Source of the DNA: an uncultured archaeon
Lineage (GTDB): Archaea > Nanobdellota > Nanobdellia > Woesearchaeales > CAIVOO01
DNA: 64,000 nucleotides
Assembly (NCBI GenBank): GCA_903904885.1
Contig: CAIVED010000012.1
Location: 34,130-98,129 of the forward strand
Direction of reading: 5' to 3'
Part shown: positions 1 through 64,000 of the stretch, one piece after another
How the letters are laid out: every line of letters begins with the position of its first letter
How positions within the stretch are numbered: the first letter of the stretch is position 1
Position numbers and translations under genes: made by a program
The notes under the pieces: model-generated
Told to the model about the DNA's origin: nothing
What the model saw: the letters and a program-made list of their open reading frames with translations, nothing else
Database searches by the model: none

Positions 1-1065
1 CTGCCTGAATGTTTCTTTCAGCAAATCAAAAAGTGTTATTTCACCGTACTGGGTTCCGAGAATTGTCGGTATTCCGAATCCCTCTCTTGTGACCGCAGGA
101 AGCCAGTTGGAATGGGGCAGGTTCAGTTCCCTTGTGTCTTCAATTGAACATACCCTTGCCTCAGGCGGGATAAACTGGGCAATTGCATTCAGGAACGTTG
201 TTTTTCCTGAAGCAGTTTCACCTACAAACATGAGGTTTGCCTTGTTTTCCACAGAAAGCCACATGAAAGCCAGCGCCTCTGCAGTTACTGTCCCGAATGA
301 AAGAAGATGTATGGGTGTCCATGGCTCCTTTGTGAATTTTCGGATTGTGAACGTAGGGCCCCTCGTGGTAACATCCTCTGTGTAGGTTGCGTTAACTCTT
401 GAGCCGTCAGGCAATGCGCCGTCAAGCAGAGGCCTTGCATAGGAAACATATCTTCCTGCTTTCTGCGACAATTTTTCAACAAAATTAACAAGCTCTTCCC
501 GCTGCCTGAAAATTACATTTGTCCTCATGTTTGCGTATTTCCTGTGGACAATGTAAATTGGATAGCCGTCTCCGTTGCATTCCACATCTTCTATGAAATA
601 ATCGCGCATCATCGGCTCCACCTGGTTTAATCCTATGGAATCCCGTATGACATAGTAAAGCAGTTTCTCATAGGTCTCCTTTGAAACCTTTGTGCCGAGC
701 TCTGTGAGAATTGACTGGACATTCTGCTCAAGATACCTAATCAGCATAGTTATGTTTGTTGCCCTTACATAGGAAATGTTTATCATCTCCTCAAGCCCTG
801 CCTTTACAAGGTCAAGCAGCTCCTGCTCAGCGGGGCTGACCACCGGCTCCTCAATGAAATAAACAAGGTCCTTGCTCTCCTCATCCCAGAAAATGTGCGC
901 AAATGCAAAGGGGGGTATCAGCGGATAGCGGACATTTATTTTTGTCTTGTCATCTGAAGCAGGAAGGGTTATCAGCTTTGGCCTTAGGTCAAGATAGAAT
1001 GCCTCATATTCATCTTTTTCGTCTTTTGGCTCTGCCTTTGGGGCAGGAACAGCAGAATTTGCCAT
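1..1065 (-). CDS. Type IV pilus/archaellum assembly ATPase (FlaI/PilB/TadA, VirB11 superfamily). Partial: the C-terminus runs off the window start.
   Basis: Manual minus-strand translation gives MANSAVPAPK...VGETASGKTTFLNAIAQF (Walker A) ...CSIEDTRELNL (Asp box). The ORF is missing from the track because it is truncated at the window edge. The start ATG at 1065 is tentative. Confidence 0.7.
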   Translation of the reverse strand, partial: MANSAVPAPKAEPKDEKDEYEAFYLDLRPKLITLPASDDKTKINVRYPLIPPFAFAHIFWDEESKDLVYFIEEPVVSPAEQELLDLVKAGLEEMINISYVRATNITMLIRYLEQNVQSILTELGTKVSKETYEKLLYYVIRDSIGLNQVEPMMRDYFIEDVECNGDGYPIYIVHRKYANMRTNVIFRQREELVNFVEKLSQKAGRYVSYARPLLDGALPDGSRVNATYTEDVTTRGPTFTIRKFTKEPWTPIHLLSFGTVTAEALAFMWLSVENKANLMFVGETASGKTTFLNAIAQFIPPEARVCSIEDTRELNLPHSNWLPAVTREGFGIPTILGTQYGEITLFDLLKETFRQ

Positions 1066-1299
1066 GGGAGGCTTCGGGACAGCGATTTCACCGGGATTTA
1101 CAGCTGCCTCACCCCCTGTTTTTGCCTCTTTCTTGCCTATGAACGGAATAGCCACCAAATCCACCTCTTTTTGGGTCTTTAAATGAATGTTTTATTTATT
1201 AAGGTTGCGGTTTAAAGCGCCTGTTTAATTAGCCGTTAAACTGGGCATAGTGCCTGTAGAAACTCCAGGAGAAAAGCCACCATGCGCAAGTAATAATGC

Positions 1300-3087
1300 C
1301 TATTTAATATACCCGCCTTTCTGCAGTCCCCAGAGTTTCTTGTAAGTGCCTTCCCGGGCAATAAGCTGGGAATGGGTTCCCTGCTGGACAATCTTGCCCT
1401 TTTCCAGGACAATTATCCGGTCAGCCTGCATAATTGTTGAAAGCCTGTGGGCGATTATTATGGATGTCCTGCCTTCCATCAATTTCTGGAGGTCCTTCTG
1501 TATCTCATGCTCGGTCTGCGAATCCAGCGATGATGTTGCCTCGTCAAGCACAAGGATTTTCCTGTTGGCAAGTATTGCCCTGGCTATTGAAACCCTCTGC
1601 TTTTCGCCGCCGGAAAGCCTTACGCCCCTCTCGCCGACAATTGTCTTTTCCTTTTGCGGGAAGCTATCTATAATCTTGTCAAGCTGGGCGAATTTTATTG
1701 CGCGCCATACTTCGCCCCTTTCAGCATCCGGCTTTGAAAATGCAACGTTGTTGTAGATGGTGTCATCAAAGAGCAGGCATTCCTGCGGGACAATTGCCAT
1801 TTCGCTTCTGACAGACTCCTGCCTGAAATCCTTTATGTTTTTGCCGTCGATAAGTATCTCCCCTGATTCCACATCATAGAACCTGTAAAGCAGCTTAACT
1901 ATTGTGGTCTTGCCAGAGCCAGAATGGCCCACAAGGGCGATTTTTTTGTTGCTGGGAATTTTAAGGCTAAGATTCCTGAATATGCTTCTCTTGCCGTACC
2001 TGAAGCTGACATTCCTCAGTTCCAGCTCGCCTGTTTTTATTTTCAAATCAGGTGCATTTGGAATGTCTTTTATCTCATTTTTCACCTTGGCGTACCTGAA
2101 AAGTGTTTCAAAGTCAGCCATTGATGCATAGAAATTCCTTATTCCGTTGACAAATCCGAAAAGGTTCCCCACAAGGGCTCCGTTTACGCTGTATATGAAA
2201 ACCAGGGTGCCGAGGGTTATCCTGCCTGCCATGAAATCCAGCACTGAAAAATAAACCAGCAAAACCACGCTTGAAGAAAGTATAAGCGCCTGGCCTGCGT
2301 CCATCCACCGGAAATAGTTCCAGAAAGTCAAAAGCTTCTCCTTGCTTATCTGGCTGAGTTTCTTGTACCTTGCCTTGACATTCTCCTCCTTGCCGAAATA
2401 TTTTATTGAGTCTATGTTTGTCAGCATGTCTGCAATGTTTGCCTTTTCAACATCCTCTGCATTGTTCTGCTCTATGCTCGGCTTTTCCTGGGCACGCTGG
2501 ATAATGAGGCTATAGCTAAGGAATACCGCGGCCATAATGCCCGTGATAAGCGCAGGAATCCAACTGAATGCCAGAAGCGAAAATATTACTATGAAAAACT
2601 GCAGAAGCATCGGCGCAGCGTTGAATATGAACACATCAGTCATCCTCTCCACCGCCCTGCCAATCCTTATGAGCCTTGAGATAATGCTTCCAGTCTTGTG
2701 GGTTGTGAAAAAACCATGGTCCAGGTAAATAAGATGGTCGAAAAAGCTCCTTTTCATGTCAAACATCATTTCTGTTTCAAGCTTGTTCACATAGGTAAGC
2801 GAGAGGAATTTCAGGGCTGCCCTGGAGAGCGCGGAAATTCCATAGAGGATTCCCACCAAAATCAGCGCAGAGGCCAAAGCCTCCATAGCGATTTTGCCTG
2901 CTGCAAAATCAGTGCCGCTGTCCACAATCCGCTTAAAAAGATACCTCTCAAATATGTAGCTGCCCTCAACCACAAGGATTATTGCCAGGAGTATTATGGC
3001 CAGCCACTTGTACTTCTTAAGAAAACTGAAGTACAATCTAAGGTTGTAGCCGAAATCTATTTTTCCGTCAATTGGTCTTGTTCCCAT
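1300..3087 (-). CDS. ABC transporter, fused permease/ATPase (type I exporter, MsbA-like)
   Basis: 595 aa. N-terminal TM region, Walker A GHSGSGKTT, signature LSGGEKQRVSIARAIL, Walker B ILVLDEATSSLD. Confidence 0.85.
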   Translation of the reverse strand: MGTRPIDGKIDFGYNLRLYFSFLKKYKWLAIILLAIILVVEGSYIFERYLFKRIVDSGTDFAAGKIAMEALASALILVGILYGISALSRAALKFLSLTYVNKLETEMMFDMKRSFFDHLIYLDHGFFTTHKTGSIISRLIRIGRAVERMTDVFIFNAAPMLLQFFIVIFSLLAFSWIPALITGIMAAVFLSYSLIIQRAQEKPSIEQNNAEDVEKANIADMLTNIDSIKYFGKEENVKARYKKLSQISKEKLLTFWNYFRWMDAGQALILSSSVVLLVYFSVLDFMAGRITLGTLVFIYSVNGALVGNLFGFVNGIRNFYASMADFETLFRYAKVKNEIKDIPNAPDLKIKTGELELRNVSFRYGKRSIFRNLSLKIPSNKKIALVGHSGSGKTTIVKLLYRFYDVESGEILIDGKNIKDFRQESVRSEMAIVPQECLLFDDTIYNNVAFSKPDAERGEVWRAIKFAQLDKIIDSFPQKEKTIVGERGVRLSGGEKQRVSIARAILANRKILVLDEATSSLDSQTEHEIQKDLQKLMEGRTSIIIAHRLSTIMQADRIIVLEKGKIVQQGTHSQLIAREGTYKKLWGLQKGGYIK

Positions 3088-3344
3088 TTCCGTAAATTTT
3101 CCGTAAGTTTTTTATACTCGTTTATATTATATATTCTAAAAATGCCAAATCCTTCGCTTATCGGACCTCCTCCCCAGAACCCAAAGGCTGTTGAAGATGC
3201 TCCTGAGCGCGAAGAGGACGAAGAATAGGCCTCTCTTGTTTCTAGCAACTTTTGGAATGTTTATAAATTTATGGTAGAGTGAAGCGAGATTCTGGACAAA
3301 GCCGTAGAGCAAGCTTTTTAAAGATTAAAATAACAATAACCCCC

Positions 3345-3923
3345 ATGGCGAAATACCACATCTACATCTTCAGGCACGGCCAGACCTATTACAACCGGGA
3401 CAAGATGTTTACAGGGTGCAAGGATTCTAAATTGACGCCTAAAGGCAAAAAAGATGCCTTGAAAATCGCTCAAAAATTGAAGAACAAAAAGTTCCAGGTT
3501 GCTTACCAAACGCATCTTTCCCGCTCAAAAGACACGTTGAAACCAGTTTTAAAATACCATCCTGAATGCAGGAAAATTATAACCGATGACAGGATGCTGG
3601 AAAGATGCTACGGGAATTTTGAGGGGCTGCACCATTCCACAATAATCGCAAAATACGGAAAAGCAATGTTTGACAAATGGCACCGCGCCTATGATTTCCC
3701 GCCGCCAAAGGGCGAGTCTGTAAAAACAGTTGAGAAAAGAGTCAGAAGCTTCATCAAAGATTTGCTTGCTAAAATAAAAAAAGATAAAGTCAATGTTGCA
3801 ATCTCTGCCCACGGCAATTCAATGAGGCCATTCAGGAGATACTTTGAAAAGCTGACAATAAAGCAGATGATGAAGCTTGAAAATCCATGGGACGATTATT
3901 TTGAGTATGTGGTTGATTTCTGA
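3345..3923 (+). CDS. Histidine phosphatase (phosphoglycerate mutase family)
   Basis: MAKYHIYIFRHGQTYYN (RHG motif) and a downstream SAHGNS second His. Start moved to the internal Met of ORF 3279..3923. Confidence 0.7.
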   Translation: MAKYHIYIFRHGQTYYNRDKMFTGCKDSKLTPKGKKDALKIAQKLKNKKFQVAYQTHLSRSKDTLKPVLKYHPECRKIITDDRMLERCYGNFEGLHHSTIIAKYGKAMFDKWHRAYDFPPPKGESVKTVEKRVRSFIKDLLAKIKKDKVNVAISAHGNSMRPFRRYFEKLTIKQMMKLENPWDDYFEYVVDF

Positions 3924-4198
3924 TCTCTTTTTATATCTTTTAAAATCTTCTCCGCCTCTTTTGTCATATTTCTACCTAATTTGGTTATGTTATAAAATCT
4001 GAATCTTCTTTCGTTTGGATTTTTACAGACTATTAATTTCTTATCTAATAACTCTTTTAATGTTCTGCTGACATGAGATTCATACATTTTAGTTCGTCGC
4101 ATTATTTGTGCGGGCGTTAGTGTCTCTTTTACTAAAAAAAGCAGAACTTCTCTCCTGTTCTTTGCCCTTAAAATGTATGAAAGCAGATTCGCATCCAT
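3896..4198 (-). CDS. Winged-helix transcriptional regulator (ArsR/MarR-like)
   Basis: 100 aa. The wHTH pattern ...LTPAQIMRRTKMYESHVSRTLKELLDKKLI is visible in the translation. Confidence 0.55.
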   Translation of the reverse strand: MDANLLSYILRAKNRREVLLFLVKETLTPAQIMRRTKMYESHVSRTLKELLDKKLIVCKNPNERRFRFYNITKLGRNMTKEAEKILKDIKRDQKSTTYSK

Positions 4199-4336
4199 TT
4201 ACTAAATTGGTATCTGAGAATATAAGTACTATTATTACCATTTGACTTACCAAAATATTTATAAAGGAGGGTTATTTAATTAGTTAAACACGGGAATCAC
4301 GATAACATACTAAAAGTAATATTTCAATAAGGGTAT

Positions 4337-4831
4337 ATGATGAAACTAAATCTTGGAGCAGGAAAACAGATTTTAGAAGGATATGTGAATCTTGACCTCG
4401 TAAAAGCAAGAGGCATAGATACTGTATGGAACGCCAATAGAATCCCGTATCCGTTCCCAAAAAGCCATTTTGATGAAATATTCTGCAATCATATACTGGA
4501 GCATGTTGATTATCTGCCTTCAGTGATGAAAGAACTGTGGAGAATAAGCAAACCAAAAGCAAAAATCATTATAAAAGCCCCTTATTTTGCATGCTCGGGG
4601 GCCTTCAACAACCCCGAACACAAGAGTTTTTTAACTTACAAGACATTTGATTATCTGCAGAAATACTGGGGAACATTCAGAATCATTAAAAAGCGCATCT
4701 TATTCACTCCTTACGGCTTTTTCAAAATTTTAAATCCATTATTCAATATTTTCCCCGATTTTTACGAAAGATTTTTATGCTTCATTATTCCCTGCTCAGA
4801 GATTTATTATGAACTAGAAGTTATAAAATGA
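4337..4831 (+). CDS. Class I SAM-dependent methyltransferase (Methyltransf_11-like)
   Basis: LNLGAG glycine-rich motif I, HILEHV motif, 164 aa. Confidence 0.6.
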   Translation: MMKLNLGAGKQILEGYVNLDLVKARGIDTVWNANRIPYPFPKSHFDEIFCNHILEHVDYLPSVMKELWRISKPKAKIIIKAPYFACSGAFNNPEHKSFLTYKTFDYLQKYWGTFRIIKKRILFTPYGFFKILNPLFNIFPDFYERFLCFIIPCSEIYYELEVIK

Positions 4832-4959
4832 AAGAAAAAGCAATAGATGAACTTAAGAAATATTTCGGGAAATCAAAAACAAAGACGACTCATAATGAAG
4901 AGAGAAAGATAAGGGAATCTGTCGGAAAGAAATTTGCCAAAAAGTTTGGGGTTTCGTAA
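4828..4959 (+). CDS. Small basic hypothetical protein (43 aa), ATGA-overlapped with the upstream methyltransferase
   Basis: Translation is MKEKAIDELKKYFGKSKTKTTHNEERKIRESVGKKFAKKFGVS. Only ORF coupling supports it. Confidence 0.25.
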   Translation: MKEKAIDELKKYFGKSKTKTTHNEERKIRESVGKKFAKKFGVS

Positions 4960-4968
4960 GTTTATAGC

Positions 4969-5159
4969 AAAATCCCGTTTTCTGGTTCTTGCATTATGAT
5001 TAAAGTTGCTTCGGCTTCTTCTGCTCAAGTGCCATGCAAGAAAACATCATTACTTGACGAGCGCAGAGAAGCGAGTCAAGTTAGGCAGTTCTGGCAATTC
5101 AGGCGAACAGTCAACGCAATATGCCCCAAATAAGAACTGCCAAATAAAAATTATTTTTT
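4969..5159 (+). repeat. Repeat element copy A (forward orientation) of a 6-copy family
   Basis: AAAATCCCGTTTTCTGGTTCTTGCATTA ... GCTTCTTCTGCTCAAGTGCCATGCAAGAAA ... hairpin ACTTGAC-GAGCGCAGAGAAGC-GAGTCAAGT ... CTGGCAATTCAGGCG ... TAAGAACTGCCAAATAAAAATTATTTTTT. Confidence 0.8.
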
Positions 5160-5190
5160 GTTAACAAAATAAAAGATAAAAAAGAAACAA

Positions 5191-7368
5191 TTACTGATTC
5201 TCCGTCAGCCCTTTTCTTGTCCTGATTTGCCCGACTATCTTCATCTGCTGGTCTTCAGGAAGCTTCTCGAATGTCTGGTCTACCACAAAGAAAACGCCTC
5301 TTCCTTCAGTGGCCGAACGCAAATCAGACGACAGCCCGAACATCTCTGCGACAGGCATCTTTGCTTTTACAACAACAGTTTCACCTTCCTGCTGCATGTC
5401 CATTAGCTGCCCTCTCTTGTTCTGGACAAGCTTGGAAATGTCGCCCATCTTGTCAACAGGGGCTTCTATCTGCAATGTCTGAACAGGCTCGAACATCATA
5501 GGCGCTGCCATTCTCATTGCATCTCTGATTCCGTCCCTTACCGCAGGCAAAACCTGCGCCGGTCCTCTGTGGATTGCATCTTCGTGCAGTTTAATATCCA
5601 TAAGATAAACCTTGACCCTGGTGCATGGCTCCCTTGCAAGAGGGCCGTGCATCATCACATCCTCAAATGCATCCATTACCATTTCAATTACTTCCCCGAT
5701 ATGGACCTCTCCCTTGGTCATATCAAGAAGCATGTTGCCGTTGAATATCATCCTGACCTGCCTTGATTCCTTGTTTGACATGCCATTTCTTTCAAGGGCC
5801 TGCCAAAGCTCATTGTCTTTTTTCTTTACTTTTATGTCGGAGATTTCTCCGCTCTTGATTGCATCCGCAACTCCCTGCTCAACAGGGCAGGCTAGGAAAT
5901 AGAACTTGTTGTGCTTGTTTGGGGACTTGCCCTCTGATTCCTGGGCACTCTTTTTTACGATGGCCTCCCTGTAAACAACAAGAGGCGGGCTTGTGGTTAC
6001 CTCAACGCCCTTTTCTGTCCTGATTCTGTTTTCAATGACTTCCAGATGCAGTTCTCCCATTCCGTGCATCAGGTGCTCTCCTGTCTCTTCGTTAATTTCA
6101 ATTTTTATTGTAGGATCTTCCTTGTGAACCATTCTCAAAACTTCAACAAGCTTCGGTAGGTCCTGGGGCTTCTTTGCCTCAATGGCTTTTGTGACAACCG
6201 GCTCAAAAATGTGGGTAATCTGCTCGAATGGCGTCAGTGGCCCTATTGAAACTGTCTCACCGGGCATTCCATATTTCAGGCCCACAACGCCGATAATGTT
6301 TCCAGAAGATGCTGCGTCTATCAGCTCTCTTTTTGCGCCGTTATAGACCGAAACCTGCTGGACTCTTACCGACTGCTTTGCCATGTTAAGGTAAACAGTG
6401 TCTCCTTTTTTTATTGTTCCTGAGAACATTCTTCCTGCGCATACCTCGCCTGCATGCGGGTCCATGACAATTTTTGTTATTACAAATGCAAGAGGGCCGT
6501 TTTCATCGCAGTTAAGCAATGATTTTCCCTCAGTGCTTTCCAAATCCCCTCTCCAGATTTTTGGAATCCTGTATTTCTGCGCCTGGACAGGCGTTGGATG
6601 ATGCTTTATTGACATGTCCAAAATTACCTTATGCAAAGGCGCTTTTTTTGAAAGCTCTTTTATCCTTGTGTCATCCTGCGACTGGTAGGCGTCAATTATA
6701 TCCTTGAATGTTATGTTGTTTTTCTTCATGTAGGGAACAGACAAAGCCCACTTGGCGAATGCGGAGCCAAATGCAACGCTTCCGTCCTCAACCTTTACCT
6801 TCCATTTTTCCTTGAATTCCGGCTCTGCAATCTGCTCAATCAGCTTGTTAACATGGGCAATTATTTTCATGAAACGCTCCTGCATCGCCTCGGGCGTAAG
6901 CTGAAGCTCCTTGATTAACCGGTCAACCTTGTTTATGAAAAGGCATGGCTTGACCCTTTCTCTTAGCGCCTGCCTGAGAACTGTTTCTGTCTGCGGCATG
7001 CATCCTTCTACAGCGCAGGCCAGGACAATCGTCCCGTCAATGGCTCTCATAGCTCTTGTAACGTCCCCGCCGAAATCAACGTGGCCAGGAGTGTCAATAA
7101 GGTTGACAAGATATTCTTTCCCTTCGTTTTCATGGACCATTGATACATTTGCAGCATCAATAGTAATGCCTCTCGTCATCTCGTCCTCATGAAAATCAAG
7201 AACGCAGGCCTTTCCCGCAAGCTCTTCGGACATCATTCCTGCGCCTGCAAGAAGATTGTCCGAGAAAGTGGTCTTTCCGTGGTCAATGTGAGCAGAGGTG
7301 CAGATATTCCTGATATGCTCCTTGTCCCTCATCAATCTTATAACCTTATCAACCATCTTTTCTGCCAT
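5191..7368 (-). CDS. fusA: Translation elongation factor 2 (aEF-2)
   Basis: 725 aa. HIDHGKTT G-domain and the diphthamide-site motif DAIHRGPAQ. Confidence 0.95.
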   Translation of the reverse strand: MAEKMVDKVIRLMRDKEHIRNICTSAHIDHGKTTFSDNLLAGAGMMSEELAGKACVLDFHEDEMTRGITIDAANVSMVHENEGKEYLVNLIDTPGHVDFGGDVTRAMRAIDGTIVLACAVEGCMPQTETVLRQALRERVKPCLFINKVDRLIKELQLTPEAMQERFMKIIAHVNKLIEQIAEPEFKEKWKVKVEDGSVAFGSAFAKWALSVPYMKKNNITFKDIIDAYQSQDDTRIKELSKKAPLHKVILDMSIKHHPTPVQAQKYRIPKIWRGDLESTEGKSLLNCDENGPLAFVITKIVMDPHAGEVCAGRMFSGTIKKGDTVYLNMAKQSVRVQQVSVYNGAKRELIDAASSGNIIGVVGLKYGMPGETVSIGPLTPFEQITHIFEPVVTKAIEAKKPQDLPKLVEVLRMVHKEDPTIKIEINEETGEHLMHGMGELHLEVIENRIRTEKGVEVTTSPPLVVYREAIVKKSAQESEGKSPNKHNKFYFLACPVEQGVADAIKSGEISDIKVKKKDNELWQALERNGMSNKESRQVRMIFNGNMLLDMTKGEVHIGEVIEMVMDAFEDVMMHGPLAREPCTRVKVYLMDIKLHEDAIHRGPAQVLPAVRDGIRDAMRMAAPMMFEPVQTLQIEAPVDKMGDISKLVQNKRGQLMDMQQEGETVVVKAKMPVAEMFGLSSDLRSATEGRGVFFVVDQTFEKLPEDQQMKIVGQIRTRKGLTENQ

Positions 7369-7370
7369 AG

Positions 7371-8027
7371 TTATTTACCTCGCAATTTGTCAAGCACCTT
7401 TTTGCAATCGTCTATTACGTGAAAATTTGGATGGTTCACATCCAAATTTGCATCAATTTCAGCCAGCAAGCCCTTTTTCCTGTAAAACTCAATCACCGGC
7501 CTGGTTTCATCATTGTAAATTTTCAGCCTTTTTTTAAATACTTCCATCTTGTCATCGTCTCTCTGATAAACCTCGCCGCCGCACTTGTCGCAGACGCCCT
7601 CAACCTTTGGGATAATATTTGTCAAATGGTAAATCGCTCCACAGCCTCTGCAGGTCCTCCTCCCGGTGGCTCTTCTAATGAGGGTTTCCTCATCAGCAAT
7701 GAAGTTTAACGCAACATCAATTGATGCGATTCCTTCAAGCGCCTCTGCCTGGGCGACTGTTCTTGGGAAGCCGTCAAGGAAAAATCCGTCTCTGCAGTCA
7801 TCTTCCTTCAATCTTTGCCTGAGCATACTTGTGGTGATTGCGTCAGGCACAAGTTTTCCTGCATCAATGTATGCTTTTGCCTCAACTCCAAGATCAGTAT
7901 TATTTCTTATATTTGCTCTAAATAGGTCTCCTGTGGAGATATGCGGTATTTTGTAAATATCTTTCAAATATCTTGATGCATAGGTTCCCTTTCCTGTGTT
8001 AGGCGCTCCTAAAAGCACGACCTTCAT
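7371..8027 (-). CDS. adk: Adenylate kinase, long form with zinc-binding LID
   Basis: GAPNTGKGT P-loop. CRGCG...CDKCGG Cys4 LID. Confidence 0.9.
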   Translation of the reverse strand: MKVVLLGAPNTGKGTYASRYLKDIYKIPHISTGDLFRANIRNNTDLGVEAKAYIDAGKLVPDAITTSMLRQRLKEDDCRDGFFLDGFPRTVAQAEALEGIASIDVALNFIADEETLIRRATGRRTCRGCGAIYHLTNIIPKVEGVCDKCGGEVYQRDDDKMEVFKKRLKIYNDETRPVIEFYRKKGLLAEIDANLDVNHPNFHVIDDCKKVLDKLRGK

Positions 8028-8596
8028 TCCAAGCTCCCTGTTCTGTAATGGATTTTATCTTCAGGTTTTTCATATGCATGAATTTCATCTGGCTTGAACC
8101 AGATTTTTATTTCTTTTTCAGCATCCTTCAGGTCTCCGCTTGCATGTATTATTGTAAGTATTGGCCTGTCTGAAACATTTGCAAGTGCATAGGTGTCATG
8201 GGAATAATCACCCCTTATTGTTCCGGGAAGGGCCTCCTCAACATTAGTGGGGCCACATATTTTCCTCACGACATTTACCGCATTGTGGCCTTCAAGCACC
8301 ATTGCGACAATGGGCATCAGCATCATGTCATTGACAAGTGCGTTAACAATTTCCTTTCCTGCCTTTTTTTTATCATAATTTGCAGGGTAGCCCTTGTTCT
8401 TTATTATGCCCTCCCCCTTTCTTATCAGCCACTCGTCATCCTTGTAGTAATGGTCCTCGAGCTGTTTCTTAGTTGCAAATAACATTTTCATTGCAACAAT
8501 TTTAAGGCCGACTTTTTCGAATCTGGCGATTATTTCTCCGACAATTCCCCTGCCTACCGCATCCGGCTTCAGCAAGACAAGCGTCCTTTCCCTCAT
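8024..8596 (-). CDS. ndk: Nucleoside diphosphate kinase, with an internal insertion of about 40 aa
   Basis: [10 protein letters not shown]...[22 protein letters not shown] (catalytic His). 190 aa versus a typical ~150. Confidence 0.85.
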
Positions 8597-8781
8597 TTCT
8601 TCACACCTGACTTTATCTTAACCGCTTCGTCTGTCCATTTGACTTTTCTTGGAATCCTGCCAAGCTTGAACCGGTTCTTCTCGCATTTTGACGAGCAGAA
8701 ATAAAAAATCTTGCCGTCGTTCTGAACAAACATCATGCCTGTTCCCTTTTCAATGTCATTACCGCAAAAGCTGCATTTCAT
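8593..8781 (-). CDS. rpl24e: Ribosomal protein L24e
   Basis: [19 protein letters not shown]...FCSSKC zinc ribbon, 62 aa. Confidence 0.9.
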
Positions 8782-8785
8782 TTTT

Positions 8786-9094
8786 TCACCTTCTGCCTGT
8801 CCTGTTCAAAGGCCTTGCCTCGATTTCAGTCTCTCTCAGCATCAAAATATCGCCGACCCTTACCGGACCCTTGCAGTTTCTCCTGATGACCTTGTTGGCA
8901 TCCCTGCCCTCAAGAATCTTGACACGCACCTGTATGGCTTCCCCTCGCATTCCTGTCCTTCCGACAATTTCCTCAACCCTTGAGGGGAATGCGCCTGTGA
9001 AAGTTACAAAGCCCTTTGCCTGGGGCTCATCCTTCTTCTGCTGAGCGCCCTCCTTTCTCGGGGCTTCCTTTTTCTGCTGTTTGTCTTCTGCCAT
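8786..9094 (-). CDS. rps28e: Ribosomal protein S28e
   Basis: [19 protein letters not shown]...[25 protein letters not shown]. Confidence 0.9.
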
Positions 9095-9095
9095 T

Positions 9096-9443
9096 TTAGA
9101 CCTTCAAATTTGCTTTGATTTCCTTGATTAGGTTCTTTGCATCTCCTTCCTTGACAATTGCAACGCTTGCGGTCGGAACGCCGATTCCAGCGGACACGCC
9201 CAGCTCTTCCTTTGTTGGGACTTCAACGCAGGGAATTCCCTTTTCCTTGCACAAAACAGGAAGATGCATAACAATTTCCGGAGGGCTTGCGTCCTTTGCT
9301 ATTGCAACAAGAATTGCCTGGCCTTTCTCCACGCTTTTGGTAACCTCATTTGTACCCTTTCTCAGTTTTCCTGATTTCTTTGCAACTTCAATTGCCTCGT
9401 AAACCTTTTCTGAAACTTCTTTCGGCACTTCTGTTCCTGCCAT
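9096..9443 (-). CDS. rpl7ae: Ribosomal protein L7Ae (K-turn binding)
   Basis: [50 protein letters not shown]. Sits in the conserved L7Ae-S28e-L24e-ndk arrangement. Confidence 0.9.
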
Positions 9444-9603
9444 TTTGCACCTCGCAACTGGTTTTTATCAATTATGAGAATTTTACAATCCTCATTCGGG
9501 CTTTTCAGCCGTCATAAATCATCGGTTATCATGAAGAGAAAAGAGGTGGTTTATAAAGGTTTTGGACAGTTTTCAACTACTGGAAATAATTAATTAGTCA
9601 CCC

Positions 9604-9636
9604 AATAGTGGTTAAAAAATAGAAAGATTTAAAAAG
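9604..9636 (+). promoter_or_regulatory. Extended promoter motif copy 1 (upstream element + BRE/TATA)
   Basis: CCCAATAGTGGTTAAAAAATAGAAAGATTTAAAAAG, about 15 nt upstream of the 9650 start codon. Confidence 0.5.
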
Positions 9637-9649
9637 ATGGGTTAAAACT

Positions 9650-10693
9650 GTGTGTGTTAATATGACAAAGGAAAAACAGCCAAAACATCAAGAGCAGGGC
9701 GATACGAGAAGGAATCTGCTAATCGGCGGCGGCGCCGCGGTTGTTGCAGGATTGGCATCACTATACATCTCAGGTAGGGCAAAAGCCCCTGATGAACAGT
9801 GGCCGTTTTTGCACAGGGAACAAATTCTCAAACACCCAAAAATGGAACAAATAGAGAAGGAATTTGTTCCTTTCGGACTGGAACAGGATATTTCATATCC
9901 CTGGGAAATAGAGGAGCTAAACAATATCCTGAGGACGCAAATTTCAGAAGAGATGGCGAGAAGAGGTTTTGACCCTTCAATTGAATATGTCATTGAGCCA
10001 AGTTGCAGGTACTGCGGGTTGCCTGATGAAGCAAAGGTTACAAAATCTTTGGCAGACTATTGCAGAAATGCTGCGGGTTTCATGCAGGCCCGTCTAAGAA
10101 TGGAAAAATTTAATCCGGAATTTACAATCCTAACTCCGGGTTCAGATTTTGAAAACGATTTTAATGGCCGGGTTTTTATTGGAAACAGCTATTGTTTCCT
10201 GAGAAAAATGGATGTAATCAATCCCGCTGATCCTGGCAAAAATTTTTCTGCATTCGCAAAGGAATGTTTGCAGGGTGGCATGAGCAGGGGAACGGTTGAT
10301 AAAGGAAATCGCGACTGGTGGTATGGTTTTGTGGCAGCAGGGGAGGGCGCATTGACAAGTGCATTCTCCGAAATCCTTCACAGGTCAACCATGGTTAAAT
10401 TTTATGAGCACATGCAATCCGCAGGTTTCGAGGCGGCCCAGGCAGATGAGGCGGTTGTTGAGGGCATTGCTTACATTCTTTCATCTGCTCTTGCAAAGGA
10501 ATTGAAAATTCCTGATGGAGCCGGCATTGTAAGGAAGGCAGTTTCAGATCTGCTAACAGATAAAATATGTGCAACCAGATATAAACATCTACCCAGTGCA
10601 GTAAACTGGATGAATAAAAACGGCATCCAGAATGCCTACGACTTGTACATGCAAGACCCTCAGAAGTTTATGGATGCGATTAAAAAATCATAA
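9650..10693 (+). CDS. TAT-signal secreted protein, paralog 1 of a tandem triplet (unknown family)
   Basis: Twin-arginine signal DTRRNLLIGGGAAVVAGLASL. Shares GSDFEND, GFVGNSYC, SPFSEL, EGIAYILS and C-terminal NGIQNAYDLYMQDPQKFMDAIKKS with the next two genes. Confidence 0.6.
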   Translation: MCVNMTKEKQPKHQEQGDTRRNLLIGGGAAVVAGLASLYISGRAKAPDEQWPFLHREQILKHPKMEQIEKEFVPFGLEQDISYPWEIEELNNILRTQISEEMARRGFDPSIEYVIEPSCRYCGLPDEAKVTKSLADYCRNAAGFMQARLRMEKFNPEFTILTPGSDFENDFNGRVFIGNSYCFLRKMDVINPADPGKNFSAFAKECLQGGMSRGTVDKGNRDWWYGFVAAGEGALTSAFSEILHRSTMVKFYEHMQSAGFEAAQADEAVVEGIAYILSSALAKELKIPDGAGIVRKAVSDLLTDKICATRYKHLPSAVNWMNKNGIQNAYDLYMQDPQKFMDAIKKS

Positions 10694-10705
10694 TTTTAAG
10701 ATGAT

Positions 10706-11725
10706 ATGACAAAGAAAAAACAGCAAAAAAAGGTTGAAACTCAAAAGCAAGATAGGAGAAATTTTCTTAAAGTTGCTGCAGCATCTCTTGTTCCGGTTTT
10801 TCTTAGATCTCAAAATTCTGATACTAACAAATGGGACTTTTTGAATGCAGAATCAAAAGCAGACAGCATAAAAGATGTTGAACAGGTTTATTCAGATGGA
10901 GTTCCTCTTGAGAGTGAAGGAGATGCGGCCTATAACTTCCAGGTTGCAGACATTCAGAGAAATATGGAATCTGAAGGAATTATGCAGGAAATGAGGAAAA
11001 AAGGCATAAATGCTACCATAAGGCTTACAAAACAGACTTTCGGAATTCCGGATGCCCGGTACGGAAAACAAATGGGAGCATATTGCAGGACTGCTGAAAG
11101 ATATATCAACCAAAAAATCAGGCTTATAACTCCAATAAGTTTAGACTGGGTTGTGCTGGCAAGCGGGGATAATTTTGAAAATGATGATACCAACAAAGGT
11201 TTTGTTGGAAACTGCTATTGCCAGCTATATCATGCAACAGCAGGAGAGCTGGGCAATCCCGCACGGTCTGTTGACAGGAAAGTCTTTTTGGCTAAAAATG
11301 GCGGGTTAACCAGCACCAGCACTGAAAAAGACAAGTTTATTTCCGGATTCGTGTTTATAGGGACAACTGCCTGCGCGCTAACAAGCCCCTTTTCAGAGCT
11401 TCTTGCCCTTCATTCAGAAGACCAGTTTAACGCCCATTCCGCTAAATCTGCTTCATCCATAGGAATGCAAACAAACGAAGCATGGCATGAAGGACTAGCG
11501 TTCATACTTTCTTACAAGCTTGCAGCAGAATTAGGCATTCCTGGAGGCCCCGAATATGTTATGAAAACTGTCAGGAATCTAGTGCAGTTGGGGAGAGAGT
11601 ATGAATATCTTGGAAACTCAATAAGATGGATGCAGAAAAATGGAATCCAGGCAGCCTATGACCTCTACATGAGAGATGACCCTCAGAAGTTTTTTGATGC
11701 GATAAAGAAATCCGGAATAAAATGA
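10706..11725 (+). CDS. TAT-signal secreted protein, paralog 2
   Basis: DRRNFLKVAAASLVP (RRxFLK). GDNFEND, GFVGNCYC, SPFSELL, WHEGLAFILS, NGIQAAYDLYMRDDPQKFFDAIKKS. Confidence 0.6.
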   Translation: MTKKKQQKKVETQKQDRRNFLKVAAASLVPVFLRSQNSDTNKWDFLNAESKADSIKDVEQVYSDGVPLESEGDAAYNFQVADIQRNMESEGIMQEMRKKGINATIRLTKQTFGIPDARYGKQMGAYCRTAERYINQKIRLITPISLDWVVLASGDNFENDDTNKGFVGNCYCQLYHATAGELGNPARSVDRKVFLAKNGGLTSTSTEKDKFISGFVFIGTTACALTSPFSELLALHSEDQFNAHSAKSASSIGMQTNEAWHEGLAFILSYKLAAELGIPGGPEYVMKTVRNLVQLGREYEYLGNSIRWMQKNGIQAAYDLYMRDDPQKFFDAIKKSGIK

Positions 11726-12732
11726 CAAAAAAAGAACGAAATACTTCAAGAAGAACCGCCCTTTTAGGAATCGGAGCACTGGCCTCACTTCCATTTATCC
11801 TAAGCTCTGACGACGGCTCTACTGAATTTTCCGGGGAAAAGCTGAATTTTTTTAACCGTGAGATATTTATAGACCGCTTTGCAGAAACCCCGGAAGGGGT
11901 ATACCAAAATTGCGTTGCGCTTTGCCCTGAAATCCTCATGCCGCAGAGTTTCGAAGCGGAGCGGCTGAAACAAATCTGGGGCGACGGGATTGCCGGGGAA
12001 ATTGAAGAAAAGGGCATGAGCCCCCAAACAGATGTTTCGCTCAGGATGCAGTTTTTCGGGCTACCCGATGGCGCTGAATTTATGGTGCCCCTGAAAGGCT
12101 ATTGCGAAAAGGCATCGCGCTATCTTTATTCGCAGCTAAGTGGGCTGGAAAAACAGGCTATGGAATGGATAATAATAAAGCGGGGTGATAATTTTGTGAA
12201 AAATTGCGGCAACAAAGGGTTTGTCGGGAACAGCTATGGCTATCGGGTGGTGGCCTTTGCAGAAAATCCCCGTGAGCCGGGCAAGCCGATTTTAAGGGAG
12301 GCATTTTACCCGTTCCACGGAAGCACTGCCTATTCCCATAAAAAGGAAACCCTGCTGGAAGTCAACCCGTTCAAATTTATTTTTATCGGGGTTGGGGGGC
12401 GGGCATTTGCTGCCCCGTTTTCCGAACTTATCGGGCTTTCAACAATGGAGAGGATGAATCAGAATGACGGGCTTACTTTTTTGGAAAGCATTCAATCCAA
12501 TGAGGCTATGCATGAAGCAATCGCAGATTCGCTTGCGCAGGGCATTTTGCGCGAGATGAATGTTTCCGAACGGGAGGGAGCTATCAAAAAAACCAGGGAT
12601 GCCCTGGTCGACCCGAAATATTCCTATGTCCCGAACGCAAGGAAATTTGTAGAACGAAACGGCATTCAGGCAACCTTTGACCTTTACATGGAAAGCCCAA
12701 AGAAGTTTATGGAAGAAATAACGAAATCCTGA
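11722..12732 (+). CDS. TAT-signal secreted protein, paralog 3
   Basis: SRRTALLGIGALASLPF. GDNFVKN, GFVGNSYG, APFSELI, MHEAIADSLA, NGIQATFDLYMESPKKFMEEITKS. ATGA overlap with paralog 2. Confidence 0.6.
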   Translation: MTKKERNTSRRTALLGIGALASLPFILSSDDGSTEFSGEKLNFFNREIFIDRFAETPEGVYQNCVALCPEILMPQSFEAERLKQIWGDGIAGEIEEKGMSPQTDVSLRMQFFGLPDGAEFMVPLKGYCEKASRYLYSQLSGLEKQAMEWIIIKRGDNFVKNCGNKGFVGNSYGYRVVAFAENPREPGKPILREAFYPFHGSTAYSHKKETLLEVNPFKFIFIGVGGRAFAAPFSELIGLSTMERMNQNDGLTFLESIQSNEAMHEAIADSLAQGILREMNVSEREGAIKKTRDALVDPKYSYVPNARKFVERNGIQATFDLYMESPKKFMEEITKS

Positions 12733-12772
12733 GAGAAAACCTTATAAAACCCGCAATTTTCTATATTATATA

Positions 12773-13735
12773 ATGGACAGCAAAACAGATGAGCTAATCA
12801 GGCGGAACACAGAGGAAATTGTAACAGAAGAGGAATTCTCGGAAGTTCTGAAGAAGAAGAATCCGACTGTCTACTGCGGCTACGAGCCTAACGGGCCAAT
12901 GCACCTTGGGCATTTTGTAACAATCACAAAGCTTATGGACCTGCAGAAAGCAGGTTTCAAGGTAAAGATTCTTTTGGCAGATGTCCATGCGCTTTTGAAC
13001 AGGAAGGGAAGCGAGGAAGACATTGCAAAGGAAGTTGAGAGATGGAGAAAAACAATCAAGGCAATCGGCTGCGAGGCGGAGGTTGTTTTGGGAAGCTCCT
13101 TCCAGTTTGCAAAGGAATACCAGCTGGATGTCATGCGCCTTGCCCAGGCTTCAACAATCAACAGGGGATTGAGAAGCATGCAGGAAATCGCAAGGGACAT
13201 TGAAAATGCAACAATTTCGCAGCTGATGTACCCGCTTATGCAGGTTGTTGACATCAAGGCATTGAAAGTTGACGTTGCTCTTGGAGGAATAGAGCAGAGA
13301 AAGGTCCACATGATTGGCAAGGATTTGGCAAAAATACTGGATTACAAATTTGTTGCATTCCATACTCCGTTGATTACCTCATTGAAAGGGCCCGGTGAAA
13401 AAATGTCAAAATCAATTCCCGGCTCGGGCATTTCGGTAACCGATTCCTATGAAGAAATCCAAAAAACAATAAGAAACGCCTACTGCCCCGAGAGGGTCAA
13501 GGCAGAAAACCCTGTCCTTCAGATTGCGAGGCTGATAATTTTCCCCAGGTTTGAGAAAATAAAAATAGAAAGGCCTGAGAAATTCGGGGGCAATCTTGAG
13601 ATAAAAAATGCCGACGAGCTTGAAGAGATGTACGGGGAAGGCAAAATCCATCCATTGGACTTGAAGAACGCAGTCACCGAGCACCTGGAGAAGATAGTCG
13701 GGCCGATCAGGGAGCAGTATAATTCTATAAAATAG
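12773..13735 (+). CDS. tyrS: Tyrosyl-tRNA synthetase (archaeal type)
   Basis: YCGYEPNGPMHLGH (HIGH) and KMSKS. Closely co-linear with the M. jannaschii TyrRS sequence recalled from memory (RPEKFGG, HP[LM]DLKNAV). Confidence 0.9.
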   Translation: MDSKTDELIRRNTEEIVTEEEFSEVLKKKNPTVYCGYEPNGPMHLGHFVTITKLMDLQKAGFKVKILLADVHALLNRKGSEEDIAKEVERWRKTIKAIGCEAEVVLGSSFQFAKEYQLDVMRLAQASTINRGLRSMQEIARDIENATISQLMYPLMQVVDIKALKVDVALGGIEQRKVHMIGKDLAKILDYKFVAFHTPLITSLKGPGEKMSKSIPGSGISVTDSYEEIQKTIRNAYCPERVKAENPVLQIARLIIFPRFEKIKIERPEKFGGNLEIKNADELEEMYGEGKIHPLDLKNAVTEHLEKIVGPIREQYNSIK

Positions 13736-13765
13736 GTTTATAAATTTTTCTAGCATAACGGATTC

Positions 13766-14443
13766 ATGGAAATTTCAAAGCTAAAAGATGCTGCAAAAGC
13801 CCATCTGGTGGATTCCACAGCCCTGCTTGCAGCCTCGAGCCCTGTTTTTTGCGCATTTGAAACAATGATTGCAAAAATGTCCAACGATGTTTCATTGCAT
13901 ACCCGGCTTTATGTAATGGCTCTCACCTATGCAGGACTTGGCTATGCAATAGGAAAAGGCAGGGATATGTCAAGGAAAATTTTCAACATAACCCAGGAAA
14001 CAAGGGAACGATTCCAGCAGATTCACGATTCGCTTTACCTTTCGGCAATTAACATTCCTCTGTCCGCAGGGCTGTATGCCGCATCAGGAGAAACAGATAT
14101 TAAAAAAATTGCAGCCGGAACTATTTCTGCAGTTATTTTTGGGGCTTTACTAGGCCCGCTTATCGGATACTCAATGGATGTTTACAGGGATTTGACAGAG
14201 CTCAGCAAATGCGAGCGAAGAGCATATCCGGAAATAATCCGCGGCCTTAGACCGCGCTTAAAGAAAGCGCTGGCAGTCTCGTTAACAGCAGCGTCAATAT
14301 CTTCCATGGCATTGGTTTATTCATTTAACCCCTACGAAAGCGCAGCAAATCATGAAAACCCCGCTGCAAGGCCCGCAATCAGTGCAGATTTCCGTCAGAG
14401 TTCACTGGACAGCATTGTTACGGGACCTGAGGTGCTTGACTAA
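13766..14443 (+). CDS. Hypothetical membrane protein
   Basis: 225 aa with several hydrophobic segments and no recognisable motif. Confidence 0.45.
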   Translation: MEISKLKDAAKAHLVDSTALLAASSPVFCAFETMIAKMSNDVSLHTRLYVMALTYAGLGYAIGKGRDMSRKIFNITQETRERFQQIHDSLYLSAINIPLSAGLYAASGETDIKKIAAGTISAVIFGALLGPLIGYSMDVYRDLTELSKCERRAYPEIIRGLRPRLKKALAVSLTAASISSMALVYSFNPYESAANHENPAARPAISADFRQSSLDSIVTGPEVLD

Positions 14444-15201
14444 CTATTCCCGTTCCACTTGTGAAATTGCGCCATGGCTTTAACCAAATCGTTTGCAGAG
14501 AAGTCGCTCCAGTTCTTGTCGGAAAAGTAAATCTTTGCATTGCCAGAGTCCCACAGCAAAAATCCTGACAGGTGCTTTGAGCCGTCCATGACAATGAGCA
14601 GTTCCGGCGGCATGAAATAGGAGCTGTAAAGGTTTTCCTTTATCATCTCCTTTGTTATCGCTTCAGGGTCCATTTTCTCTGCCTTTATTTTTTTGCCGAG
14701 CAGCCTGCAGGCGTCTGCAATCTCCTCCTGGCCGTCATAGTTTATGCAGAAGTTCAGGAAGAACTTGTCATATTCCTTTGTCTCATCGGACAGCTTTTTG
14801 ATAGCATCCACAAGCTTTCCCGGCAGGTTGTACCACTTGCCCAAAACCGAAATCTTGACCTTGTTGTGGTGTATCTTCTTCTCATGGGCCAAATCATTGA
14901 AAAATGATGATATTGCCTCGACTATGGCCGGGAATTCATCGTTTTTGCTGGTCTCGGCAGAAAGAAGGTAGACTGTGAAGATAGGAACGCCGTACTGGGA
15001 CTGTATGTCGATGAAATCCTTTATCTTCGCCAGCTTGTTCTTGAAATGCTGCTCAACAGGTATCTTTATGCCCTTGGCTGAATAATTGTTGTATGTGAGG
15101 GCAATGTGCTTCGGCAGGGTTGCCTTTTTCTTCCTGTTAAGGGCTTTGAGGAATTTTTCCATCATCTTGGGCCTGATTACAGCCCAAATCTTTATAAACA
15201 T
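14440..15201 (-). CDS. cis-Prenyltransferase (UPP synthase) fold protein with a non-canonical active site
   Basis: C-terminal half aligns with the UPPS motifs NYDGQEEI and GFLLWDSGNAKIYFSDKNWSDF. The N-terminal HIALTYNNYSAKG sits where UPPS has H(V/I)AIIMDGNRRWA. Start trimmed to the internal Met of ORF 14440..15348. Confidence 0.6.
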   Translation of the reverse strand: MFIKIWAVIRPKMMEKFLKALNRKKKATLPKHIALTYNNYSAKGIKIPVEQHFKNKLAKIKDFIDIQSQYGVPIFTVYLLSAETSKNDEFPAIVEAISSFFNDLAHEKKIHHNKVKISVLGKWYNLPGKLVDAIKKLSDETKEYDKFFLNFCINYDGQEEIADACRLLGKKIKAEKMDPEAITKEMIKENLYSSYFMPPELLIVMDGSKHLSGFLLWDSGNAKIYFSDKNWSDFSANDLVKAMAQFHKWNGNS

Positions 15202-15222
15202 TTTGCCCCACTGCCTGTTAAA

Positions 15223-16080
15223 ATGATGGCGGTTTTTCTCCTCGTGGCGCTTTTTGTGCTGGTTTTGGGCAGTTACACAGACTTTAGGACAAGAGAGGTG
15301 CCTGACTGGGTCAATTATGGGCTTATTTTCTGCGGAATAGGGCTTCACGGGCTTCTCAGCGCGGTTTCCTGGAGCTGGTGGCCTGTTCTTTCCTCAGGCA
15401 TCGGCCTGGGCATAGGAATGGGCATAGCATTCGCAATGTACTACGCAGGCCAGTGGGGCGGAGGCGATGCAAAGATGCTGATGGGGCTTGGTGCAATAAT
15501 CGGGTTTGAGCTTTCTGCTGATAGCTTTCTCTTGTCTTTTCTGGTCAATGTTTTCCTGCTTGGCGCTTTCTACGGGCTTGGCTATGGGGTATTTTTGGCG
15601 ATTAAAAACAGGAAGTCATTCGGCGGGGCTTACAATAAATTGCGGTCAAAAATTCCGGAGTTTATTAAACGTGGAATTGTTATTATTTGGATAGTGACTG
15701 CGGGGCTGTTGCTGTCTTTCCTGTTACTGAAAAATTTAATTCTGGTCTATTTCGGGGCGATTTTAGTTATACTTTTGGCATTCTACCATCTCTATCTCTT
15801 TGCGAAATCAATAGAAAAATGCTGCATGATAAAATATGCAACCCCCTCGCAGCTGACAGAGGGCGACTGGATTGTGAATGATGTTTATGTCAAGGGAAAA
15901 AGAATCTGCGGCCCGAAAGATTTGGGCATTTTGAAGAAGCAGATTAATGCTTTGAAAAGAGCAAAGGTGAAACAAGTTCTGGTTAAGGACGGCATTCCGT
16001 TTGTGCCGAGCTTTCTGATTGCCTTCATAGTAACGCTGCTTGCGGGGAATGTTTTCTTTGTTTTATTTTCTGTATTGTAA
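15223..16080 (+). CDS. Type IV prepilin/preflagellin peptidase (A24 family, PibD/FlaK/EppA-like)
   Basis: First catalytic Asp sits in YTDFRTREVPDW and the second in GGGDAKMLMGLGAIIGF. Polytopic membrane protein with an extra C-terminal TM region. Confidence 0.75.
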   Translation: MMAVFLLVALFVLVLGSYTDFRTREVPDWVNYGLIFCGIGLHGLLSAVSWSWWPVLSSGIGLGIGMGIAFAMYYAGQWGGGDAKMLMGLGAIIGFELSADSFLLSFLVNVFLLGAFYGLGYGVFLAIKNRKSFGGAYNKLRSKIPEFIKRGIVIIWIVTAGLLLSFLLLKNLILVYFGAILVILLAFYHLYLFAKSIEKCCMIKYATPSQLTEGDWIVNDVYVKGKRICGPKDLGILKKQINALKRAKVKQVLVKDGIPFVPSFLIAFIVTLLAGNVFFVLFSVL

Positions 16081-16099
16081 AGAAATACAAGTTATAACT

Positions 16100-16133
16100 T
16101 ATGGGTAGTAAAAATAAAAAGGCTTAAATATGA
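16100..16133 (+). promoter_or_regulatory. Extended promoter motif copy 2
   Basis: TATGGGTAGTAAAAATAAAAAGGCTTAAATATG, upstream of 16144. Confidence 0.45.
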
Positions 16134-16143
16134 TGTTCTATTA

Positions 16144-16476
16144 TTGGAAAATATGGCCCCACTAAACTTTTATGGCAGGAAAATAGAAGAGCCCGCTGAA
16201 GAAATGGGAATGTATGTTACTTTTAAGGATGAGCCAATAACCGCATTTTTCCCAAGGTACACGCGAATACCCGCAAGATTTTTTGAGGAGCGATCAGCAG
16301 GGCTTTCTGCTGAAGAATTTGTGGAAAAGGCGACAGAATGCATTGAAAAGCTGCAATCGCAAAAATCAGGGAAAATAGGAATGGGCTGCCCGGCAAGTCT
16401 CATGTATAACATAAAAAAGCTGCATAACGCGCAAATGTTCCTGAAACAGGTTTTAGGCGCTTTGGCAAAGGCATGA
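16144..16476 (+). CDS. Hypothetical protein
   Basis: 110 aa ORF downstream of the promoter motif. Confidence 0.4.
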   Translation: MENMAPLNFYGRKIEEPAEEMGMYVTFKDEPITAFFPRYTRIPARFFEERSAGLSAEEFVEKATECIEKLQSQKSGKIGMGCPASLMYNIKKLHNAQMFLKQVLGALAKA

Positions 16477-16531
16477 TTTTGCGCGGCAAATAATAATAAA
16501 CTATTTAAAACAAAGAGAAAATTAAATCTTT

Positions 16532-16894
16532 ATGGACGAATTAAAAAATATTGAAATAGAACTTGAGAATCAACAGCCATTTTCAGAGCTTAGCTATCCA
16601 GATATGGGCCTAGAAGAATGGAGGCAGACAAAACTGACCAAAGGAGAAGGCCTTATTTTCTCCAAGACTTTCCTGGGCTTTAAAACGGATGTGGTTTTAA
16701 TAAAACGAGGGGAATATTACGGTGTAGTCGCAAGGGCATTTGCTTTAGAGGGAACAAACGGCAGTAAAAAATACGAGATTAAGCATGGCGAAAAAGAAGA
16801 ACTTTTTCCGGATTATGATTCTGCAATGGAATATGCTGTTCGAGAAAGCAAGAAGGTTGAAAAATTCATTTATGCTATCTTGGCGCCGGTATAA
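16532..16894 (+). CDS. Hypothetical protein
   Basis: 120 aa ORF. Confidence 0.4.
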   Translation: MDELKNIEIELENQQPFSELSYPDMGLEEWRQTKLTKGEGLIFSKTFLGFKTDVVLIKRGEYYGVVARAFALEGTNGSKKYEIKHGEKEELFPDYDSAMEYAVRESKKVEKFIYAILAPV

Positions 16895-17956
16895 TTACAT
16901 TTTCCTGGTTTTTTCAAACAATGCCTTTTGCGCGGGAGTCATTTTTTTAACCTTGCCGGCATCAATCAAAACCACAGCCCACTCCCCATTTGGTTTTTGG
17001 TATGCCATGAAATTTTTCTCCTGGGTAGCGTCCGCTATAATGTAGCCTGCATCACCAACTGCATTAATCAGGTCATCCTGCGCAAACCTTATTTTGCCGT
17101 AGTCCACAGTTTTAGCAGTGCCAAGAGCCTCGTCCAGGGTTTTGCCCGGAATTTGCTCAGTAATCATGTAGGTGGGCGCAACCGCATAAACCTTGGGAAC
17201 TTCTAGGCCTAATTTCCCAAACTCGTCAAAAATTCGTGCTTGTTCAGCATAGGAGTTGAATATTGTCTTGCTAACTAAAGGGCTCTCCTTGGAAACCTTT
17301 ACGACAACATCCGTGGTGCTTTCTATCCCGTACTTTTTTGCCATGTCTTTGGGCACTGAAAAGGTGACGCTTTCTACGCCTTCACCCAAATAGTACTTGC
17401 TCGCACTTGCCCCGGTATCAACAGTGCTCACCCTGCCATTAGTCTTGACCATATCAAAGGTGCCCAGATCGGATATCGCCCGCGCCCTTTCCTCTGCAGA
17501 ACCCTTAAATAGCGAGGCTGCCCTTCCCCCGGTAACCTCATCAACGAGAAGTATCCTGTCGCCTCTTTTTAGAAATTCCTCCAGCTTTTTTGGATCTGCT
17601 CTTGCTGCTTCATATAATTTTTTAATCTCTGCTGAAGCAATCGCATCAGAGCCAAACATGTCGTTAAGGTAGCGGTAATATGCATCAGCAGTTCTTGCCG
17701 TAGGCGCTCTGATTCTGGGGGTTTCTCCAACAGCCATTATTTTTGCCGCAGGCAGCGAAGGATTCTGCACACGCTCAAAAGCAGCTTCAATGCTTGCAGC
17801 GAGTTGAAGGCATTCCTGAGAACTTGCACTAACCAGGGGAGTGCTTCCGGCAGCTCCGGTTATGCTTGCAACAGAACCCTGCTGAACAACCTGCGAAAGA
17901 AAAATGCCAAAAAGCGCCAAAAAAACAACAAAAACCAAAAACCCCTTTTTCATCAT
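16895..17956 (-). CDS. Secreted hypothetical protein. N-terminal domain is paralogous to 18642..20450.
   Basis: MMKKGFLVFVVFLALFGIFL signal (possible class III KKG|F). Shared GSVASITGAAGS...ECLQLAASIEAAFERVQNP module. Confidence 0.55.
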   Translation of the reverse strand: MMKKGFLVFVVFLALFGIFLSQVVQQGSVASITGAAGSTPLVSASSQECLQLAASIEAAFERVQNPSLPAAKIMAVGETPRIRAPTARTADAYYRYLNDMFGSDAIASAEIKKLYEAARADPKKLEEFLKRGDRILLVDEVTGGRAASLFKGSAEERARAISDLGTFDMVKTNGRVSTVDTGASASKYYLGEGVESVTFSVPKDMAKKYGIESTTDVVVKVSKESPLVSKTIFNSYAEQARIFDEFGKLGLEVPKVYAVAPTYMITEQIPGKTLDEALGTAKTVDYGKIRFAQDDLINAVGDAGYIIADATQEKNFMAYQKPNGEWAVVLIDAGKVKKMTPAQKALFEKTRKM

Positions 17957-18048
17957 TATGAGAACATATTTGCGAACCAGCTATTTAAATTTTTCCCGCA
18001 AACCCGAAATTTCATGGTTTAAAGACCACAGAGAACATATTTGTAACC

Positions 18049-18082
18049 TAATAGTAGTAAAAAATAGAAAGATTTAAATAGT
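18049..18082 (+). promoter_or_regulatory. Extended promoter motif copy 3
   Basis: CTAATAGTAGTAAAAAATAGAAAGATTTAAATAGTC, upstream of 18103. Confidence 0.5.
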
Positions 18083-18102
18083 CATTTTGTTTAATAGTCC
18101 GA

Positions 18103-18636
18103 ATGAACCTTGAAAAAGTCCTTCAGGATTGCGAACTTGATGCACAAAAAAATAGTGATGCTGAACTAGTAGGCAAAGGAAGCGTTAGTCTTGGTGAAGA
18201 CGAGTGCAGAAAAATCCTAAAATATGTTTCTAATGCGATTGATTACAATCTTAAACAGGAGAAAAAAGACGGCACCAAGGAAAGGCTTGCAGAAATGAAC
18301 AAACTGCTTTGCGAGGCCGGCTCAAACATGGAGTTATTCTCGTATCCGCATTCAAGGTCGAAGGTCAGCGGTTTCAGGGCAATCGCAGTAGGCTGCATGA
18401 CAACAATTGCTGAGGAAATGGATTACAAACTTTGGGCTGAAAACGGCTCGAAAGGCGAAGACCCGGTATATGATGTTCCCGAGGATTTGCCATTTGTTGG
18501 CATATGCGCAGGCTCAGAGGAAAGGGTCGCGCAGTTCAGGTTTGTAAAGAAAGATGCTTCCGGAGCCCTTACAAAAATCCCTGGGCAGGGAGGAACGGAT
18601 TTTGGGCGCTATGCCTGGGCATATCTAGACAGCTAA
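18103..18636 (+). CDS. Hypothetical protein
   Basis: 177 aa ORF. Confidence 0.4.
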   Translation: MNLEKVLQDCELDAQKNSDAELVGKGSVSLGEDECRKILKYVSNAIDYNLKQEKKDGTKERLAEMNKLLCEAGSNMELFSYPHSRSKVSGFRAIAVGCMTTIAEEMDYKLWAENGSKGEDPVYDVPEDLPFVGICAGSEERVAQFRFVKKDASGALTKIPGQGGTDFGRYAWAYLDS

Positions 18637-18641
18637 TTTAT

Positions 18642-20450
18642 TTATTTGGCAGCTTTTATCTTTGTGTTTACATCCTTCAAAAGTGTGTCAATGGCAGACT
18701 GGTCAACCTTTTTGTTGCTGGTCAATGCATTTACATAATTTTTGTCGTTTAATACTGACTTGACTTCTTGCCATGCTTTGTCATTATTTGAACTTGCATA
18801 GGTTCCCAGGGTTTTCATTATGCTCTGAGCCTGGTCTTTGGTTAGGTCATAGGAGCCCACAGTATTTTTTCCTGAGATGTACTTCCTCAGGCCGGCAATC
18901 CGGTCATTTTCATTGGCAACTGTATCAATCATGCTTGCAGATGTTACCGGTTTATATGTGGTCCCCATTGTTGCAGAAACCGTCCCCCGCCCAAGGGGCT
19001 GGTCAGTAACCTTATCGACAAGATTAACAGGGTGGGCATCTCCAACACTTTTGAAGCTTCCCCTTGTTATTTCCAAAATCTCGCCAAACTGTTTTGCATC
19101 AACTCCGCTGGCCATTATTTTAAACTCATCAGAGCCAGAGCCCTTTTCCATCCATATTTGAACTCCGGGGTGGGTATTCTCATATCCCTTAAGTTTTTGC
19201 GCAGCGTCCGCATAAAATGAATGGTAAACCTCATCAGCACTGCTTACTTTCAGATTCTTAAACAAATCCCTGGCATTGTCAATATCCCCGTCTGCCCTGA
19301 AATATGTTTTGCCGCTTCCGACTATTTCAGTTTGTTTAGCAAGGCTTGCCTGGTAATCATAGATTGCAATTGACGTTCCTTTAGCCGCATCATTAGCATT
19401 GCTCTCAAATCTGGCAGGCCTTTTTGCCATCTCATTAAGCATGTTCGCACGGTCCTCCACATTTTTCAGGAGAGCTGTGTTTGATGGGTCTTTCGAAAGC
19501 GCTGCCCTGGCATCATCCAGTTTTTTCTTCGCATCATCAACAAGGAACAGGCTGTCCGTCTGGGCTTCGGGAGGAATGAAGTTATGGTATTTATCCAAAA
19601 AGTTTGTTGCGTCTGTTGGGCTCATCCCGGCAGTCAACTGTTTGAAATCAAATGTCCCAGAACTTGTTTTCTGGTACTCTGCGGCAGCGCCTGCCTCCTG
19701 CAGCCCCTTGTAATAAAGATCCTTTGCATCAGTCCTGGCTATTCCCGCTTTGGGCGCTATTGTCGTTGTTCCCATTCTTAGGCTCCCGGTTATCCCTTCA
19801 TTAGCAAAAGGCGCCGGCAGTGACTTGGTGACATCTGATTGTATTTCTCCAATAGCTTTGCTCAGCTGTTCAGGGGTTATCCGATTGGATGTTACAATGA
19901 ATGAGCCAGAAGCTCCTCTTGAAACAATGGCATCCGGATCGAGCGCTGCCATCTTCTTTGTAATGGCATCGCTTGTTTTTTCTATCAGAACATTCCCTGA
20001 AAAATCCGCGGCCTCATGGCCTGCAAGGCTGTTTACAAATGTCAAATCCGCCAGCTCAAAGACAGCAATCGTTACCGGCTTCCCGTTGCCGCCCATAACC
20101 TGCTTGTAAATTGCATCAACAGAGCCCGAAACATATGTAGGCCTATTGGTCAAAGAGTCTACGCCTGAGTAAATTTCCTTTGAGGTTTTGCCTACAACGC
20201 TTTTTGACCCGGCGCCAGTGACTTCTCTTGCAGGATTCTGCACATCTTTAAAAGCAGTTTCAACACTTGCAGAGAACTGAAGGCATTCTGCCCCACCTCC
20301 AGCACCGCCCGCAGCAGCGCTTCCGGTTACACTAGCAACTGACCCGCTGCTTCTCGTCGCTGCAAAAATCATTCCGAGAACCAGCAGAAATGCCATGAAA
20401 AAAAGAATTTCAGACCTTGCCATCCGGTTTTTTATCATCTTCACCCGCAA
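18642..20450 (-). CDS. Large secreted hypothetical protein (602 aa)
   Basis: N-terminal hydrophobic signal. GSVASVTGSAAAGG...ECLQFSASVETAFKDVQNP is shared with 16895..17956. Confidence 0.55.
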   Translation of the reverse strand: MRVKMIKNRMARSEILFFMAFLLVLGMIFAATRSSGSVASVTGSAAAGGAGGGAECLQFSASVETAFKDVQNPAREVTGAGSKSVVGKTSKEIYSGVDSLTNRPTYVSGSVDAIYKQVMGGNGKPVTIAVFELADLTFVNSLAGHEAADFSGNVLIEKTSDAITKKMAALDPDAIVSRGASGSFIVTSNRITPEQLSKAIGEIQSDVTKSLPAPFANEGITGSLRMGTTTIAPKAGIARTDAKDLYYKGLQEAGAAAEYQKTSSGTFDFKQLTAGMSPTDATNFLDKYHNFIPPEAQTDSLFLVDDAKKKLDDARAALSKDPSNTALLKNVEDRANMLNEMAKRPARFESNANDAAKGTSIAIYDYQASLAKQTEIVGSGKTYFRADGDIDNARDLFKNLKVSSADEVYHSFYADAAQKLKGYENTHPGVQIWMEKGSGSDEFKIMASGVDAKQFGEILEITRGSFKSVGDAHPVNLVDKVTDQPLGRGTVSATMGTTYKPVTSASMIDTVANENDRIAGLRKYISGKNTVGSYDLTKDQAQSIMKTLGTYASSNNDKAWQEVKSVLNDKNYVNALTSNKKVDQSAIDTLLKDVNTKIKAAK

Positions 20451-23400
20451 GGAACATGGCTCCAGTCCTTAACAACATTTGGATCCTTCTCCTTAAGCTG
20501 GCTGAGTGTTGCAGCATCTATCTCTATTGTCCCCTTATCGGCATCATACTTTATGCTTGGGTTCTTTTCCACAAGTGCTTTCATATCACCTTTAACCCTT
20601 TTCGCCTCGGCAAACTCGTCTGCTATCGCTTTATTGGAGCCCTGCAAAACTGTTTCTGCATCCTTCTTTGCCTTAGTCTCTGCGTCCTTTTGCAAAGCCT
20701 CGATAGACTGAACAAGGTTAGAATCCTGAATTGTAATCTTTTTGCTCAATGAACCCTCTGCAAGTTCTTTGATGCTGGTTTGTAATGGTTTCCCTGCGGA
20801 TTCTGCTGCAATCTGGCCTGTTTTCTGGTCAACTGACTTAATGGTATATGTTACTCCATCTTTGATGAATGTTCTGCCTTCCCAAGAAGCTTTTGTTAAA
20901 ATGCTCTTTGCCGCTGGAAGGTTTCCTATGCAGGTGCCTATAAACAGGCACTCAGCCTGCGATGCCGTAAACTCAAAAAGCTTGGCGCCGATTCCTGTGT
21001 AGGCCCTGGTCAATAAATTCTGGCCGGCGGTTAGCGCCGCACTCTCAAAGCCAATCCTGCTCACTCCTGTCAATGCTGCTGAGGCAAGATTCTCTGCGCC
21101 AAAACCTACCGCAATCTGTATGGCTGCGCCTGCGGCATATTCCCCTGATGTTAGCTTTAACAGCTCAGCCCCCTGGACAAAGGGCATGTTAAAAAAGGTG
21201 GTTTTTGTCGGCATAGCTTCGGGCATATTAGGCTTTACGAGTGCCTCTACCACATCCCAGAATTGTGGGCCAACGTTTGTAATCACATTTTGTGGGTCCT
21301 CTCCTTTCCCAAGGCGCCGGAGTGCCTGGAATGCAGGATTAGCAACCCCGTTGGTCACTAGTTTACTTCCAAGCATGTCCAGAGTTTGCTGATCCTTTGT
21401 TGCCGGGAAAAGCTCTGCCACCAGTTCTCTCCTCCTCGTTGGGTCAGACAATGCTGATTGTATATCATCTATGCTCATACCACGTTTTGTATACAAGTTC
21501 ATGAATACCCCCATTGCCCAGGCTTGGCTGTTAAGGTTACTGTTCATCCAGGTTATAAGATCGGTCCTCGTTTGGAAATTTATTAAATTCGTGCCTGCTG
21601 TAGTAAACCCTGCAGCTTGACCGTAAGTTTCTTCAAATTTTTGCCGATTCTCAGTAATCTGGTTCTTTGCGTTTTGCTGTATCATTGACAATGATGCTAT
21701 TGTCACCTGCTTTTTTATATCCTGGGACTCCCCATAGAACGGGGAGTCCGGCTTAACCTTGGCAAAATAGCTTATCATCTGAGCATAAGATTCATCAGCG
21801 AATAAAACTTTATTTTCAGGCCTTAGCAAGTTATATCTGGCGAGTTCCAGTTTTCCGGCAGCGTAATTGTTGAAGTCCTGGTCGTTGAATTTTTTCATTT
21901 TTTGCAGTATGGTGTCTGCTTTTCCAAAATATTCACCCTTTTGGTTGTTAACTATGTAACTATTCAGCAAATCAGCGGCAATTTTAGTGTCCGGCTTTGC
22001 GCTTGCCGCAACAAAAAGGTCAAAATATGCCTGCTTGGCGTTAACTGATGCGCTGTCCTTGGAATTCTGGTCGTTATAGTTTGCATAGAGCTTGATTAAA
22101 TCTTCTGCAGCTTTGCAGTTGTTCGGAGTTTTGCAATTTTCCAGAATTTGCTGAGCATCAAATAACTTTTGGTATACCTTTGCATCCTCTGTCCCTGCTG
22201 CGTTTTTCAGAAGCTTCGCTTTTGTATCAGGGCTCAGTGATCTAACCGCGCTTAATAAACCATCACGGCTGTTAGAGCTAAGGCCCATAATTGCAGTCTT
22301 CTGCTGCGAGCTTACACTTGAAGCATCCCCTCCGAGAAGCTGTCTCATCCGGTCAGGCCCCAAAATATTTACATATTTGCCCTGGGAGCCTTCCAGGCCT
22401 TTTATCTGAGTTGCAACGGAGTTCTCAAGAAGCAACCCCTGTGAATTCAGCCCGAGATAAACAGTCCCCTTCACATCGCTCAAAAGAAAATCCTTGCCTC
22501 CGCCGGGAACTATGTTCCATCCTTTGTTTGCTGCATCCCCGAATGCGCCGAGGGTTTCTCCTGAAAGTTTTACGTTTAATTTATCGCCTGTTTTCGAGAG
22601 ATCCATGGAAACTGCCTTGTCTTTATTTGTATCTTTGTTCCCGTTGAAGAACTTTGCATCCACATCCAGATGCATGAACTTTTTGGAATTTCCAGGCCCG
22701 TCCACGGTCATTGCATTGGCAGTGGGTGTTGAAACAAGGGACATTTTTATAAGTTGAGGATTTTCCCCATTGCCGTATACAGTTGTGTCCGCCTTCAGCT
22801 CACGGACTCCCTTGTCATTGTATGTTTCAAACTTGAACCTCCCGAGGGAAGTTGTAAGAAAAACATTTTGCCTGTTGGGGTCCGGTCCCCTGTAAAAGCT
22901 TGCCTCGGCCCCTGCGCTCTGGTAGGCGTATGCGAGGGCGGGGCTGCTGATTTTACCCTGGGATTTCAAAGACATGGAATTGTCAGCCTTGCCTGCCTTA
23001 AAGCTGACATAGCCATTTGAAGTTATAATGTAATCGTTTCCCATGGTCTTGTACCATATTTCTCCCCCGAAATTAGGGGGTTTTGGCGGAGGGTTTGCCT
23101 TTGCCGCCTCGGCTCTTTTATCAATCTCCGCAGGGGTAAGCGGAGTGGTTTTCCCGCCATCTGTATGGCCCGCATCTCCCGGAAGATACTCTGAATGAAC
23201 AACTACATTATATCCTGCTGTTGATATGGCAAGGTCCTTGCCGTTTGGGTTGAACTGCACAAAACTGCTCTGCTTGCCATTCAAAAAGAAAAGGCTGGTG
23301 TCATCACCTTTCTTTTCAAAACTTCCGTCATAAAGCCTGAATCTTCCGGTGTCATAAACTTTCGCACCCTGTGAACGGATTGTGTTTCCCTCATTCTCAA

Positions 23401-24055
23401 TGGATAATTTGCCCGTTGCATCGAACTGATAGTTCCCACCCCTGCCGGAATAGCTTCCCTTCATTCCTTCCACAACAATCCCGTCTTTTGTAAAGACTAT
23501 TTTCGACTTCGACTTGTCTCCGGCGGGAACCTCCAGCAAAGCCCTTTCAGTGGTCTTGGTATTTGTCAAGGAAAGCTTGCCGTCCTTGTCCTTGCCTATG
23601 TCGTTCTTATTGCCGGTCTTCCCTCCAACCAGAACGCCATTGACAAGAAATGCATCGTTAGGCAAGGCTTTTACGTCATCGCCCGTCTTGAAATTCTGCA
23701 GCGCAATTCGCGTATTGCCGTTTCTAAGGTAGGTAACGCCGCCAGCCGACTCTACGCTTATTGGGGAGGGGCTGCTGGTTCCTGTGCTGCTGATCAGGTC
23801 CCTTATGTTAATTGCTGCGCCATTCGCTACCTTGCTAAAATAAGTTTCTGCTCGTTGGGGATTGGCTCTTATGTTATTGGCAGAAGCAACGAAACTCTCA
23901 TCTGATTGGACAGTGGTAGGTTCAGGCTGATGAAGCCCTCCGGAACTGGGAACCGCGGTCTCCGGAGGATAGAGTGGATGCCCCTGCGCATAAACAAAAT
24001 GAACAGCTACGACTAAAATAATTGCCAGCAAAATGATTTTTTTATTCAATATCAT
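20441..24055 (-). CDS. Giant secreted/surface protein (1204 aa), unknown function
   Basis: Signal MILNKKIILLAIILVVAVHFVYAQG. Long low-complexity, beta-rich body. Translationally coupled to the upstream pilin-like gene (4-nt overlap). Confidence 0.6.
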   Translation of the reverse strand: MILNKKIILLAIILVVAVHFVYAQGHPLYPPETAVPSSGGLHQPEPTTVQSDESFVASANNIRANPQRAETYFSKVANGAAINIRDLISSTGTSSPSPISVESAGGVTYLRNGNTRIALQNFKTGDDVKALPNDAFLVNGVLVGGKTGNKNDIGKDKDGKLSLTNTKTTERALLEVPAGDKSKSKIVFTKDGIVVEGMKGSYSGRGGNYQFDATGKLSIENEGNTIRSQGAKVYDTGRFRLYDGSFEKKGDDTSLFFLNGKQSSFVQFNPNGKDLAISTAGYNVVVHSEYLPGDAGHTDGGKTTPLTPAEIDKRAEAAKANPPPKPPNFGGEIWYKTMGNDYIITSNGYVSFKAGKADNSMSLKSQGKISSPALAYAYQSAGAEASFYRGPDPNRQNVFLTTSLGRFKFETYNDKGVRELKADTTVYGNGENPQLIKMSLVSTPTANAMTVDGPGNSKKFMHLDVDAKFFNGNKDTNKDKAVSMDLSKTGDKLNVKLSGETLGAFGDAANKGWNIVPGGGKDFLLSDVKGTVYLGLNSQGLLLENSVATQIKGLEGSQGKYVNILGPDRMRQLLGGDASSVSSQQKTAIMGLSSNSRDGLLSAVRSLSPDTKAKLLKNAAGTEDAKVYQKLFDAQQILENCKTPNNCKAAEDLIKLYANYNDQNSKDSASVNAKQAYFDLFVAASAKPDTKIAADLLNSYIVNNQKGEYFGKADTILQKMKKFNDQDFNNYAAGKLELARYNLLRPENKVLFADESYAQMISYFAKVKPDSPFYGESQDIKKQVTIASLSMIQQNAKNQITENRQKFEETYGQAAGFTTAGTNLINFQTRTDLITWMNSNLNSQAWAMGVFMNLYTKRGMSIDDIQSALSDPTRRRELVAELFPATKDQQTLDMLGSKLVTNGVANPAFQALRRLGKGEDPQNVITNVGPQFWDVVEALVKPNMPEAMPTKTTFFNMPFVQGAELLKLTSGEYAAGAAIQIAVGFGAENLASAALTGVSRIGFESAALTAGQNLLTRAYTGIGAKLFEFTASQAECLFIGTCIGNLPAAKSILTKASWEGRTFIKDGVTYTIKSVDQKTGQIAAESAGKPLQTSIKELAEGSLSKKITIQDSNLVQSIEALQKDAETKAKKDAETVLQGSNKAIADEFAEAKRVKGDMKALVEKNPSIKYDADKGTIEIDAATLSQLKEKDPNVVKDWSHVPCG

Positions 24056-25092
24056 GATGGCTCCTCTATGTTTACCGGTGTCAAGCCTGCCACAACATTA
24101 AACACAACCACCTGCTCTGCCTTTCCTCCCTTGCCGTCATCTGCAGTTACGGTTACCCTGTACTCCCCGGGTGCAGGGGCAGTTGTGCTTATCTCCCCGG
24201 TGTCGGGATTGATTGGAAATTCCGGCGAATCTGTGGAAAAAGTTATATTGTCCCCGTCGGGGTCTGTTGCAACTGCCTTGGCATAAACGCTGCTCCCTGA
24301 AACAAATGCAAGGCTCTCCATATCCTCCATAACCGGAGCGCTGTTGGTTGACAGTTCGTAGGCGAACAGGAACATGTAGGTCCTGTTGTCAATGACCGTG
24401 GAGTTGTCAACGAGCGCAAAAATAAGCGTGTCCCCTGAAACCGGCAGGAGGTTGACATTAAGGCTCGGGAAAAAAAGGTCTGTAATGGTTATTCCCCCCC
24501 GGCTGTTGTCAATTATTTGAGAGGCAACATCATGATAGTATCCCAATTTTATCGGGACAGTGGAGTAAAAGCTTTTGAGGCTGCTGCTTTTTCCCAGGCT
24601 TCTCACCTCAATAGGATAGTTAACAGCAAACTGGACCTTGTCCTGGAATATTGTCGCATTTACAGTAATGTTTCCCTCGCTTATTTCAGTGCCCTCTTTT
24701 TTGAAATCCTCAAATCCTGCAGTGCACAGGGGAATAAACTCTTTCAGGTAATCTGATATTTCAGCCTGCATAGCCTCAATTGTCGGCAGGGTTGTGCTAT
24801 TTCCCGAGAATCCGTAGCCTATTGTAAAAATATCGCTGTCATAGGAATTTGCCGGCGGGTTTATGTAGCCGCCCTGCTCGCCAAGCAAATATATCCCAGG
24901 CACGGCTGTTTTCTGTATGCATTGCTCGACAAAGATTTGCAGCGGCCTAACATCCGCAGAAACCACTTCTCTCCCAGCGGTCGTTGTTGCCTGCTGGACC
25001 TGCATCTGCCTGGTGTAGATAAATACGCCAATTACAGCAATAAGAACCAGCCCTATTACAACAAATGTTGTTATCTGCCCTCTTTTTCCCAT
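24052..25092 (-). CDS. Type IV pilin-like protein (class III signal peptide) with a C-terminal Ig/cadherin-like domain
   Basis: MGKRGQ|ITTFVVIGLVLIAVIGVFIY fits the K/R-G cleavage context of archaeal prepilin peptidases. C-terminal ATDPDGDNITF...VTADDGKGG is an Ig-like repeat. Confidence 0.55.
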   Translation of the reverse strand: MGKRGQITTFVVIGLVLIAVIGVFIYTRQMQVQQATTTAGREVVSADVRPLQIFVEQCIQKTAVPGIYLLGEQGGYINPPANSYDSDIFTIGYGFSGNSTTLPTIEAMQAEISDYLKEFIPLCTAGFEDFKKEGTEISEGNITVNATIFQDKVQFAVNYPIEVRSLGKSSSLKSFYSTVPIKLGYYHDVASQIIDNSRGGITITDLFFPSLNVNLLPVSGDTLIFALVDNSTVIDNRTYMFLFAYELSTNSAPVMEDMESLAFVSGSSVYAKAVATDPDGDNITFSTDSPEFPINPDTGEISTTAPAPGEYRVTVTADDGKGGKAEQVVVFNVVAGLTPVNIEEPS

Positions 25093-25189
25093 GGTTAGGA
25101 ATAGTTTTTGTTTTGATTATTTAAACGTTTTCCCCGAGGATATTTGATGCTTATTTTGCCATATTGTAAATAAATATGGATAGTCACTT

Positions 25190-25221
25190 CATAGTGACAA
25201 AAATAGAAAGGTTTAAATAGT
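25190..25221 (+). promoter_or_regulatory. Extended promoter motif copy 4
   Basis: TCATAGTGACAAAAATAGAAAGGTTTAAATAGTGG, upstream of 25242. Preceded by a GTCAC..GTGAC palindrome. Confidence 0.5.
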
Positions 25222-25241
25222 GGGGGGCCATAAAGCAGCCT

Positions 25242-26264
25242 ATGGACAGGAGAGAATGGCTTAGGACAGGAGTAGTCGCAACTGGCGTGAGTTTGGCGCT
25301 TTCAGTTGGATTAGGCCAGGAGTATAATAATCATGATTCTTCCAATGAATCAGGCAGACCTAAACAAATCGCAGAAGACCCAAATTTTAGATATTTGGTC
25401 AGGGAGCTTTTGCCGGCCCTTATAATTGCAAGCTATGAGAAAGACATCCACAGGAGCAAGGAGAATGAAAGTCTGTACATCGAACATGAGCATCCGTTCC
25501 TAATGTCCAAAAATCATGCAGTGTTGGATGAGAGATACAAACATCTGCTGGATAAATTAAGCAAGGTTGAAAGCAAAACCGGGATTTTTTTAAGCGATGC
25601 CGATAATGCCGCAAAAGCCTTGAGAAAAAGAGGCTATGCTTATCGCTGCGAACATTCTGTGCTTGATGATAAAATAAATACCTTCACTTTTGGAAACATA
25701 ACAGCGGATAAAGCGATTGTTAATCAGGACTGGGGGAAGAATGAAAAAAGAAATGTTGTGTACTTCCGGGATATAGTCCCTATTTTTGAGAAATATGTAA
25801 ATTTCAGGAATAGCGGCGGAATGAGAGACACAGAAGATAACTTGCTGTACATAAATCAAACTGCGCTTGAGGAGTATGCCGCAAGAATATTTAACAGTGA
25901 CCTAAAAGAGGCCAGAAAAAATCCGGCTGAGTTTGCAAATCATATGCTTCTCCGGGAATTCGAAGGGGACTCAATAGAACAGATTTTTGGCAAGATACAG
26001 GAATCTGTGACCCACCATGAAATGAATCATGGGGGGGAGGTTGAGGCACAGCTTTCCGAGCTTGAATACGGCACAACATTCCTTTCACTGGGCACGCTTT
26101 ACAAATCATTAAACAATAATAACAGTGACCAGATAAAACATGAAGCAGCCAAGATAATCTTCGGCAGGTTCAAGCAGAAAGGCTACAATCCGGAAGACCT
26201 GTTGTCAATGAGCCGGGAGAAAATAAAACGCATTGTTCTGGCAATTCATGATTCTGCAAATTAA
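25242..26264 (+). CDS. TAT-signal secreted protein with an HExxH motif (possible zinc metallopeptidase)
   Basis: RREWLRTGVVATGVSLALS and HHEMNHGGE. Confidence 0.45.
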   Translation: MDRREWLRTGVVATGVSLALSVGLGQEYNNHDSSNESGRPKQIAEDPNFRYLVRELLPALIIASYEKDIHRSKENESLYIEHEHPFLMSKNHAVLDERYKHLLDKLSKVESKTGIFLSDADNAAKALRKRGYAYRCEHSVLDDKINTFTFGNITADKAIVNQDWGKNEKRNVVYFRDIVPIFEKYVNFRNSGGMRDTEDNLLYINQTALEEYAARIFNSDLKEARKNPAEFANHMLLREFEGDSIEQIFGKIQESVTHHEMNHGGEVEAQLSELEYGTTFLSLGTLYKSLNNNNSDQIKHEAAKIIFGRFKQKGYNPEDLLSMSREKIKRIVLAIHDSAN

Positions 26265-28228
26265 CATTTAGCACAGTTCTTATCACTTACATCAGGTTCG
26301 CTGTAAGCAGCACCACAGCCTGCAGCGTTGCCGCTCGCAAAATAGAGCTTAACTACACCACAGGTAGTAGCAGGATGGTATATCACCCTGCAGCATCTCT
26401 CTCTGTGCGGAGTTGAAGGAGAATCGTCCCCATATACTTTATATCTCGCCCCCTGATTATCTGATGGTGCGATAGTAAACTGTTCTGCAGCCTTGCGCTC
26501 ATCAATTCTTTTCTGAAGATCGTCTGACTGTCTTTTTGCTTCAGCCTCTTGTTTTGCCTGTTCCTTGAAATAACTGCTTGGCGCAAGAGCCCCCGCAACC
26601 TTATTCCCATTCATAAAGTTAGAAGATGCCTGCATTAAATTCTCATTGGTACAGGCATCTTTTCGTCTCGTATCGCTCCATCCAGCATACATAATATCAC
26701 ACACTGGCTGGTCAGGATTGGGAGGCGCTAATCCCTTATACTGGTAATTTTGATAATAAGCTCCGGTAGGCTTCTGATAGTAATCAGCTAGCAAAGCATT
26801 TTGTACAGCAGTCCTCACTTCTTCAACAGTTTTGTCGTTATTTGTTGCATCTGTAATTTTCAGGAAGAATGCATTTTTTGGATTATCCCCATATTGAACA
26901 TAAGCCCAGTTTCCAAAAAGCTTAAGTTTGACGTCCATAGCTTTTTTGCCTGTTGAGGGATCAGAAACAGTCAAACCTTTGATACCTTTATCGGGCTGCT
27001 TAACATCTGTAACCTGTGTTAATTTTGTCACTCCTGTGCATTCTCTTGGAGGACCTTCCCCCGCCGTAGCCTGCCCCGTAATTGGATTAACACTGCAACT
27101 ACCCCCTTCTTTATTACACTGGCAGTCCCCATTAACACAGCTATAGCTTGAAAAAGGCTCGCCTGCTACAGAAAGATTAAGTGATTTTATTGAGTTGAGC
27201 ATTATGTTGTCTACAGCGTCAATTCCATTCTTGGAAGCAATAATTGTATTTACTGACTCTCCTATTTTCTCATTTATTACTATCGGAGCGCCTGTATCTT
27301 TGTCCACATTAAGTTTCAAGTTGTCATAGGGCCCTAAATAGTTTCCTCCAGCATCCTTTGTTGCCGAATAGCTTGCGCTTATGAGCGCTGCCTGGGCGCC
27401 GTCATTTGAAATTGACAAATCCTTGCCTGTTATGTCAACGCAATTCGTAGAAACCTTGCAGCCGCTTTTGTCAAATGAGAATGAGAATGAGTCTGTGCCG
27501 ACAACACCAAAGTCAGAATTATACTTGCTGTTGACATGTATGCTGCCTTCAACCTTGAATGTTCCGTCATTTTGGGGCGTTATTTTTCCGCCGGTTAAAT
27601 CTATTGTTTTGCCATGGCCATCATTAAGCTTTCCTTGAGATATTGAACCGGAAGAGTCTATCACAACCGGCTTGCCCGTTGAATCAGAAGTGTAGTTTGT
27701 CTTCTTGTCCGGCGATAAAATCAAAAGATTTCCATCGCTGTCAACCTTGAATGTGTACCCCGCCTTAGCCATATTGGCAAGCCCCTCTGTTGTAAACGTA
27801 TCGCCGTTTGCTGTGGTGAATGTGCCATCGGCATTGCGCCTAGCCATTCCATTATCCGCAACAGTTATTTGGATAGCTCCGCTGCTCTTGGTCTGTAAAT
27901 AAACAGTTGCTGCCTTGCCGTCCTTAAGCACTGATGGGTCACGTGCAGCAGCAGTTTCATAGGCTGCAGGATTAGTGCCTGCAATAGCCGGGTCTGCTTT
28001 GATTGCTGCCTTGTATGCATCAATGTTTTGCGTTAAATCATAATCCGGATGATTTTGGAGATATTGCGCATACCCCTGAGGATTATCCCGGGCATAGGCA
28101 ACCTGGTCTTGAGGGTTCAGTTCATTAAATTGCTGATCTTGGGCATAATTAATCTTTGTATTTAATATTAATATAGAGGATACTAAGATAACAAGCGCCA
28201 TTAACCCAAAAACAATACTTTTCTTCAT
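26261..28228 (-). CDS. Large secreted protein (655 aa), Cys-rich C-terminus
   Basis: Signal MKKSIVFGLMALVILVSSILIL. G/T/S/N-rich beta-type composition. Confidence 0.55.
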   Translation of the reverse strand: MKKSIVFGLMALVILVSSILILNTKINYAQDQQFNELNPQDQVAYARDNPQGYAQYLQNHPDYDLTQNIDAYKAAIKADPAIAGTNPAAYETAAARDPSVLKDGKAATVYLQTKSSGAIQITVADNGMARRNADGTFTTANGDTFTTEGLANMAKAGYTFKVDSDGNLLILSPDKKTNYTSDSTGKPVVIDSSGSISQGKLNDGHGKTIDLTGGKITPQNDGTFKVEGSIHVNSKYNSDFGVVGTDSFSFSFDKSGCKVSTNCVDITGKDLSISNDGAQAALISASYSATKDAGGNYLGPYDNLKLNVDKDTGAPIVINEKIGESVNTIIASKNGIDAVDNIMLNSIKSLNLSVAGEPFSSYSCVNGDCQCNKEGGSCSVNPITGQATAGEGPPRECTGVTKLTQVTDVKQPDKGIKGLTVSDPSTGKKAMDVKLKLFGNWAYVQYGDNPKNAFFLKITDATNNDKTVEEVRTAVQNALLADYYQKPTGAYYQNYQYKGLAPPNPDQPVCDIMYAGWSDTRRKDACTNENLMQASSNFMNGNKVAGALAPSSYFKEQAKQEAEAKRQSDDLQKRIDERKAAEQFTIAPSDNQGARYKVYGDDSPSTPHRERCCRVIYHPATTCGVVKLYFASGNAAGCGAAYSEPDVSDKNCAKC

Positions 28229-28274
28229 GTTCTCAAACTTTTTATTATCTACTGTTATTTATATTTTACTACTC

Positions 28275-29054
28275 TCAAATCCAGGCATATTTAAGCGCGA
28301 ATGAATATACATAAGGCTGGCCGTTTATGATTGTGTTCTCATCAACCTGGTCAACTACAACATTCCCGCTGCCAAAATAGCCTGCGTATGATTTGATGCC
28401 ATTTTGATAGGATATGTCCAGGAGGCTTCCTGACCTGAAGGAGAACAATGCTTCGGATTGCTTGTCAAGATACTCGTTAGAAGCATTTATCATCAATGCT
28501 AAAGGAACATTAACCTCTGCAGAGAATTTTTGCATTGAGCTTTTGGAATTATCTTTTGCTATGCCTATGGGATAGTCAACAGTGAACAGGACTTTTGATG
28601 GCAATATTAATGCGGTTGCAGAAACATTGCCAAATTCAAAGCTATAACCCTCATTCTGGAATGAACTCAGATTGCCGACGCAATCAGAAAGGCGCCGGTT
28701 CATGTAGGTAGAAAGCGAGGATTGAACATAATCAATGCTTGTCCTGTAAAGTGTGATATTATTTTGCTGTGATGGATCAGGGTATAGATAATAAGGAACA
28801 TCATAGAAACCTACTCTTATGTATTTATCAGGCAAATAATCCCCGCCTTGTGCGCTAACGTCAACAACAGCATACTCTGCAGTTTTCGCAACACACTGGT
28901 CAACGAATGTCTGTATAGGCACAACATCCGGAGGAACAGCTCTCTCTAAACTGGCTTTTGTAGTCACCCCGGTCATGTAAATAAAAAACGCGACTACAGC
29001 AAGTACAACAATCCCAAGAATGATGAATGTGGTTATCTGCCCTCTTTTCCGCAT
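28275..29054 (-). CDS. Type IV pilin-like protein (class III signal peptide), paralog of 24052..25092
   Basis: MRKRGQ|ITTFIILGIVVLAVVAFFIY. Confidence 0.55.
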   Translation of the reverse strand: MRKRGQITTFIILGIVVLAVVAFFIYMTGVTTKASLERAVPPDVVPIQTFVDQCVAKTAEYAVVDVSAQGGDYLPDKYIRVGFYDVPYYLYPDPSQQNNITLYRTSIDYVQSSLSTYMNRRLSDCVGNLSSFQNEGYSFEFGNVSATALILPSKVLFTVDYPIGIAKDNSKSSMQKFSAEVNVPLALMINASNEYLDKQSEALFSFRSGSLLDISYQNGIKSYAGYFGSGNVVVDQVDENTIINGQPYVYSFALKYAWI

Positions 29055-29117
29055 TTTAAACCCACTGTCCTGTTTACTATATAAACTTTTCCAGGAAGTT
29101 AATAAAAAATTAAAAAA

Positions 29118-29270
29118 TTACTTCTTTGCCTTTCCCAGTATCCTGAAGACCTTTGTTGCGCACTTTGGGCATTCTCCCTTCATTGCTCTCATGCCGTTCT
29201 TCATGACCACTTCCTTGCCGTTCTTAATCTCAACGCCTTTCTTGCACTTCATGCATCTTCCTTCTACCAT
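29118..29270 (-). CDS. Small zinc-ribbon protein (50 aa)
   Basis: Manual translation MVEGRCMKCKKGVEIKNGKEVVMKNGMRAMKGECPKCATKVFRILGKAKK. CxxC...CxxC. Not in the ORF track because it is under 60 aa. Confidence 0.4.
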   Translation of the reverse strand: MVEGRCMKCKKGVEIKNGKEVVMKNGMRAMKGECPKCATKVFRILGKAKK

Positions 29271-29392
29271 AATAAACACCTCTTGTCTTGTTTTAAAATA
29301 ATTGTTTATACCATCTCACCCATTTGAATTTATAAGCTTTTTGCTTTTTGCTTATAAACTCAATCTAGGAATAGCTGTAAATTGATATTAAA

Positions 29393-29475
29393 GCAAAAAA
29401 ATGGCTGCTGGTTCTTGCACTAGCTTAGATGTTTTACCTCCTTCTCCTGCACGAGCGCCATGCAAGAAATAAGTT
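29393..29475 (+). repeat. Repeat element copy B (truncated, 5' module only)
   Basis: AAAAAAATGGCTGCTGGTTCTTGCACTAGC...CTCCTGCACGAGCGCCATGCAAGAAATAAG. Confidence 0.6.
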
Positions 29476-29496
29476 ATAATAGTCATGGCAGAATTA

Positions 29497-30006
29497 TCAA
29501 GGCATCCTCTTCAATGCGTTCAGAAGATAGTCTTTCACGCCGGCTTCTTTTTTCGGCTCCTCTTCCTTCGGCTTTTCAGCTGCAGCCTCTTTCTTCTGCT
29601 CTGCAGGAACCTTCAGCAATTCCTGTATCTTTGCCATGGAATCCTCTGGAATCTGCTTCTGGGGCCATTCGAAATTAAGCCCGTCGCCGCTCTTTCTCGG
29701 GATTACATGAACCATTGCATGGGCATGCCTCTGGCCAGCAGCAGGGCCCTCGCTAATCATAACATTTGTGCCCTCTGCTCCCGCAGCATCAAAAAGAATT
29801 CCCGCAAGCTGCTGGGCCACCACAAACATTCTTTTCACCACATCCTCCGGAACCTGCAAAAGAAGTGTTATGTGCTTTTTCGGGAAAATAATCGCATGGC
29901 CGAAAGCAGCCGGCCTCGGGTTCAGGACAGCGAGTATCTCCGAATCCTCATATAGTTTTTTTGTTCCTGTTTTCCCGCTCACATAATCGCATATTTCGCA
30001 GCTCAT
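29497..30006 (-). CDS. HIT-fold protein with a degenerate histidine triad (HxHxxxH) and a K/E-rich C-terminal tail
   Basis: N-terminal CEICDY zinc motif. The triad region reads GQRHAHAMVHVIPR, where Met replaces the central nucleophilic His. Tail is KKEAAAEKPKEEEPKKEAG. Confidence 0.65.
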   Translation of the reverse strand: MSCEICDYVSGKTGTKKLYEDSEILAVLNPRPAAFGHAIIFPKKHITLLLQVPEDVVKRMFVVAQQLAGILFDAAGAEGTNVMISEGPAAGQRHAHAMVHVIPRKSGDGLNFEWPQKQIPEDSMAKIQELLKVPAEQKKEAAAEKPKEEEPKKEAGVKDYLLNALKRMP

Positions 30007-30602
30007 GAGAACATCTCTGTTATTTTGTCAAGGTCTATCTCTTCTTTTTCCGGCTCTTCAGGCTTTTTGCCGCCCTCATTCCTTTTTTCCTGCTCTTTTT
30101 CCCCGGCTTCCTCATTTTCCTGCCCAGCACTTCCGCCGGATTCAAAATCAACATTTGGGAAATAATTCTTCAGCGTCTTTTTCAGCCCCAGGTAAAAATC
30201 ATCAGTTTCCTTCTGGTTCTGCGCATTGAACGGGATGTCAAAATTCAAGCCGTCTCCGGAGAATCTGGGGATTGCGTGCAGTATCATGTGCGGCGCCTTC
30301 TGCCCCGCAACAGCCCCGTTTGCAAGGAAAAAATTAATCCCCTCGGGCTTCAGCACCTTGAACAGAAGCTCTGAAATTCTCCTGCAGATTACCGCAAGAT
30401 GTTCGACCTCATCCTTCGGCAGCTGGTTGAAAATCGCGTAGTGGTTTTTTGTCAGGATTAAAAGATGCGCCGGATTCGCGGGATAAATGTCAAGCACAGC
30501 GACAACTCGGTCGTCCTCGTAAATCTTCTTTGACGGGATTCCGCCAGAGGCAATCCCGCAGAATATGCATTGCTGTCCTTCCATGGATACTGATTTGTGC
30601 AA
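30003..30602 (-). CDS. HIT-fold protein with a degenerate histidine triad (HxxxH) and an acidic/K-rich tail
   Basis: CIFCGI zinc motif. The triad region reads QKAPHMILHAIPR, where Ile replaces the central His. Tail is ENEEAGEKEQEKRNEGGKKPEEPEKEE. ATGA-coupled to the downstream HIT-like gene. Confidence 0.65.
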   Translation of the reverse strand: MHKSVSMEGQQCIFCGIASGGIPSKKIYEDDRVVAVLDIYPANPAHLLILTKNHYAIFNQLPKDEVEHLAVICRRISELLFKVLKPEGINFFLANGAVAGQKAPHMILHAIPRFSGDGLNFDIPFNAQNQKETDDFYLGLKKTLKNYFPNVDFESGGSAGQENEEAGEKEQEKRNEGGKKPEEPEKEEIDLDKITEMFS

Positions 30603-30699
30603 TATTGTTTATATACTTTTTTATGTTTTGCGGGCATAAAAATTCAAAGACATGCAACAGGATATTATCAGTTATCTTTTTAAAGGCAAATAATATACT

Positions 30700-33600
30700 T
30701 TGGCTGTGGAAGCTTCCAGAAGGGTAAGGATGGAAGTGGTGGCAGTAGTCCTGGCCATCATTGCTGTACTCGCAGTTGTATTTATAGCAGGGCAGGTCTA
30801 TAAAACCCCTGCCGAAACACCTGCGGTTTCTGTGAAAAGCGAATTGGCAGAGGGTTCATACACAAAGGAAATCCAGCCCGATAAAATTTCATTCGTTGAA
30901 AACAAGACCTCCACTCCGCTGGCAGAGGTCAGCTTCAGCGGGCTTAAAACAGACATCAAGGATGTTGATTCAAAGATAGTTGCATCTTCAAATCTCATGT
31001 TCAGGTCGGGCATATTTGCAGTCAGGGATGCAGGGGCAGTTTTCAGTGAAGCCAGGATAACAATGAAGAAAACCGGCAATGTTAATGTAATTTTTTACTG
31101 CCAGGACTTTGACTTTGAAAAAGAATCCTGCCCGGGTGACTGGGCCAAAAGCGACATTCCCTTCACCCAGACAATGAAAGAGGTTACATTCACAGTAAAT
31201 CATTTTTCAGCCTATGCCCCGGGCGAATTCGGGATTTTAAGCGAGTTCCAGGGCAATGGCGTCTGCCGCGCCTATGCAAACAATGACAGCATCCTTACCG
31301 GCAACATCACTGATTGCCCAGATCAAAGCATATTCATAAATGCCTCAAATATCGTTTTCGACTGCCAGGGCTATTCCATCCTCAACAGCAGTGGGGGATT
31401 TTGGGCGCAAAACCTCAGCAATATAACAATAAAAAACTGCAATGTAGATGCCCATGGCAACGGGATTAACCTGATAAATATCAACAGCAGCAGCTTGCTC
31501 AACAACTCAGTTTACAATGCACTTGGCGGCGGCATTAACGTTTATCTCAGCTCCGGAAATTTATTTGCAGGAAACAACGTTTCAAAATCACAGGGCAGCG
31601 CAGGTTTTGTAATTGACACATCCAGCAATAATCATTTTGAGAACAACCGATTCCACAGCAATCTTAACCGCGGATTAAGCATAGGTGTCGGGGACAACAA
31701 TTCCTTTGTGAACAACCAATTTTACAACAACCATCACGAGGGGGCAACCGCAAATCTCGGTGAAAACAATTCCTTCGTGAACAACAGCTTTTTCAACAAC
31801 TCTGCGCATGGCCTTACTTTTTCCTGGGGGACTCTCAATTTATTTGAGAACAACAGCTTTTCCAACAACACAGGAGATGGATTGTACGTATCCTCTGTAG
31901 AAAACAACACCTTTGTTGGCAACAATTTCTCAGGCAACCATAATAACGGCTTTACGTCATATGGCGGCTCTAACTCTTTAATCAACAACCGGGCATTTAA
32001 CAACCAACTCGAGGGTATTTACATTTTTATGACACCCGGTTACTATTTGATTAACAATTCTGCTTTTAACAACCCAACAGGCTTTTACCTAACAAGCACA
32101 ACCGGAAGCGTTCTAGAGAACAATTCCGCATTCAACAACAATTTGGGCTTTTACGTTTCATACTCAGATAATGCAACGGTTTTAAACAACACCGCCTTTG
32201 GCAATGTAAAGGGTTTTGAGCTTGCAAGCACAACAAACAGCACCATAGCCGGCGCCTACGCCTACAGCAACAACATAGGATTTTTCCTGCATCCCTCTGA
32301 CATCAGCCTAACTTTTGAAAACAGCACCATAGCGGGCAATTCAGGCCAGGACCTTTTTCTTGAAGGAACCTGGCACCTCTACAACCGCTCATTCAAAAAT
32401 GTGCTTCTCGGCCCCAATACATTCATAGGGGACAATGCGACAGCAATTATTTCCCCGCTTGTAATCTACAGCAACCTGTCTTCAATAGACTATGGCAATA
32501 TGACGCTGAGCAATGTTTCGCTGAATGGCTCTGCTTCCCTGGAAGACAATTACATCTATCTTAACTCTTCAAAAATACCCGCCCTGAACATATCTGCCAA
32601 CGTAACATTCAGGAACCTCCCGTGGACATCAATGCCCCAGCTATTCAAAGACGGCGCAAGATGCGATGACAATCCTGCACTGTGCAACATAACCGCCTTT
32701 GACCCGTGGACAAGGACCCTTACTGCCCAGGTTTCCTCTTTTTCAAACTACACAACTGGAAATGCATCAACCTGCTTCAATGCGACTGATGATTTGTACA
32801 TTAATGGAAATGCGGTGATATGCGATAGTTATTTCCGGGTGAATGACACAAATGACGATGGGGTTATAATAATCAACAAATCAGGGATAGCCCTCACACT
32901 TGGCACAAGCGACATTTTCTACCTTTCGGGAAATGGCTCTGGAAAGGGGGTTGTTGTTGAGAATAAAACAGGCGTGACAATTATCATGCGCAATTCAAAT
33001 AGCCCGCACATTGGTTATTACGGAACAGGGATTTATGTCAAAAACTCAAGGGACATTACATTATATAGCCCTGCAATCGGCGATTCAGATACGGGGCTGC
33101 TATTGTACAATTCTACCAATGTGATAGTCCAAAAATCCTCTGATACTATTTATTGTGCCTTTGAAAGCAATACCCAAGGCATTGTAATCTATCTGGGAGG
33201 AAACAATAGCATCAATTCTTTTGATAGGCTGATGTACAATTCTTATGGGATAAATGTAACTGACTCTTCCGGGAATAGGATAATTTCCAACTATTATTCC
33301 GGCTATTCTCCCACTTCTGTAGGTGATGTCAGATGGAATTCAAAAGCAGCAATTTACCTCAGGAATGCAAATAACCTGGTAGTGAGCGGAATGCAGTTTA
33401 CTGATAACACGTTGTCATTTGATATGATAAACTCAACTAATATATCATTGGCAACATTCCCTCTTAATGTTTATCGTCTATCTTTCTCTAACAGCAGCAT
33501 GCGCTTGAACTCGTCCAAGATTAATATTCTTAGGGGGGCTAATTATATGGTTCCACTTTATCTAGTCCGATCGCCAATAATTGCCCAGGATTCGGAACTA

Positions 33601-35556
33601 AACATCAGCGGGGTAACTTTTGCATCAGCAAGCACACTAATAACCCTGCTTAATTCAACAATAGACATATCCAACAGCACGTTCTCTGATTCTGACGTTG
33701 GCATTGCGATTAACAAAACATCTGGCACCAGCAGGATAGTCAACAATTCTTTCACAACTCCCCAGAACATCAGCATCTATGCCGAGGACTCGTCCGGAAT
33801 AATGATTTCAAATATAATTTCAAGCGCAGTTTATTATCTTTACTCTGTAAATTCAAATTCAACAGTCTCTGCAATTCTAAACAACCTGCTTTTCTCGGAC
33901 TCCAGTTCAAGGGTAAATGCAACCAATCTGACTTTCCCTTCGGCTAATGCCTCAATCTCATATCTCAATGTTGTTTTAAACGGCACAATCAATACCTCCT
34001 CCGGGGTTTATCTTCTCTACAATCTTTCAGGAATTGACCCATCAATTTCCCCGGGGCTTAATGCAAGCGCCCAGGTGACATTGCGCTTCCTCCCATGGCC
34101 TATCACCCCATTTGTTGAAAAAGACGGAGTGAGATGCGACAATACATCCTCCTGCTCCGTCCTGGGCTATGACAACAGCACAGGAACCCTTGTTTTCAAT
34201 GTTATGGGGTTCTCAAACTACAGCTCATCAAACCCGAATCTTCCCGGGACTCCTGACACCACACCGCCGACACCCCCTGCTGTTTACGACGGCCTGAACT
34301 TTGTTGACTTCAACTGGACAGGAAGCAACACAACATTATATGCATCATGGAACGGCTCCTTTGACCGAAGCAACATATTTTACAGCTACAGGATAATGGA
34401 CAAAAACGGCTCATGCTACAACGGCCAGTGCGCATTCCAGTTTGCCGGGAGCGCACAGCAGATTACAGTTTCAAACCTCAGCCTTGCGATATGCCACAAC
34501 TACCTTTTCAAGGTGCAGGCAGAGGACACTTTTTACAATGTGGCAAATTTATCGTCATCAGACGGTATAACCATTGAAATTGAAAACCCGACGGTGCTTG
34601 CAATTGACAGCTCCACTCACCCGAGCCAGTCCATTTTTTACCCGAAAAGCACGGTAAGGCTCAACTGGTCTGCAAGCGACACAAATCTTACAGGCTGCTC
34701 CTCAGGAATTGCAGGCTACTCCTATCTCTTTGACCAGGATTCTGGAAGCTTCCCTGACGGAACAATTGAAACAAATGACACAAACGCCACGTTCACAAAT
34801 GTGCCCAGCGGCACATGGTATTTCCATATAAGAGCGGTGGACAATGCAGGGAATGCCGGCGACACGCTTGTGCGCACAGCAAGAGTGAACGTGACAGAAG
34901 TTTCTGTAAATCTGAATCCATCCGAAACCCCAACGCTTCTGAGCAATGCAACAATATACGGAAGCATAACAAAAAACTCCTCCGACCTCCTTAAAATATA
35001 CAAAAATGACAATAATACCGCAAATATTTCAATTAGCCAGGCTCAAACTGCATTCAATTTTACAGTTAATCTTGACATGGGAATTAACACAATATACGCA
35101 AATGCCTCGCTTAATGGCTCGGTTGCTGCAAAATCAAACACACTTTACATAAGAAGGGCGAATGAGACGAGGCTGAACGCAACCGGGTTCACGGTTTCCT
35201 ACAGCGGGGGAACACTGACAGATTCCTCTGCAAGCAGCCTGGTTTCAACGGCTTCTGCAAATTCCAATTTCGGAATAGGAAAATCCGCAGGCAGATTGTT
35301 TTTGTTTGTTACATCCCCTTCAGCAAACATTGCAGCAAGGACAGGATACGTAACAAACAACACGCTCTTTGACCAGATTAACCCTTCGGTGGGATTCCCG
35401 CTTGAAATAGAGCAAAACATGATAAGCACAATACTGAACTACCAGGATATCCATCTGGAGGGCAACCAGTCTGTGCAGACAGGAAGGTACACGCTTGTGA
35501 TAACAAACAACGGCACTGTGGGAGGGAAGCCCCAGATTCTGGTAAGGATAACATGA
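30700..35556 (+). CDS. Giant surface protein (1618 aa): N-terminal signal anchor, right-handed parallel beta-helix (PbH1/NosD-like) repeats, heavily N-glycosylation-sequon-rich
   Basis: MAVEASRRVRMEVVAVVLAIIAVLAVVF anchor. About 20 tandem ~22-aa repeats of the NNSFVNNQFYNNHHEG type between residues ~290 and 540. NxS/T sequons run throughout. C-terminal region TPPTPPAVYDGLNFVDFNWTGSN resembles FN3. Confidence 0.75.
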   Translation: MAVEASRRVRMEVVAVVLAIIAVLAVVFIAGQVYKTPAETPAVSVKSELAEGSYTKEIQPDKISFVENKTSTPLAEVSFSGLKTDIKDVDSKIVASSNLMFRSGIFAVRDAGAVFSEARITMKKTGNVNVIFYCQDFDFEKESCPGDWAKSDIPFTQTMKEVTFTVNHFSAYAPGEFGILSEFQGNGVCRAYANNDSILTGNITDCPDQSIFINASNIVFDCQGYSILNSSGGFWAQNLSNITIKNCNVDAHGNGINLININSSSLLNNSVYNALGGGINVYLSSGNLFAGNNVSKSQGSAGFVIDTSSNNHFENNRFHSNLNRGLSIGVGDNNSFVNNQFYNNHHEGATANLGENNSFVNNSFFNNSAHGLTFSWGTLNLFENNSFSNNTGDGLYVSSVENNTFVGNNFSGNHNNGFTSYGGSNSLINNRAFNNQLEGIYIFMTPGYYLINNSAFNNPTGFYLTSTTGSVLENNSAFNNNLGFYVSYSDNATVLNNTAFGNVKGFELASTTNSTIAGAYAYSNNIGFFLHPSDISLTFENSTIAGNSGQDLFLEGTWHLYNRSFKNVLLGPNTFIGDNATAIISPLVIYSNLSSIDYGNMTLSNVSLNGSASLEDNYIYLNSSKIPALNISANVTFRNLPWTSMPQLFKDGARCDDNPALCNITAFDPWTRTLTAQVSSFSNYTTGNASTCFNATDDLYINGNAVICDSYFRVNDTNDDGVIIINKSGIALTLGTSDIFYLSGNGSGKGVVVENKTGVTIIMRNSNSPHIGYYGTGIYVKNSRDITLYSPAIGDSDTGLLLYNSTNVIVQKSSDTIYCAFESNTQGIVIYLGGNNSINSFDRLMYNSYGINVTDSSGNRIISNYYSGYSPTSVGDVRWNSKAAIYLRNANNLVVSGMQFTDNTLSFDMINSTNISLATFPLNVYRLSFSNSSMRLNSSKINILRGANYMVPLYLVRSPIIAQDSELNISGVTFASASTLITLLNSTIDISNSTFSDSDVGIAINKTSGTSRIVNNSFTTPQNISIYAEDSSGIMISNIISSAVYYLYSVNSNSTVSAILNNLLFSDSSSRVNATNLTFPSANASISYLNVVLNGTINTSSGVYLLYNLSGIDPSISPGLNASAQVTLRFLPWPITPFVEKDGVRCDNTSSCSVLGYDNSTGTLVFNVMGFSNYSSSNPNLPGTPDTTPPTPPAVYDGLNFVDFNWTGSNTTLYASWNGSFDRSNIFYSYRIMDKNGSCYNGQCAFQFAGSAQQITVSNLSLAICHNYLFKVQAEDTFYNVANLSSSDGITIEIENPTVLAIDSSTHPSQSIFYPKSTVRLNWSASDTNLTGCSSGIAGYSYLFDQDSGSFPDGTIETNDTNATFTNVPSGTWYFHIRAVDNAGNAGDTLVRTARVNVTEVSVNLNPSETPTLLSNATIYGSITKNSSDLLKIYKNDNNTANISISQAQTAFNFTVNLDMGINTIYANASLNGSVAAKSNTLYIRRANETRLNATGFTVSYSGGTLTDSSASSLVSTASANSNFGIGKSAGRLFLFVTSPSANIAARTGYVTNNTLFDQINPSVGFPLEIEQNMISTILNYQDIHLEGNQSVQTGRYTLVITNNGTVGGKPQILVRIT

Positions 35557-36011
35557 ACAAGAAATCCCAGTTTTACATTTTGACCGCAGTCGTGCTTATT
35601 GCGATTACATTCGGGCTTTTTTCCTCGCAGAAAATGATTCCAAAACCGGAAAATGCATTCGGCCTGCTGGTTGACAACTATCTCAAGGAGGCGCCGTTTG
35701 CTGCAAACTCAGGCAATCTTGAAGATTTCACGCTGAGATTTTACGATTTGGCTGCATCAAAAGAACCGGATTTTGAAATGGTTTCATTCTATGTTTCCCA
35801 GGACAATGTTTCGGTGCTTAGCCTTGCAAAACCAACCATTTTTATAAACCAGCATAATGTTTCATTCAGGCAGAGCATCGTTTTCCAAAGGCCGGATGCT
35901 GCGATGGTTTCAATAGGCCAGGAGCAGTACAGCATAGACACCGCAACCACCGGGATTAAAACAATATTTTTAATGAGCAAGGAAGACAGCAGGAACGTGA
36001 GGGTAGAATGA
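35553..36011 (+). CDS. Putative pilin-like protein (class III-like signal), ATGA-coupled to the giant protein
   Basis: MNKKSQFYILTAVVLIAITFGLF. Confidence 0.45.
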   Translation: MNKKSQFYILTAVVLIAITFGLFSSQKMIPKPENAFGLLVDNYLKEAPFAANSGNLEDFTLRFYDLAASKEPDFEMVSFYVSQDNVSVLSLAKPTIFINQHNVSFRQSIVFQRPDAAMVSIGQEQYSIDTATTGIKTIFLMSKEDSRNVRVE

Positions 36012-36493
36012 GAAAAAAAGGGGTTTCAGAATGGGTTTCGTATGTTCTTCTCACAGGATTTGTAGTGGTCCTTGCGGCCTTTGTCTACAGCTGGATGACC
36101 AGCTATACAACCCAGACAACATCTGATGTAAAAGAAAGGGTTTTTAACAGCGAATTATGCGACCTTATGGGGGTAAGCGTTAACGCCTGCATCAACACAT
36201 CAACATCGCAAAGTTTATATATAAATGTAACCAACAGAGGTGATTTAAGGACAACAAGGCTGGTGTTCAGGTTTTTGCAGTTGAATGGCACCTCGATCCA
36301 AAACATGTATGACATTGAAACCGACAGCATTGTAAAGCCGCAGTACACAAAAAGCTTCAATGCGACCATGCTTAACCTTACATGGCTTGTCAACAGCGGC
36401 ACCAAGGTTGAGGTCGTGCCGGCAACTGAAAAGGAGGGCTTTTTGGTTGTCTGCAGCGAAAAAAAGGGAGAGGCATATTTCCACAGCTGCTGA
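36008..36493 (+). CDS. Type IV pilin-like protein (class III signal peptide)
   Basis: MRKKG|VSEWVSYVLLTGFVVVLAAFV. Multiple NxT sequons. Confidence 0.55.
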   Translation: MRKKGVSEWVSYVLLTGFVVVLAAFVYSWMTSYTTQTTSDVKERVFNSELCDLMGVSVNACINTSTSQSLYINVTNRGDLRTTRLVFRFLQLNGTSIQNMYDIETDSIVKPQYTKSFNATMLNLTWLVNSGTKVEVVPATEKEGFLVVCSEKKGEAYFHSC

Positions 36494-36829
36494 TTGTTGA
36501 TTATAAAAAGAGGCGAAAAATTGAAAAAAGAATTTTCAGACCTTGAAAGGGAGATTGTGGAGATTGAGGTTGAGAAATCCCGCCTTAACAGGGAAAAGGC
36601 AATGATTGTGCTCAACAAAAGCCTTTTCATATATTTCTGCTTTCTTTTCGTTGGCATAATTGGGTTTATCAACTCCTATGTTTCAAAAACAGTGCTTAAC
36701 ATAATAATATTCGTGGGCCTTGTTGTGCTGGTTATAGGAACCATTCCCTACGTACAGACCATGAAGGCTGAAGAGAAAAAATTAAATACGCTTATTGATG
36801 ATTTGAAAAAAAGAGGTGTCAGATTATAA
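36494..36829 (+). CDS. Small membrane protein with an N-terminal coiled-coil
   Basis: Charged coiled-coil-like N-terminus followed by two hydrophobic helices. Confidence 0.45.
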   Translation: MLIIKRGEKLKKEFSDLEREIVEIEVEKSRLNREKAMIVLNKSLFIYFCFLFVGIIGFINSYVSKTVLNIIIFVGLVVLVIGTIPYVQTMKAEEKKLNTLIDDLKKRGVRL

Positions 36830-37350
36830 TGTTCAAGAAAAAAAAAGGCGTTTCACCGCTTATAGCAACGGTCCTGCTTATAGCATTTGCCGTTGCATTG
36901 GGCGCTGTGGTTATGAACTGGGGAAGGACCTATGTTGAGGATACCGCATCCCTCGCAAGGGAAAAGTCAGACACTGAAATAAAGTGCAGCTCTGATGTCA
37001 AGCTTGAATTTCTTTCAATCAAAAATGTAGAGAAGCTCTGCTATGAATACACCACAACAACCAAGCTTAATATGACCATTGAAAACACCGGGAAGCTGGA
37101 CATTGTCGGGCTGCAGGTTACCGTTGTCGGGGAAAAGAACATAAACACCACAGAAATAGACCTTAAGGCAGTCAACGCCTCGCTGAAAAGGTCCCGCTTT
37201 TACAGGAATGAGAGCATAGAGATGAGCGATCTTGGCGCCCCAACCCAGGTAAGGATAGTGCCGGAAATAGAGGTAAGCGGAAACAGGATATCCTGCCCTC
37301 AAACCGCGCTTACAGAGGATACTTTCCTGAAAAAATGCAGTGAGATTTGA
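36829..37350 (+). CDS. Type IV pilin-like protein (class III signal peptide; archaeal pilin/archaellin-type N-terminus)
   Basis: MFKKKKG|VSPLIATVLLIAFAVALGAVV. The GVSP[LV]IATVLLIA pattern is typical of archaeal type IV pilins. Confidence 0.65.
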   Translation: MFKKKKGVSPLIATVLLIAFAVALGAVVMNWGRTYVEDTASLAREKSDTEIKCSSDVKLEFLSIKNVEKLCYEYTTTTKLNMTIENTGKLDIVGLQVTVVGEKNINTTEIDLKAVNASLKRSRFYRNESIEMSDLGAPTQVRIVPEIEVSGNRISCPQTALTEDTFLKKCSEI

Positions 37351-37778
37351 GGATGGCTGAGCGATCAAAAGCAGTTACCCTGTTTATTTTTCTCTTTTTC
37401 ATTTTTATCATGCTCGGCGCAATAATATTCATTTTTACATACAGCACATACAGGAACACATCAAACTACAGCACTTCAACAACGAAAAACTCTGTTGACT
37501 GCACAGGCTATTCATTCAGGGTTGTGGGCGGGACGCTTTCCTACGAAAACACAACGCTTTCGCTCGATGTTGACACGACACTTGCAACAGAAAGACAGAA
37601 AAATTCCCTTGTTTTTGTGGTCAACGGGAAAGAAACTGAAAGCCGGCCGGTTGATTTCACAGTCAGGACCCAGAAGCTTAAAATTGATGTTGAAAAGCCC
37701 GGGGCATTTGATGTTTATGTCAAGGGCTGCCCCGATATAAAAAGAAAATGCGATTTGGCGGCGAACCAATGCACATGA
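37347..37778 (+). CDS. Putative pilin-like protein
   Basis: MRMAERSKA|VTLFIFLFFIFIMLGAIIF. Confidence 0.45.
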   Translation: MRMAERSKAVTLFIFLFFIFIMLGAIIFIFTYSTYRNTSNYSTSTTKNSVDCTGYSFRVVGGTLSYENTTLSLDVDTTLATERQKNSLVFVVNGKETESRPVDFTVRTQKLKIDVEKPGAFDVYVKGCPDIKRKCDLAANQCT

Positions 37779-38515
37779 AAAAAGGCCAGCTTTGGATTTC
37801 AGCAGTGCTTTACGTTCTGATAGTTGTTGTTGTCATAGTTATTGTACTTGAAGCCCTTACCCCGGTTATTGAAAACCTGAAAGACAAGGCAGTTTTCAAC
37901 AGGATAAGGGACACATTTTTGACGATAAATGAATATGTGAGGGATGTAAGCTCAGAGGGTAGGGGAAGCCAGAGGACCATTCCGGTTGAGATACAGAAAG
38001 GCAGCCTCTCTGTTGAGAGCAATGAAATAAAATGGAACCTTAACACAGAGGCAAACATCCTTGAGCCAAGGACCCAGGTGGAGCTTGGCAATCTCATAGT
38101 TGTTTCAAACGGGGATGTTGATGCCTATGAGACAAATGAAAGCACATTTGTGCTTCGAAATTCCAGGGCATTTTTTGAGTTCTATGAATATGGGTCGCTT
38201 CTTAATTCCACAAACCAGACAAACAGCTCAGGGGGCATCGTTGCATTCAAGGGGTCTTCAATTATAAAAAGGACAGCCTATGCCCAGGGCTCAAATCTCC
38301 TTAACCTTACTCCATCCTATTCATTCTTTGTTCCGCCGGATGATGCGAACACGATGATAAGAGGATATACTGTTTTGCCCAGGACGGGCTCGGGCATTGG
38401 AAAAGCGAATGTTCTTGCCCATGTCAACACAACAAATTATGAATATGACATTGTTTTTACATTAGAAAGCCAGGCAGACTACCTCCAGGTTGACATGGTG
38501 AAGGGGCTGAACTGA
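37748..38515 (+). CDS. Type IV pilin-like protein (class III signal peptide)
   Basis: ...MHMKKGQ|LWISAVLYVLIVVVVIVIV. The true start is probably the internal Met at 37769 or 37775. Confidence 0.55.
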   Translation: MRFGGEPMHMKKGQLWISAVLYVLIVVVVIVIVLEALTPVIENLKDKAVFNRIRDTFLTINEYVRDVSSEGRGSQRTIPVEIQKGSLSVESNEIKWNLNTEANILEPRTQVELGNLIVVSNGDVDAYETNESTFVLRNSRAFFEFYEYGSLLNSTNQTNSSGGIVAFKGSSIIKRTAYAQGSNLLNLTPSYSFFVPPDDANTMIRGYTVLPRTGSGIGKANVLAHVNTTNYEYDIVFTLESQADYLQVDMVKGLN

Positions 38516-38520
38516 GCATT

Positions 38521-38750
38521 TCTTTTTAACAAAATTCCGGTTGCTGGTTCTTGCATTTTTTCAAGCAAATGGCTCAAATAAAATACCGCCTTTTGGTTCT
38601 TGTATTACCCCCGCTATTTTGTCTGCTTCTTCTGCCTGAGTGCCATGCAAGAAATTAGTAATACTTGCCATCGGCAAGTTATGCAAGCCTGGCAATCCGG
38701 GCAGACAGGATAGTCAAGGATGAACGTTAAGGCTTGCCTAGAAAAAGATT
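38521..38750 (+). repeat. Repeat element copy C (forward; its 5' module is duplicated)
   Basis: AAAATTCCGGTTGCTGGTTCTTGCATT..., a second TTTTGGTTCTTGTATTACC, ...GCTTCTTCTGCCTGAGTGCCATGCAAGAAA, hairpin ACTTGCC-ATC-GGCAAGT, GCCTGGCAATCCGGGCAGACAG, ...GGCTTGCCTAGAAAAAGATTTTATTTT. Confidence 0.8.
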
Positions 38751-38793
38751 TTATTTTAGAAAATTTTATATACCAAAAGGGGAAAACACAACC

Positions 38794-39204
38794 ATGAACC
38801 CCGACTGCATCTTCTGCAAGATTGTGAAAGGCGAAATTCCCTGCGCAAAGGTTTATGAGAACCAGAAGTATGTGGCGTTTCTAGACATAACGCCTGTAAA
38901 TCCAGGCCATACGCTTGTTATTCCGAAAGAACACTATGAAGATTTATTGAACACCCCTGATTCTGTTTTGGACGGAATGCTTAATGATTCCAAGAAAATA
39001 GCAAAGGCAGTCCTGAAGGCGGTGGGGGCAGAGGGTTTTAATTTAACGGTAAATGTTGGCCCTGTTTCAGGCCAGGTTGTTCCACACCTTCATATTCACA
39101 TAATGCCCCGCTTTCCTAATGATGGCCATCACCTTTTCAAAGGCGGAGCCTACAAGGAAGGCGAAATTCAGAAGGTTGCTGAGAAGATAAGGCAAAACCT
39201 TTAA
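38794..39204 (+). CDS. HIT family hydrolase (canonical histidine triad)
   Basis: MNPDCIFCKIV... and VPHLHIHIMPR (HxHxHxx). Start moved to the internal Met of ORF 38734..39204. Confidence 0.8.
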   Translation: MNPDCIFCKIVKGEIPCAKVYENQKYVAFLDITPVNPGHTLVIPKEHYEDLLNTPDSVLDGMLNDSKKIAKAVLKAVGAEGFNLTVNVGPVSGQVVPHLHIHIMPRFPNDGHHLFKGGAYKEGEIQKVAEKIRQNL

Positions 39205-39232
39205 AAACCCCCTATTTGACTTCTTTTTATAT

Positions 39233-39351
39233 GTCGGTGTAGCTTAGCCTGGCTATAGCACGAGACTCATAGGAATGAGTGATGAGGCCAAAAGCCGATG
39301 AAAAAACACTAAGAAATCTCGGGGTCGGGGGCTCGAATCCCCCCACCGACA
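39233..39351 (+). tRNA. tRNA-Met (anticodon CAU; elongator Met or Ile2-type) with a 44-nt intron at canonical position 37/38
   Basis: Acceptor GTCGGTG/CACCGAC. Anticodon stem CGAGA/TCTCG. Loop CTCATA[intron]A. T-arm GGGGG-CTCGAAT-CCCCC. G1:C72 and an A/U-containing anticodon stem argue against an initiator. No encoded CCA. Confidence 0.8.
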
Positions 39352-39377
39352 GTTTTAATTAACAGGAGGCAGAAAAC

Positions 39378-39851
39378 ATGAAAAAACTAATCTTAACATT
39401 AATACTCGCAATATTTCTAATGGGCTGCGCAGTGCAATATCATCCGGGCTATATCACTAACAGCTCCAGCACAACAGTTGAGCCGGCTAAAACCGCACCG
39501 GCACCGCAGCCAGTTGTTAAGCAGGCACCTGCTCCTGTTCAGGAAAACAAAACATCGCAGCCAACGAATGTTCAGATTGACCTCAGCCAGGGAAACAAGG
39601 ATTTGGGATATCTGCCGCAGACTGCCACAATTACAAATCTTGTGAAGGGCGGTTCTGTTCAGTTTGGTTCCGTGGGCATAGTAATCGTAGGAATTTACAA
39701 TAACGCAATAACATTAAGAGTTCCAGGAGCCACAATGGGCGACCAGTTTATGATAGCAAAGGGCTCTTCAGAGGGCATAGCCACAAAGGTGGGAACAATA
39801 AGAATAAGCTTCACAGAGCAGAAGACATTATATGTTGAGAAGATAGCATAA
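39378..39851 (+). CDS. Putative lipoprotein, hypothetical
   Basis: MKKLILTLILAIFLMGCAVQ lipobox-like signal. Confidence 0.5.
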   Translation: MKKLILTLILAIFLMGCAVQYHPGYITNSSSTTVEPAKTAPAPQPVVKQAPAPVQENKTSQPTNVQIDLSQGNKDLGYLPQTATITNLVKGGSVQFGSVGIVIVGIYNNAITLRVPGATMGDQFMIAKGSSEGIATKVGTIRISFTEQKTLYVEKIA

Positions 39852-39897
39852 ATACAATTAACAAGTAGCGCCCACCCGCATTATATAATCTTGGCAT

Positions 39898-40353
39898 TTA
39901 AACAGCAATAAAAGATACCAATATGAATTTTACCCAATACCCAATTCTTGAAAAGAAACCCTCTTTTTGGTCTTGTATGACCTTGATATCCCTTGCGAAC
40001 CATCTCTCTCCCCATTCATCTCCTGAAAGAGAGATTACTGCAGTTATAAAATCACCTTTTGAAATTTTTGAAACCTCAGAAAAGTTAGTGTTTTTATGCA
40101 ATATAATAATTTTATCGCCTGAATTGGGAAAACCTTTAAAATCGTCTATTTTTTCAAATTCAGATATGTTAAGTTTTATTTCTGTAGCTTTATTACCTGC
40201 GTATGCTACAACGTTTACATAGGTTACTGTCCCTTTTACAGATCTAAAATTTTCTATAATTGGTGCTGCAAGAACTGGTGCCACAATAAACAACGTTAAT
40301 AAAAAGACGCCTAGGCCTAATAGTAAAACCCGCTTCATGAAACAATTTAGCAT
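39898..40353 (-). CDS. Secreted hypothetical protein
   Basis: N-terminal signal LLLGLGVFLLTLFIVAPVLA. Confidence 0.45.
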   Translation of the reverse strand: MLNCFMKRVLLLGLGVFLLTLFIVAPVLAAPIIENFRSVKGTVTYVNVVAYAGNKATEIKLNISEFEKIDDFKGFPNSGDKIIILHKNTNFSEVSKISKGDFITAVISLSGDEWGERWFARDIKVIQDQKEGFFSRIGYWVKFILVSFIAV

Positions 40354-40387
40354 TCTTCCTTTTTTAAATGTTTACCCGCATATATAG

Positions 40388-40954
40388 TTATATCTGCTGT
40401 ATCCACTGGACCACCCGCTGGGCGGTCTGGTTTATTGCCTGCGGGAGGTTTTCTGCAGCCTGCTGGATTTTCTGTTTTGCAAACTGGATTATGTATGGCT
40501 TCAGGTCAACTCTTTTTTCAAAGGGAATATTGATTTCCAGGAAACTCCAGTCAATAACAGTAAGCGTGCCTGTAACTTTAACATAAGTATTGCCTCTGTT
40601 TATCAGGTTCCAGGCGATTTCAGCAGTTGGGACCCATTTTATTGAATTTGAAAACGGAAAGCTTGCTGTTTTTTGCGGCATTACCAAAGTGCCGTTAACA
40701 ATCCCATTTGCCAGCTCTTTCCCGGAATCTTCAAGAACAACATTATATTCTATTTTGTCAATGCCCACAGGCAAAAATCCGCCATTATGCACAAATATAT
40801 TGCCTCCAAAAACAAATCCTTTCAGGCTTACATCCTGCAAATCATTTACCTGAATGTCTTCGATGCTAATATTATGCAATGCATGAATGTACAAAGAAAT
40901 AATGACTGCAATGAAAACCGCTGCAACAATAACTGATATTTTCCATGCTTTCAT
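40388..40954 (-). CDS. Membrane-anchored hypothetical protein (LEA_2/WHy-like beta domain?)
   Basis: Single N-terminal TM. Family assignment is tentative. Confidence 0.4.
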   Translation of the reverse strand: MKAWKISVIVAAVFIAVIISLYIHALHNISIEDIQVNDLQDVSLKGFVFGGNIFVHNGGFLPVGIDKIEYNVVLEDSGKELANGIVNGTLVMPQKTASFPFSNSIKWVPTAEIAWNLINRGNTYVKVTGTLTVIDWSFLEINIPFEKRVDLKPYIIQFAKQKIQQAAENLPQAINQTAQRVVQWIQQI

Positions 40955-40996
40955 ATGCCCACTTAAAGATTTAGAGTTTATAAATCTGATTGCAAA

Positions 40997-42112
40997 TCAG
41001 CAAACTCTCTCATAAAACTCTTCAGAACCTATCTTCGAATAAACTATCTGCCACAGCTGGTTCTTCTTTGCCCTGAAGGAACCGATGCAGCTGGCAAGAT
41101 AATATTCCCACATTCTATAAAACCGTTCGTCATATTTGCTTTTAATCTTGTCCCAGTTCTTTCTGAAGTTCTCCAACCAGGCCATGAGCGTTTTTTCATA
41201 ATACTGCCCGAAGCTGTGCCAGTCTTCAAGAATAAACAGCCCCTCTGCTGCGGCAGTTATCTGCTTTGCAGATGGCAGGACTCCGTTCGGGAAAATGTAT
41301 TTGTTGAACCAGGGCTCAATTGAATTAACCGAGGCATTCCCCGCAATCGTATGTATCATCATAAGACCCTCATCTTTCAGGCAGCGGTGGACAACTGACA
41401 TGTATTCCCCATAATTTCTCGGGCCAACGTGCTCAAACATCCCTATTGACAGTATCCGGTCAAATTTCTCAGTTATATTCCGGTAATCCTCCAATCGTAT
41501 TTCAACCGGAAGCCCCTTGCATCTTTCTTTTGCCAGGTTGGCCTGCTCTTTTGAGATTGTAATGCCGACAACGCTGACGCCGTATTTTTCTGCCGCGAAT
41601 TTTGCAAAGCTTCCCCAGCCGCAGCCGAGGTCAAGAACTCTCATTCCTTTTTTGAGTTTAAGTTTTTTGCAGATTAAATCAAGCTTCGCTTCCTGCGCCT
41701 CATCAAGAGTTTTCGCATCCTTCCAGTAGCCGCAGCTGTAGCACATTCTCTTGTCAAGCATCAGTTTGTACAAATCATTGCCAGCATCATAGTGCTGCTC
41801 CCCAACCTGCTTTGCCCTTTTTTTATTCTGCATATTGGTAAGTTTCGCCCTTAAAAAAGGCAGGACAATATTCTTCAGCTTGATTGCTTTCTTATCCAGC
41901 TCAGCCCTCAAAATCTTTTCAAAAAAGACATCCAGATGCCTGCAGTCCCACCAGCCATCCATGTACGATTCTCCAAGGGCAAGGGAACCGCCTGCAAGAA
42001 CCAGTTGGTAAAACTTTGGATTGTTAACCTGCATGTCCCCGGGCCTGTTCCCGTTTATCCTTACATCTGCAAGAGAAAGCACTCTTTGGGCTGCGATCCT
42101 GTAATCTTCCAT
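40997..42112 (-). CDS. cfa: Cyclopropane-fatty-acyl-phospholipid synthase family SAM methyltransferase
   Basis: VLDLGCGWGSFAKFAAEKYGVSVVGITISKEQ and overall CFA/mycolic acid synthase co-linearity, 371 aa. Confidence 0.8.
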   Translation of the reverse strand: MEDYRIAAQRVLSLADVRINGNRPGDMQVNNPKFYQLVLAGGSLALGESYMDGWWDCRHLDVFFEKILRAELDKKAIKLKNIVLPFLRAKLTNMQNKKRAKQVGEQHYDAGNDLYKLMLDKRMCYSCGYWKDAKTLDEAQEAKLDLICKKLKLKKGMRVLDLGCGWGSFAKFAAEKYGVSVVGITISKEQANLAKERCKGLPVEIRLEDYRNITEKFDRILSIGMFEHVGPRNYGEYMSVVHRCLKDEGLMMIHTIAGNASVNSIEPWFNKYIFPNGVLPSAKQITAAAEGLFILEDWHSFGQYYEKTLMAWLENFRKNWDKIKSKYDERFYRMWEYYLASCIGSFRAKKNQLWQIVYSKIGSEEFYERVC

Positions 42113-42233
42113 GGAAAAAACGGAAAAATTTCATTTTTTATAAAATTTTTGGTATATACAGTTTATACTTAACAATAATTAAACAGAAAAAATCACAATT
42201 TAAAAAAAAAATACAACCCTTCTTTACGAAGAT

Positions 42234-42425
42234 TTATTCTTTGGATACTCTGACTGCTTTCTTGCCCTTAGGGCTTTCTTCTACGTCAAATGTGACTGAA
42301 TCATTGTCACTCAAATCAACCCCTTCAGTGAGGTCATTTTTGTGCACAAAGTAGTCAATGCCGTCTTCAGCAGTTATGAACCCAAATCCTTTAGTCCTGT
42401 TGAAAAATTTTACTTTACCTTTCAT
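42234..42425 (-). CDS. Cold-shock domain protein
   Basis: MKGKVKFFNRTKGFGFITAEDG...DYFVH (RNP1/RNP2-like motifs). Confidence 0.85.
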   Translation of the reverse strand: MKGKVKFFNRTKGFGFITAEDGIDYFVHKNDLTEGVDLSDNDSVTFDVEESPKGKKAVRVSKE

Positions 42426-42490
42426 TTTGATTTCTCCGGTTAATTACCATGTTTTACTATTAAATTAACAGCCCCCTTTTTAAACATTAC

Positions 42491-42985
42491 CTAGCTTCGC
42501 CCATAAAGGCCAGCCAACTGCCCCCGGGCAAGAACATGCCCTGCCATTGCGCTCTCAACATTCGCTTTTGTTGAATTCTGGCTTAGATTAAGCAAGGTGT
42601 CAATCGCATAGGCATCAAACACATACCTGTGCGTTCCTGATGGAGGGCAGGGCGCAGCGTAATGGTACTTGCCTGCGGAATTCAATCCCTCGGTTCCGGG
42701 AATGCTGTTTTCCAAGATATTTTTCAGGGGAATGTTCCAGACCACCCAGTGGACGAATCCTGAAGCATCAGGGTCTTCAATAAAAAGCACAATGCTCTGC
42801 GCTTCCGGAGGGATGTCCCCAATATTCAGAGGCGGATTTATTCTTTCCCCGTCGCAGGTATACTTTACTGCCAGTTTCCCCTCAAACCCGACTGCAGGGC
42901 TTGTTACGCCCAGCTTTCCTATCTGCCTCTGCTGGGAGCAGCCAATCACAAGAAAAACCAGCAGCAGTATTATCGCCTTTTTCAT
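42491..42985 (-). CDS. PEBP/YbhB-YbcL family protein, lipoprotein-type signal
   Basis: LVIGCSQQ, DPDASGFVHWVVWNIP, HRYVF. Confidence 0.75.
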   Translation of the reverse strand: MKKAIILLLVFLVIGCSQQRQIGKLGVTSPAVGFEGKLAVKYTCDGERINPPLNIGDIPPEAQSIVLFIEDPDASGFVHWVVWNIPLKNILENSIPGTEGLNSAGKYHYAAPCPPSGTHRYVFDAYAIDTLLNLSQNSTKANVESAMAGHVLARGQLAGLYGRS

Positions 42986-43171
42986 GGGACAGGAAATCCT
43001 CTGTGAGATTAAAAATCTATCGCTATTTTTTCAATACTTTTTTCAATACCTTTTTAGGCGCAGGAGGATTTATCCTCGTTTTATAGCACTCATCGCAGTA
43101 GTACTGCGAATTTACCTGGGTGAAGAACCTCTTCTTGCAAAGATTGCAGTACTTTACAATCTTGTAGAATT

Positions 43172-44365
43172 TCAATAGCGTCTCCGGGGTTTTGCAAAGT
43201 TGCCGCCCCTTCTGCCGAATCTCTTCCGGTCTTCAGCTGGGAGCTTAAGCCTTACTTTCTCTATGTAAGGTGCCTGCATTTTTTCCACCTGCACATCATT
43301 GTCCCTCAGGACCCTGCTAAAATTTTCATAGTCCCTGCTTGCGACAAGATTTACTGCAATCCCTTCCTTGCCTGCCCTCGCTGTCCTGCCAATCCTGTGG
43401 ATGTACTGCTTGCTTTCCTTTGGTGCATCATAGTTGTAGATATGGGAAACACCCTTTATGTCAAGCCCTCTGGCAGCAACGTCTGTACAGACAAGAACGC
43501 CTACCTTGCAGGAATGGAAGCTTTCTATTGCCTGGTTTCTCCTGTCCTGGGACATGCCGCCGTGGATTGCCATGGCAGGTATTCCGTTGAACCTGAGATT
43601 GTCAGCAACAAAATCCGTGTTTCTCTGGGTATTGCAGAATACCATTACAAGTCCTGCTCTTTCCTGGTTAAGCAAATGAACAAGCAATGAGAACTTCATG
43701 TTGTCAGGAACATCATAGTAAACCTGGGTGAGTTTCTTCGCGTCTACGTAGACCTCTGCAGAGACTTTCACCGGATCCCTCATGTACCTGGAAGAGATGC
43801 GCTTCAGCTCATCAGTTATTGTGGCTGAAAAAAGCATTGTCTGCCTTTCTTTCGGGCATGCCCTGATTATATGCTCAACATCATCTATGAATCCCATGTC
43901 TGCCATCCTGTCCGCCTCGTCGAGCACAAGGATTTTCACCTTTGAAAGATTGACCGTCCCCCGTTGCATGTGGTCCAGCATCCTGCCCGGTGTTGCTATT
44001 ACAACATCGGCAATCCTCAGTTTCTGCATCTGCGGATTGATTGAAACCCCGCCGTAAACAGCGGCAATTTCAAGCGGCTTGTATTTTGAGAATTTCTTCA
44101 ATGCCTGGGATATCTGCTCTGCCAGCTCCCGTGTGGGAGTCAGAACCAATGCCTGCAAGCCCCTGCCCTTTTCGCAGTGCTGTATTATCGCAGCGCCGAA
44201 TGCCAGGGTTTTGCCTGAGCCGGTCGCAGAGCCAGCTATGACATCCTTCCCTTCAAGAATCATGGGGATTGATTTCTCCTGAATCTCGCTTGGCTTCTCA
44301 AAATGTTCGTCTTTTATAGCTTTTAATACGGGCTCTATAATGCCCAGTTTTCTGAAATTTTCCAT
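43172..44365 (-). CDS. DEAD-box ATP-dependent RNA helicase
   Basis: Q-motif region, GSATGSGKTLAF, PTRELA, DEAD, SAT, HRIGRTARAG. Confidence 0.9.
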   Translation of the reverse strand: MENFRKLGIIEPVLKAIKDEHFEKPSEIQEKSIPMILEGKDVIAGSATGSGKTLAFGAAIIQHCEKGRGLQALVLTPTRELAEQISQALKKFSKYKPLEIAAVYGGVSINPQMQKLRIADVVIATPGRMLDHMQRGTVNLSKVKILVLDEADRMADMGFIDDVEHIIRACPKERQTMLFSATITDELKRISSRYMRDPVKVSAEVYVDAKKLTQVYYDVPDNMKFSLLVHLLNQERAGLVMVFCNTQRNTDFVADNLRFNGIPAMAIHGGMSQDRRNQAIESFHSCKVGVLVCTDVAARGLDIKGVSHIYNYDAPKESKQYIHRIGRTARAGKEGIAVNLVASRDYENFSRVLRDNDVQVEKMQAPYIEKVRLKLPAEDRKRFGRRGGNFAKPRRRY

Positions 44366-44816
44366 AATTTTTTACCAAGAAAAAGACAATTGTTGTCAAA
44401 TGCTCTTTCTTATTTACCTCTTGTTCTTATTGTAAGGGTGCCTCTTTATAAACCTTTCGGTATTTTCACTACTTAGGGGTTACACCACCCAAAGAGAAAG
44501 GACTAGTTGTATTTGCCTTCCTTAGCAAGACCCGAAACCGCTGCCTTAAGCTTGTCTATGGCCTTTTCAATGTCCACAGCCACCTCATCATACATCTTGG
44601 CGCATAGAGGATGGTTTGCCTGTTTGGCATCCTCAATCGCGTGCTTCCTTATGAAGTGCTTCAGCGCAGAAAGCTCATGAATCAGCTTGGTCTTGTCGTA
44701 GTTGCAATCCTCTTTCATTTTCGCCTCTGTAAATACGTGTTCTAATTGTTTTAGTTTATAAATCTTATTGAGATATAAACCAAAAATATAAAAGGAAGGA
44801 TTTTCTTAGTGATTCG

Positions 44817-45380
44817 ATGCAAACCAATCCCTATGACCGTTTCGTAAATGATGACGGCACTAGTTGCAGGGTTTACTACATGGATCTTGGCTGTCCTGAA
44901 CCAGTAATTGAGCAGGTTTTTGAGCCGGCCCGCGATATTGAACTTGGACTTCTGGCAAGTTTATCTGCGCTAGAAATAGACCGCCATGCTAAAAGAGGGG
45001 ACACAGATCTGAAGTGGTTTGAAAATCTTAAAAAACTCCTGCAAAGAAACATGGTAATCCCGGAGCATGCCAGCAACATAAGAATTCGCTTTGTTGACCC
45101 AAATATAGAATCATTGACCCGCGCTCTGGAGGCCACACTCGGAACCAAGTTTTCTGAAAGTGGATACGAATCAATTAAAAAAGCATTCCCTAGAGGAATT
45201 TTTCTGTCAGACAAGGGAGAAGAAGATTTTACAATAGAACTAAGGCAAATGTATGAATTAATGGCAAATTTCAGCCTGCTGTCAAGGGAAGGCAAGGAAT
45301 ATATCGGGAATTTTTGCCTTAATCTTTCAAGGGCCTTCGCCGGAACAAAATCTGTTCCAGCTTGGGCTAACTTTCCATAA
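44817..45380 (+). CDS. Hypothetical protein, paralog A of a tandem pair
   Basis: Shared blocks with the next gene: NDDGTS, GLLASLSALEID, LKKLLQRNMVIPE, EGKEYIGNFCLNLSRAF. Confidence 0.45.
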   Translation: MQTNPYDRFVNDDGTSCRVYYMDLGCPEPVIEQVFEPARDIELGLLASLSALEIDRHAKRGDTDLKWFENLKKLLQRNMVIPEHASNIRIRFVDPNIESLTRALEATLGTKFSESGYESIKKAFPRGIFLSDKGEEDFTIELRQMYELMANFSLLSREGKEYIGNFCLNLSRAFAGTKSVPAWANFP

Positions 45381-45393
45381 CAAGGTATGAAAA

Positions 45394-45969
45394 ATGACTG
45401 GAATATTACGCTGCAAAAATGATGACGGAACAAGCTATTCCTTTATTGAAACCGCTGAAATGGATGAAAAAGGCGACCCGAAAACTGCATATATTTTTGA
45501 TGACTCGCCCATGCAGGAATTGGAGAATCCGGAAGACTTGGGCGGCCTGGCCTCAATCGCTGCAATGGAAATTGACTGGAGTCTTAACGGACAGGATGAC
45601 CAGAAGCTTCAGTATTTCAAGGCATTGAGAAAGCTTTTCAGGAGAAACATTGTTCCTGATGAAAAAATAGATGACCTTGCATTCAATTTGTACCATGACG
45701 ACGAAATCCGGATTATAAGGCGCGCACTTGAAAAGAGCAGTGGTTTGGATTTTTCCTCCGGCAAAACAACAATTAATGAAGTCTGCATGGCTTACATTGA
45801 ACAGATGAGACTGATGTATCAGCTGATGGACCAGTTTGATTCTCTCGCGCCGGAAAAAAAGAAATATCTTCAGCAATTCTGCGGAAATTTATCCAGGGCG
45901 CATATGGCATCTCAACCAAGTCCGCTTGACGAGGGACATCCAAATATACAATATTTAGGTGGGAGATAA
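45394..45969 (+). CDS. Hypothetical protein, paralog B
   Basis: NDDGTS, GLASIAAMEID, LRKLFRRNIVPDE, EKKKYLQQFCGNLSRAH. Confidence 0.45.
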   Translation: MTGILRCKNDDGTSYSFIETAEMDEKGDPKTAYIFDDSPMQELENPEDLGGLASIAAMEIDWSLNGQDDQKLQYFKALRKLFRRNIVPDEKIDDLAFNLYHDDEIRIIRRALEKSSGLDFSSGKTTINEVCMAYIEQMRLMYQLMDQFDSLAPEKKKYLQQFCGNLSRAHMASQPSPLDEGHPNIQYLGGR

Positions 45970-45993
45970 AACGCCATGCCTGAAATATATTAT

Positions 45994-46674
45994 TTAGTTT
46001 ATGAATTTAATTCCTAGTCCTTCTTTCGTATCATTGAGAATTTCTTCCCTGACATCAATTTTAGAATTAAGCCTGTTCTGAATAAGCCACAAATCCGACG
46101 GGACTATCTTTAATTTTTTCAAATCAGATTTGGAAAACCATTTTATGCTTTCCTTTTCCTTTATTTCATTTGTTGGATATACTTTTACAAGGAACAAAAT
46201 GAATGCATTCTTTATTTTTCCATTTTCGCCGTATTTCTCGTGCACAACCGCGTTTACTGAAACAAATTTTGAGTCCAGAAATGTCTTTTCCTTCAATATT
46301 CTCAATGCAGCATTTTTAATCGTCTCGCTTGTCCTGATTCTCCCGCCAACAAGAGACCAGTAGTCCTTGTACGGCCGCTTGTTCCTTTTGACCAGCAGGA
46401 TTTTATTGTTTTTCACGCACAAAATAAGAACCACTGGCAACGGGCTTGTTTCTGAGGATTCTGAAAAATGGGGAATCTGCTTTTCTGACTCTTCTGTCAG
46501 TTCGTAATTTTCCTTGTTCTTGATTAAAACCCCATCAGAAACCATTCTCTTAAGCAGGTATGCCAATTCATTTGACCTGATTTTTGTCTTCTTTTCTATC
46601 TCACTGAATTTCAATTTATCAGCATACAGAAACTGCCTGAAAATCTCGTTTATTTTCCTGTTTTTGCTTATCAT
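45994..46674 (-). CDS. Winged-HTH + NUDIX domain protein
   Basis: N-terminal HTH (SNELAYLLKRMVSDGVL). Nudix-like GGRIRTSETIKNAALRILKEKT. Confidence 0.55.
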   Translation of the reverse strand: MISKNRKINEIFRQFLYADKLKFSEIEKKTKIRSNELAYLLKRMVSDGVLIKNKENYELTEESEKQIPHFSESSETSPLPVVLILCVKNNKILLVKRNKRPYKDYWSLVGGRIRTSETIKNAALRILKEKTFLDSKFVSVNAVVHEKYGENGKIKNAFILFLVKVYPTNEIKEKESIKWFSKSDLKKLKIVPSDLWLIQNRLNSKIDVREEILNDTKEGLGIKFIN

Positions 46675-46714
46675 CTAGTCAAGGAATATTGAGGAAGAAT
46701 TTTTAAACCTTGGG

Positions 46715-47215
46715 TTGGGAAACAAACATATGTACAACCCCGAAAAAGCCCATTATGTCGTCGCCACATGCATTCTTGTTAACGACGGCAGGTTCCTGAT
46801 AGCAAAACGGGCTGCTTTTGAAAAGGCATTCCCAAACAAGTGGACAGTTCCGGGAGGCACGCTTGAAACTTCAGACTACAAAAACCGCCCCCTTGACACA
46901 GGCTGCCAGTGGTACAATATTCTTGAGATTATTTGCAAGAGAGAGCTTGAAGAGGAAGTGGGCATCAAGGTTGACAAAATCAAATATTTGACAAGCTTAA
47001 TATTTATCAGGCCGGACGGAATTCCAACGCTTGTTGCCAGCATGTTTGCCCACACAGAATGCGAAGCAGTTAGGCTGTCTGAAGAATTAACACAGCATGC
47101 CTGGGTGACTTTAGAACAGGCAAAAGATTACGATTTAATTGACGGCATTTACGAAGAATTAGAACTGCTTGAGAAGCATTTGAAGGGCGAAGAACTGGGT
47201 GTTTGGAAGAAATAA
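46715..47215 (+). CDS. NUDIX hydrolase
   Basis: GGTLE...ICKRELEEEVGI Nudix box. Confidence 0.75.
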   Translation: MGNKHMYNPEKAHYVVATCILVNDGRFLIAKRAAFEKAFPNKWTVPGGTLETSDYKNRPLDTGCQWYNILEIICKRELEEEVGIKVDKIKYLTSLIFIRPDGIPTLVASMFAHTECEAVRLSEELTQHAWVTLEQAKDYDLIDGIYEELELLEKHLKGEELGVWKK

Positions 47216-47217
47216 AT

Positions 47218-47649
47218 TTATAATTTTAATAAAACCTTGCATTCTTTCCTCATGAATTTTTTATGCAACTTTAATTTTGGAGTTCCGTGCTTTAGAACAT
47301 CCTGGCAGTGAATCAAAATCCTCTGGGTGTAAACCTTATTCCTATCATCCATGCTTGCCCCATAAACAATTCCCTCGAGTTTTGCCCAGACAGAAGCAGA
47401 TGCGCACATCGGGCAGGGCTCATAGGTTGAATACAGCCAGCAGCCTTTCAGGTAAAATGACTTCATTTTTTTGCATGCTTTCTCTATGACATTTATCTCT
47501 GCATGCCTGAATGGCTGCTGTTCTTTCCAGGTGGTTGTTGTTGCCTCAGCAATAACAGAATCTCCTTTAACAATAATGCAGGCAACTGCTCTTTCCTTTC
47601 TAGCTAAAGCAATTGCTCGCTCCATAATCTCTTTGTTTGGATGCTTCAT
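47218..47649 (-). CDS. CMP/dCMP-type zinc deaminase (cytidine/nucleotide deaminase fold)
   Basis: HAEINVIEKA ... YSTYEPCPMCASA (H-A-E / PCxxC zinc ligands). Start moved to the internal Met. The longer ORF would overlap the tRNA. Confidence 0.7.
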   Translation of the reverse strand: MKHPNKEIMERAIALARKERAVACIIVKGDSVIAEATTTTWKEQQPFRHAEINVIEKACKKMKSFYLKGCWLYSTYEPCPMCASASVWAKLEGIVYGASMDDRNKVYTQRILIHCQDVLKHGTPKLKLHKKFMRKECKVLLKL

Positions 47650-47657
47650 AATCAAAA

Positions 47658-47757
47658 CGCCGTGGCCCGGATTTGAACCGGGGAATCCTTGCGGAAACAA
47701 GCTTACTTTGCATTTCTGGTTCCAGGCTTGCGCAGTACCAGGTTGTGCCACCACGGC
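47658..47757 (-). tRNA. tRNA-Ser (anticodon GGA), type II, with a 16-nt intron at position 37/38
   Basis: Minus-strand GCCGTGG...acceptor CCACGGC + G73. Anticodon stem CAAGC/GCTTG. Loop CTGGAA[CCAGAAATGCAAAGTA]A, where the intron CCAG pairs with loop CTGG. Long variable arm TTTCCGCAAGGATTC. T-arm CCCGG-TTCAAAT-CCGGG. Confidence 0.7.
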
Positions 47758-47805
47758 ATGGGATTAAGAAATATAGTTATTTTATAAAGTTTTAGATATT
47801 AAAAA

Positions 47806-47990
47806 ATCCGTTTGCTGGTTCTTGCATTACGCTTGCTGTTTGTTTGGCTTCTTCTGCTTAAATGCCATGCAAGAATTATATGTTTACTTGCCGAGCGCAG
47901 CCGAGGCAAGTTATGCAATTCCGGCAATCCGGGCAAACAGAGAAAACAATAGACAGAGATAAGAATTGCCCAGAAAAAAAGATTTTGTTA
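47806..47990 (+). repeat. Repeat element copy D (forward)
   Basis: AAAAAATCCGTTTGCTGGTTCTTGCATTA ... GGCTTCTTCTGCTTAAATGCCATGCAAGAA ... hairpin ACTTGCC-GAGCGCAGCCGAG-GCAAGT ... TCCGGCAATCCGGGCAAACAG ... AATTGCCCAGAAAAAAAGATTTTGTTAT. Confidence 0.8.
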
Positions 47991-48007
47991 TAAAGTGTAA
48001 AGAAAAA

Positions 48008-48319
48008 TCAAACTTCAATCATTTCAATCTCAATATTCAATCCCTCAGGGATTGGCACACGCATAACCAGCCGCAAGGCCCTTTCGTCAATTCCCAAATC
48101 AACAAGCCTCTTGTGAATTCGCATCTCATACCTTTCCCAGGTCGCTGTCCCGTTGCCGCAGGGCGTTTTCCTTGTGGTAACCTTCAGCTTCTTGGTTGGC
48201 AGAGGAATCGGCCCCCGCATCTCGACGCCTGTTTTCTCAGCTATGTCTTTGATGTAGTTGCAGACCTCATTCACCCGGTCTATGTTGCTGCTCGCGATTT
48301 TTATTCTTGCTTTTTGCAT
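48008..48319 (-). CDS. rps10: Ribosomal protein S10
   Basis: [11 protein letters not shown]...[22 protein letters not shown]...[12 protein letters not shown]. Confidence 0.9.
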
Positions 48320-48371
48320 TTGTGTGCCCCATGATGAATTTGATTCATCATGAAAAAAAAATAAAATAATT

Positions 48372-49658
48372 TTACATTTGCTTCTTTGTCAGGTCTATGC
48401 AGATTCCGACTGCAACTGTTGCTCCCGAGTCCCTCACTGCGAATCTTGACATCTGCGGAATCTCGCTCTGCTTCTCTATGCAAAGCGGCTGGTTTGGTAT
48501 AATCTTTACGATTGCCGCATCGCCGTTCTTTACAAAGTCAGGATTCTGCTGCAGTACTTCTCCTGTTGCAGGGTTCAGCTTCTTCTGTATCTCTGCGATC
48601 CTGCATGAAACCTGGGCTGTGTGCAGGTGGAAAACCGGGCTGTAGCCGACGGTTATGACTGTTGGATGGTTCAATACAACCAGCTGTGCAATAAATTCTG
48701 TTGCCACTGTCGGCACATTTGTTGAATGCCCAAGCACGTCTCCCCTTGCGATTGCTTTCTTGTCAATTCCCCTGACAACAAATCCTATGTTGTCGCCCGG
48801 CGTAGCTTCCGGCAGTGATTCATGATGCATTTCAATTGATTTGACATCGCCTGAAACTCCCTTGCCGTCCCTTCCGGGAACAACTGTTACCTTATCGTTG
48901 ACTTTCATAACTCCAGTAAGGACCTTTCCGACAGGAACAGTTCCGATTCCTGCAATCTGGTAAACGTCCTGTATAGGAAGCCTCAATGGAAGCTTTGTCG
49001 GCTTTTCAGGAGGATTCAGCTGGTCAAGCGCCTCAAGCAGTGTTGGCCCTGTGTACCAAGCCATGTTTGCTGATTTCTTGACAACATTGTCTCCGGGATA
49101 TGATGCCATCGGGATAAACTTGATTCCCTCCAGCTTGTAGCCGACGGATTTCAAAAGGTTTGAAACTTCTGTCTTGACCTCTTCAAATCTCTTCTGGTCA
49201 AACTTGACCATGTCCATCTTGTTGACCCCTATGATTATCTGGCCAACACCCATGGTCTTTGAAAGGAAAATGTGCTCCTTTGTCTGGGCCATGACACCGT
49301 CGTTTGCTGCTACAACAACAACAGCTGCGTCTGCCTGGGAAGCCCCGGTAATCATGTTCTTGATAAAGTCCCTGTGGCCGGGCGCATCGATTATTGTAAA
49401 GTAATACTTTGAAGTGTCAAATCTCTTGTGGGAAAGATCGATTGTGACTCCTCTCTCCTGCTCTTCTTTCAGGTTGTCCATAACGAAAGCGAACTCGAAT
49501 CCTGCTTTTCCAAGCTCATGAGCCCTTTCTTTCAGCTTTCTCATGGTCTGCTCATCAACAGCACCGGCATCAAACAGCAATCTGCCTACAGTTGTTGATT
49601 TGCCATGATCTACGTGTCCGATAAACACGAGGTTGATGTGTTCTTTTCCTTTTGCCAT
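48372..49658 (-). CDS. tuf: Translation elongation factor 1-alpha (aEF-1alpha/EF-Tu)
   Basis: [28 protein letters not shown]. 428 aa. Confidence 0.95.
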
Positions 49659-49854
49659 AATCTTTCCTCCTTAAACTTCGTTTTGAATTTTAAGCGATTT
49701 TTAGTCTTTTAAACTAAAAACGACCCATTTTAAACCCTTTTTCTGCTTTAAACTCGTATTTTGCTGATTTAAGCAGATTATGGGGTATTTTCCTAGGGTT
49801 TAAAAATCTTTGCCCTGAAATTGCATATTAAACTATATACTCCTAAATATATAA

Positions 49855-49927
49855 TGGACCGGCCGGGATTTGAACCCGGGCCCCACCCATGCCATGGGCG
49901 AATTCTGCCAGGCTATACTACCGGCCC
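49855..49927 (-). tRNA. tRNA-Ala (anticodon GGC) with G3:U70. D-stem unusually weak.
   Basis: Minus strand GGGCCGG...CCGGTCC+A. Anticodon stem CGCCC/GGGTG, loop ATGGCAT. T-arm CCGGG-TTCAAAT-CCCGG. The D-stem GTAT/GAAT has a mismatch plus wobbles. Confidence 0.6.
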
Positions 49928-49973
49928 ATAACCTTTAGGTTTAGTGAGTTATTTATAAAAATTTGGAAATAGT

Positions 49974-50537
49974 TCATAATTCAGAAATTGACTCGTTAAC
50001 CAGATTAGCTATCTCTTTATCACCGAACTTTAGTTGTTTAACCAAATGCTCTGCTTTTTTTGACATTCTTTTGTACATAAATTTTATTTTATTCTTTGTC
50101 TTTTCTCTTCCATAGCGTTCCAGATATGTGGGAATATTGTACTCAAAATATGCTATGCTGTCTGCATCTTTCAATGCATCGGAATCTGGATCTCCTCCAA
50201 ACTCATGCTTTTCAACAATAACATAAACCCTGTCAATCGTCCTTTCATCATAGCCTTCCTGTTTCATTAAATCAGAGAGAATTTTAGCTGATCTTATTGA
50301 GTGCTCCCTCCTAAAATCCTCATATTTTGAAGGGTCTTTCAAATCTTTGTCAGTAATTCCAGTTACTGCGCGGTCTATATCATGGCCAAGTGCAGCGATT
50401 TGTAATGCTTCATCTGCGTCTGGCCTTAGAACGAGTGTCCATTTCAGAACTAATTGAGCATGTATTAGGTCTGAACTAACTGGAGATCTTGGGATTATGC
50501 TCAGAATTTTATTTTTAAGAGACTCAAATTTATTCAT
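49974..50537 (-). CDS. HD-domain phosphohydrolase
   Basis: LQIAALGHDIDRAV (HD motif), 187 aa. Confidence 0.6.
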   Translation of the reverse strand: MNKFESLKNKILSIIPRSPVSSDLIHAQLVLKWTLVLRPDADEALQIAALGHDIDRAVTGITDKDLKDPSKYEDFRREHSIRSAKILSDLMKQEGYDERTIDRVYVIVEKHEFGGDPDSDALKDADSIAYFEYNIPTYLERYGREKTKNKIKFMYKRMSKKAEHLVKQLKFGDKEIANLVNESISEL

Positions 50538-50624
50538 GATTCTGTATTTTTCAAGTAGAATATAAAGATTTCTAATAGCAATTAAACGAAATTCTTATAA
50601 ACTACATTTCCAATATGTAATGAC

Positions 50625-52316
50625 ATGTCCGATGAAAAAGCATTAATCCGCAAATTCGTCCTCCAAAACTCAGTCAAGTACGATGGCAAGCCGAACATTG
50701 GGGCAGTCATCGGCAAGATTATTTCTGAAAAGCCCGAGTTGAAAAAAGACATAAAGAAACTTCAGGAGGAGATTCAGAAAATTATCAAGGAAATTTCTAA
50801 GATAAAGGTTGCAGACCAGCTGAAGGAACTGCAGAAGATTGCGCCTGAACTGCTGGAGAAAAAAGAAGTGGAGAAAAAAACACTGCCTGAATTCAAGGGC
50901 GCAGCTAACGGAAAATTTGTCACAAGATTTGAGCCGTCTCCATCAGGGCCTTTGCACATCGGCCATGCGTTTGTTTTGGGTTTGATTCATGCATACAACA
51001 GGGTTTACAGCGGAAAATTAATTTTGAGAATTGCAGACACAAATGCAGAGAACATTGACCCGAATGCCTACAAAATGATTCCCGAGGATGCAAACTGGCT
51101 TACAAACAACGGAATATCAGAGGTTGTGATTCAGTCAGACAGGATGGATGTTTACTACTCCTATGCGGAAAAATTATTGCGGACAGGAAAGGCCTATGTC
51201 TGCACCTGCTCCTCAGAGAATTTCAAATCTTTAAGCGACCAAAAACAGCCATGCCCATGCAGGGACCTTCCGATGGAAGTCCATCTGGAAAGATGGAAGA
51301 AAATGTTTGATGAATATGAAGAAGGCACCGCAGTTGTAAGAATAAAAACAGACATTGGGCACAAGAATCCTGCGATGAGGGACTGGCCTGCAGTGAGAAT
51401 CAAGGACACGAAGCATCCGAGAACAGGCACAAAATACAGGGTCTGGCCTCTTATGAATTTCTCTGTAGTTGTTGACGACATTGAAAGCGGCATGACCCAC
51501 ATCATAAGGGGAAAGGACCACTATGACAACGCAAAAAAGCAGGAATATGTTTACAATTATCTCAATAAAAAAATTCCGGAGACCATATTTGTCGGCAGGA
51601 TTAACTTTGAGGGCGTGGAAGTCTCCTGCTCAAAAACAAGAATCAGGATTGAAGCCGGCGAATTCTCCGGCTGGGATGACATCAGGGTTCCGTTTTTGAG
51701 GGCATTAAAGAAACGGGGCTACATGCCTGAGGCATTCGTGAATTTCTCGATTGAAGTGGGGCCTTCACAGAATGACAAGACAGTTTCTGCTGATGAGTTT
51801 TTCAAGAACATAAACGCATTGAACAAGGATGTTATTGATTCCAAATCAAACAGGTATTTTTTTGTTTCAAATCCAGTCAAAATTGATGTCAAGAATGCTC
51901 CTGAAAGGCCATGCGAGCTGGACAAGCATCCAACATATCCTGAAAGGGGAAAGAGAGTTTTCAAAACAAAGGAAAAGTTCCTTATAACAAAAGATGATTT
52001 TGATTCGCTGAAAGACAAAAAACTTTATCGCCTGATGGACTGCCTGAATTTCACAAAAAAGGGCAAGGATTTTGTTTTTGATTCTGCTGAATATGAGAAA
52101 TACAAGGACAAGGGTGAGAAAATAATGCACTGGCTTCCCGATGATGGGAAGAATATTGAAGTTTCAGTTCTCATGCCGGACAACAAGAAAATAAAAGGCT
52201 TTGCAGAGGAATCAATCAAGGAAATGGGAGAAGGCGACATCTGCCAGTTTGAGAGATTCGGATTTGTGCGCTTGGACAGCAAAAAGAATATGGAATTCTG
52301 GTTCGGGCATAAGTAA
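50625..52316 (+). CDS. gltX: Glutamyl-tRNA synthetase (archaeal type)
   Basis: FEPSPSGPLHIGHAF (HIGH), archaeal N-terminal extension, 563 aa. Confidence 0.9.
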   Translation: MSDEKALIRKFVLQNSVKYDGKPNIGAVIGKIISEKPELKKDIKKLQEEIQKIIKEISKIKVADQLKELQKIAPELLEKKEVEKKTLPEFKGAANGKFVTRFEPSPSGPLHIGHAFVLGLIHAYNRVYSGKLILRIADTNAENIDPNAYKMIPEDANWLTNNGISEVVIQSDRMDVYYSYAEKLLRTGKAYVCTCSSENFKSLSDQKQPCPCRDLPMEVHLERWKKMFDEYEEGTAVVRIKTDIGHKNPAMRDWPAVRIKDTKHPRTGTKYRVWPLMNFSVVVDDIESGMTHIIRGKDHYDNAKKQEYVYNYLNKKIPETIFVGRINFEGVEVSCSKTRIRIEAGEFSGWDDIRVPFLRALKKRGYMPEAFVNFSIEVGPSQNDKTVSADEFFKNINALNKDVIDSKSNRYFFVSNPVKIDVKNAPERPCELDKHPTYPERGKRVFKTKEKFLITKDDFDSLKDKKLYRLMDCLNFTKKGKDFVFDSAEYEKYKDKGEKIMHWLPDDGKNIEVSVLMPDNKKIKGFAEESIKEMGEGDICQFERFGFVRLDSKKNMEFWFGHK

Positions 52317-53015
52317 GTTTAAATATCTCCAGCTCAAACATTTCTCTGAGGTGATTTTATGAACAAGCAGGAAGCATATGGAATTGTTAAGACTCGCAGT
52401 CAAGAGTTAAATGATATCGTAAAAGCTTTTAAAGCCCTGGATGAGATGCTGATTAAAGAAAGACTGAGGGATATTACAGAGTCGCTCAAAAAAGTGGCTA
52501 ACGAGTTGTTTTGAATTGGCTTCAAAAGCCAGCGAATTGATGAATAAAGAAGATAGAGTTTTGGTTCGGGCACAAGTAAACTATGGTTGTTCATACAACG
52601 GGTTGTATCCCCACCCACTGCAATTCCCTGAATGTCTTACATATCCTTCGTAAGCCAATATGTCAAGAATTCTGTGATTAACCACAAGTGCTCTTATAGT
52701 GCTCCGTTCGGCATCTGATTTATCAGGGAATGCTGTAAAAATTATGCCGCTAATTGACGCATTCAAAAAAGGAGAATGGACAGCATCTTCAGGCACAGCA
52801 TCAACTAATTTTGTTGCCAAATCCAATTCTTCAGGGTCTGGAAAAAGTTCGTTTAGCGGCCTTAGTTGATTCCTGGCCGGTTCGTTAGCTGGTTCCATGG
52901 GAATATTAAATGGGTTAAAAATATAAAACTTCCTTAAACTGGCTGACCGCAACCTTTAAATACCAAAACGGCATTTTCAGGGGTTACAGGGAGTAAAACC
53001 CCAAGAGGTGTTAAA

Positions 53016-53186
53016 ATGGCAGAGAATCTTATTGTCAAGGCAAAGCTGAAGGACGTGTGCAAGGGCTACAACGTTGCCGGCGATTTGGCTGATGCTCTCA
53101 ATGAAAAGGTTGAGACATTGCTCAAGGACGCAATGAAAAGGGCAGACGCAAACGGCCGAAAGACGGTTATGGCTAAGGACGTTTAA
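53016..53186 (+). CDS. Short histone-fold protein (56 aa; archaeal-histone-like but lacking helix alpha3)
   Basis: Manual translation MAENLIVKAKLKDVCKGYNVAGDLADALNEKVETLLKDAMKRADANGRKTVMAKDV. It aligns with HMfB ...IKLARHAGRKTIKAEDI. A GAGGTG SD-like motif lies upstream. Confidence 0.5.
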   Translation: MAENLIVKAKLKDVCKGYNVAGDLADALNEKVETLLKDAMKRADANGRKTVMAKDV

Positions 53187-53212
53187 GTTTCTTTTTAATT
53201 TTCTTATTATCC

Positions 53213-53447
53213 TAAAAAACCCGCTTTCTGGGCAAGCCTTAACTACGCTTCCTGCTTTTTATTGTTGCCCTGATTGCCAGGCCTGCTATAACTTGCATTC
53301 GGCAAGTAATACGCAAGAAAACCCCTTGGGTTTTCTGCGCGCAGAAAAGCTTTGCTTTTCTTGCGTTTTTTTCTTGCATGGCACTAAAGCAGAAGAAGCA
53401 AAACAAACGTAAAGACTAATGCAAGAACCAGAAAACTGGATTTTATT
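53213..53447 (-). repeat. Repeat element copy E (reverse orientation, with an internal ~60-nt insertion)
   Basis: Reverse complement reads AAAATCCAGTTTTCTGGTTCTTGCATTAG...GCTTCTTCTGCTTTAGTGCCATGCAAGAAAAA[insertion]TTACTTGCC-GAA-TGCAAGT...GCCTGGCAATCAGGGCAAC...GGCTTGCCCAGAAAGCGGGTTTTTT. Confidence 0.8.
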
Positions 53448-53471
53448 TTAGAGTTTACATAATAACGAAGA

Positions 53472-54032
53472 TTATTGTTTAATTTCAGCCAATATTTTCT
53501 TATTAGAATCTATCATCGACCTTAGCCTTGCCAAATCCTCTTTCTTTGTTCCTTTTTTGGATTTTAAATTGTTGAATTTCTGCTCCAGAAGTTTCAGCTT
53601 CTGCTCAATCGCCAGAATTTCTGACCTTTCCCCGGCAACTTCCTTCTCAAGCCTTTCCTCTGTCTCGCCAATCTTCCCGAGTTTCATCACATTCTCAGAC
53701 AATCTTGAGGAAATCCTCTCAAAGTCCGCAAAGGGCTTTGCGCTGACAGCTGGGTTTATTGCTTGGATTTTTTCCTGCAGCTTTTTCATGGTCTCTGAAT
53801 TTACGACCTGGGCCTCGACCATTTCCCCAACTTTTTTCTCAAGATTTTCCAGCTCTTCCATAACTGCGGATTTCTGCCTTGCACCGGCAGACAAATCTTT
53901 TATTCTCTGAATCTGGTCCGAAATCTGGGACTTTGCCCTCTGCTTTTGAGCAATTCTTTTTTGGGTGACAGCGAGAGTGGTAAGAAAATGCTTCAGGCTT
54001 TGTGCGCTTAGTTTTGTTTCAGAATCCATCAT
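53472..54032 (-). CDS. Coiled-coil protein (187 aa), ATGA-coupled to the upstream coiled-coil gene
   Basis: MMDSETKL... with heptad-like charged repeats. The longer ORF to 54248 is a low-complexity artefact that overlaps the upstream gene. Confidence 0.45.
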   Translation of the reverse strand: MMDSETKLSAQSLKHFLTTLAVTQKRIAQKQRAKSQISDQIQRIKDLSAGARQKSAVMEELENLEKKVGEMVEAQVVNSETMKKLQEKIQAINPAVSAKPFADFERISSRLSENVMKLGKIGETEERLEKEVAGERSEILAIEQKLKLLEQKFNNLKSKKGTKKEDLARLRSMIDSNKKILAEIKQ

Positions 54033-54574
54033 CCAAAAAGTCCTTTTTTCTTCACAGGCATGGGCGGCATTGGCATTCCAGGTGACGGAGGCGCCGGCAC
54101 TGAAGGCGGTCCCATCTGAGGCCTCTGCCCCATTTGAGGCGCCATGCTTGGCATCCTTTGCGGTGCCATTGGTCCCGAAGGCCCCTGCATCATCATCGGC
54201 CTTGGCTGCATCTGCTGCTGCACAGGAGCAGGCTGCTCCTCCCTCCATGCGGGCTTTCCTGTTGAAAGCATGTCCGCAACAGCAACAATGCCTCTGGCAA
54301 TCTTTTGATTCTGGTCAACAAGCATGTCAATCTTCGCGAACAGCGGGTCCATCTTTCTCCCGATTGTTTCTGTTTCCCGCTCTTCCAGCTTCATCTCCTC
54401 GGCAGCTGCGCTGAACAGATTGATAAGAGAATTTATCGCCTTTGACAGATTGTTAACAGATTCTATGAAATCGTCAGTCGCATAGGCCTGGAAGGGATTT
54501 TTCTTTATCTGCTCAACATCCCTCTTCAGCTTAAGAACCTCTTCTTCAGGAACAATAGCATAATCCTTCGCCAT
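54029..54574 (-). CDS. Coiled-coil protein with a Pro/Gln/Met-rich C-terminal tail (181 aa)
   Basis: MAKDYAIVPEEEVLKLKRDVEQIKKNPF... and C-terminal QPAPVQQQMQPRPMMMQGPSGPMAPQRMPSMAPQMGQRPQMGPPSVPAPPSPGMPMPPMP. Confidence 0.45.
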   Translation of the reverse strand: MAKDYAIVPEEEVLKLKRDVEQIKKNPFQAYATDDFIESVNNLSKAINSLINLFSAAAEEMKLEERETETIGRKMDPLFAKIDMLVDQNQKIARGIVAVADMLSTGKPAWREEQPAPVQQQMQPRPMMMQGPSGPMAPQRMPSMAPQMGQRPQMGPPSVPAPPSPGMPMPPMPVKKKGLFG

Positions 54575-54712
54575 GATAGTCGCCTCTTTGAGTTTTTATT
54601 ATTTTTTACGAAAAGAGACCAGCAAACCACAGTTTGCGCTGCCTCTTTGCCGTTTTTATATGATTTATATAGGGATATACTTGTTTATTTTTAAATATTG
54701 TGGTGAATTTGT

Positions 54713-55597
54713 TCAGTCCCTTGCCACCTTAGAATATCCCTGCACCAGAGGGTCTTTTGCCCGCATGTCCCAGTCCTCAAGAAAATGATTGCCGTCCCCG
54801 TCTTTTCCAAACACAGCTTCTGCATAGGGCTTGACAAGCCAGCCGAATTGTTCCTGTGTAATTTGCAAGCCATGCATTCGGATAAACTGGGGGATTTCAG
54901 GCCCCATAAAATCACTGTTAATGCTATGAATAAATCTGGCATATTGTCTTATTGCGCGCTCAGACAGGCCCACCTTAACTCCCTGGATCGTAGAGCAAAG
55001 ATGAAAATCCGGCACAAATTTCTCGCGGTTTCTTTGCAGAATTTTTAGGCCCGCAGGGACAAACGTTACATCAAGGTCATTAAAATACTGCACAAGAACA
55101 TCCTCAACTTCAGGATAGGCAGAGCCGCTATTGCCCAGATCAGGAAGCTGTTCCCAAAACCTGCCGTTATTAAGCCCCCTCTGAAATTCAGGGGGTATTG
55201 TCTCATAAAACCTGGATTTCGGCCTGTGCGCAACTGCCTCAAATAATATGCTGTGCCCCTTCTGAAATCCGGACGCACCGGCTCCAACTGCCCCGAAAAG
55301 GGCTGCATTAACCGCTATTGTGTATGCCTCCTGCAATTCTTCCGGAGAAAGGTATTCCCCTGCCAGCCTTTGATTTTCTTCGCCATCAGGCGAGTGATAG
55401 CCGTCAATCTCCCCAAGAATTCCCCAAGATTTTAATGCTTCAAGATCCAGTGCAAGAACCCCTGCCCATTTTTTATGTTCAGTGTCTCTAATTTTCAATG
55501 CAGCTACCCGCTTTGCCAGCGTCTGGGCTCTTGCTTCCAAGGATGCAATAGAATCCGATGAATGTAAAAGAAGTTCCAATTGAAATCCCCAACTCAT
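54713..55597 (-). CDS. Hypothetical protein (294 aa)
   Basis: Long ORF in a co-directional gene string. No family recognised. Confidence 0.45.
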   Translation of the reverse strand: MSWGFQLELLLHSSDSIASLEARAQTLAKRVAALKIRDTEHKKWAGVLALDLEALKSWGILGEIDGYHSPDGEENQRLAGEYLSPEELQEAYTIAVNAALFGAVGAGASGFQKGHSILFEAVAHRPKSRFYETIPPEFQRGLNNGRFWEQLPDLGNSGSAYPEVEDVLVQYFNDLDVTFVPAGLKILQRNREKFVPDFHLCSTIQGVKVGLSERAIRQYARFIHSINSDFMGPEIPQFIRMHGLQITQEQFGWLVKPYAEAVFGKDGDGNHFLEDWDMRAKDPLVQGYSKVARD

Positions 55598-55668
55598 GGA
55601 ATTGAGAGAATAAAGGTCATATTAAAACCTTTGTTTTTTGACCACTCGCGTATAGCAAATGTTAGACA

Positions 55669-56169
55669 TCAGCGAGTGTGTTTTTTATCGACAAAAGTCA
55701 GCAGGAAATAGGCGAGAGCTCCTGCAGCTGTTGCTTTTCTTGCATTTTCTGACATGGCATAAACTGCATCGTCATAGTTGTCAAAAGCGGTAAGACCATT
55801 CTCCTGTATTGTCATCCCGACAGGAACGCCTGAAACAACATCCTCTCTGGTCCTTGGGCCGAAAATTATCACCTGGCTACCATCGCAATAAACTATGCCC
55901 ACAAGTGATTTTTCGTTCTCCATACCGAAAAATTCTTCCCTTGTTTCCGCAATCCTCATTTCTAGTTTTACCAGCCCCAGCGAGGAGAAAAAACCTCTTT
56001 GCGCAAGTTCCTTTTTTGCCTTCTGCGCAGAATCCTTTTTTTTGTAAGGTGTTATATTGTTGGCGACAATATTCTGGGCAGGGCCACCTGCCTGTTCAGT
56101 ATTCTCGCCGAAAAGAAGCTGTCTTTCTTCGCATCCTGCAACCCAGACATAGCCGCTTATGTGCCTCAT
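55669..56169 (-). CDS. Hypothetical protein (166 aa)
   Basis: ATGA-coupled to the upstream small membrane protein. Confidence 0.4.
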   Translation of the reverse strand: MRHISGYVWVAGCEERQLLFGENTEQAGGPAQNIVANNITPYKKKDSAQKAKKELAQRGFFSSLGLVKLEMRIAETREEFFGMENEKSLVGIVYCDGSQVIIFGPRTREDVVSGVPVGMTIQENGLTAFDNYDDAVYAMSENARKATAAGALAYFLLTFVDKKHTR

Positions 56170-56453
56170 TTTCCTGCACTGGATTTCCTGTAATAAGGAA
56201 AAAAAGATTCCTCTGTGCCGACCCTTTCAAATTCTGTTCCTTTCACAAGGAAATATGCCCGCTTGGCCTGCTGATAAAGCTCATTGGCTCCAAAGGCAAC
56301 ACCAAAGAAAACTCCCGAAGCAGAAAGAAGCGATACCAATCCTACCAAAGTTAATGCGCCCACAGTTTTTTCTATGATGGGCCTTTCCTTTCCGGTTTCA
56401 AGCCCGGGAAAATCTGTGGGGTCCAGGTAGTTGCTGTCAGCTAAAGCTTCCAT
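56166..56453 (-). CDS. Small membrane protein, immediately downstream of the thermosome gene
   Basis: MEALADSNYLD... followed by one hydrophobic helix. Start trimmed so it does not overlap the thermosome. Confidence 0.35.
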   Translation of the reverse strand: MEALADSNYLDPTDFPGLETGKERPIIEKTVGALTLVGLVSLLSASGVFFGVAFGANELYQQAKRAYFLVKGTEFERVGTEESFFPYYRKSSAGK

Positions 56454-56454
56454 T

Positions 56455-58095
56455 TCACATCTCCTGCATTCCGCCAGGCGGCATCTGCGGGCCTTTTGCC
56501 CCGCCGGCGGCAATCACGTCGTCAATTCGTAGAATCATTACAGCGACTTCAGAAGCAGATGAAATTGCCTGAGTCTTTATTTTCAAAGGCTCAATCACTC
56601 CCTCGGCCCAGGCGTCCATTACCTTGCCTGTGAAAACATTTATTCCCGCCCATTTCTTGTTTGCGTCGTGGGCGGATTTCATTTCAGTAAGAACATCAAT
56701 CGGGTCAAGCCCTGCATTTTCTGCAAGGGTTCTTGGGATTATTTCAATTGAATCTGCAAATGCCTGCACAGCCAGCTGCTCCCTTCCCGACAAAGTATTT
56801 GAAAACTCCCTGATTTGCTTTGCAAGCTCGATCTCAGGAGCGCCTGCGCCGCCCACAACCTTGCCGTCTTTAAGTGCAGCAATTATATCTCCGATTGAAT
56901 CAGTAAGCGCCCTTTTGACCTCGGCAGTAACATGCTCTGTTGCCCCTCTTACAAGGATTGTGACTGTTTTTGCATTGGGACAGTTCCTTACAAATGTCAT
57001 CATCTCATCGCCAACCTTTTTCTCCTCAACCAGCCCCGATGTCCCCAAATCATTGGCAGACAAATCATCAAGATTTGTTACAACCTTTGCTCCAGTTGCG
57101 CGGGCAAGGCCCTTCATGTCTGATTCCTTTACCCTGCGAACAGCATAGATTCCTTTTTTTGCAATGTAATGCTGGGCCAAATCGTCAATGCCCTTCTGGC
57201 ACATAACAACATTCGCGCCTGAAGCAACAATCTTCTGGACCATGTCCTTCAGCATCTTTTCCTCCATGTCCAAAAATGCCTGCATCTGTGAAGGGTCTGT
57301 TATCTGGATTTTCGCGTCAATTTCAGTGTCTTTGATTTCAATTGCAGAATCGATAAGCGCGATTTTTGCATTATTTACAACTTTCGGCATTCCTGAATGG
57401 ACCCTTTCCTTGTCAATTACAACGCCCTTGATTAGCTCGGTGTCCTCAACGCTTCCGCCGACCTTTTTCTCAATTTTTATGTTCTCAGCGTCAACAGAAG
57501 TTTTTCCGTTCTCTTTTTCAATCACATCTGCAACTGCCTGCACAGTCAATTCAGCAAGCTTTTCCTTTGCAGACTCTGCGCCCTTGCCTGTCATCGCAGT
57601 TATTGCGATTTTTTTCATTACATCGAAGTCAGTGGGCAGAATAGTTTCAGCCATCTTGTTAAGAATGGAAATCGCCTTTTCAGCGGCTATGCGATAGCCC
57701 TTGGCAATTACAGTAGGATGGATTTCCTGGTCCAGAAGCCTCTCTGCATTTTTCAGCAGTTCGCCTGCAATTACAACCGCCGTTGTTGTTCCGTCGCCAA
57801 CCTCATCTTCCTGGGTTTTTGCGACCTCAACAATCATCTTTGCAGCGGGATGCTCTATCTGCATTTCCTGAAGAATTGTAACCCCGTCATTGGTTATTAT
57901 GACATCGCCAAGATTGTCAACAAGCATCTTGTCCATGCCCTTCGGGCCGAGGGTTGTCCTCACTGTCTCTGCCACTAATTTGGCAGCCATTATGTTGTTT
58001 CTTTGGGCATCCCTGCCAACAGTCCTTGAGCTGCCTTCCGGAAGAATGAATATAGGCTGATAGTTTTTCTCTGACATTTTACCCCCACTAAGCAA
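56455..58095 (-). CDS. ths: Thermosome subunit (group II chaperonin)
   Basis: [17 protein letters not shown], 546 aa. C-terminal GGMQEM tail. Confidence 0.95.
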
Positions 58096-58145
58096 AAATA
58101 ACTGAATTATGTATATAAACCTTATGCGTTAGTTTTTTAAAACTT

Positions 58146-58598
58146 TTGGTTCTCCAACTGGCCATGACAAAATACATTTTACCGGTAATTGCCAGCCCGC
58201 GGGTTAGGAGCGCAATAAATGACTTGCTTAAACAGGCAGGCTATGACACTATTGGCGCAGCAACTACGGTAAATAGGGCACTCAAGGATATGAGGAACAC
58301 CGGCAGCATTGCACTGATTGTGGCTGAAGCGCCTATTCCAGGAGCCAGCCGTGGCGGCACGGATCTATACCAGATGACCCGGGGGGCTAAACAAAGCTGC
58401 GTAACCTATGACCCAAGTAAAGGATATAGGAATACTCCATTTATACTCATAACCCATGACCCTGAAAAAACTAACAGAAAATTAGAATCAGTCAGTAAAA
58501 ATAACTGGGTTCATGTTTTGAGGGCAGACTCCCTCCAGACAACTGATGGATGCCAGGCTTTCCTGGATACGGTTAGGGCATATATGCCAGTTCAATAA
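58146..58598 (+). CDS. Hypothetical protein
   Basis: 150 aa ORF. Confidence 0.35.
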   Translation: MVLQLAMTKYILPVIASPRVRSAINDLLKQAGYDTIGAATTVNRALKDMRNTGSIALIVAEAPIPGASRGGTDLYQMTRGAKQSCVTYDPSKGYRNTPFILITHDPEKTNRKLESVSKNNWVHVLRADSLQTTDGCQAFLDTVRAYMPVQ

Positions 58599-58645
58599 GG
58601 TTTTCTAAACTATAAATTTTTAAACCTCTGGGAAAACATTATTCT

Positions 58646-59179
58646 ATGCGCATAACAATAACCGGCCCACCCGGCTCAGGCAAGAGCACTGTTGCTAAAC
58701 TTCTGGCAAAGAAACTGAAGCTGAAGCACTATTCTGCCGGCGACATTCGGAGGGAAATTGCTGCAAAAAAAGGCATGACCCTTGAGGAGTTCAACAAATG
58801 GGACGAGAAAACCCATGAGGGAGATAAAATTGCCGACGATTTCCAGAAAAAGCTTGGCAAAACCGAGGACAACTTTGTGATTGACGGAAGGCTGCCCCAC
58901 TATTTCATTCCTGATGCGTTCAAAATATTCCTCCACGTCGACCCCAAGGTTGCTGCGCAGAGGGTTATGGAGCGGAGAAAAGGGGTTGAGGTTTACAAAA
59001 GCGTTGAAGAAGCTATGAAAAAGCTGGATGAGAGAAACAAATCAGACAAGAAAAGATACAGGGATTTGTACGGCATAGACTATGACAAGAAATCAAACTT
59101 TGATTTGTGCATAGACACCACAAAGACAACCGTGGAAGAGATTGCTGAGGAGATTGTTAAGTTTGTAGGGAACCAATAG
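58646..59179 (+). CDS. cmk: Cytidylate kinase (archaeal type) / P-loop NMP kinase
   Basis: MRITITGPPGSGKSTVAKLLAKKL. ~177 aa, co-linear with archaeal CMP kinases. Confidence 0.7.
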   Translation: MRITITGPPGSGKSTVAKLLAKKLKLKHYSAGDIRREIAAKKGMTLEEFNKWDEKTHEGDKIADDFQKKLGKTEDNFVIDGRLPHYFIPDAFKIFLHVDPKVAAQRVMERRKGVEVYKSVEEAMKKLDERNKSDKKRYRDLYGIDYDKKSNFDLCIDTTKTTVEEIAEEIVKFVGNQ

Positions 59180-59199
59180 TTAAGAATTTCTTTAAAAAA

Positions 59200-59964
59200 T
59201 CAATCAGCCATCGACACCGCTGCAAAAAGCACTGCTATCATGCCAACTATTAAAGGAATAATAAGAGGGTTGGATGTCAAAAATTTTAAAACATCCATGG
59301 TTGAAGACTGGCTATCGCCACCACCCGCAAATGCTGCCATCGGAACCAAAACAAATACTGCCGCTGCGCCAGCGATTTTTAAAACGCGAGAATCTCTCAA
59401 CCTGTCCAAACGTTCAGCATAGTCTCTAAAATCTGCAGCGTATTTTGAACTGCTAATCTCAGAAAACTGCGCTCTGAAATTCGCCATCTGGGTTTTTTCT
59501 ACCTCTAAACTTCTCCCAAACATCGCAGATTCCTGCTCAAGCAATCTTGCAAAACTCAACTGGGAATTAAGCAATTGAATCTGCGGGTCTATCCGGCCAT
59601 CAGCCATCTGCAATGCTCTCTGCATAGGCGTAAGAAGCTTGCTGGCGAGTGGAACTGTATTGAAGCCCAAATCAACAAGCATCTCATTCAAAACACTAAT
59701 CAACTCCGGCAGTGCGGTTTTCTTGAAATATTCAAGAAGCGCCATCTGATTCTGAATAATCGCAAGTATCTGCTCCTTTTTTGCAACATCGGGAGTTTTA
59801 AGGTATTGCGCGTATAATTTTTGCTTGTTTGCAAGCATTTCCTCAAGAATATCAATACCCTTTTTAACCCGGCCTCCGATAGCCCCTTTTTTCTGGAGCG
59901 ACTCTTTTAGTGCCTCAAGTCTCTTTAGAATATTCTGAGCTTTTGTAGTGAAAGCATTCGCCAT
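59200..59964 (-). CDS. Hypothetical protein with a C-terminal TM segment
   Basis: 254 aa. Hydrophobic C-terminus ...IIPLIVGMIAVLFAAVS. Confidence 0.4.
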   Translation of the reverse strand: MANAFTTKAQNILKRLEALKESLQKKGAIGGRVKKGIDILEEMLANKQKLYAQYLKTPDVAKKEQILAIIQNQMALLEYFKKTALPELISVLNEMLVDLGFNTVPLASKLLTPMQRALQMADGRIDPQIQLLNSQLSFARLLEQESAMFGRSLEVEKTQMANFRAQFSEISSSKYAADFRDYAERLDRLRDSRVLKIAGAAAVFVLVPMAAFAGGGDSQSSTMDVLKFLTSNPLIIPLIVGMIAVLFAAVSMAD

Positions 59965-60142
59965 ATCAAATCCTTTTTTTCAGGAATTTATAAACCTTTT
60001 CAAACCCAAACCTTTTTAAATAACCTCCTTCCCCAATCATGCATTCTACTTCTTCATCATTCACAGGGAGTAGAGCAGATTAAAATGGCAGAGAAAATCA
60101 AAAACTCTGCAATTAAGTAACAGAGGATATTCAGGAAGAAAA

Positions 60143-60895
60143 ATGGAAGAAAGCAGAGTTTTTGAGCAGAAAAAGAATGAGCAGATAAAACCTCAACCTA
60201 AAGAGAAGGAGAATTCTTTTTCTCGAACAAAGAACGGGGATTTTGTTGAAATTGAATTCACAGGAATTGTCAAGAGTGACAACACTGTATTTGATACAAC
60301 AGATGTAGCAATAGCAAAAAAGGAAGGTTTTTACGATTCAAAACAGCAGTACGGCCCGAAGGTTGTATGTCTCGGTCAGAACCAATTGGTAAAAGGCCTT
60401 GATGATTTTGCAATCGGCAAGGACCTCGGGAAAGAATATGAGATTTTAATCCCGCCAGAAGACGGTTTCGGAAAGAAAAATGCCAAGCTTATGAAGCTGG
60501 TTCCTACTAAAATTTTCACAAAGGACAACATAAGGCCGATGCCTGGCCTGCCGGTTAACATCGACGGAATGTACGGCGTAATACGCACAGTGGCCGGCGG
60601 AAGGGTCATTGTTGACTTCAACCATCCCCTGTCAGGAAAAGAACTGGTTTACAAATTCAAGATAATCAAAATCATAACCGATGACAAGGAGAAACTTGAT
60701 TCATTTTTGAACATGGAACTTGGAATTAAAAAGGAAGACATAGCCTTTGACAGCCAGACAAAAACTGCAAAGCTGAAAATCAAGAAAAAGCTTCCGGAAG
60801 AGTTCGCAAAGGTCATAGAAAAGAAGGTTTCAGAGATAATCCCCGCTGTGAAAAAGCTTGAGTTTATAGAGGGGAAGCAGCAGCAAAACACTTAA
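60143..60895 (+). CDS. FKBP-type peptidyl-prolyl cis-trans isomerase (long archaeal type with IF/chaperone insert)
   Basis: DFVEIEFTGIVKSDNTVFDTTD...GGRVIVDFNHPLSGKELVYKFKII. Confidence 0.8.
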   Translation: MEESRVFEQKKNEQIKPQPKEKENSFSRTKNGDFVEIEFTGIVKSDNTVFDTTDVAIAKKEGFYDSKQQYGPKVVCLGQNQLVKGLDDFAIGKDLGKEYEILIPPEDGFGKKNAKLMKLVPTKIFTKDNIRPMPGLPVNIDGMYGVIRTVAGGRVIVDFNHPLSGKELVYKFKIIKIITDDKEKLDSFLNMELGIKKEDIAFDSQTKTAKLKIKKKLPEEFAKVIEKKVSEIIPAVKKLEFIEGKQQQNT

Positions 60896-60961
60896 ATACT
60901 AGCTTATGTTAAAAAAACGCAAAAGAGGCACCGAGTAAGATGTTGGCGAGGTGGATTAAAA

Positions 60962-62098
60962 GTGGACTATCAAAGCTTTAAAATAAGTTCTCAGGCGCAA
61001 AGCAGCAGCAATATCAGCCTGAAGCAGAAGCTGCCGGAGAAGCACAGCGAAACAGACAACGAGCTGGAAAAACTGCTCGCAACGCAGAAGGCGAAGATAA
61101 AGGTCATCGGCTGCGGAGGCGGCGGGAACAACACAATCAACAGGATAACCGAAGTAGGGGTTACCGGTGCAGAGACAGTCGCAATTAACACAGACGCCCA
61201 GGATTTATTGTACACAAGCGCTGACAAGAAAATCCTTATTGGCAAGGAAACCACAAAGGGGCTTGGGGCAGGCTCAATCCCGAAAATCGGTGAAGAGGCT
61301 GCAAAAGAGCAGGAGTCAGAAATTAAGCAGGCCATGCAGGGCGCTGACATGATTTTCGTGACCTGCGGCCTCGGCGGAGGAACAGGAACCGGCGCAGCTC
61401 CCGTTGTTTCAGAAATCGCAAAGAAAATGGGAGCGCTTGTGGTAGGCGTTGTTACAATGCCGTTCGCAATGGAGGGCCAGAGAAGGTATGAAAATGCAGT
61501 CATTGGCCTTGAAAAAATGGAGTCAATTGTTGACACATTGATTGTCATTCCAAACGACAAATTGCTCGAACTTGCGCCTGAACTGCCGTTGCATACCGCA
61601 TTCAAGGTTGCTGACGAGATACTTACAAATGCTGTCAAGGGAATTGCAGAGCTTGTGACAAAGGCAGGCCTTGTGAACCTTGACTTTGCAGACATCCGCG
61701 CAGTCATGGAAAACGGCGGAGTGGCATTGATTGGCGTCGGAGAATCCGACTCAGAGAACAGGGCTGTCGAGGCAGTAGAGAAAGCAATATCAAACCCTCT
61801 TCTTGAGGTTGATGTTGCAGGGGCATCCGGGGCGCTGATAAATGTCTGCGGAGGGCCTGACATGACGCTTAATGAGGCAAGAAGGGTTGTTGAAACAATA
61901 TCCGACAGGATTTCCGAGGAGGCAAGAATTATCTGGGGAGCCCAGATAATGGACGACCTTGCAGGAACCTTGAGGGTCCTGCTTATTGTTACAGGAGTCC
62001 AATCAAGCCAGATTTTCGGCACAACTCCGAAGAAGCTGAAGAAAGCAGGGAGAATAAAGGAGATTGAAAAAGAGCTCGGAATCGAGTTCATCAACTGA
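60962..62098 (+). CDS. ftsZ: Cell division protein FtsZ
   Basis: VIGCGGGGNNTINRI and the tubulin signature GGGTGTGAAPVV. Confidence 0.9.
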   Translation: MDYQSFKISSQAQSSSNISLKQKLPEKHSETDNELEKLLATQKAKIKVIGCGGGGNNTINRITEVGVTGAETVAINTDAQDLLYTSADKKILIGKETTKGLGAGSIPKIGEEAAKEQESEIKQAMQGADMIFVTCGLGGGTGTGAAPVVSEIAKKMGALVVGVVTMPFAMEGQRRYENAVIGLEKMESIVDTLIVIPNDKLLELAPELPLHTAFKVADEILTNAVKGIAELVTKAGLVNLDFADIRAVMENGGVALIGVGESDSENRAVEAVEKAISNPLLEVDVAGASGALINVCGGPDMTLNEARRVVETISDRISEEARIIWGAQIMDDLAGTLRVLLIVTGVQSSQIFGTTPKKLKKAGRIKEIEKELGIEFIN

Positions 62099-62100
62099 AA

Positions 62101-62301
62101 ATGGAAGACCAACAGCAGAAGGTTTCCCTCTTCGGGAAGCTCAAAAGTTTCATATACCAGTGCAAGATAGTGCTGAGGGTAACTAAAAAGCCGACAAAGC
62201 AGGAATTTTACACTATTGTAAAGGTTTCTGCCCTCGGAATGGTCGCAATCGGGGCCATAGGATTTGTAATACAGATAGTCAAGCAATTGTTGTTAAAATG
62301 A
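62101..62301 (+). CDS. secE: Protein translocase subunit SecE/Sec61-gamma
   Basis: 66 aa with a single C-terminal TM. Lies in the conserved ftsZ-secE-spt5-rpl11 position. Confidence 0.65.
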   Translation: MEDQQQKVSLFGKLKSFIYQCKIVLRVTKKPTKQEFYTIVKVSALGMVAIGAIGFVIQIVKQLLLK

Positions 62302-62798
62302 GCACAGAAGCAAAAGCGCCGGAAAATGCAGAGCCAAAGATATTTGCTCTTAGGGTTACTGCAAACAGGGAAGACCAGGTGATGGATTTTGTAGTCAGCA
62401 ATGTGCAGAAAAAGAAGCTTGCGGTTTATTCGGTCATCTATCCCCACGGAATGAGGGGCTATATTTTCCTCGAAGCCGACGACCAGAAAGATGCCGAACT
62501 GGCGGCAATGGGCGTTCCCTATGCAAGAGGAATTCTGAGGGCGCCTGTCGAGTACAGGGAAATCGAGCACATGCTTGAGCAGGTCAAGAAGGAAGTCAGC
62601 ATAAAGAAGAGCGACATTGTTGAAATCATCTCAGGACCGTTCAAGAGAGAGAACGCCAAGGTCACAAGGATTGACAAGCTGAAGGAAGAGGTTGTTGTTG
62701 AACTGCTTGAATCCGCTGTTCCAATCCCAATCACACTTAAATTGGATGCTGTTAAGGTTATCCGAAGAGAAGGCGAAGAGCAGACAGACGACGATTAG
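62298..62798 (+). CDS. spt5: Transcription elongation factor Spt5 (NusG)
   Basis: NGN domain KIFALRVTANREDQVMDFV plus a KOW motif. Confidence 0.85.
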   Translation: MSTEAKAPENAEPKIFALRVTANREDQVMDFVVSNVQKKKLAVYSVIYPHGMRGYIFLEADDQKDAELAAMGVPYARGILRAPVEYREIEHMLEQVKKEVSIKKSDIVEIISGPFKRENAKVTRIDKLKEEVVVELLESAVPIPITLKLDAVKVIRREGEEQTDDD

Positions 62799-62857
62799 TA
62801 AGCGGGGGAGATTTACGAAAACCTTTATAAACCACCCCCAAATTCTGAGAGTGTAAG

Positions 62858-63643
62858 ATGCCAAAGCAGACTGTAGAAGCAATGATTGAAGGGGGAAAGG
62901 CAAGCGCCGCACCTCCATTGGGGCCAGCTCTAGGACCAACAGGCCTTAACATAGCCCAGGTCATACAGAAGATAAACGAGAAAACAGCTGCTTTCAAGGG
63001 AATGCAGGTTCCTGTCAAGGTTAATTTTGATCCTTCTACAAAAGAATTTGACATTGAAATCGGAACGCCGCCGACTTCCTCTTTGCTGAAAAAGGAAGCA
63101 GGAATAGAAAAGGGCTCTGGATTTGCGAAAACAGACAAGGTCGCGGATTTGATGATTGAGCAGATTATAAAGGTTGCAAAGATGAAGGAAGATTCCCTCA
63201 ACGGCGCAACCATGAAAGAGAAAGTAAAGAATGTAATCGGCACCTGCACTTCCGCAGGAATCCTTGTTGAGGGAAAAGAATCCGCAGAGGTCATAAAAGA
63301 CATCAATGCAGGCAAATACGACAAGGAAATTGCCGCAGGAAAGACAGAGCTTACTGCAGAAGAGATGAAGACTCTTGAAGAGGAGAAGAGGAAGCTCAGG
63401 GAAGAGAGCGACAAGAGGCATGCCGATGAAGAGAAGAAGGCAAATGACATTATCTCTTCAATGGAAGGCAAGGAAAAGAGCGCTGTCAGGGCCAAGCTCA
63501 GGGAAGCTGGAATATCCGAAGCACTTGTCGTCAAATTAGTTGCCACCATTGGCGGGCCAGCAGCCGGGGGAAAAGCAGCCGGTGGCAAGGGTGGCGCAGC
63601 ACCTGCAAAGGGAGCAGCACCCGCCAAGGGCGGTAAGAAGTAA
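62858..63643 (+). CDS. rpl11: Ribosomal protein L11 with a ~100-aa Lys/Glu/Ala/Gly-rich C-terminal extension
   Basis: PPLGPALGPTGLNIAQVIQKINEKT. 261 aa versus a typical ~160. The tail ends AAGGKAAGGKGGAAPAKGAAPAKGGKK. Confidence 0.85.
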   Translation: MPKQTVEAMIEGGKASAAPPLGPALGPTGLNIAQVIQKINEKTAAFKGMQVPVKVNFDPSTKEFDIEIGTPPTSSLLKKEAGIEKGSGFAKTDKVADLMIEQIIKVAKMKEDSLNGATMKEKVKNVIGTCTSAGILVEGKESAEVIKDINAGKYDKEIAAGKTELTAEEMKTLEEEKRKLREESDKRHADEEKKANDIISSMEGKEKSAVRAKLREAGISEALVVKLVATIGGPAAGGKAAGGKGGAAPAKGAAPAKGGKK

Positions 63644-63660
63644 GTTATTTTTTCTTTCTT

Positions 63661-63847
63661 AAAAAAATAAAACCATTTTCTGGGCAGGTCTTAACTACAA
63701 TTCTTTTTATCGAAGTTATGCTTGATTGCCAGGCCTGCTTTAAATTGCCCTGGGCAATTGAATATCCTTTCTTGCATGGCACTCGGGCAGAAGAATCTGA
63801 ACAGAGCTGGGAGTTAATGCAAGAACCAGCAAACGGGATTTTTTAAT
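63661..63847 (-). repeat. Repeat element copy F (reverse orientation)
   Basis: Reverse complement reads AAAAAATCCCGTTTGCTGGTTCTTGCATTAAC...GATTCTTCTGCCCGAGTGCCATGCAAGAAAGG...hairpin AATTGCCC-AGGGCAATT...GCCTGGCAATCAAGCA...GACCTGCCCAGAAAATGGTTTTATTTTTTT. Confidence 0.8.
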
Positions 63848-64000
63848 AATTCAAGAAAATGCTGCCTTAACCTTGTCAGGCAGGTCTCTTGTGGAATTCC
63901 CACCTATCCCACCGACTGAATCCGTAAATATCTGGTAATCGGTGCAGTTGCAGAGCAAAAAAGCGGGATATGTCTGGGCCACAGGGGAAATGTTTGCCGG

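Follow-up and report, generated by a model that had tools for sequence, protein, structure and literature searches.

Introduction

In bacterial type IVa pili, minor pilins are encoded together with the tip adhesin PilY1/PilC (fimU-pilVWXY1E): genes of small class III proteins lie beside that of their working partner, a Sec-exported, anchorless protein with a length of at least about 1,000 aa, and several alternative clusters occur per genome. In PilB and PilC of Streptococcus sanguinis, functional modules are grafted onto an N-terminal class III module that is a true pilin by its fold and becomes part of the filament. The bindosome of Sulfolobus, whose PibD substrates combine a class III signal, a hydrophobic helix, a linker and a non-pilin globular domain, provides the precedent for functional sugar-binding proteins being brought to the surface by the prepilin route. 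In M. maripaludis, the peptidase EppA processes the Epd pilins, with the sites KGQI, KGQV and RAQI (PMC4371748), and an archaeal Epd-like 'system 1' with two platform genes was reported in DPANN (bioRxiv 10.64898/2026.04.22.720090).

We analysed a window of 64,000 nt from an uncultured Woesearchaeales archaeon (GCA_903904885.1; contig CAIVED010000012.1, positions 34,130 to 98,129, forward strand). Judged by the relatives of its EF-2, the organism is of the Woesearchaeota type. It encodes two modules in which a protein with a class III-type signal, hereafter the adaptor, is directly followed by a giant secreted partner. Judged from sequence, this cassette is widespread yet unannotated in Woesearchaeota and Nanoarchaeota relatives. 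The genes, motifs and coordinates given in a preliminary description of the window all proved accurate.

A large adaptor family with a near-invariant signal

Adaptor 1 (259 aa; 28275..29054, minus strand) begins with MRKRGQITTFIILG. Its signal MRKRG↓QITTF (the arrow marks the predicted cleavage site) leads into a hydrophobic helix of about 22 aa, which a short linker joins to the conserved globular domain of about 215 aa; the protein was characterized by translation, paralogy, a family profile (E 1.3e-83) and an AF2 model. Adaptor 2 (346 aa; 24052..25092, minus strand), which begins with MGKRGQITTFVVIG, has the same signal and domain followed by a C-terminal Ig-like domain (aa 250-331; 24100..24345, minus strand; Pfam Big_9 1.8e-7, He_PIG 9.8e-6, PKD 8.5e-5). 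The paralogy of the two proteins and the Ig-like domain of the longer one, both proposed earlier, are well founded: the adaptors are 29% identical over about 250 aa (E 3e-27). Orthologues of adaptor 2 occur at 44-50% identity in the related loci L001, L002 and L005.

No Pfam or NCBIfam model covers this family, for which a profile search retrieved 8,768 representatives (50%-identity clusters) at E<=1e-3 and 1,490 at E<=1e-30. Its members carry two near-invariant Cys, and those of 330-1529 aa bear Ig-like or giant-homologous C-terminal extensions. The N-terminus hardly varies: it reads K-[KR]-[GAS]↓Q-[IV]-T-x-F and continues with about 22 hydrophobic residues. In a logo computed over 156 members, the leader (median 5 aa) shows K at -3 (79%), K/R at -2 (94%) and G/A/S at -1 (99%; G73/A19/S7), while the mature side shows Q at +1 (98%), T/S at +3 (92%), F at +5 (94%; Y 3%) and G at +9 (82%), positions +2 to +22 being hydrophobic. 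Both window adaptors show what defines a class III signal: at the very N-terminus, a basic leader of few residues with [KR][GAS] at its end runs straight into a hydrophobic stretch of about 20 residues.

The cleavage site has the form [KR][GA]↓Q[IVL] of the M. maripaludis Epd pilus and equals the listed Epd pilin sites (PMC4371748). The adaptor family shares with EppA substrates the Gln at +1 but not the Glu at +5, a residue also found in bacterial substrates. The adaptor signal is of the Gln+1 class III type, with Phe replacing Glu at +5.

Curated N-terminal models do not recognize the adaptors: TIGR02537 (arch_flag_Nterm; cutoff 20 bits) and PF07790 (Pilin_N) gave no match, PF13400 (Tad) scored 15-18 bits, below its cutoff of 22.3 bits, and PF04021 (Class_IIIsignal) yielded E-values of 1.7-9.7, with no match above threshold. 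As a positive control, the window pilins at 36829-37350 and 36008-36493 matched TIGR02537 at or above cutoff. The adaptors also differ from Epd pilins in their globular domain, unrelated in profile searches.

A globular domain with a fold of its own

A deep alignment gave an AF2 model of adaptor 1 with a pLDDT of 94.5, a shallow one a pLDDT of 77.5. Foldseek searches of both adaptor models against the PDB returned nothing at the significance bar of E<=0.001 (best match for the pLDDT 94.5 model: E 0.01, TM<0.25) and no pilin among the structural neighbours; a search of PDB sequences with the family profile was negative as well. The model displays neither a continuous long N-terminal helix packed on an antiparallel beta-sheet nor a likeness to solved pilins or archaellins. 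Its helix and globular domain are joined by a linker of low confidence and variable length, in contrast to pilins, in which alpha1 is continuous. The adaptor globular domain is thus modelled as a fold of its own, confidently predicted and new.

The adaptors had been called 'pilin-like' from their signal peptide alone, and the designation finds no support in the curated N-terminal models or in the fold. Bacterial minor pilins differ accordingly from the adaptor, which is one protein of about 250 aa whose fold is not that of a pilin, as does the pilin module of S. sanguinis PilB/PilC, since the adaptor model matches no pilin. The layout of the adaptor is that of bindosome proteins, but its domain is not a substrate-binding-protein fold. 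No Bas-like genes were seen.

Giant partners without a membrane anchor

Partner 1 (655 aa; 26261..28228, minus strand) has a Sec signal, 15 Cys and no C-terminal anchor. It is an orphan by sequence, with no Pfam, NCBIfam or PDB match, and in BLAST it did not resemble the 744-aa protein that takes the syntenic place in L005. Partner 2 (1204 aa; 20441..24055, minus strand), also with a Sec signal, has homologues behind orthologous adaptors in L001, L002, L005 and L006. It comprises a beta-rich N-terminal and a helical C-terminal half, with an invariant Cys near the C-terminus and, conserved in this type, a Gly/Ala-rich hydrophobic segment; it has no Pfam or PDB annotation. Matches of the 1204-aa protein to the designed propeller 'Pizza' were dismissed, as no stretch passed alone. 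We rejected the idea that the two window giants are paralogues, the 655-aa and 1204-aa proteins having no homology.

The same lack of annotation extends to other proteins: PDB sequence searches with four large window proteins gave nothing significant, eight partner giants from other loci had no Pfam domain save one sub-threshold Ig-like match, and ten neighbour proteins from other loci had essentially no Pfam or NCBIfam match. A PilY1 beta-propeller, DUF2341 or vWA was found by Pfam neither in the window giants nor in the eight partners elsewhere, so that these giants, unlike PilY1, are devoid of any such domain. All partners start with a Sec-like segment, and a C-terminal TM is absent from every one of them; lacking any C-terminal membrane anchor, they need something to hold them. 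Many are very Cys-rich (30-66 Cys), and partners of close relatives have diverged beyond recognition.

Conserved pairing of adaptor and giant

As described previously, the large secreted proteins lie directly downstream of the adaptors, with Sec-type signals. Translational coupling had been claimed for both pairs and holds for the 346/1204 pair, where the partner start lies on the adaptor stop in a 4-nt ATGA overlap. We retain the claim for this pair only, because the 259-aa and 655-aa genes are set apart by 46 nt of AT-rich spacer, which includes the TATA-like AAATATAAATA.

The pairing was surveyed in 28 independent DPANN loci and the window, the related-locus search being seeded with a narrower family alignment. 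A partner was defined as a same-strand gene of >=500 aa, or one cut by a contig end, directly downstream. Among 32 complete adaptors, 24 were followed by such a giant (524 to >3,300 aa), and 13 adaptor/partner junctions were 4-nt overlaps. Chance is excluded because the pairing recurs in 24/32 members against a background of 17% of genes >=500 aa (binomial P ~1e-12). The comparison suggested in the preliminary description therefore shows a pairing conserved across Woesearchaeota and Nanoarchaeota loci, and one that sets the adaptors apart from the bindosome.

Adaptor subtype co-varies with partner family across the sampled loci. The proteins of L017 (1100 aa) and L019 (1193 aa) unite the adaptor domain and a partner homologue in one chain; the fused segments are collinear with the L023, L026 and L032 giants from about residue 300 on (E 1e-24 to 1e-36), and no partner gene follows the fusion in L017. 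The window, L001, L005, L013 and L016 each carry two modules, non-homologous to each other, recalling the alternative minor pilin/PilY1 clusters of bacteria. Going further in this likeness, the pairs of L026 and L023 belong to an operon-like run in which four further small proteins with [KR]G↓Q, I or V signals follow. A large gene thus adjoins class III-signal genes as in PilY1 loci, both in the 24/32 pairs and in these operons, whereas the modules described here are mostly stand-alone two-gene units, in an archaeon with one membrane.

Neighbouring genes

A third gene of operon 2 (18642..20438, or to 20450, minus strand; 598-602 aa), whose ATG lies 2 nt past the partner 2 stop, encodes an N-terminally anchored protein with a GSVASxTG...ECLQ...AFxxVQNP module, and in L005 the corresponding place is taken by a protein whose N-terminal module is similar. 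A 353-aa protein (16895..17956, minus strand) bears the same module. The resemblance reported for these two proteins was recovered and does not extend beyond this module, which spans about 67 aa at the N-terminus (40% identity, E 4e-12). Pfam and NCBIfam gave essentially no match for the 602-aa and 353-aa proteins; the C-terminus of the latter is weakly Bud32/RIO-like (E 0.011, sub-threshold).

Between both modules lies a 340-aa protein (25242..26264, plus strand) with a twin-arginine-like signal and a HEMNH motif. L005 has an RR-signal protein at the matching position, to which BLAST found no similarity. Membership of the 340-aa protein in the adaptor/giant system is uncertain.

Type IV filament machinery

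A FlaI-family ATPase gene (1..1065, minus strand) contributes the N-terminal 355 of 566 aa to the window, FlaI/T2SSE with the Walker A motif GETASGKTT, as announced in the preliminary description. It runs off the window; the genes that follow it past the edge are one of 70 aa and a pair coding for T2SSF/TadC-like platform proteins. The Epd-like 'system 1' has the same layout, an ATPase together with two platform genes (bioRxiv 10.64898/2026.04.22.720090). The A24 (FlaK/PibD-type) prepilin peptidase (15223..16080, plus strand) could likewise be substantiated by Pfam (Peptidase_A24, E 3e-17) and NCBIfam (FlaK_Arch, E 2e-9), with both Asp motifs, DFRTREVPDW and GGGDAKML. Compared with EppA, it is a FlaK-like A24 enzyme of 285 aa, and is a candidate for the processing of the adaptors.

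A cluster of six small genes (35553..38515, plus strand) encodes four or five class III-type N-termini, and two of its proteins match the archaellin/pilin N-terminal model TIGR02537 (30.4 and 20.5 bits). At genome level, an ATPase, two T2SSF genes, an A24 peptidase and pilins are thus present, the components of a type IV filament. By BLAST, the means of search around the 28 loci, ATPase, peptidase and pilins were found only in the two closest relatives, and most loci had no ATPase or peptidase within 10 kb.

The pilin cluster is preceded by a 1618-aa beta-helix protein (30700..35556, plus strand; Pfam Beta_helix, NosD; NCBIfam para_beta_helix), which overlaps the first of these small genes at its stop and has an orthologue and synteny in L001. 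This giant and the pilin-like genes form a third such pairing, with the gene order reversed.

Possible roles of the adaptor and its giant

That class III subunits anchor or present large surface proteins had been proposed from the window. The conserved pairing, the co-variation, the fusions and the anchorless giants favour this idea; the pilin models and the pilin fold do not. By analogy with minor pilins and PilY1, we lean towards a class III-signal adaptor that holds or presents its cognate giant on the cell surface, and we infer leader cleavage, partner binding, pilus incorporation, location and function of the adaptors along the following lines. The adaptor would be made with a class III signal, in which [KR][GAS] closes the short basic leader, Gln+1 comes next and a hydrophobic helix of about 22 residues after it. 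Removal of the leader would be expected from the A24 peptidase at 15223-16080, and the helix would then sit either in the membrane or inside the core of an Epd/Tad-like type IV filament, built by the FlaI-type ATPase together with both TadC-like platform proteins. The globular domain of about 215 aa would bind the cognate giant encoded immediately downstream, which would be exported via Sec without an anchor of its own. In this way the cell surface would hold or present the giant, rapidly diverging partner, whose most plausible use would be to attach the cell to a host or substrate. The unmatched curated models, the Phe at +5, the lack of a pilin neighbour, the variable linker and, in most loci, the remote machinery count against this reading.

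These features also lend themselves to another reading, unlikely in our estimate, of the adaptor as a membrane-tethered helper in the maturation or export of the giant, neither display anchor nor part of a filament. It could act as a chaperone dedicated to its cognate giant, assist with disulphides or glycosylation, or serve as a release factor, with an N-terminus serving for membrane targeting or recognition by another factor. A fold unrelated to pilins, a flexible linker after the helix, modules mostly standing alone far from type IV pilus genes, and two near-invariant Cys in the adaptor alongside partners with 30-66 Cys would all suit such a helper. The adaptor-partner fusions, however, fit a stoichiometric structural partner better than a catalytic one, and the operons of L026 and L023 place the pair beside four other class III-signal proteins. 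Additionally, K-[KR]-[GAS]↓Q is exactly a class III site (PMC4371748).

A small membrane-anchored protein co-transcribed with a large secreted, anchorless one, in many DPANN genomes, also recalls a two-component S-layer or cell-wall unit, with a small stalk and a large canopy as in SlaB/SlaA of Sulfolobales. In SlaB, a Sec signal is combined with a C-terminal TM. The adaptor has an N-terminal anchor with a class III motif instead, and several non-homologous modules share a genome where SlaA/SlaB would form one pair. Partners of close relatives are unrecognisably diverged, which is atypical of a lattice protein, and L023 and L026 have a separate candidate S-layer-type gene (read from its N-terminus only) by the cluster, so that we regard an S-layer role as quite improbable.

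Finally, an ordinary uncleaved Sec signal anchor with a meaningless adjacency to large genes, for which speaks that no curated class III or pilin model was matched above threshold, is scarcely credible, because a motif of [KR][GAS]↓Q class III form, with Q+1 in 98% and F+5 in 94% in a family of thousands of diverged sequences, is far too conserved, and because of the pairing (P ~1e-12), the co-variation and the fusions.

Conclusions

DPANN archaea are obligate or near-obligate episymbionts. To our knowledge, the molecules for their attachment and host specificity are almost unknown. Pili-like appendages have been observed at DPANN-host contacts (PMC7906910).

With this analysis, genes that were merely hypothetical become a system that is defined and can be tested: a family of thousands of members with a near-invariant processing-type motif and a confidently predicted new fold, coupled to anchorless giants. 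The system provides concrete candidates for DPANN attachment factors and a possible archaeal counterpart of the minor pilin/PilY1 complex. The N-terminal motif followed by a giant gene also serves as a searchable marker for host-range determinants in metagenomes.

That the giants of close relatives have become unrecognisable to each other is what would be expected of host-interaction determinants. As a tentative and rather doubtful extension, the adaptor family and its giants could be the principal modular host-recognition apparatus of Woesearchaeota/Nanoarchaeota-type DPANN archaea, in which a new-fold adaptor, processed by the prepilin peptidase, would load onto or prime an Epd-like type IV filament and carry interchangeable, hyper-variable giants that decide which host cell is bound or penetrated. 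The 1204-aa type, with its Gly/Ala-rich hydrophobic segment and C-terminal Cys, might act on the host membrane.

Two adaptor-giant modules in the window

All genes listed in the preliminary description are present where it had placed them, among them two pilin-like proteins, here called adaptors, which are indeed paralogous (29% identity, E 3e-27). The first (259 aa, 28275-29054, minus strand; N-terminus MRKRGQITTFIILG) precedes a 655-aa protein (26261-28228, minus), and the second (346 aa, 24052-25092, minus; N-terminus MGKRGQITTFVVIG), which ends in the Ig-like domain attributed to one of the pair, precedes a 1204-aa protein (20441-24055, minus). Both large partners carry Sec-type signal peptides, in agreement with their description as secreted proteins, and they are unrelated to each other. 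Translational coupling had been proposed for both pairs. It stands for the 346/1204 pair, whose genes share an ATGA overlap, whereas the 259 and 655 genes are separated by a 46-nt AT-rich spacer with a TATA-like element, and the term therefore applies to one pair only.

The 346/1204 operon continues into a third gene, encoding a 602-aa protein (18642-20438, minus), after a gap of 2 nt, provided that the ATG at 20438 is the start. Its product may also belong to the module. The N-terminal module said to be common to the 602-aa protein and a 353-aa protein (16895-17956, minus) was recovered (E 4e-12), the likeness being limited to the first ~67 residues. It consists of a transmembrane segment, S-x-[IV]-T-G, a Cys and A-F-x-[RD]-V-Q-N-P. 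In the locus closest to the window, L005, the third gene of the orthologous operon (14600-15703) has a recognisable SAITG...C...VFDRVRTQ version, undetected by BLAST. Residues 238-334 of the 353-aa protein give a weak, sub-threshold match to Bud32/RIO-type kinases (E 0.011), an identity that would be odd given its export signal.

Several neighbouring genes deserve mention. A 50-aa CxxC...CxxC zinc-ribbon gene (DUF5679; 29118-29270, minus) immediately precedes the gene of the 259-aa adaptor; small genes of this type also precede adaptors in L002 and L004, and L001 has one upstream of its module cluster. Between the two window modules, a protein with an RR-type signal and the HExxH-like sequence HEMNH is encoded on the plus strand (25242-26264). 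L005 has an RR-signal protein in the same position (8915-9919, minus), with no BLAST similarity between the two. Further away, three tandem paralogues of ~340 aa (9650-10693, 10706-11725 and 11722-12732, plus; 28% identity, E 3e-36) have the twin-arginine-like N-termini RRNLLIGGGAAV, RRNFLKVAAA and RRTALLGIGA and a conserved C-terminal NGIQxxYDLYM, and none matches a Pfam family.

Conservation and co-variation of the pairing

Conservation of the pairing with a giant downstream ORF had been proposed as a check by comparative genomics. One genome per species was scanned with the N-terminal peptide pattern alone, blind to downstream content, which gave 28 loci; ORFs were called and family members marked by HMM. 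The lineage-named records are Woesearchaeota, Nanoarchaeota or Nanobdellota MAGs; the other titles comprise one 'uncultured archaeon', one 'archaeon' and 13 TPA records of 'uncultured Methanosarcinales', which we suspect to be mislabels.

The pairing is conserved in 24 of 32 complete members, window included: the next gene downstream is on the same strand and encodes 524 to more than 3,324 aa, or is a homologue truncated where the contig ends. Across the loci, 17% of genes encode at least 500 aa, which gives a binomial P of ~1e-12, and 13 adaptor/giant junctions are 4-nt overlaps. Among the exceptions, the giant lies upstream instead in L016 and L024, and L017 is a fusion. L005 is syntenic with the window (HIT, HIT, 251->744, the RR-signal gene on the other strand, 330->1216->367); despite this shared synteny, its 744-aa partner has no similarity to the 655-aa protein.

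The subtype of the adaptor changes together with the family of the partner, which, like the fusions described below, suggests that the two products may act together physically. Adaptors with an Ig tail (330-358 aa) are paired with 1204-type giants (window, L001, L002, L005, L006), adaptors of ~250 aa with Cys-rich 'CCEK' giants (L023, L026, L032), and adaptors of ~630-670 aa, which have a common ~400-aa extension, with giants of 1,472-1,920 aa, the L011 and L022 partners being cut by contig ends. Several modules with 630-740-aa adaptors (L011, L013, L016, L027, L028) are adjoined by a polytopic membrane protein of ~250-280 aa (e.g. L016 8924-9694), which has no Pfam family, is absent from the window and is possibly a third component of these modules.

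In L017 (1100 aa) and L019 (1193 aa), the adaptor domain is joined in one polypeptide to three segments that are collinear with, and homologous to, the L023/L026/L032 giants (E 1e-24 to 1e-36), and the L017 fusion has no downstream partner. The homology begins at about residue 300 of the free giants, whose first ~300 residues have no counterpart in the fusions, as expected if these residues were a docking part made superfluous by covalent linkage. L026 contains a run of giant, adaptor, giant and four small proteins whose signals have the form [KR]G↓Q/I, in which junctions overlap or abut, and L023 has the same gene set nearby. Such a run of giants, adaptor and small class III-signal proteins recalls fimU-pilVWXY1E.

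The giant partners

Every partner opens with a hydrophobic, Sec-like segment, C-terminal membrane anchors are absent throughout, and a very high Cys content is frequent. They form at least eight groups unrelated by BLAST, and Pfam searches of eight partners from other loci gave no domain above threshold. Partner sequences change, or the partners are exchanged, very quickly, as the dissimilar 655-aa and 744-aa proteins at syntenic positions show.

The 1204-aa giant and its L001 and L005 orthologues (3/3 aligned) end in V-x-C-[PG] (window 20441-20452, minus), where the Cys is invariant and stands two to three residues before the end, and share a Gly/Ala-rich hydrophobic stretch at about residues 960-1050. 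The CCEK family (L023 10768-14331; L026 6620-9952 and 10756-14373; L032 2856-5966 and 6788-10660) has 62-66 cysteines and its CCEK motif straight after the signal peptide; two loci, L026 and L032, have such giants on both sides of the adaptor.

The adaptor family: signal and fold

Word-based searches found just a handful of adaptor relatives. When the ~245-aa N-terminal domain was used for an exhaustive profile search, 8,768 representatives of clusters at 50% identity were retrieved at E<=1e-3, of which 1,490 reach E<=1e-30. Nearly all matches span the full domain, from residue 1-10 onwards. Pfam and NCBIfam have no model for the family, its few source-named members are labelled 'hypothetical protein', and no description was found in the open-access papers searched.

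The N-terminal consensus of 156 members is K(79%)-[KR](94%)-[G73/A19/S7]↓Q(98%)-[IVL]-[T80/S12]-x-F(94%)-I-I-[IL]-G(82%), with a median leader of five residues and a hydrophobic segment up to about +22 followed by Y-[LIF]-[RK]. Such an arrangement is that of a class III (prepilin-type) signal. The Epd pilins of M. maripaludis have sites of the same form (KGQI, KGQV, RAQI), and their peptidase, EppA, needs Gln at +1 (PMC4371748); they differ in having Glu at +5, where adaptors have Phe. Adaptors remain sub-threshold against PF13400 Tad (15-18 bits against 22.3), PF04021 and TIGR02537.

The AlphaFold2 model (82-sequence alignment; pLDDT 94.5, pTM 0.85) comprises a helix (4-34), a linker (35-41) of lower confidence and of variable length across the family, a second helix (42-68) and three alpha-plus-antiparallel-beta units. 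Foldseek against the PDB gave no match (best E 0.01, TM<=0.25), pilins, archaellins and pseudopilins included, and a family profile search of PDB sequences was empty; the domain is therefore not demonstrably a pilin. The label 'pilin-like' thus fits the signal anatomy, but not the N-terminal models or the fold. With a class III signal followed by a helix, a linker and an autonomous domain, the adaptor is built more like the Sulfolobus bindosome binding proteins than like a filament subunit.

Source organism and filament machinery

The window encodes aEF-2, adenylate kinase, NDK and a 119-nt tRNA gene (39233-39351, plus; Rfam match not found by ARAGORN), presumably intron-bearing. Among named sequences, those nearest to its EF-2 (70-76% identity) all come from Candidatus Woesearchaeota or Nanoarchaeota. 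Judged by these archaeal genes and EF-2 relatives, the source is a DPANN archaeon of the Woesearchaeota type.

The dispersed machinery was confirmed. The ORF at 1-1065 (minus) covers the first 355 residues of a FlaI-family ATPase, GETASGKTT included, and 15223-16080 encodes an A24 prepilin peptidase in which both Asp motifs are present. The full ATPase (566 aa) is seen in other assemblies that cover this part of the genome, where a 70-aa gene and then two T2SSF/TadC-like platform genes come after it. A canonical pilin cluster (35553-38515), two genes of which reach or exceed the cutoff of the archaellin/pilin N-terminal model, completes the filament kit of ATPase, two platform genes, A24 peptidase and pilins. 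Paired platform genes are the hallmark of the archaeal Epd-like 'system 1', reported from methanogens and DPANN (bioRxiv 10.64898/2026.04.22.720090). In most other loci, BLAST found no machinery genes within 10 kb.

Upstream of the cluster, a 1618-aa beta-helix protein (30700-35556, plus) overlaps the first pilin-cluster gene by 4 nt at its stop. Adhesin-like large proteins adjoining pilin genes are a known theme of archaeal TFF loci (PMC4858521). The L001 orthologue begins with MGASKG↓VRMGAVAL, a possible class III site, and the window copy starts SRRVRMEVVAVV, without the Gly of that site.

How the modules may work

The adaptor could be a membrane-tethered maturation helper, which we consider unlikely, and still less probably the two proteins would be the stalk and canopy of an S-layer. 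That the adaptor N-terminus is a meaningless signal anchor is very improbable.

Domains of PilY1-type adhesins were not found in the giants, which cannot be counted among them; the complex formed by minor pilins and PilY1, and modular pilins, have a mode of working like that proposed for the adaptor/giant pair. By comparative genomics, the suggestion that class III-processed subunits anchor or present large surface proteins is substantially supported. In the best reading, an adaptor with a class III signal and a new fold would hold its cognate Sec-exported, anchorless giant on a filament or at the surface of the cell.

Follow-up and report, generated by a model that had tools for sequence, protein, structure and literature searches.

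An intergenic repeat of a Woesearchaeota-type archaeon, most likely selected for structure as RNA

Several kinds of short dispersed repeat are known in prokaryotes. Bacterial REP/BIME sequences are structured extragenic repeats, most frequent in convergent spacers and at the 3' ends of genes, where they are transcribed as mRNA tails whose hairpins modulate termination or make the upstream message more stable; REPs are single palindromes of 20-40 nt with a conserved 5' tetranucleotide and are mobilised by RAYT, a TnpA-like Y1 transposase. The RPE of Rickettsia and the enterobacterial ERIC/IRU are structured selfish repeats of 100-150 nt, old and diverged with their structure retained, which persist in genomes, reduced symbiont genomes included. 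RPE/ERIC each consist in essence of a single long imperfect palindrome; RPE insertions are found in-frame within coding genes. Correia elements are co-transcribed with neighbouring genes. IS200/IS605-derived elements are known in archaea; in PATEs of this origin, each end has to carry a tight subterminal hairpin, a tetra- or pentanucleotide is conserved for cleavage, and the genome must contain a TnpA/TnpB gene. A MITE-Tracker census gave 105 MITEs/Mb in 'a Woesearchaea genome' (PMC11602168). The element described here, found in a 64-kb stretch of DNA (the window), is a previously undescribed dispersed repeat of a Woesearchaeota-type DPANN archaeon with a small genome and is selected for structure, most likely as RNA.

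The repeat family and its occurrence

The window holds six loci of the family, five full length and one truncated (Table 1), and the coordinates and strands given for them in an earlier note on this DNA proved right. An unfiltered covariance-model scan of the 64 kb returned the same six loci only, with all remaining matches at E > 0.1. The two core 12-mers have 7 and 6 matches in the window versus 0.45 and 1.07 expected by chance, counts reached by 0 of 100 shuffles; the seventh CTGGTTCTTGCA match (41993-42004, minus strand) was rejected as a chance match, lying inside ORF 40997-42112 and having nothing else in common with the family. The element measures ~185-235 nt in the window, where its density is ~94 copies/Mb; ~185 nt is typical, and nested inserts bring it up to 250 nt. 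Outside the window, 13 further copies were found in metagenomes and one MAG, namely 11 by a metagenome pattern scan, one in the L002 MAG and one in L031/L032, and L019 has an additional half-decayed copy. Pairwise identity is flat, 68-81% both within and between genomes, and the pairwise identity matrix contains no young subfamilies, the copies being uniformly ~70-80% identical. The data support a real family of dispersed repeats whose secondary structure is under selection; it is best explained as lineage-restricted to Woesearchaeota-type (DPANN) archaea, non-coding and non-autonomous. No viral copies were found. The 4227 families of Rfam 15, which we take to include curated IS605/HEARO-type RNAs, gave zero matches at gathering thresholds or at E <= 5-10, so the earlier remark that no known ncRNA family fits holds against Rfam, permissive thresholds included.

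Table 1. Copies of the element in the window, with their parts and neighbouring genes
Feature	Position	Strand	Score (bits)	P2	P3	P4	T-run	Other parts	Neighbouring genes
Copy A, full length	4969-5162	+	138.6	4986-4994/5034-5042	5052-5058/5075-5081	5085-5092/5133-5140	5154-5162	A-run 4969-4972	Small ORF 4828-4959 (+); EF-2 stop (5191-7368, -)
Copy B, truncated	29393-29475	+	56.4	29412-29420/29460-29468				5' end motif and P2 only	Stop of HIT gene (29497-30006, -)
Solo 5' fragment before copy C	38523-38565	+		5' strand 38548-38556				End motif	
Copy C, full length	38572-38757	+	132	38597-38605/38645-38653	38663-38669/38673-38679	38683-38690/38730-38737	38749-38757		ORF 37748-38515 (+); HIT gene 38734-39204 (+)
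Copy D, full length	47801-47989	+	155.1	47819-47827/47867-47875	47886-47892/47905-47911	47915-47922/47962-47969	47983-47989		Deaminase 47218-47754 (-); rpS10 48008-48319 (-)
Copy E, full length	53213-53449	-	126.3	53419-53427/53371-53379	53302-53307/53291-53296	53279-53286/53232-53239	53213-53219	Nested insert 53309-53365	Convergent: 186-aa protein (ORF 53472-54248, -); 56-aa protein (53016-53186, +)
Copy F, full length	63661-63844	-	142.8	63817-63825/63769-63777	63753-63759/63743-63749	63731-63738/63684-63691	63661-63672		Minus-strand gene stop (~63850); rpL11 stop (62858-63643, +)

Copy B, in which the P2 5' strand TTCTTGCAC gives a C·A mismatch, is a decayed copy, and the solo 5' fragment directly upstream of copy C is a remnant or partial duplication. 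One P2 pair of copy C is U·G, and the HIT gene on its 3' side probably has its true start at the ATG at 38795. Copy D, with the P3 loop GAGCGCAGCCGA, is antisense to both neighbours; it had been placed between rps10 and tRNA-Ser, but its other neighbour is a cytidine-deaminase-family gene, and the window has two tRNAs only, at 39233-39351 (plus strand, with an intron) and 49855-49927 (minus strand, Ala). The nested insert of copy E is a palindromic double hairpin of ~55 nt, and one P4 pair of copy F is C·A.

Occupancy is patchy, with copies gained and lost. Relatives have empty sites where the window has copies A, D and E. The site of copy E is empty in L017, L018 and L021 and likewise in the sister lineage L029/L030, whose spacer measures 12 nt, and it is filled in one more distant lineage, L031/L032; at the site of copy D, L026 and L027 carry a gene of ~487 aa instead. 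An unfiltered scan of ~90 kb of relatives' DNA gave 2 copies only.

Fold and covariation of the core

On the sense strand, the core consists of three consecutive hairpins, P2, P3 and P4. P2 is a nearly invariant 9-bp helix, UUCUUGCAU/AUGCAAGAA, and closes a 39-40-nt loop (38-40 nt across copies) with GCUUCUUCUGC and UGCC as invariant motifs. P3 is a variable stem of 6-8 bp with 14 distinct forms, frequently capped by a mini-helix between two GA dinucleotides; the P3 loop of copy A carries this GA...GA motif. The module order and the P3 stems ACTTGAC/GTCAAGT, ACTTGCC/GGCAAGT, ACTTGC/GCAAGT and AATTGCCC/GGGCAATT match the first account of the copies, which had reported compensatory changes in this hairpin. 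P3 indeed covaries, and so, strongly, does P4, an 8-bp long-range helix overlooked at that time. It joins GCAnnnCT, just 5' of CTGGCAAT, to AGnnnTGC, just 5' of CC(A)G, has 11 distinct stems and closes an A-rich loop of ~40 nt starting with GGCAAU.

When aligned by MAFFT blind to structure, the copies show pairing in 93.5% of cells versus 30-48% with slid partners, and two-sided changes in 8 pairs versus 0-3 when slid; in the 18-sequence model alignment, 92.8% of cells pair, with two-sided changes in 11 pairs versus 0-2. When copies were compared without alignment, the own strands of P4 scored -9.23 versus -5.91 kcal/mol for cross-copy strands and those of P3 scored -6.35 versus -2.24 kcal/mol, values matched by 0 of 20000 permutations in either case. 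The stems are 96-99% paired despite the pairwise identity of 68-81%. Because the three hairpins are kept intact via compensating mutations, the element is under selection for structure. The pairing evidence for P2 consists of only two U·G substitutions, since P2 is almost invariant. In the L031 copy, which was recovered without the P2 search pattern, a P2 U-A pair has become U·G; P2 invariance in the metagenome copies is an ascertainment effect of that pattern. Single-sequence folding energy was no better than that of shuffles (z = -0.57 sense, -0.54 antisense). The sense-strand bias is seen in the wobble pairs, with 14 G·U versus 4 A·C in P2-P4 (~13 versus 2 counting intact copies). In addition, the mini-helix capped by GA...GA in the P3 loop shows covariation (GC/GC, GU/AC, AG/CU), which we read as making sense on the sense strand only.

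Gene context and possible origins

The copies show a positional bias, being located at gene 3' ends, with at least 9 in convergent spacers. Their orientation had been called independent of the neighbouring genes, and this was not borne out: of the 18 copies, 14 have the same orientation as the gene on the 5' side. In A, E, F, L006, L008 and L031, the stretch from the stop codon to P2 lacks a T5 run, and in L008 and L012 the element's first TAA is the stop codon of the gene. Since most copies are co-oriented with the upstream gene without an intervening terminator, the element is probably transcribed as an mRNA tail. The oligo-T tract reported after the 3' end is present after most copies (T5 or longer within the 30 nt after P4 in 13 of 17, by our own reading).

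We assign a probability of roughly 0.45 to a slowly mobile non-autonomous repeat whose core would be an RNA module on mRNA 3' tails. Over long spans of time, gene 3' ends would have gained copies and lost them again, and we infer that the upstream mRNA may read through into the element, making it the mRNA tail, with transcription terminating at the oligo-U tract of the element itself. What selection keeps would be the folded RNA module, a 3'-end structure defining or protecting transcript ends being its most plausible role, and a protein may be bound to the invariant P2 region. The choice offered in the earlier note, ncRNA or MITE, thus probably comes out as both: a gained-and-lost repeat with a core constrained as a folded single strand. 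For four of the 18 copies (B, D, L004 and L013), a place in the 3' tail of the upstream gene is impossible, as they run antisense to or diverge from the adjacent genes. L004, L012, L013 and L014 have a T5-T7 run within their own 5' end motif, where read-through could be stopped before P2. The preference for convergent spacers is equally expected from purifying selection against harmful insertions of any selfish element.

A possible but doubtful alternative is a plain DNA-level non-autonomous transposon (MITE or IS200/IS605-type PATE) with no RNA role, in which the hairpins serve transposition only, e.g. in a strand-specific ssDNA intermediate or as transposase binding sites, and gene 3' ends are where insertions are tolerated. 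The 5' end motif, AAAA(Y)AAAA-W-CCC-K-TTT-K-CTGG, and the 3' end motif, CC(A)G-AAA...GGG-W-TTTT-R-TTTT, are complementary above chance at the family level (-8.8 versus -3.8 kcal/mol shuffled, 0 of 300), as a transposon would have them; among window copies, the inverted repeat is best in copy E, and the 3' motif is weak in copy A. This complementarity is not copy-specific (own -6.13 versus cross -6.14), and the 4-bp CUGG/CCAG core of the ends pairs in just 67-68% of cells. Of the terminal inverted repeat or closing stem first proposed, an imperfect inverted end motif common to the family therefore stands, and a covarying closing stem does not. A transposon would also fit the patchy presence at orthologous sites, the truncated or partial copies (B, the solo fragment, L019), the nested palindromic insert carried at two different positions, the lack of a partner gene in cis and the published MITE density, which is close to that of the window; the wobble data are compatible with an ssDNA intermediate, G·T wobbles being tolerated in single-stranded DNA also. 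However, the flanks of the copies, where target-site duplications had been suggested as a check, gave no signal above the cross-flank control, the longest k-mer common to own flanks averaging 6.07 nt versus 6.48 nt for cross flanks. Conservation is lowest at the ends and highest in the interior, the reverse of a TIR-recognised MITE, and in the L031 copy the 5' end motif is absent entirely. No transposase was found among the window ORFs scanned or beside any copy. Together with the age and uniform divergence of the copies, these results argue against a plain MITE. Nearly every copy keeps its internal stems by compensatory change, as neutral decay after insertion would not, and the ~40-nt loops closed by P2 and P4 are unlike the tight subterminal hairpins of the IS200/IS605 type.

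It is unlikely that the copies are a family of independently transcribed, trans-acting small RNA genes (~160-190 nt) with their own promoter and oligo-T terminator, for example for a ribonucleoprotein RNA with recognition of the invariant P2 region and an L7Ae-type K-loop in P3. Such genes would account for the covariation and sense-strand bias, the invariant single-stranded motifs GCUUCUUCUGC, UGCC, GGCAAU and UUAAG, the terminal T-run and the P3 GA/GA motif, as well as for D, B and L013, which cannot be tails, and for one site being filled in two diverged lineages (window, L031). On the other hand, no conserved promoter element lies at a fixed distance; the A-rich end motif is the only conserved upstream sequence, and as a TATA box it would place the start inside P2, as estimated from the usual archaeal TATA-to-start spacing. 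Flanking DNA is unrelated from copy to copy, truncated copies occur, and the syntenic DNA of the sister lineage L029 has none, which is unexpected for an essential trans-acting RNA; co-orientation with upstream genes would be unneeded if the genes were autonomous.

A double-stranded DNA module bound by a chromatin protein, regulator or recombinase via repeated TTCTTGC/GCAAGAA motifs and A/T tracts, with the helices as by-products of palindromic sites, is very improbable. The heptamer GCAAGAA or its complement does occur in P2 (both strands), many P4 loops and the outer stem of the nested insert, and P2 is invariant, not covarying; however, the G·U excess over A·C is strand-specific, an asymmetry that duplex DNA does not have, and P3 and P4 vary freely in sequence yet stay complementary, which fits folding and not sequence-specific dsDNA recognition. 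A micro-ORF on either strand has next to no probability and is already disfavoured by frame inconsistency: although, in the six window copies, the ATG within CATGGC on the reverse strand begins a frame of 10-13 codons (MAL-x-QKK..., 10-13 aa), its end often being the TAA in TTAATGCAAGAACC, and a sense frame from the ATG in GCCATGCAAGAA reaches the TAA of UUAAG in D, E and F, the P2 loop length of 38-40 nt shifts the reverse frame in L004, L006 and L014, the sense frame is closed by a stop after 6-7 codons in A and in the majority of metagenome copies and is a different one in C, no codon position varies in the conserved blocks, and variation is compensatory between stem halves, not synonymous.

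Comparison with known systems

Like prokaryotic MITEs (50-800 bp; Neisseria Correia/NEMIS, Sulfolobus MITEs; census PMC11602168), the element is small, non-coding, multi-copy and intergenic, has inverted end motifs, lacks its own transposase and varies in presence between related genomes, at a similar copy density (94/Mb versus 105/Mb in 'a Woesearchaea genome'). Unlike them, it has no target-site duplication and no cognate transposase was found; its ends are least conserved and can be missing, as in L031, its copies are old and uniformly diverged instead of near-identical bursts, and its interior comprises three compensated hairpins with strand-specific G·U bias. The positional pattern is similar to that of bacterial REP/BIME, whereas the element is archaeal and ~190 nt long and combines three hairpins that differ from one another with an invariant helix and two large conserved loops; a RAYT-like gene was not seen. 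In contrast to RPE/ERIC, it is multi-hairpin and strictly intergenic and has strong primary-sequence blocks. With IS200/IS605-derived PATEs and TnpB omega/reRNA scaffolds, it shares the absence of target-site duplication, strand-specific structure and structured ends; it differs from PATEs in its dissimilar P2/P4 terminal hairpins, ~40-nt loops and inverted end motif, and neither the 64 kb nor the surroundings of any copy showed TnpA/TnpB. Finally, covarying secondary structure, invariant loop motifs and a terminator-like T-run are shared with the curated ncRNAs of Rfam 15, whereas a density of about 90/Mb, the existence of truncated copies and its patchy occupancy set the element apart from typical ncRNA genes.

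A lineage-restricted, non-coding dispersed repeat

The element is a lineage-restricted, non-coding and non-autonomous dispersed repeat. The six window copies listed in the earlier note were recovered in the same places and on the same strands; on reading they carry the same ordered modules, and they can be aligned by MAFFT. The two best-conserved 12-mers occur seven and six times in the window compared with 0.45 and 1.07 expected, counts reached by 0 of 100 dinucleotide shuffles. The seventh match, at 41993, lies inside ORF 40997-42112, bears no other likeness to the family and was set aside as a chance match. With filters off, the covariance model of the element (R1) returned exactly six loci over the whole window, at 56-155 bits, and no further copies; the rest had E > 0.1, save for low-scoring antisense echoes of the same loci. 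Copy C is accompanied by an additional solo 5' fragment, copy E carries an insert of ~55 nt, and copy B is cut short after P2, the first of three consecutive core hairpins (P2, P3 and P4).

The window encodes EF-2, EF-1a, rpS10, rpL11, GluRS, Cpn60, FtsZ and many large proteins without a Pfam match. Since the named relatives of its rpS10 are Candidatus Woesearchaeota or Nanoarchaeota, the host is taken to be a DPANN archaeon. Several of the window's genes are unusual in their own right. Ribosomal protein L11 has 261 aa, with its L11 N and C domains confined to the first ~137 residues; the remainder is a long Gly/Ala/Lys/Pro-rich tail, and the 261-aa product is also called on the strain's other contigs. 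Four tandem paralogous genes (~320-347 aa) have conserved C-terminal ends and share blocks of 35-72 nt detected by a repeat finder; the one member scanned has no Pfam match. Pfam has no match for most of the very large ORFs, whose products of 602, 1204, 655 and 1618 aa are probably surface proteins typical of DPANN symbionts; the 1618-aa protein contains beta-helix/NosD repeats, with internal DNA repeats of 69-nt period.

An exact-pattern scan of 185,579 representative genomes gave one true match, on contig L002 of MAG CAZAIK01, which is thus the only representative genome with the element; a match in Thiotrichales (L003) fell by chance in a coding region. This MAG (GCA_964485195.1; CAZAIK010000001.1 and CAZAIK010000002.1, the source of L002 and L021) carries the label 'uncultured Methanosarcinales archaeon' in its deposit. 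This is very likely an error, as its rpS10 (90%), EF-1a (84%) and GluRS (69%) group with the Woesearchaeota-type relatives of the window. A pattern scan of JGI metagenomes added 11 new copies, each on a separate contig, and one chance coding match (L009). The copy-bearing metagenome contigs have nothing in common with the window except the element, whose neighbours there are unrelated housekeeping genes (archease, L35Ae, triosephosphate isomerase, CutA1, arginine decarboxylase, FKBP, permease and HIT). Synteny walks, in which the search pattern was not used, revealed a half-decayed copy in L019, with the P4 domain kept and P2 lost, and a full copy in L031/L032. The element is small, multi-copy and dispersed: besides the six copies in the 64 kb, 13 others lie in contexts that are not related. 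The invariance of P2 among the copies recovered by pattern results from ascertainment, and the unbiased sample consists of the six window copies together with those of L019 and L031.

No consistent ORF was found within the copies, and micro-ORFs on either strand were rejected because their frames are inconsistent between copies. Rfam 15 returned nothing on the element at gathering or permissive E-value thresholds, two patterns gave no matches in viral contigs, and a literature search found no description of the element.

Positions of element copies and neighbouring features in the window and in related contigs (L numbers)
Feature	Sequence	Positions	Strand	Remark
Copy A	window	4969-5162	+	full-length
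Copy B	window	29393-29475	+	truncated
Copy C	window	38572-38757	+	full-length
Copy D	window	47801-47989	+	full-length
Copy E	window	53213-53449	-	full-length
Copy F	window	63661-63844	-	full-length
~55-nt double-hairpin	window	53309-53365		nested in copy E after P2
~55-nt double-hairpin	L007	146-205		nested inside P3 loop
~55-nt double-hairpin, start	L010	1228-1239		same position as in copy E
D site	window	47794-48007
Stretch compared with D site	L027	470-1974
Stretch compared with D site	L026	398-601
HIT-family gene	window	29497-30006	-
HIT-family gene	window	30003-30602	-
HIT-family gene	window	38734-39204	+
HIT-family tandem pair	L012	1160-1567; ~1555-1974	-
Intron-bearing tRNA gene	window	39233-39351	+	intron ~48 nt
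Intron-bearing tRNA gene	L019	471-637	-	intron ~95 nt
Intron-bearing tRNA gene	L012	1987-2088	-
Intron-bearing tRNA gene	L002	858-948	+
Ribosomal protein L11 gene	window	62858-63643	+
Tandem paralogous genes	window	9650-13735	+	four genes
Very large ORFs	window	18642-24055	-
Very large ORFs	window	26261-28228	-
Very large ORFs	window	30700-35556	+	69-nt-period repeats at 31636-31880
GC-richer spacer	L016	5860-6026	-	167 nt

The three-hairpin core and its folding strand

Comparison of the copies indicates that the three-hairpin core is under selection for structure on the sense strand. From six sequences, RNAalifold recovered P2 (UUCUUGCAU/AUGCAAGAA) and P3, the hairpin already described in the earlier note. 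It also recovered P4, an 8-bp long-range helix first spotted by eye, in which GCAnnnCU immediately 5' of CUGGCAAU pairs with AGnnnUGC immediately 5' of the 3' CC(A)G. When the stems were extracted from 16 copies by means of anchors, P3 occurred in 14 distinct versions and P4 in 11, with pairing perfect in nearly all. In an alignment-free test, the 5' strand of each copy was paired either with its own 3' strand or with that of another copy; the duplex energies were -9.23 (own) versus -5.91 kcal/mol (cross) for P4 and -6.35 versus -2.24 kcal/mol for P3, and in both cases 0 of 20000 permutations matched the observed pairing. A structure-blind MAFFT alignment of 13 copies has 93.5% of cells paired, compared with 30-48% when the partners are slid by 1-3 columns, and contains 8 double-changed pairs compared with 0-3 when slid. 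In the model-based alignment of 18 matches, 92.8% of cells are paired, with 11 double-changed pairs against 0-2 when slid; free RNAalifold on this alignment found no helices beyond P2-P4.

The stems differ between copies at one third to one half of their positions, yet 96-99% of cells stay paired, which implies selection on the fold, either in situ or in the lineages that seed new copies. The folding energy of single sequences is no better than that of shuffles on both strands, so the case for structure is comparative rather than energetic. The suggestion of structural selection, made originally from the P3 stem, is borne out by covariation in both P3 and P4, more firmly than was first thought. 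A tertiary pairing or pseudoknot between the P2 loop (GCUUCUUCUGC) and the P4 loop (GCARGAAGC) was also considered and is not supported: the own and cross energies are -8.04 and -7.67 kcal/mol, with 3862 of 20000 permutations as good. UGCCA and UGGCA, the partners in another conceivable pairing, are both invariant.

Which strand folds can be read from the wobble pairs. P2-P4 contain 14 G·U compared with 4 A·C cells, and two of the four A·C cells lie in the dead copy B, so that the ratio in intact copies is about 13:2. In the L031 copy, found independently of the pattern, a U-A pair of P2 is changed to U·G, and copy C also has a U·G in P2. Copies with long P3 loops share, as read by eye, the arrangement GA-[2-bp mini-helix + GCA or GCAA]-GA, in which the mini-helix covaries (GC/GC, GU/AC, AG/CU). 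The tandem G·A closure is an RNA-type, K-loop-like motif; on the opposite strand it reads UC...UC. The G·U excess, the U·G changes in P2 and the covarying mini-helix capped by GA...GA together favour folding of the sense strand, that is, the strand running from the A-run to the T-run, although the folded molecule may also be ssDNA of that same strand.

Ends, age and turnover of the copies

The earlier note had proposed that the two ends form either a terminal inverted repeat or a closing stem. A shared end motif is present above chance: the 5' motif is AAAAYAAAAWCCC...CTGG, and at the family level the end complementarity amounts to -8.8 kcal/mol, compared with -3.8 kcal/mol for shuffled ends (0 of 300) and -4.9 kcal/mol for the outer flanks. 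The closing stem (P1) does not stand as an extended covarying RNA helix, because no copy-specific end complementarity was detected (own -6.13 versus cross -6.14) and the CUGG/CCAG core is paired in just 67-68% of cells. Strong terminal inverted repeats occur in about 5 of 15 copies (E, L013, F, D and L012) and weak ones in the others, and the L031 copy is missing the 5' half of the end motif.

Target-site duplications, for which a check had been proposed, gave no signal above the cross-flank control. The longest k-mer shared by a copy's own flanks averages 6.07 nt, compared with 6.48 nt for mismatched flanks, and 18473 of 20000 permutations were as good, in a test whose power is limited by the AT-rich flanks. 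The 9-mer shared by the flanks of copy D is within chance, as 9% of cross pairs share 9 nt or more. No common tetranucleotide is evident in the element flanks, and no transposase was found in the scanned window ORFs or beside any copy.

Pairwise identity is flat at 68-81%, whether copies are compared within the window, between genomes or between two copies at the same site. The window copies are mutually 70-77% identical and no closer to each other than to those of other genomes. These flat identities, with no young subfamilies, argue against a recent burst. A plain MITE is accordingly not supported, given the missing target-site duplications and the lack of near-identical recent copies.

Comparison of syntenic sites suggests that the element has been gained and lost over long times. 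An unfiltered scan of ~90 kb of relatives' DNA found two copies, compared with six in the 64 kb of the window, and the sites of A, D and E are empty in relatives (an insertion polymorphism), with the E site occupied in L031/L032. By their marker proteins, the lineages branch in the order ((window, L029), L019/L031), then L017, L021 and L023. The genes flanking copy E, encoding proteins of 186 and 56 aa, are convergent neighbours in all compared lineages. They are separated by 285 nt in the window, E included, by 12 nt in the sister lineage L029/L030 and by 215 nt in L031/L032, where the spacer holds a full copy in the same orientation as E; the spacers without a copy measure 59 nt in L017/L018 and 40 nt in L021. 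One gain followed by one clean loss and two insertions into the same spacer are equally parsimonious, and the spacers are too diverged to align for exact insertion boundaries at filled and empty E sites.

At the D site, relatives have rpS10, then a gene of ~480-507 aa, then a deaminase gene. The rpS10 of L026, 98% identical in DNA to that of the window, is still followed by this gene (~487 aa, function not known), in whose place the window carries copy D. On the contig map of the same strain a 484-aa gene lies ~8 kb past the right end of the window, so the ~487-aa gene may have moved. Downstream of EF-2, the site of copy A, no copy was found in relatives. That some copies decay is shown by truncated pieces: B, the solo fragment preceding C, and the one in L019.

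A palindromic double-hairpin of ~55 nt, with the plan CAAGAAAA-x-loop-x'-TTTTCTG / CAGAAAA-y-loop-y'-TTTTCTTG, is nested in some copies (see the table) and was found nowhere else in the 288 kb examined. Covariation is seen in its inner stems, the outer one imitates the P2 helix in sequence, and the module may have arisen either as a tiny mobile palindrome or by duplication of P2.

One explanation of these features is a transposon that acts as DNA only, the hairpins serving a strand-specific ssDNA step. Patchy occupancy is in keeping with such a transposon, but the weak ends, the missing target-site duplications, the old uniform divergence and the constrained interior all speak against it.

Position at gene ends, interpretation and known systems

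The copies are located at gene 3' ends. Genes were oriented from simple ORF calls, backed by Pfam where possible, and for 14 of 18 copies the neighbouring gene on the 5' side runs in the same direction (one-sided binomial calculated by hand, ~0.015), contrary to the earlier statement that orientation is independent of the neighbours. Convergent genes flank at least 9 of the copies, at distances of 0-40 nt from their stop codons. The upstream stop codon in L008 and L012 is the first TAA of the element's own A-run. No T5 run separates the upstream stop from P2 in 6 of the 12 co-oriented cases (A, E, F, L006, L008 and L031), and a run of T5 or longer, read by eye, follows within 30 nt of P4 in 13 of 17 copies. 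The neighbours of copy D are rpS10 and the deaminase gene; the adjoining tRNA-Ser reported for it is not there. Several intron-bearing tRNA genes do lie within one gene or less of an element copy, and the one in the window escaped ARAGORN, being detected by the Rfam tRNA model alone.

The cumulative GC skew of the window (1-64000) declines steadily, reaches its minimum near 58-60 kb and increases thereafter. Copies A-D are on the plus strand and E and F on the minus strand, the switch coming between 48 and 53 kb, which is not significant with six copies; a link between orientation and replication direction, if true, would matter for transposition through ssDNA. In L016, the spacer between a PRC-barrel gene and the element folds into a pair of highly stable hairpins (-66 kcal/mol, z = -6.3, 0 of 200 shuffles), with a T5 run after them. 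Rfam has no match for this spacer, which is a candidate for a separate structured RNA or a terminator.

It is tentatively proposed, with a probability of about one in three, that the element represents a new class of structured RNA module in Woesearchaeota-type DPANN archaea. Its ~160-nt core of three hairpins, with an invariant helix and invariant loop motifs, would be kept by purifying selection at about a hundred loci in a reduced genome of ~1 Mb. The module would be domesticated and slowly mobile, supplying transcript 3' ends or terminators or recruiting a conserved RNA-binding protein, and would be an archaeal counterpart of REP/BIME of independent origin and far greater elaboration. On the reading judged likeliest, most copies would be transcribed as the tail of the upstream mRNA, the transcripts would end at the element's own oligo-U, and the fold, as a 3'-end module, would define or protect that end, perhaps by way of a protein bound to the invariant P2 region. 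No partner protein was found among the copies' neighbours, which are unrelated housekeeping genes. Genes of the HIT family (histidine triad, DcpS_C-like), three of which are present in the window, adjoin copies B and C and the L012 copy; this adjacency involves three of ~19 copies, a rare gene family and three different arrangements, and may be a coincidence or a real association.

The copies might otherwise be autonomous sRNA genes, each producing its own transcript. The covariation and the antisense-placed copies suit this explanation, whereas the lack of a promoter, the co-orientation bias and the existence of a sister lineage without copies do not: no conserved promoter-like element was found at a fixed upstream distance, and with the usual archaeal spacing between TATA box and start, an A-rich end motif serving as TATA box would put the start inside P2 (an estimate). 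An array of binding sites for a dsDNA-binding protein is contradicted by the covariation and the strand bias.

Among cellular genomes, those of DPANN archaea are some of the smallest and most streamlined known. In this window a single repeat family takes up ~2% of the sequence, and its copies are old and have kept three helices by compensatory change, which implies selection on the fold, whether for the element's propagation or for the host. The interest of the family lies in the persistence of such selection in a streamlined genome and in a mobilisation outside standard models. Should the element act as RNA at the tails of mRNAs, no REP-like 3'-end system would have been described in Archaea before it, and it would offer a way into the formation and stability of transcript ends in organisms that are unculturable alone. 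If it is purely selfish, it would be a MITE-like element of an irregular kind, with weak ends, a constrained interior and no target-site duplication, and it would point to an uncharacterised, probably strand-specific mobilisation mechanism. On either reading, the covariance model can serve as a marker specific to the clade and be entered as new in databases of RNAs and repeats.

Among known systems, no Rfam family matches the element. It is like MITEs in size, copy number and non-coding nature. However, MITE copies are each flanked by a target-site duplication of 2-10 bp, of which no signal was found here, and they are closely similar through descent from a recent master, unlike the diverged window copies. 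The terminal inverted repeats of MITEs are at least 10-15 bp; the element has an end motif above chance, with strong repeats in about a third of its copies (~5/15). A 2024 census lists 'a Woesearchaea genome' among the highest archaeal MITE densities, at 105 per Mb (PMC11602168), and reports no structure. As the element reaches 94 copies per Mb in the window, the census software may already have flagged this family. The palindrome-associated elements of IS200/IS605 (PATE) carry similar tight subterminal hairpins at both ends, whereas P2 and P4 differ in sequence and have loops of 39-40 nt; PATE have no terminal inverted repeats and possess a conserved target or cleavage motif, in contrast to the inverted end motif of the element and its flanks without an evident common tetranucleotide. 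REP/BIME differ in having a short single palindrome, a 5' tetranucleotide and a RAYT, compared with ~190 nt and three distinct hairpins here, and no Y1-transposase domain was found in the scanned ORFs. In working mode, bacterial REP/BIME and the Correia elements of Neisseria would nevertheless be the closest analogues, as structured repeats on mRNA tails, and the 3'-end and convergent position of REP/BIME is matched by the element.

Follow-up and report, generated by a model that had tools for sequence, protein, structure and literature searches.

Tandem paralogs with twin-arginine-type signals represent an unannotated protein family of DPANN-like archaea

The triplet locus and its signal regions

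The genes described here were analysed within a window of 64 kb, i.e., the whole stretch of 64,000 nucleotides under study, and their coordinates are listed in Table 1. A first-pass annotation had placed three consecutive genes of 347, 339, and 336 aa at 9650-12732, divergent from the rpl7ae operon. Coordinates and lengths were reproduced, with ORFs at 9650-10693, 10706-11725, and 11722-12732, all on the plus strand, and the divergent partner is the L7Ae-S28e-L24e-NDK-ADK-EF2 operon. In case of paralog 1, the mechanical ORF (9650-10693, 347 aa) begins with the GTG at 9650, but the ATG at 9662, which is used by the public gene calls, is the more likely start. With this start, the 5' ends of all three genes read ATGACAAA(G/A)(G/A)A(A/C), encoding MTK(E/K)(K/E). 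Paralogs 1 and 2 are separated by a gap of 12 nt, and the start of paralog 3 overlaps the stop of paralog 2 via ATGA. One TATA-like box is situated 5' of the whole triplet, which together with the tight spacing supports an operon; the TyrRS gene 3' of the triplet carries a TATA-like box of its own. The element ATTTAAAAAG lies approximately 25-30 nt 5' of ATG 9662, a distance suggesting a leaderless mRNA or one with a very short leader. Judged by the typical archaeal TATA-to-start spacing, this element is the putative promoter of the three-gene operon.

Table 1. Positions of the genes, the promoter-like element, and the signal regions of the triplet.
Feature	Position	Strand	Length	Motif or basis
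TATA-box-like element ATTTAAAAAG	9628..9637	+		direct sequence reading; inferred from spacing
Paralog 1 (P0003)	9662..10693	+	343 aa	public gene calls; family HMM E=1.8e-104
Paralog 1 signal region (end approximate)	9662..9787	+		T-R16-R17-N-L-L
Paralog 2 (P0001)	10706..11725	+	339 aa	ORF list; family HMM E=4.5e-89
Paralog 2 signal region	10706..10813	+		MTKKKQQKK..., D-R17-R18-N-F-L-K
Paralog 3 (P0004)	11722..12732	+	336 aa	ORF list; family HMM E=1.1e-83
Paralog 3 signal region	11722..11808	+		S-R10-R11-T-A-L-L

The twin-arginine motifs reported for the three proteins (TRRNLLIGG, DRRNFLKVAA, and SRRTALLGIG) were found exactly as described. A motif of the S/T-R-R-x-F-L-K type is located at the boundary between N-region and hydrophobic stretch (in the three window proteins T-RR-N-L-L-I, D-RR-N-F-L-K, and S-RR-T-A-L-L), and the signals are three-part, with a weakly hydrophobic stretch that is often followed by a basic “Sec-avoidance” residue. 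In paralog 1, a basic N-region is followed by the hydrophobic stretch LIGGGAAVVAGLASL (Kyte-Doolittle 1.94) and the basic C-region SGRAKAP, and the structured domain begins with W47-P-F-L. Paralog 2 has the short hydrophobic stretch VAAASLVPVFL (11 residues; Kyte-Doolittle 1.68), then Arg34, and a domain that begins with W43-D-F-L. The hydrophobic stretch of paralog 3 is ALLGIGALASLPFIL (Kyte-Doolittle 2.2). No signal-peptidase site is obvious, and the archaeal lipobox [LVI][ASTVI][GAS]C is absent from the three signal regions, which contain no Cys at all. The Tat-signal HMMs PF10518 and TIGR01409 are short models of low power. PF10518 (TAT_signal) reaches 13.8 bits on paralog 2, below the cut-off of 22.7, and has no match in paralogs 1 and 3, and TIGR01409 has none in any of the three proteins at E<=1.

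The protein family and its twin-arginine motif

That the three genes are tandem paralogs, as had been proposed, is borne out by pairwise identities of 28-34% (BLASTP) and 29-36% (alignments). The shared blocks are real as well, and the C-terminal block NGIQ..(Y/F)DLYM...P.KF is exact, but the other patterns had been written too strictly. In the order of the genes, they read GSDFEND, GDNFEND, and GDNFVKN; VFIGNSYC, GFVGNCYC, and GFVGNSYG; SAFSEIL, SPFSELL, and APFSELI; and DEAVVEGIA, NEAWHEGLA, and NEAMHEAIA. P0006, which originates from another sample, is a 57% identical ortholog of paralog 3 (BLASTP). Due to the lower identity among the three paralogs themselves, the duplication is an ancient and not a recent event.

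An exhaustive profile search (E<=1e-3) among 1.84 billion proteins assigned 251 clusters at 50% identity to the family, with 128 representatives at E<=1e-30. A word-indexed search is nearly blind to it, yielding two matches with paralog 2 and four with the 134-sequence profile. Scans with a small alignment returned no family locus in GTDB species-representative genomes, no match in viral contigs, and, in metagenome contigs, solely a 50-aa relic ORF on two contigs. Three family records name an organism, all of them Woesearchaeota or Nanoarchaeota; P0133 is named as a Woesearchaeota protein and P0034 as a Nanoarchaeota protein. In agreement with an archaeal origin, all seven contexts inspected beyond the organism of the window carry archaeal housekeeping genes, and the EF-2 of the window shares 67-80% identity with EF-2 proteins on contigs whose titles mostly name Woesearchaeota or Nanoarchaeota.

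No neighbour gene is conserved across the family contexts, and in none of 80 Woesearchaeota EF-2 loci is a member found beside the L7Ae-EF2 operon. In the nearest of these loci (80% EF-2 identity), the place of the triplet is taken by an unrelated gene of 519 aa and an ORF of 112 aa. P0002 is likewise arranged divergently to L7Ae-S28e, in the position of the triplet, but its identity to paralog 1 is no more than 36%. The fusion members P0031, P0035, and P0081 carry extra regions, in which no Pfam domain was detected; on weak sequence evidence, P0035 may contain the domain a second time, in very degenerate form, as its C-terminal half. A fourth protein of the window with an RR motif (25242-26264), which also contains an HExxH motif, was ruled out as a family relative by hhalign and as a relative of the extra N-terminal domain of P0031 by BLASTP.

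Among the 134 full-length members, the N-terminal consensus reads S/T-R-R-x-F-L-K, and the moderately hydrophobic stretch behind it is rich in Gly and Ala. Arg is present in 126 members at R17 and in 122 at R18 (94% and 91%), which places both among the best-conserved positions, and the flanking columns show Ser/Thr at -1 in 72, Phe at +2 in 82, Leu at +3 in 89, and Lys at +4 in 58 members. Since Lys outnumbers Arg 372 to 212 elsewhere in the N-regions of the family, Arg itself is selected and not mere positive charge. The hydrophobic stretch, of approximately 15-20 residues (median 19 aa), scores a median of 1.73 in its best 15-aa Kyte-Doolittle window, consists of Gly/Ala/Ser/Thr to 49%, and terminates at Lys/Arg in 71 out of 115 cases.

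In scans of the 134 members against Pfam and NCBIfam at lax thresholds, solely Tat-signal models recur. PF10518 matches 35 members at E<=10 and 11 at E<=0.01, TIGR01409 matches 40 at E<=1, and formate_TAT matches 15; the signal-anchor model PF10399 matches nine at E<=10 and two at E<=0.01. N-terminal matches among PDB sequences are the Tat leaders of NapA, the Fe-hydrogenase small subunit, and HiPIP, all of them non-significant (E of approximately 2-3). With the motif conserved family-wide, the assignment of Tat-type signals in the first-pass annotation is upheld, and a textbook twin-arginine signal in nearly all members suggests that the proteins are probably exported already folded. A lipobox-like Cys (looser pattern) follows the hydrophobic stretch in six of the 117 RR-bearing members, and the leaders of the RR-less members P0021, P0106, P0125, and P0038 were read by eye as Sec-type or lipobox-type. 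Taken as signals, these variants and alternative leaders would support export independently of the RR motif.

Fold and conserved residues of the mature domain

The mature domain of approximately 295 aa begins directly after the signal. An AlphaFold2 model of paralog 2 on the 134-sequence alignment reached a pLDDT of 90.7 and a pTM of 0.84, superseding an earlier run on four sequences (pLDDT 56). Confidence is low for residues 1-40 (pLDDT 54-61), which lie outside the fold, and exceeds 90 from approximately residue 41 onwards. The model is two-lobed, with an N-terminal alpha/beta lobe containing an antiparallel sheet and a C-terminal lobe of seven helices.

Overall identity among family members is approximately 20-30%, and the conserved positions are E231 (98%), E258 (97%), Y299 (96%), Y321 (92%), E262 (90%), Y126 (90%), and S230 (88%). 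One conserved helix reads x-E258-A-x-x-E262-G. The Cys and His positions, for which a check for metal or cofactor sites had been suggested, show no conservation, and such a site therefore lacks support; among polar residues, conservation is instead seen for Glu and Tyr. It is solely these residues that support an enzymatic role. They leave the need for Tat export unexplained, as they include no Cys/His cofactor motif.

Searches with the three window proteins against Pfam, NCBIfam, PHROGs, and PADLOC gave no match in the mature domain. The best mature-domain match of a sequence profile in the PDB is 7x4f (E 0.028), which is weak and unrelated, and Foldseek found no structural neighbour at E<=1e-3 in PDB or BFVD. 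The view that the family is unrecognised is thus sustained: it is a new orphan family bearing a known kind of export signal.

Export route, function, and comparison with known systems

On balance, we lean towards reading the locus as one operon of anciently diverged paralogs from an unannotated family, archaeal and Woesearchaeota/Nanoarchaeota-like (DPANN) in every genomic context inspected, whose products would be cell-surface enzymes exported by the Tat pathway. The domain would fold in the cytoplasm, possibly acquiring a metal, and TatC would recognise the RR signal, upon which the folded protein would be brought across the membrane to its outer face. It could then be released, or tethered by its uncleaved signal, or, in lipobox-bearing members, held by a lipid anchor. 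An active site might be formed by Ser230-Glu231, Glu258-x3-Glu262, Tyr126, Tyr299, and Tyr321, with either carboxylate/tyrosine chemistry or a carboxylate-bound metal, and the substrate would be a molecule of the cell envelope or derived from the host. The three diverged paralogs may broaden the range of substrates or partners. It is tempting to go further and speculate on a DPANN-specific, structurally new class of enzymes that is obligatorily exported in the folded state and whose Glu/Tyr site may include a hard metal; this extension is tentative. If it holds, the near-invariant Tat motif would be the first hint of a working Tat system in some Woesearchaeota, with this family as recurrent cargo, possibly directed at the host or at the cell envelope of the archaeon itself in the course of episymbiosis.

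Somewhat doubtful, albeit the best of the alternatives, is an exported domain without enzymatic activity, i.e., a surface protein for binding or adhesion that serves host contact or ligand capture and diversifies rapidly under the pressure of host interaction. The fast divergence seen in P0002 despite its unchanged position, the three diverged tandem copies in the window, and the failure of the Pfam and NCBIfam scans to reveal a catalytic motif of known families are in good agreement with such a role. So is the lifestyle, DPANN archaea being described as mostly episymbionts in two publications (PMC8204110, PMC8407392). However, three Glu, three Tyr, and one Ser, polar residues of the buried type, are conserved at 88-98% against the low overall identity, and this fits an active or metal site better than the surface of an adhesin.

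Within the 64 kb window, neither a scan for the TatA hinge motif nor phmmer with the E. coli TatA and TatC sequences detected TatA or TatC. Tat genes were likewise missing from the gene list for approximately 10 kb past the right end of the window, and neither TatA nor TatC was seen in any family-bearing locus. Covering a small part of the genome, this is a weak test. An RR regular expression gave three matches in 80 other Woesearchaeota loci (1.18 Mb; 1,223 ORFs of 120 aa or longer), one internal to a 303-aa protein and two in low-complexity ORFs that are seemingly non-coding; by our own reading none is a plausible signal peptide. Set against this background, the conserved RR pair of the family exceeds chance; at the same time, such signals seem to be scarce in the lineage. 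The literature searched on Tat in Woesearchaeota and DPANN archaea contained no Woesearchaeota Tat system, solely a nanohaloarchaeal TatC and a mention of a Tat-type nosZ.

These observations, the unseen translocase and the scarcity of RR signals in the sampled loci, fit a type II signal anchor inserted by Sec/SRP, for which RR and the basic tail would merely satisfy the positive-inside rule. The domain would then face outward after crossing unfolded, and no Tat machinery would be needed. The median uncharged stretch of 19 residues, long enough to span a membrane in many members, the nine matches to the Rieske-type uncleaved anchor model, and the RR-less leaders of some members point in the same direction. 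We nevertheless regard this as unlikely: charge alone cannot explain Arg at two fixed sites in a Lys-rich region, Ser/Thr at -1 and Phe, Leu, and Lys at +2 to +4 reproduce the Tat consensus, and the stretches are Gly/Ala-rich and moderately hydrophobic. In case of paralog 2, 11 residues would not suffice for a stable transmembrane helix.

It is improbable that the family is a highly diverged version of a known fold that escaped the searches, either a degenerate zincin-like peptidase or pseudo-peptidase, with the helix E258-A-x-x-E262 in the usual place of HExxH, or a lysozyme-like hydrolase. The top PDB match by TM-score is indeed the M49 zinc peptidase DPP III (6eom; Foldseek TMq 0.31, probability 0.18), weak BFVD matches (probability 0.08-0.35) include a phage peptidase, a lethal-factor-like protein, and an SprT-like protein, and the layout of a sheet followed by helices bearing acidic residues is zincin-like. 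Against this, no Foldseek match is significant at E<=1e-3, no member matches a peptidase model even at E<=10, and no conserved His flanks E258, His occurring at position 262 in seven out of 134 members. Moreover, E231 precedes the ExxxE by approximately 27 residues, whereas gluzincins have the opposite order. Coincidental RR motifs in cytoplasmic proteins are very improbable, the unseen translocase being the sole support for this view, since the motif persists family-wide together with the hydrophobic stretch behind it, some members have lipobox variants or alternative leaders, and the first 40 residues are modelled with low confidence outside the fold.

Much of archaeal diversity belongs to the DPANN archaea, whose surface and secreted proteins for the most part lack an assigned function. 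The family offers a confidently modelled domain without significant structural neighbour in PDB or BFVD and a short list of near-invariant Glu and Tyr residues. If its members are exported enzymes active on envelope or host, they would bear on the partner interactions of these reduced cells. The motif S/T-RR-x-FLK together with the C-terminal block NGIQxAFDLYMxxPxKF provides a clean marker for asking about the use of Tat in Woesearchaeota, and if family-bearing genomes turned out to be devoid of Tat, a new explanation would be needed for why a Tat-type motif is so strictly conserved.

Compared to zincins and gluzincins such as DPP III, the layout is similar, with a sheet preceding a helical lobe and acidic residues on a long helix, but the family has neither HExxH nor HExxGH, no conserved His, and no peptidase HMM match, and the structural scores are low. 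The Rieske Fe-S protein is a precedent for an uncleaved RR signal acting as membrane anchor. Its N-terminal model (PF10399, UCR_Fe-S_N) is the one matched by nine family members at E<=10, whereas the Rieske domain and the Cys/His cluster ligands are missing from the family.

With the Tat substrates of Haloferax volcanii (PMC6098224, PMC12462473), the family shares archaeal origin, RR signals, and the absence of redox cofactors. Some of the haloarchaeal proteins are anchored via a lipobox Cys after the signal; such a lipobox also occurs in six family members, but in none of the three window proteins. The heavy use of Tat by haloarchaea is explained by high salt (PMC6098224). In contrast, the carriers of this family are non-halophilic, groundwater-type DPANN archaea, for which no such rationale is known.

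In distinction from known Tat substrates, the passenger shows none of the motifs for Fe-S, molybdopterin, copper, haem, or flavin and lies outside the known Tat-substrate families, and the curated Tat-signal models do not reach their cut-offs on any of the three window proteins. In common with the signals that TIGR01409 and PF10518 describe, the family has the S/T-R-R-x-F-L-K motif, a long basic N-region, and a Gly/Ala-rich, weakly hydrophobic stretch that is frequently followed by a basic residue.

The paralog triplet and its setting in the window

Three consecutive ORFs encode paralogs with twin-arginine (RR) leaders, and the reading we favour, at somewhat better than even confidence, is that of proteins targeted by twin-arginine translocation (Tat) and acting outside the cytoplasm as putative enzymes, either released or tethered, with three diverged versions in one operon. 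The ORF list agrees with the coordinates assigned in the first-pass annotation, and the RR strings TRRNLLIGG, DRRNFLKVAA, and SRRTALLGIG as well as the C-terminal block NGIQ..(Y/F)DLYM..P.KF are present exactly as quoted there. The remaining shared blocks are real but were worded too strictly, with gene 3 reading GDNFVKN and gene 1 DEAVVEGIA. Pairwise identity among the three proteins amounts to 28-34% by BLASTP and 29-36% in alignments.

In case of gene 1, ATG 9662 is the most likely start and would yield 343 aa, because public gene calls use this codon, the TATA-like ATTTAAAAAG lies ~25-30 nt upstream of it, and with this start the openings of all three genes read ATGACAAA(G/A)(G/A)A(A/C), i.e., MTK(E/K)(K/E). 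Genes 1 and 2 are separated by a 12 nt gap, gene 3 begins within the end of gene 2 (shared ATGA), and the TyrRS gene downstream of the triplet has its own TATA-like box; judged from this arrangement, the triplet probably forms one operon. Its G+C content (0.43-0.45) is the same as elsewhere in the window. The divergent partner is, as previously proposed, the L7Ae operon (L7Ae-S28e-L24e-NDK-ADK-EF2).

Coordinates of the triplet and of other features in the window and in related public loci
Feature	Sequence	Position	Strand	Remark
L7Ae-S28e/gene 1 placement, shared with P0002	window	9096-10693		
TATA-like element of gene 1	window	9628-9637		
Gene 1	window	9650-10693	+	347 aa from GTG
Gene 2	window	10706-11725	+	339 aa
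Gene 3	window	11722-12732	+	336 aa
A24 prepilin-type peptidase	window	15106-16080		
Cluster with class-III leaders	window	~16.9-38.5 kb		looks like a surface-structure locus
Very large secreted protein	window	20441-24055		1204 aa
Fourth RR-leader protein	window	25242-26264	+	340 aa
Very large secreted protein	window	30700-35556		1618 aa
Rfam tRNA match	window	39233-39351	+	119 nt
tRNA-Ala(GGC)	window	49854-49928	-	
Spot equivalent to the triplet	L010	5890-7793		
50-aa ORF	L009	9971-10123		
50-aa ORF	L008	1275-1427		
Locus listed with enlarged members	L090	724-2904		

Archaeal genes in the window comprise those of L7Ae, S28e, EF-2, an EF-1alpha-like and a thermosome-like protein, an A24 prepilin peptidase, and an intron-containing tRNA; the latter is read as such from an Rfam match obtained without an ARAGORN call. 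The A24 peptidase gene is followed by a long cluster encoding class-III (pilin-like) leaders, e.g., MRKRGQITTF..., and including very large secreted proteins; in appearance, this is a locus for a type IV pilus-like or other surface structure. EF-2 of the window shares 67-80% identity with EF-2 of 80 contigs, mostly titled Candidatus Woesearchaeota or Nanoarchaeota, which places the source of the window among Woesearchaeota-type DPANN archaea. Approximately 25 of these contigs (including L010, L011, and L019) are titled "uncultured Methanosarcinales archaeon" and L031 "Alphaproteobacteria bacterium"; these titles look like taxonomic mislabels in public records.

The mature domain

The AlphaFold2 model of paralog 2, built with 134 sequences (pLDDT 90.7, pTM 0.84), consists of two predicted lobes, an N-terminal alpha/beta lobe with a strand at 106-114 and a five-strand meander between residues 147 and 219, and, spanning residues 227-335, a C-terminal lobe made up of seven helices. 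Among polar residues, conservation is best for E231 (98%, in P-F-S-E), E258 (97%), and E262 (90%, in x-E-A-x-x-E-G), along with Y299 (96%), Y321 (92%), Y126 (90%), and S230 (88%). Since this Glu/Tyr set is kept despite an overall identity of otherwise ~20-30%, it suggests a putative active site or hard-metal site. The proposed search for conserved Cys/His positions as a cofactor site gave a negative answer: no Cys or His is conserved across the family, and both the classic Tat cofactors and an HExxH site of the zincin type are thereby excluded. A binding or adhesion protein without enzymatic activity, which we consider unlikely, differs from the favoured exported enzyme in function alone, export being common to both.

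The N-terminal leaders

The twin arginines are among the best conserved columns in the alignment of 134 full-length members (Arg in 126/134 and 122/134), and the surrounding columns match the canonical Tat consensus S/T(-1)-R-R-x-F-L-K. Lysine is commoner than arginine in the same N-regions (Lys:Arg 372:212), and thus selection acts on arginine specifically. In a scan of every member, Tat-signal models were the only recurring matches (PF10518 in 35/134, PF10399 in 9/134, TIGR01409 in 40/134, and the formate-dehydrogenase Tat region in 15/134); curated cut-offs of Tat-signal HMMs were reached by none of the three window proteins. Compared to PDB sequences, the profile N-terminus matched only Tat leaders, namely those of NapA, the Fe-hydrogenase small subunit, and HiPIP, at a non-significant E of ~2-3.

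The uncharged stretch after the RR has a median of 19 residues (49% Gly/Ala/Ser/Thr) and moderate hydrophobicity (median best 15-aa window 1.73), and Lys or Arg is situated at its end in 71/115 cases. There is no obvious signal-peptidase site. AlphaFold2 assigns residues 1-40 a pLDDT of 54-61, and the confident fold starts at the conserved W-x-F-L. Many members carry an unusually long, very basic N-region of up to ~30 residues before the RR, e.g., MSKRKRKKGKKKTKNPVKNNNKREEVHSPSRRTFLK.

A Sec/SRP signal anchor in which the RR merely supplies charge is rather improbable. The RR motif context and the Lys-rich background speak against such an anchor, and the hydrophobic stretch of paralog 2, with only 11 residues, argues for a signal peptide instead of a membrane anchor in this protein. 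A lipobox-like Cys follows the hydrophobic stretch in six RR-bearing members, and several RR-less members have leaders that read as Sec-type or lipobox-type; both observations support export independently of the RR.

Family distribution and possible Tat use in the lineage

A word-indexed search with the family gave almost no matches. When 1.84 billion representatives were searched exhaustively with a profile, 251 clusters were found at E<=1e-3 and 128 at E<=1e-30, with lengths of mostly ~300-400 aa among the matches listed. None of the sources offers a functional name, and the two named records, P0133 of a Woesearchaeota MAG and P0034 of a Nanoarchaeota archaeon, are both "hypothetical protein". 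The family had been called unrecognised, and it stays so, with neither an annotated relative nor a significant structural neighbour of the passenger domain in the libraries searched; that a known fold, diverged too far for these searches to detect it, lies behind the family is given a small chance.

All seven contexts from other organisms are archaeal, with genes for A-type ATPase, TrmB, L21e, Rpb4, eIF2-gamma, Alba, Pelota, and L1/L10, and contain one family gene each without a recurrent neighbour. The family was found neither in GTDB species-representative genomes by narrow back-translated patterns nor in viral contigs, and is absent from the L7Ae-EF2 operon flank in all 80 Woesearchaeota loci. 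At the equivalent spot, the nearest EF-2 relative, L010, carries an unrelated 519-aa gene and a 112-aa ORF. The gene of family member P0002 (public contig, sample ERZ1426824; 36% identity to gene 1) is located divergently from L7Ae-S28e, exactly as gene 1, and is single copy, the next gene lying on the opposite strand. As these two arrangements differ, the TyrRS-L7Ae interval is variable. Gene 3 has an ortholog elsewhere (P0006, 57% identity). Since the distances among the triplet paralogs match those to family members of other organisms, either old duplications or fast divergence are implied. So far, the triplet arrangement is unique.

A 50-aa ORF of L009 and L008, ending in ...SIQRAFDLYMESPNKFMTTITANPS, contains only the C-terminal signature and seems to be what is left of a decayed family gene; in L009, an archaeal metagenome contig, it is situated between ThiF/MoeB-like and TFB-like genes. 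Members P0031 (569 aa), P0035 (726 aa), and P0081 (589 aa) have extra regions without a Pfam match. The N-terminal region of P0031 (~230 aa) contains HEYDH, and the C-terminal half of P0035 has weak matches to the beginning and then to the end of the family profile, in the correct order, which may point to a second, degenerate copy of the domain.

The strict conservation of the Tat-type motif predicts that TatC and TatA are encoded in family-bearing genomes. In the window and the fetched loci, neither a TatA hinge-motif scan nor phmmer for TatA/TatC (with E. coli sequences as weak queries) gave a match, and genes within ~10 kb past the right end of the window include no Tat Pfam family. Loci of 80 other Woesearchaeota genomes, 1.18 Mb in total, contain no further RR-type signals. 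In the literature searched, TatC is reported among DPANN only for some nanohaloarchaea (PMC9765267), with nothing on Tat in Woesearchaeota. Coincidental arginines on a cytoplasmic protein are very improbable.

Near its C-terminus, a fourth RR-leader protein of the window (MDRREWLRTGVVATGVSLALSVGLG) carries an HExxH motif (HHEMNH). By hhalign this protein has no relation to the triplet family; it has no match in Pfam, PHROGs, and PADLOC, matched only itself among 5.8 billion proteins, and may represent a lineage-specific secreted metalloprotease.

That the family is a new enzyme fold which also marks Tat use in Woesearchaeota is a tentative proposal. The triplet family is a sound basis for further study, although DPANN genomes are rich in orphan families. 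It combines a familiar type of export signal with a passenger of an orphan family without annotated relative.
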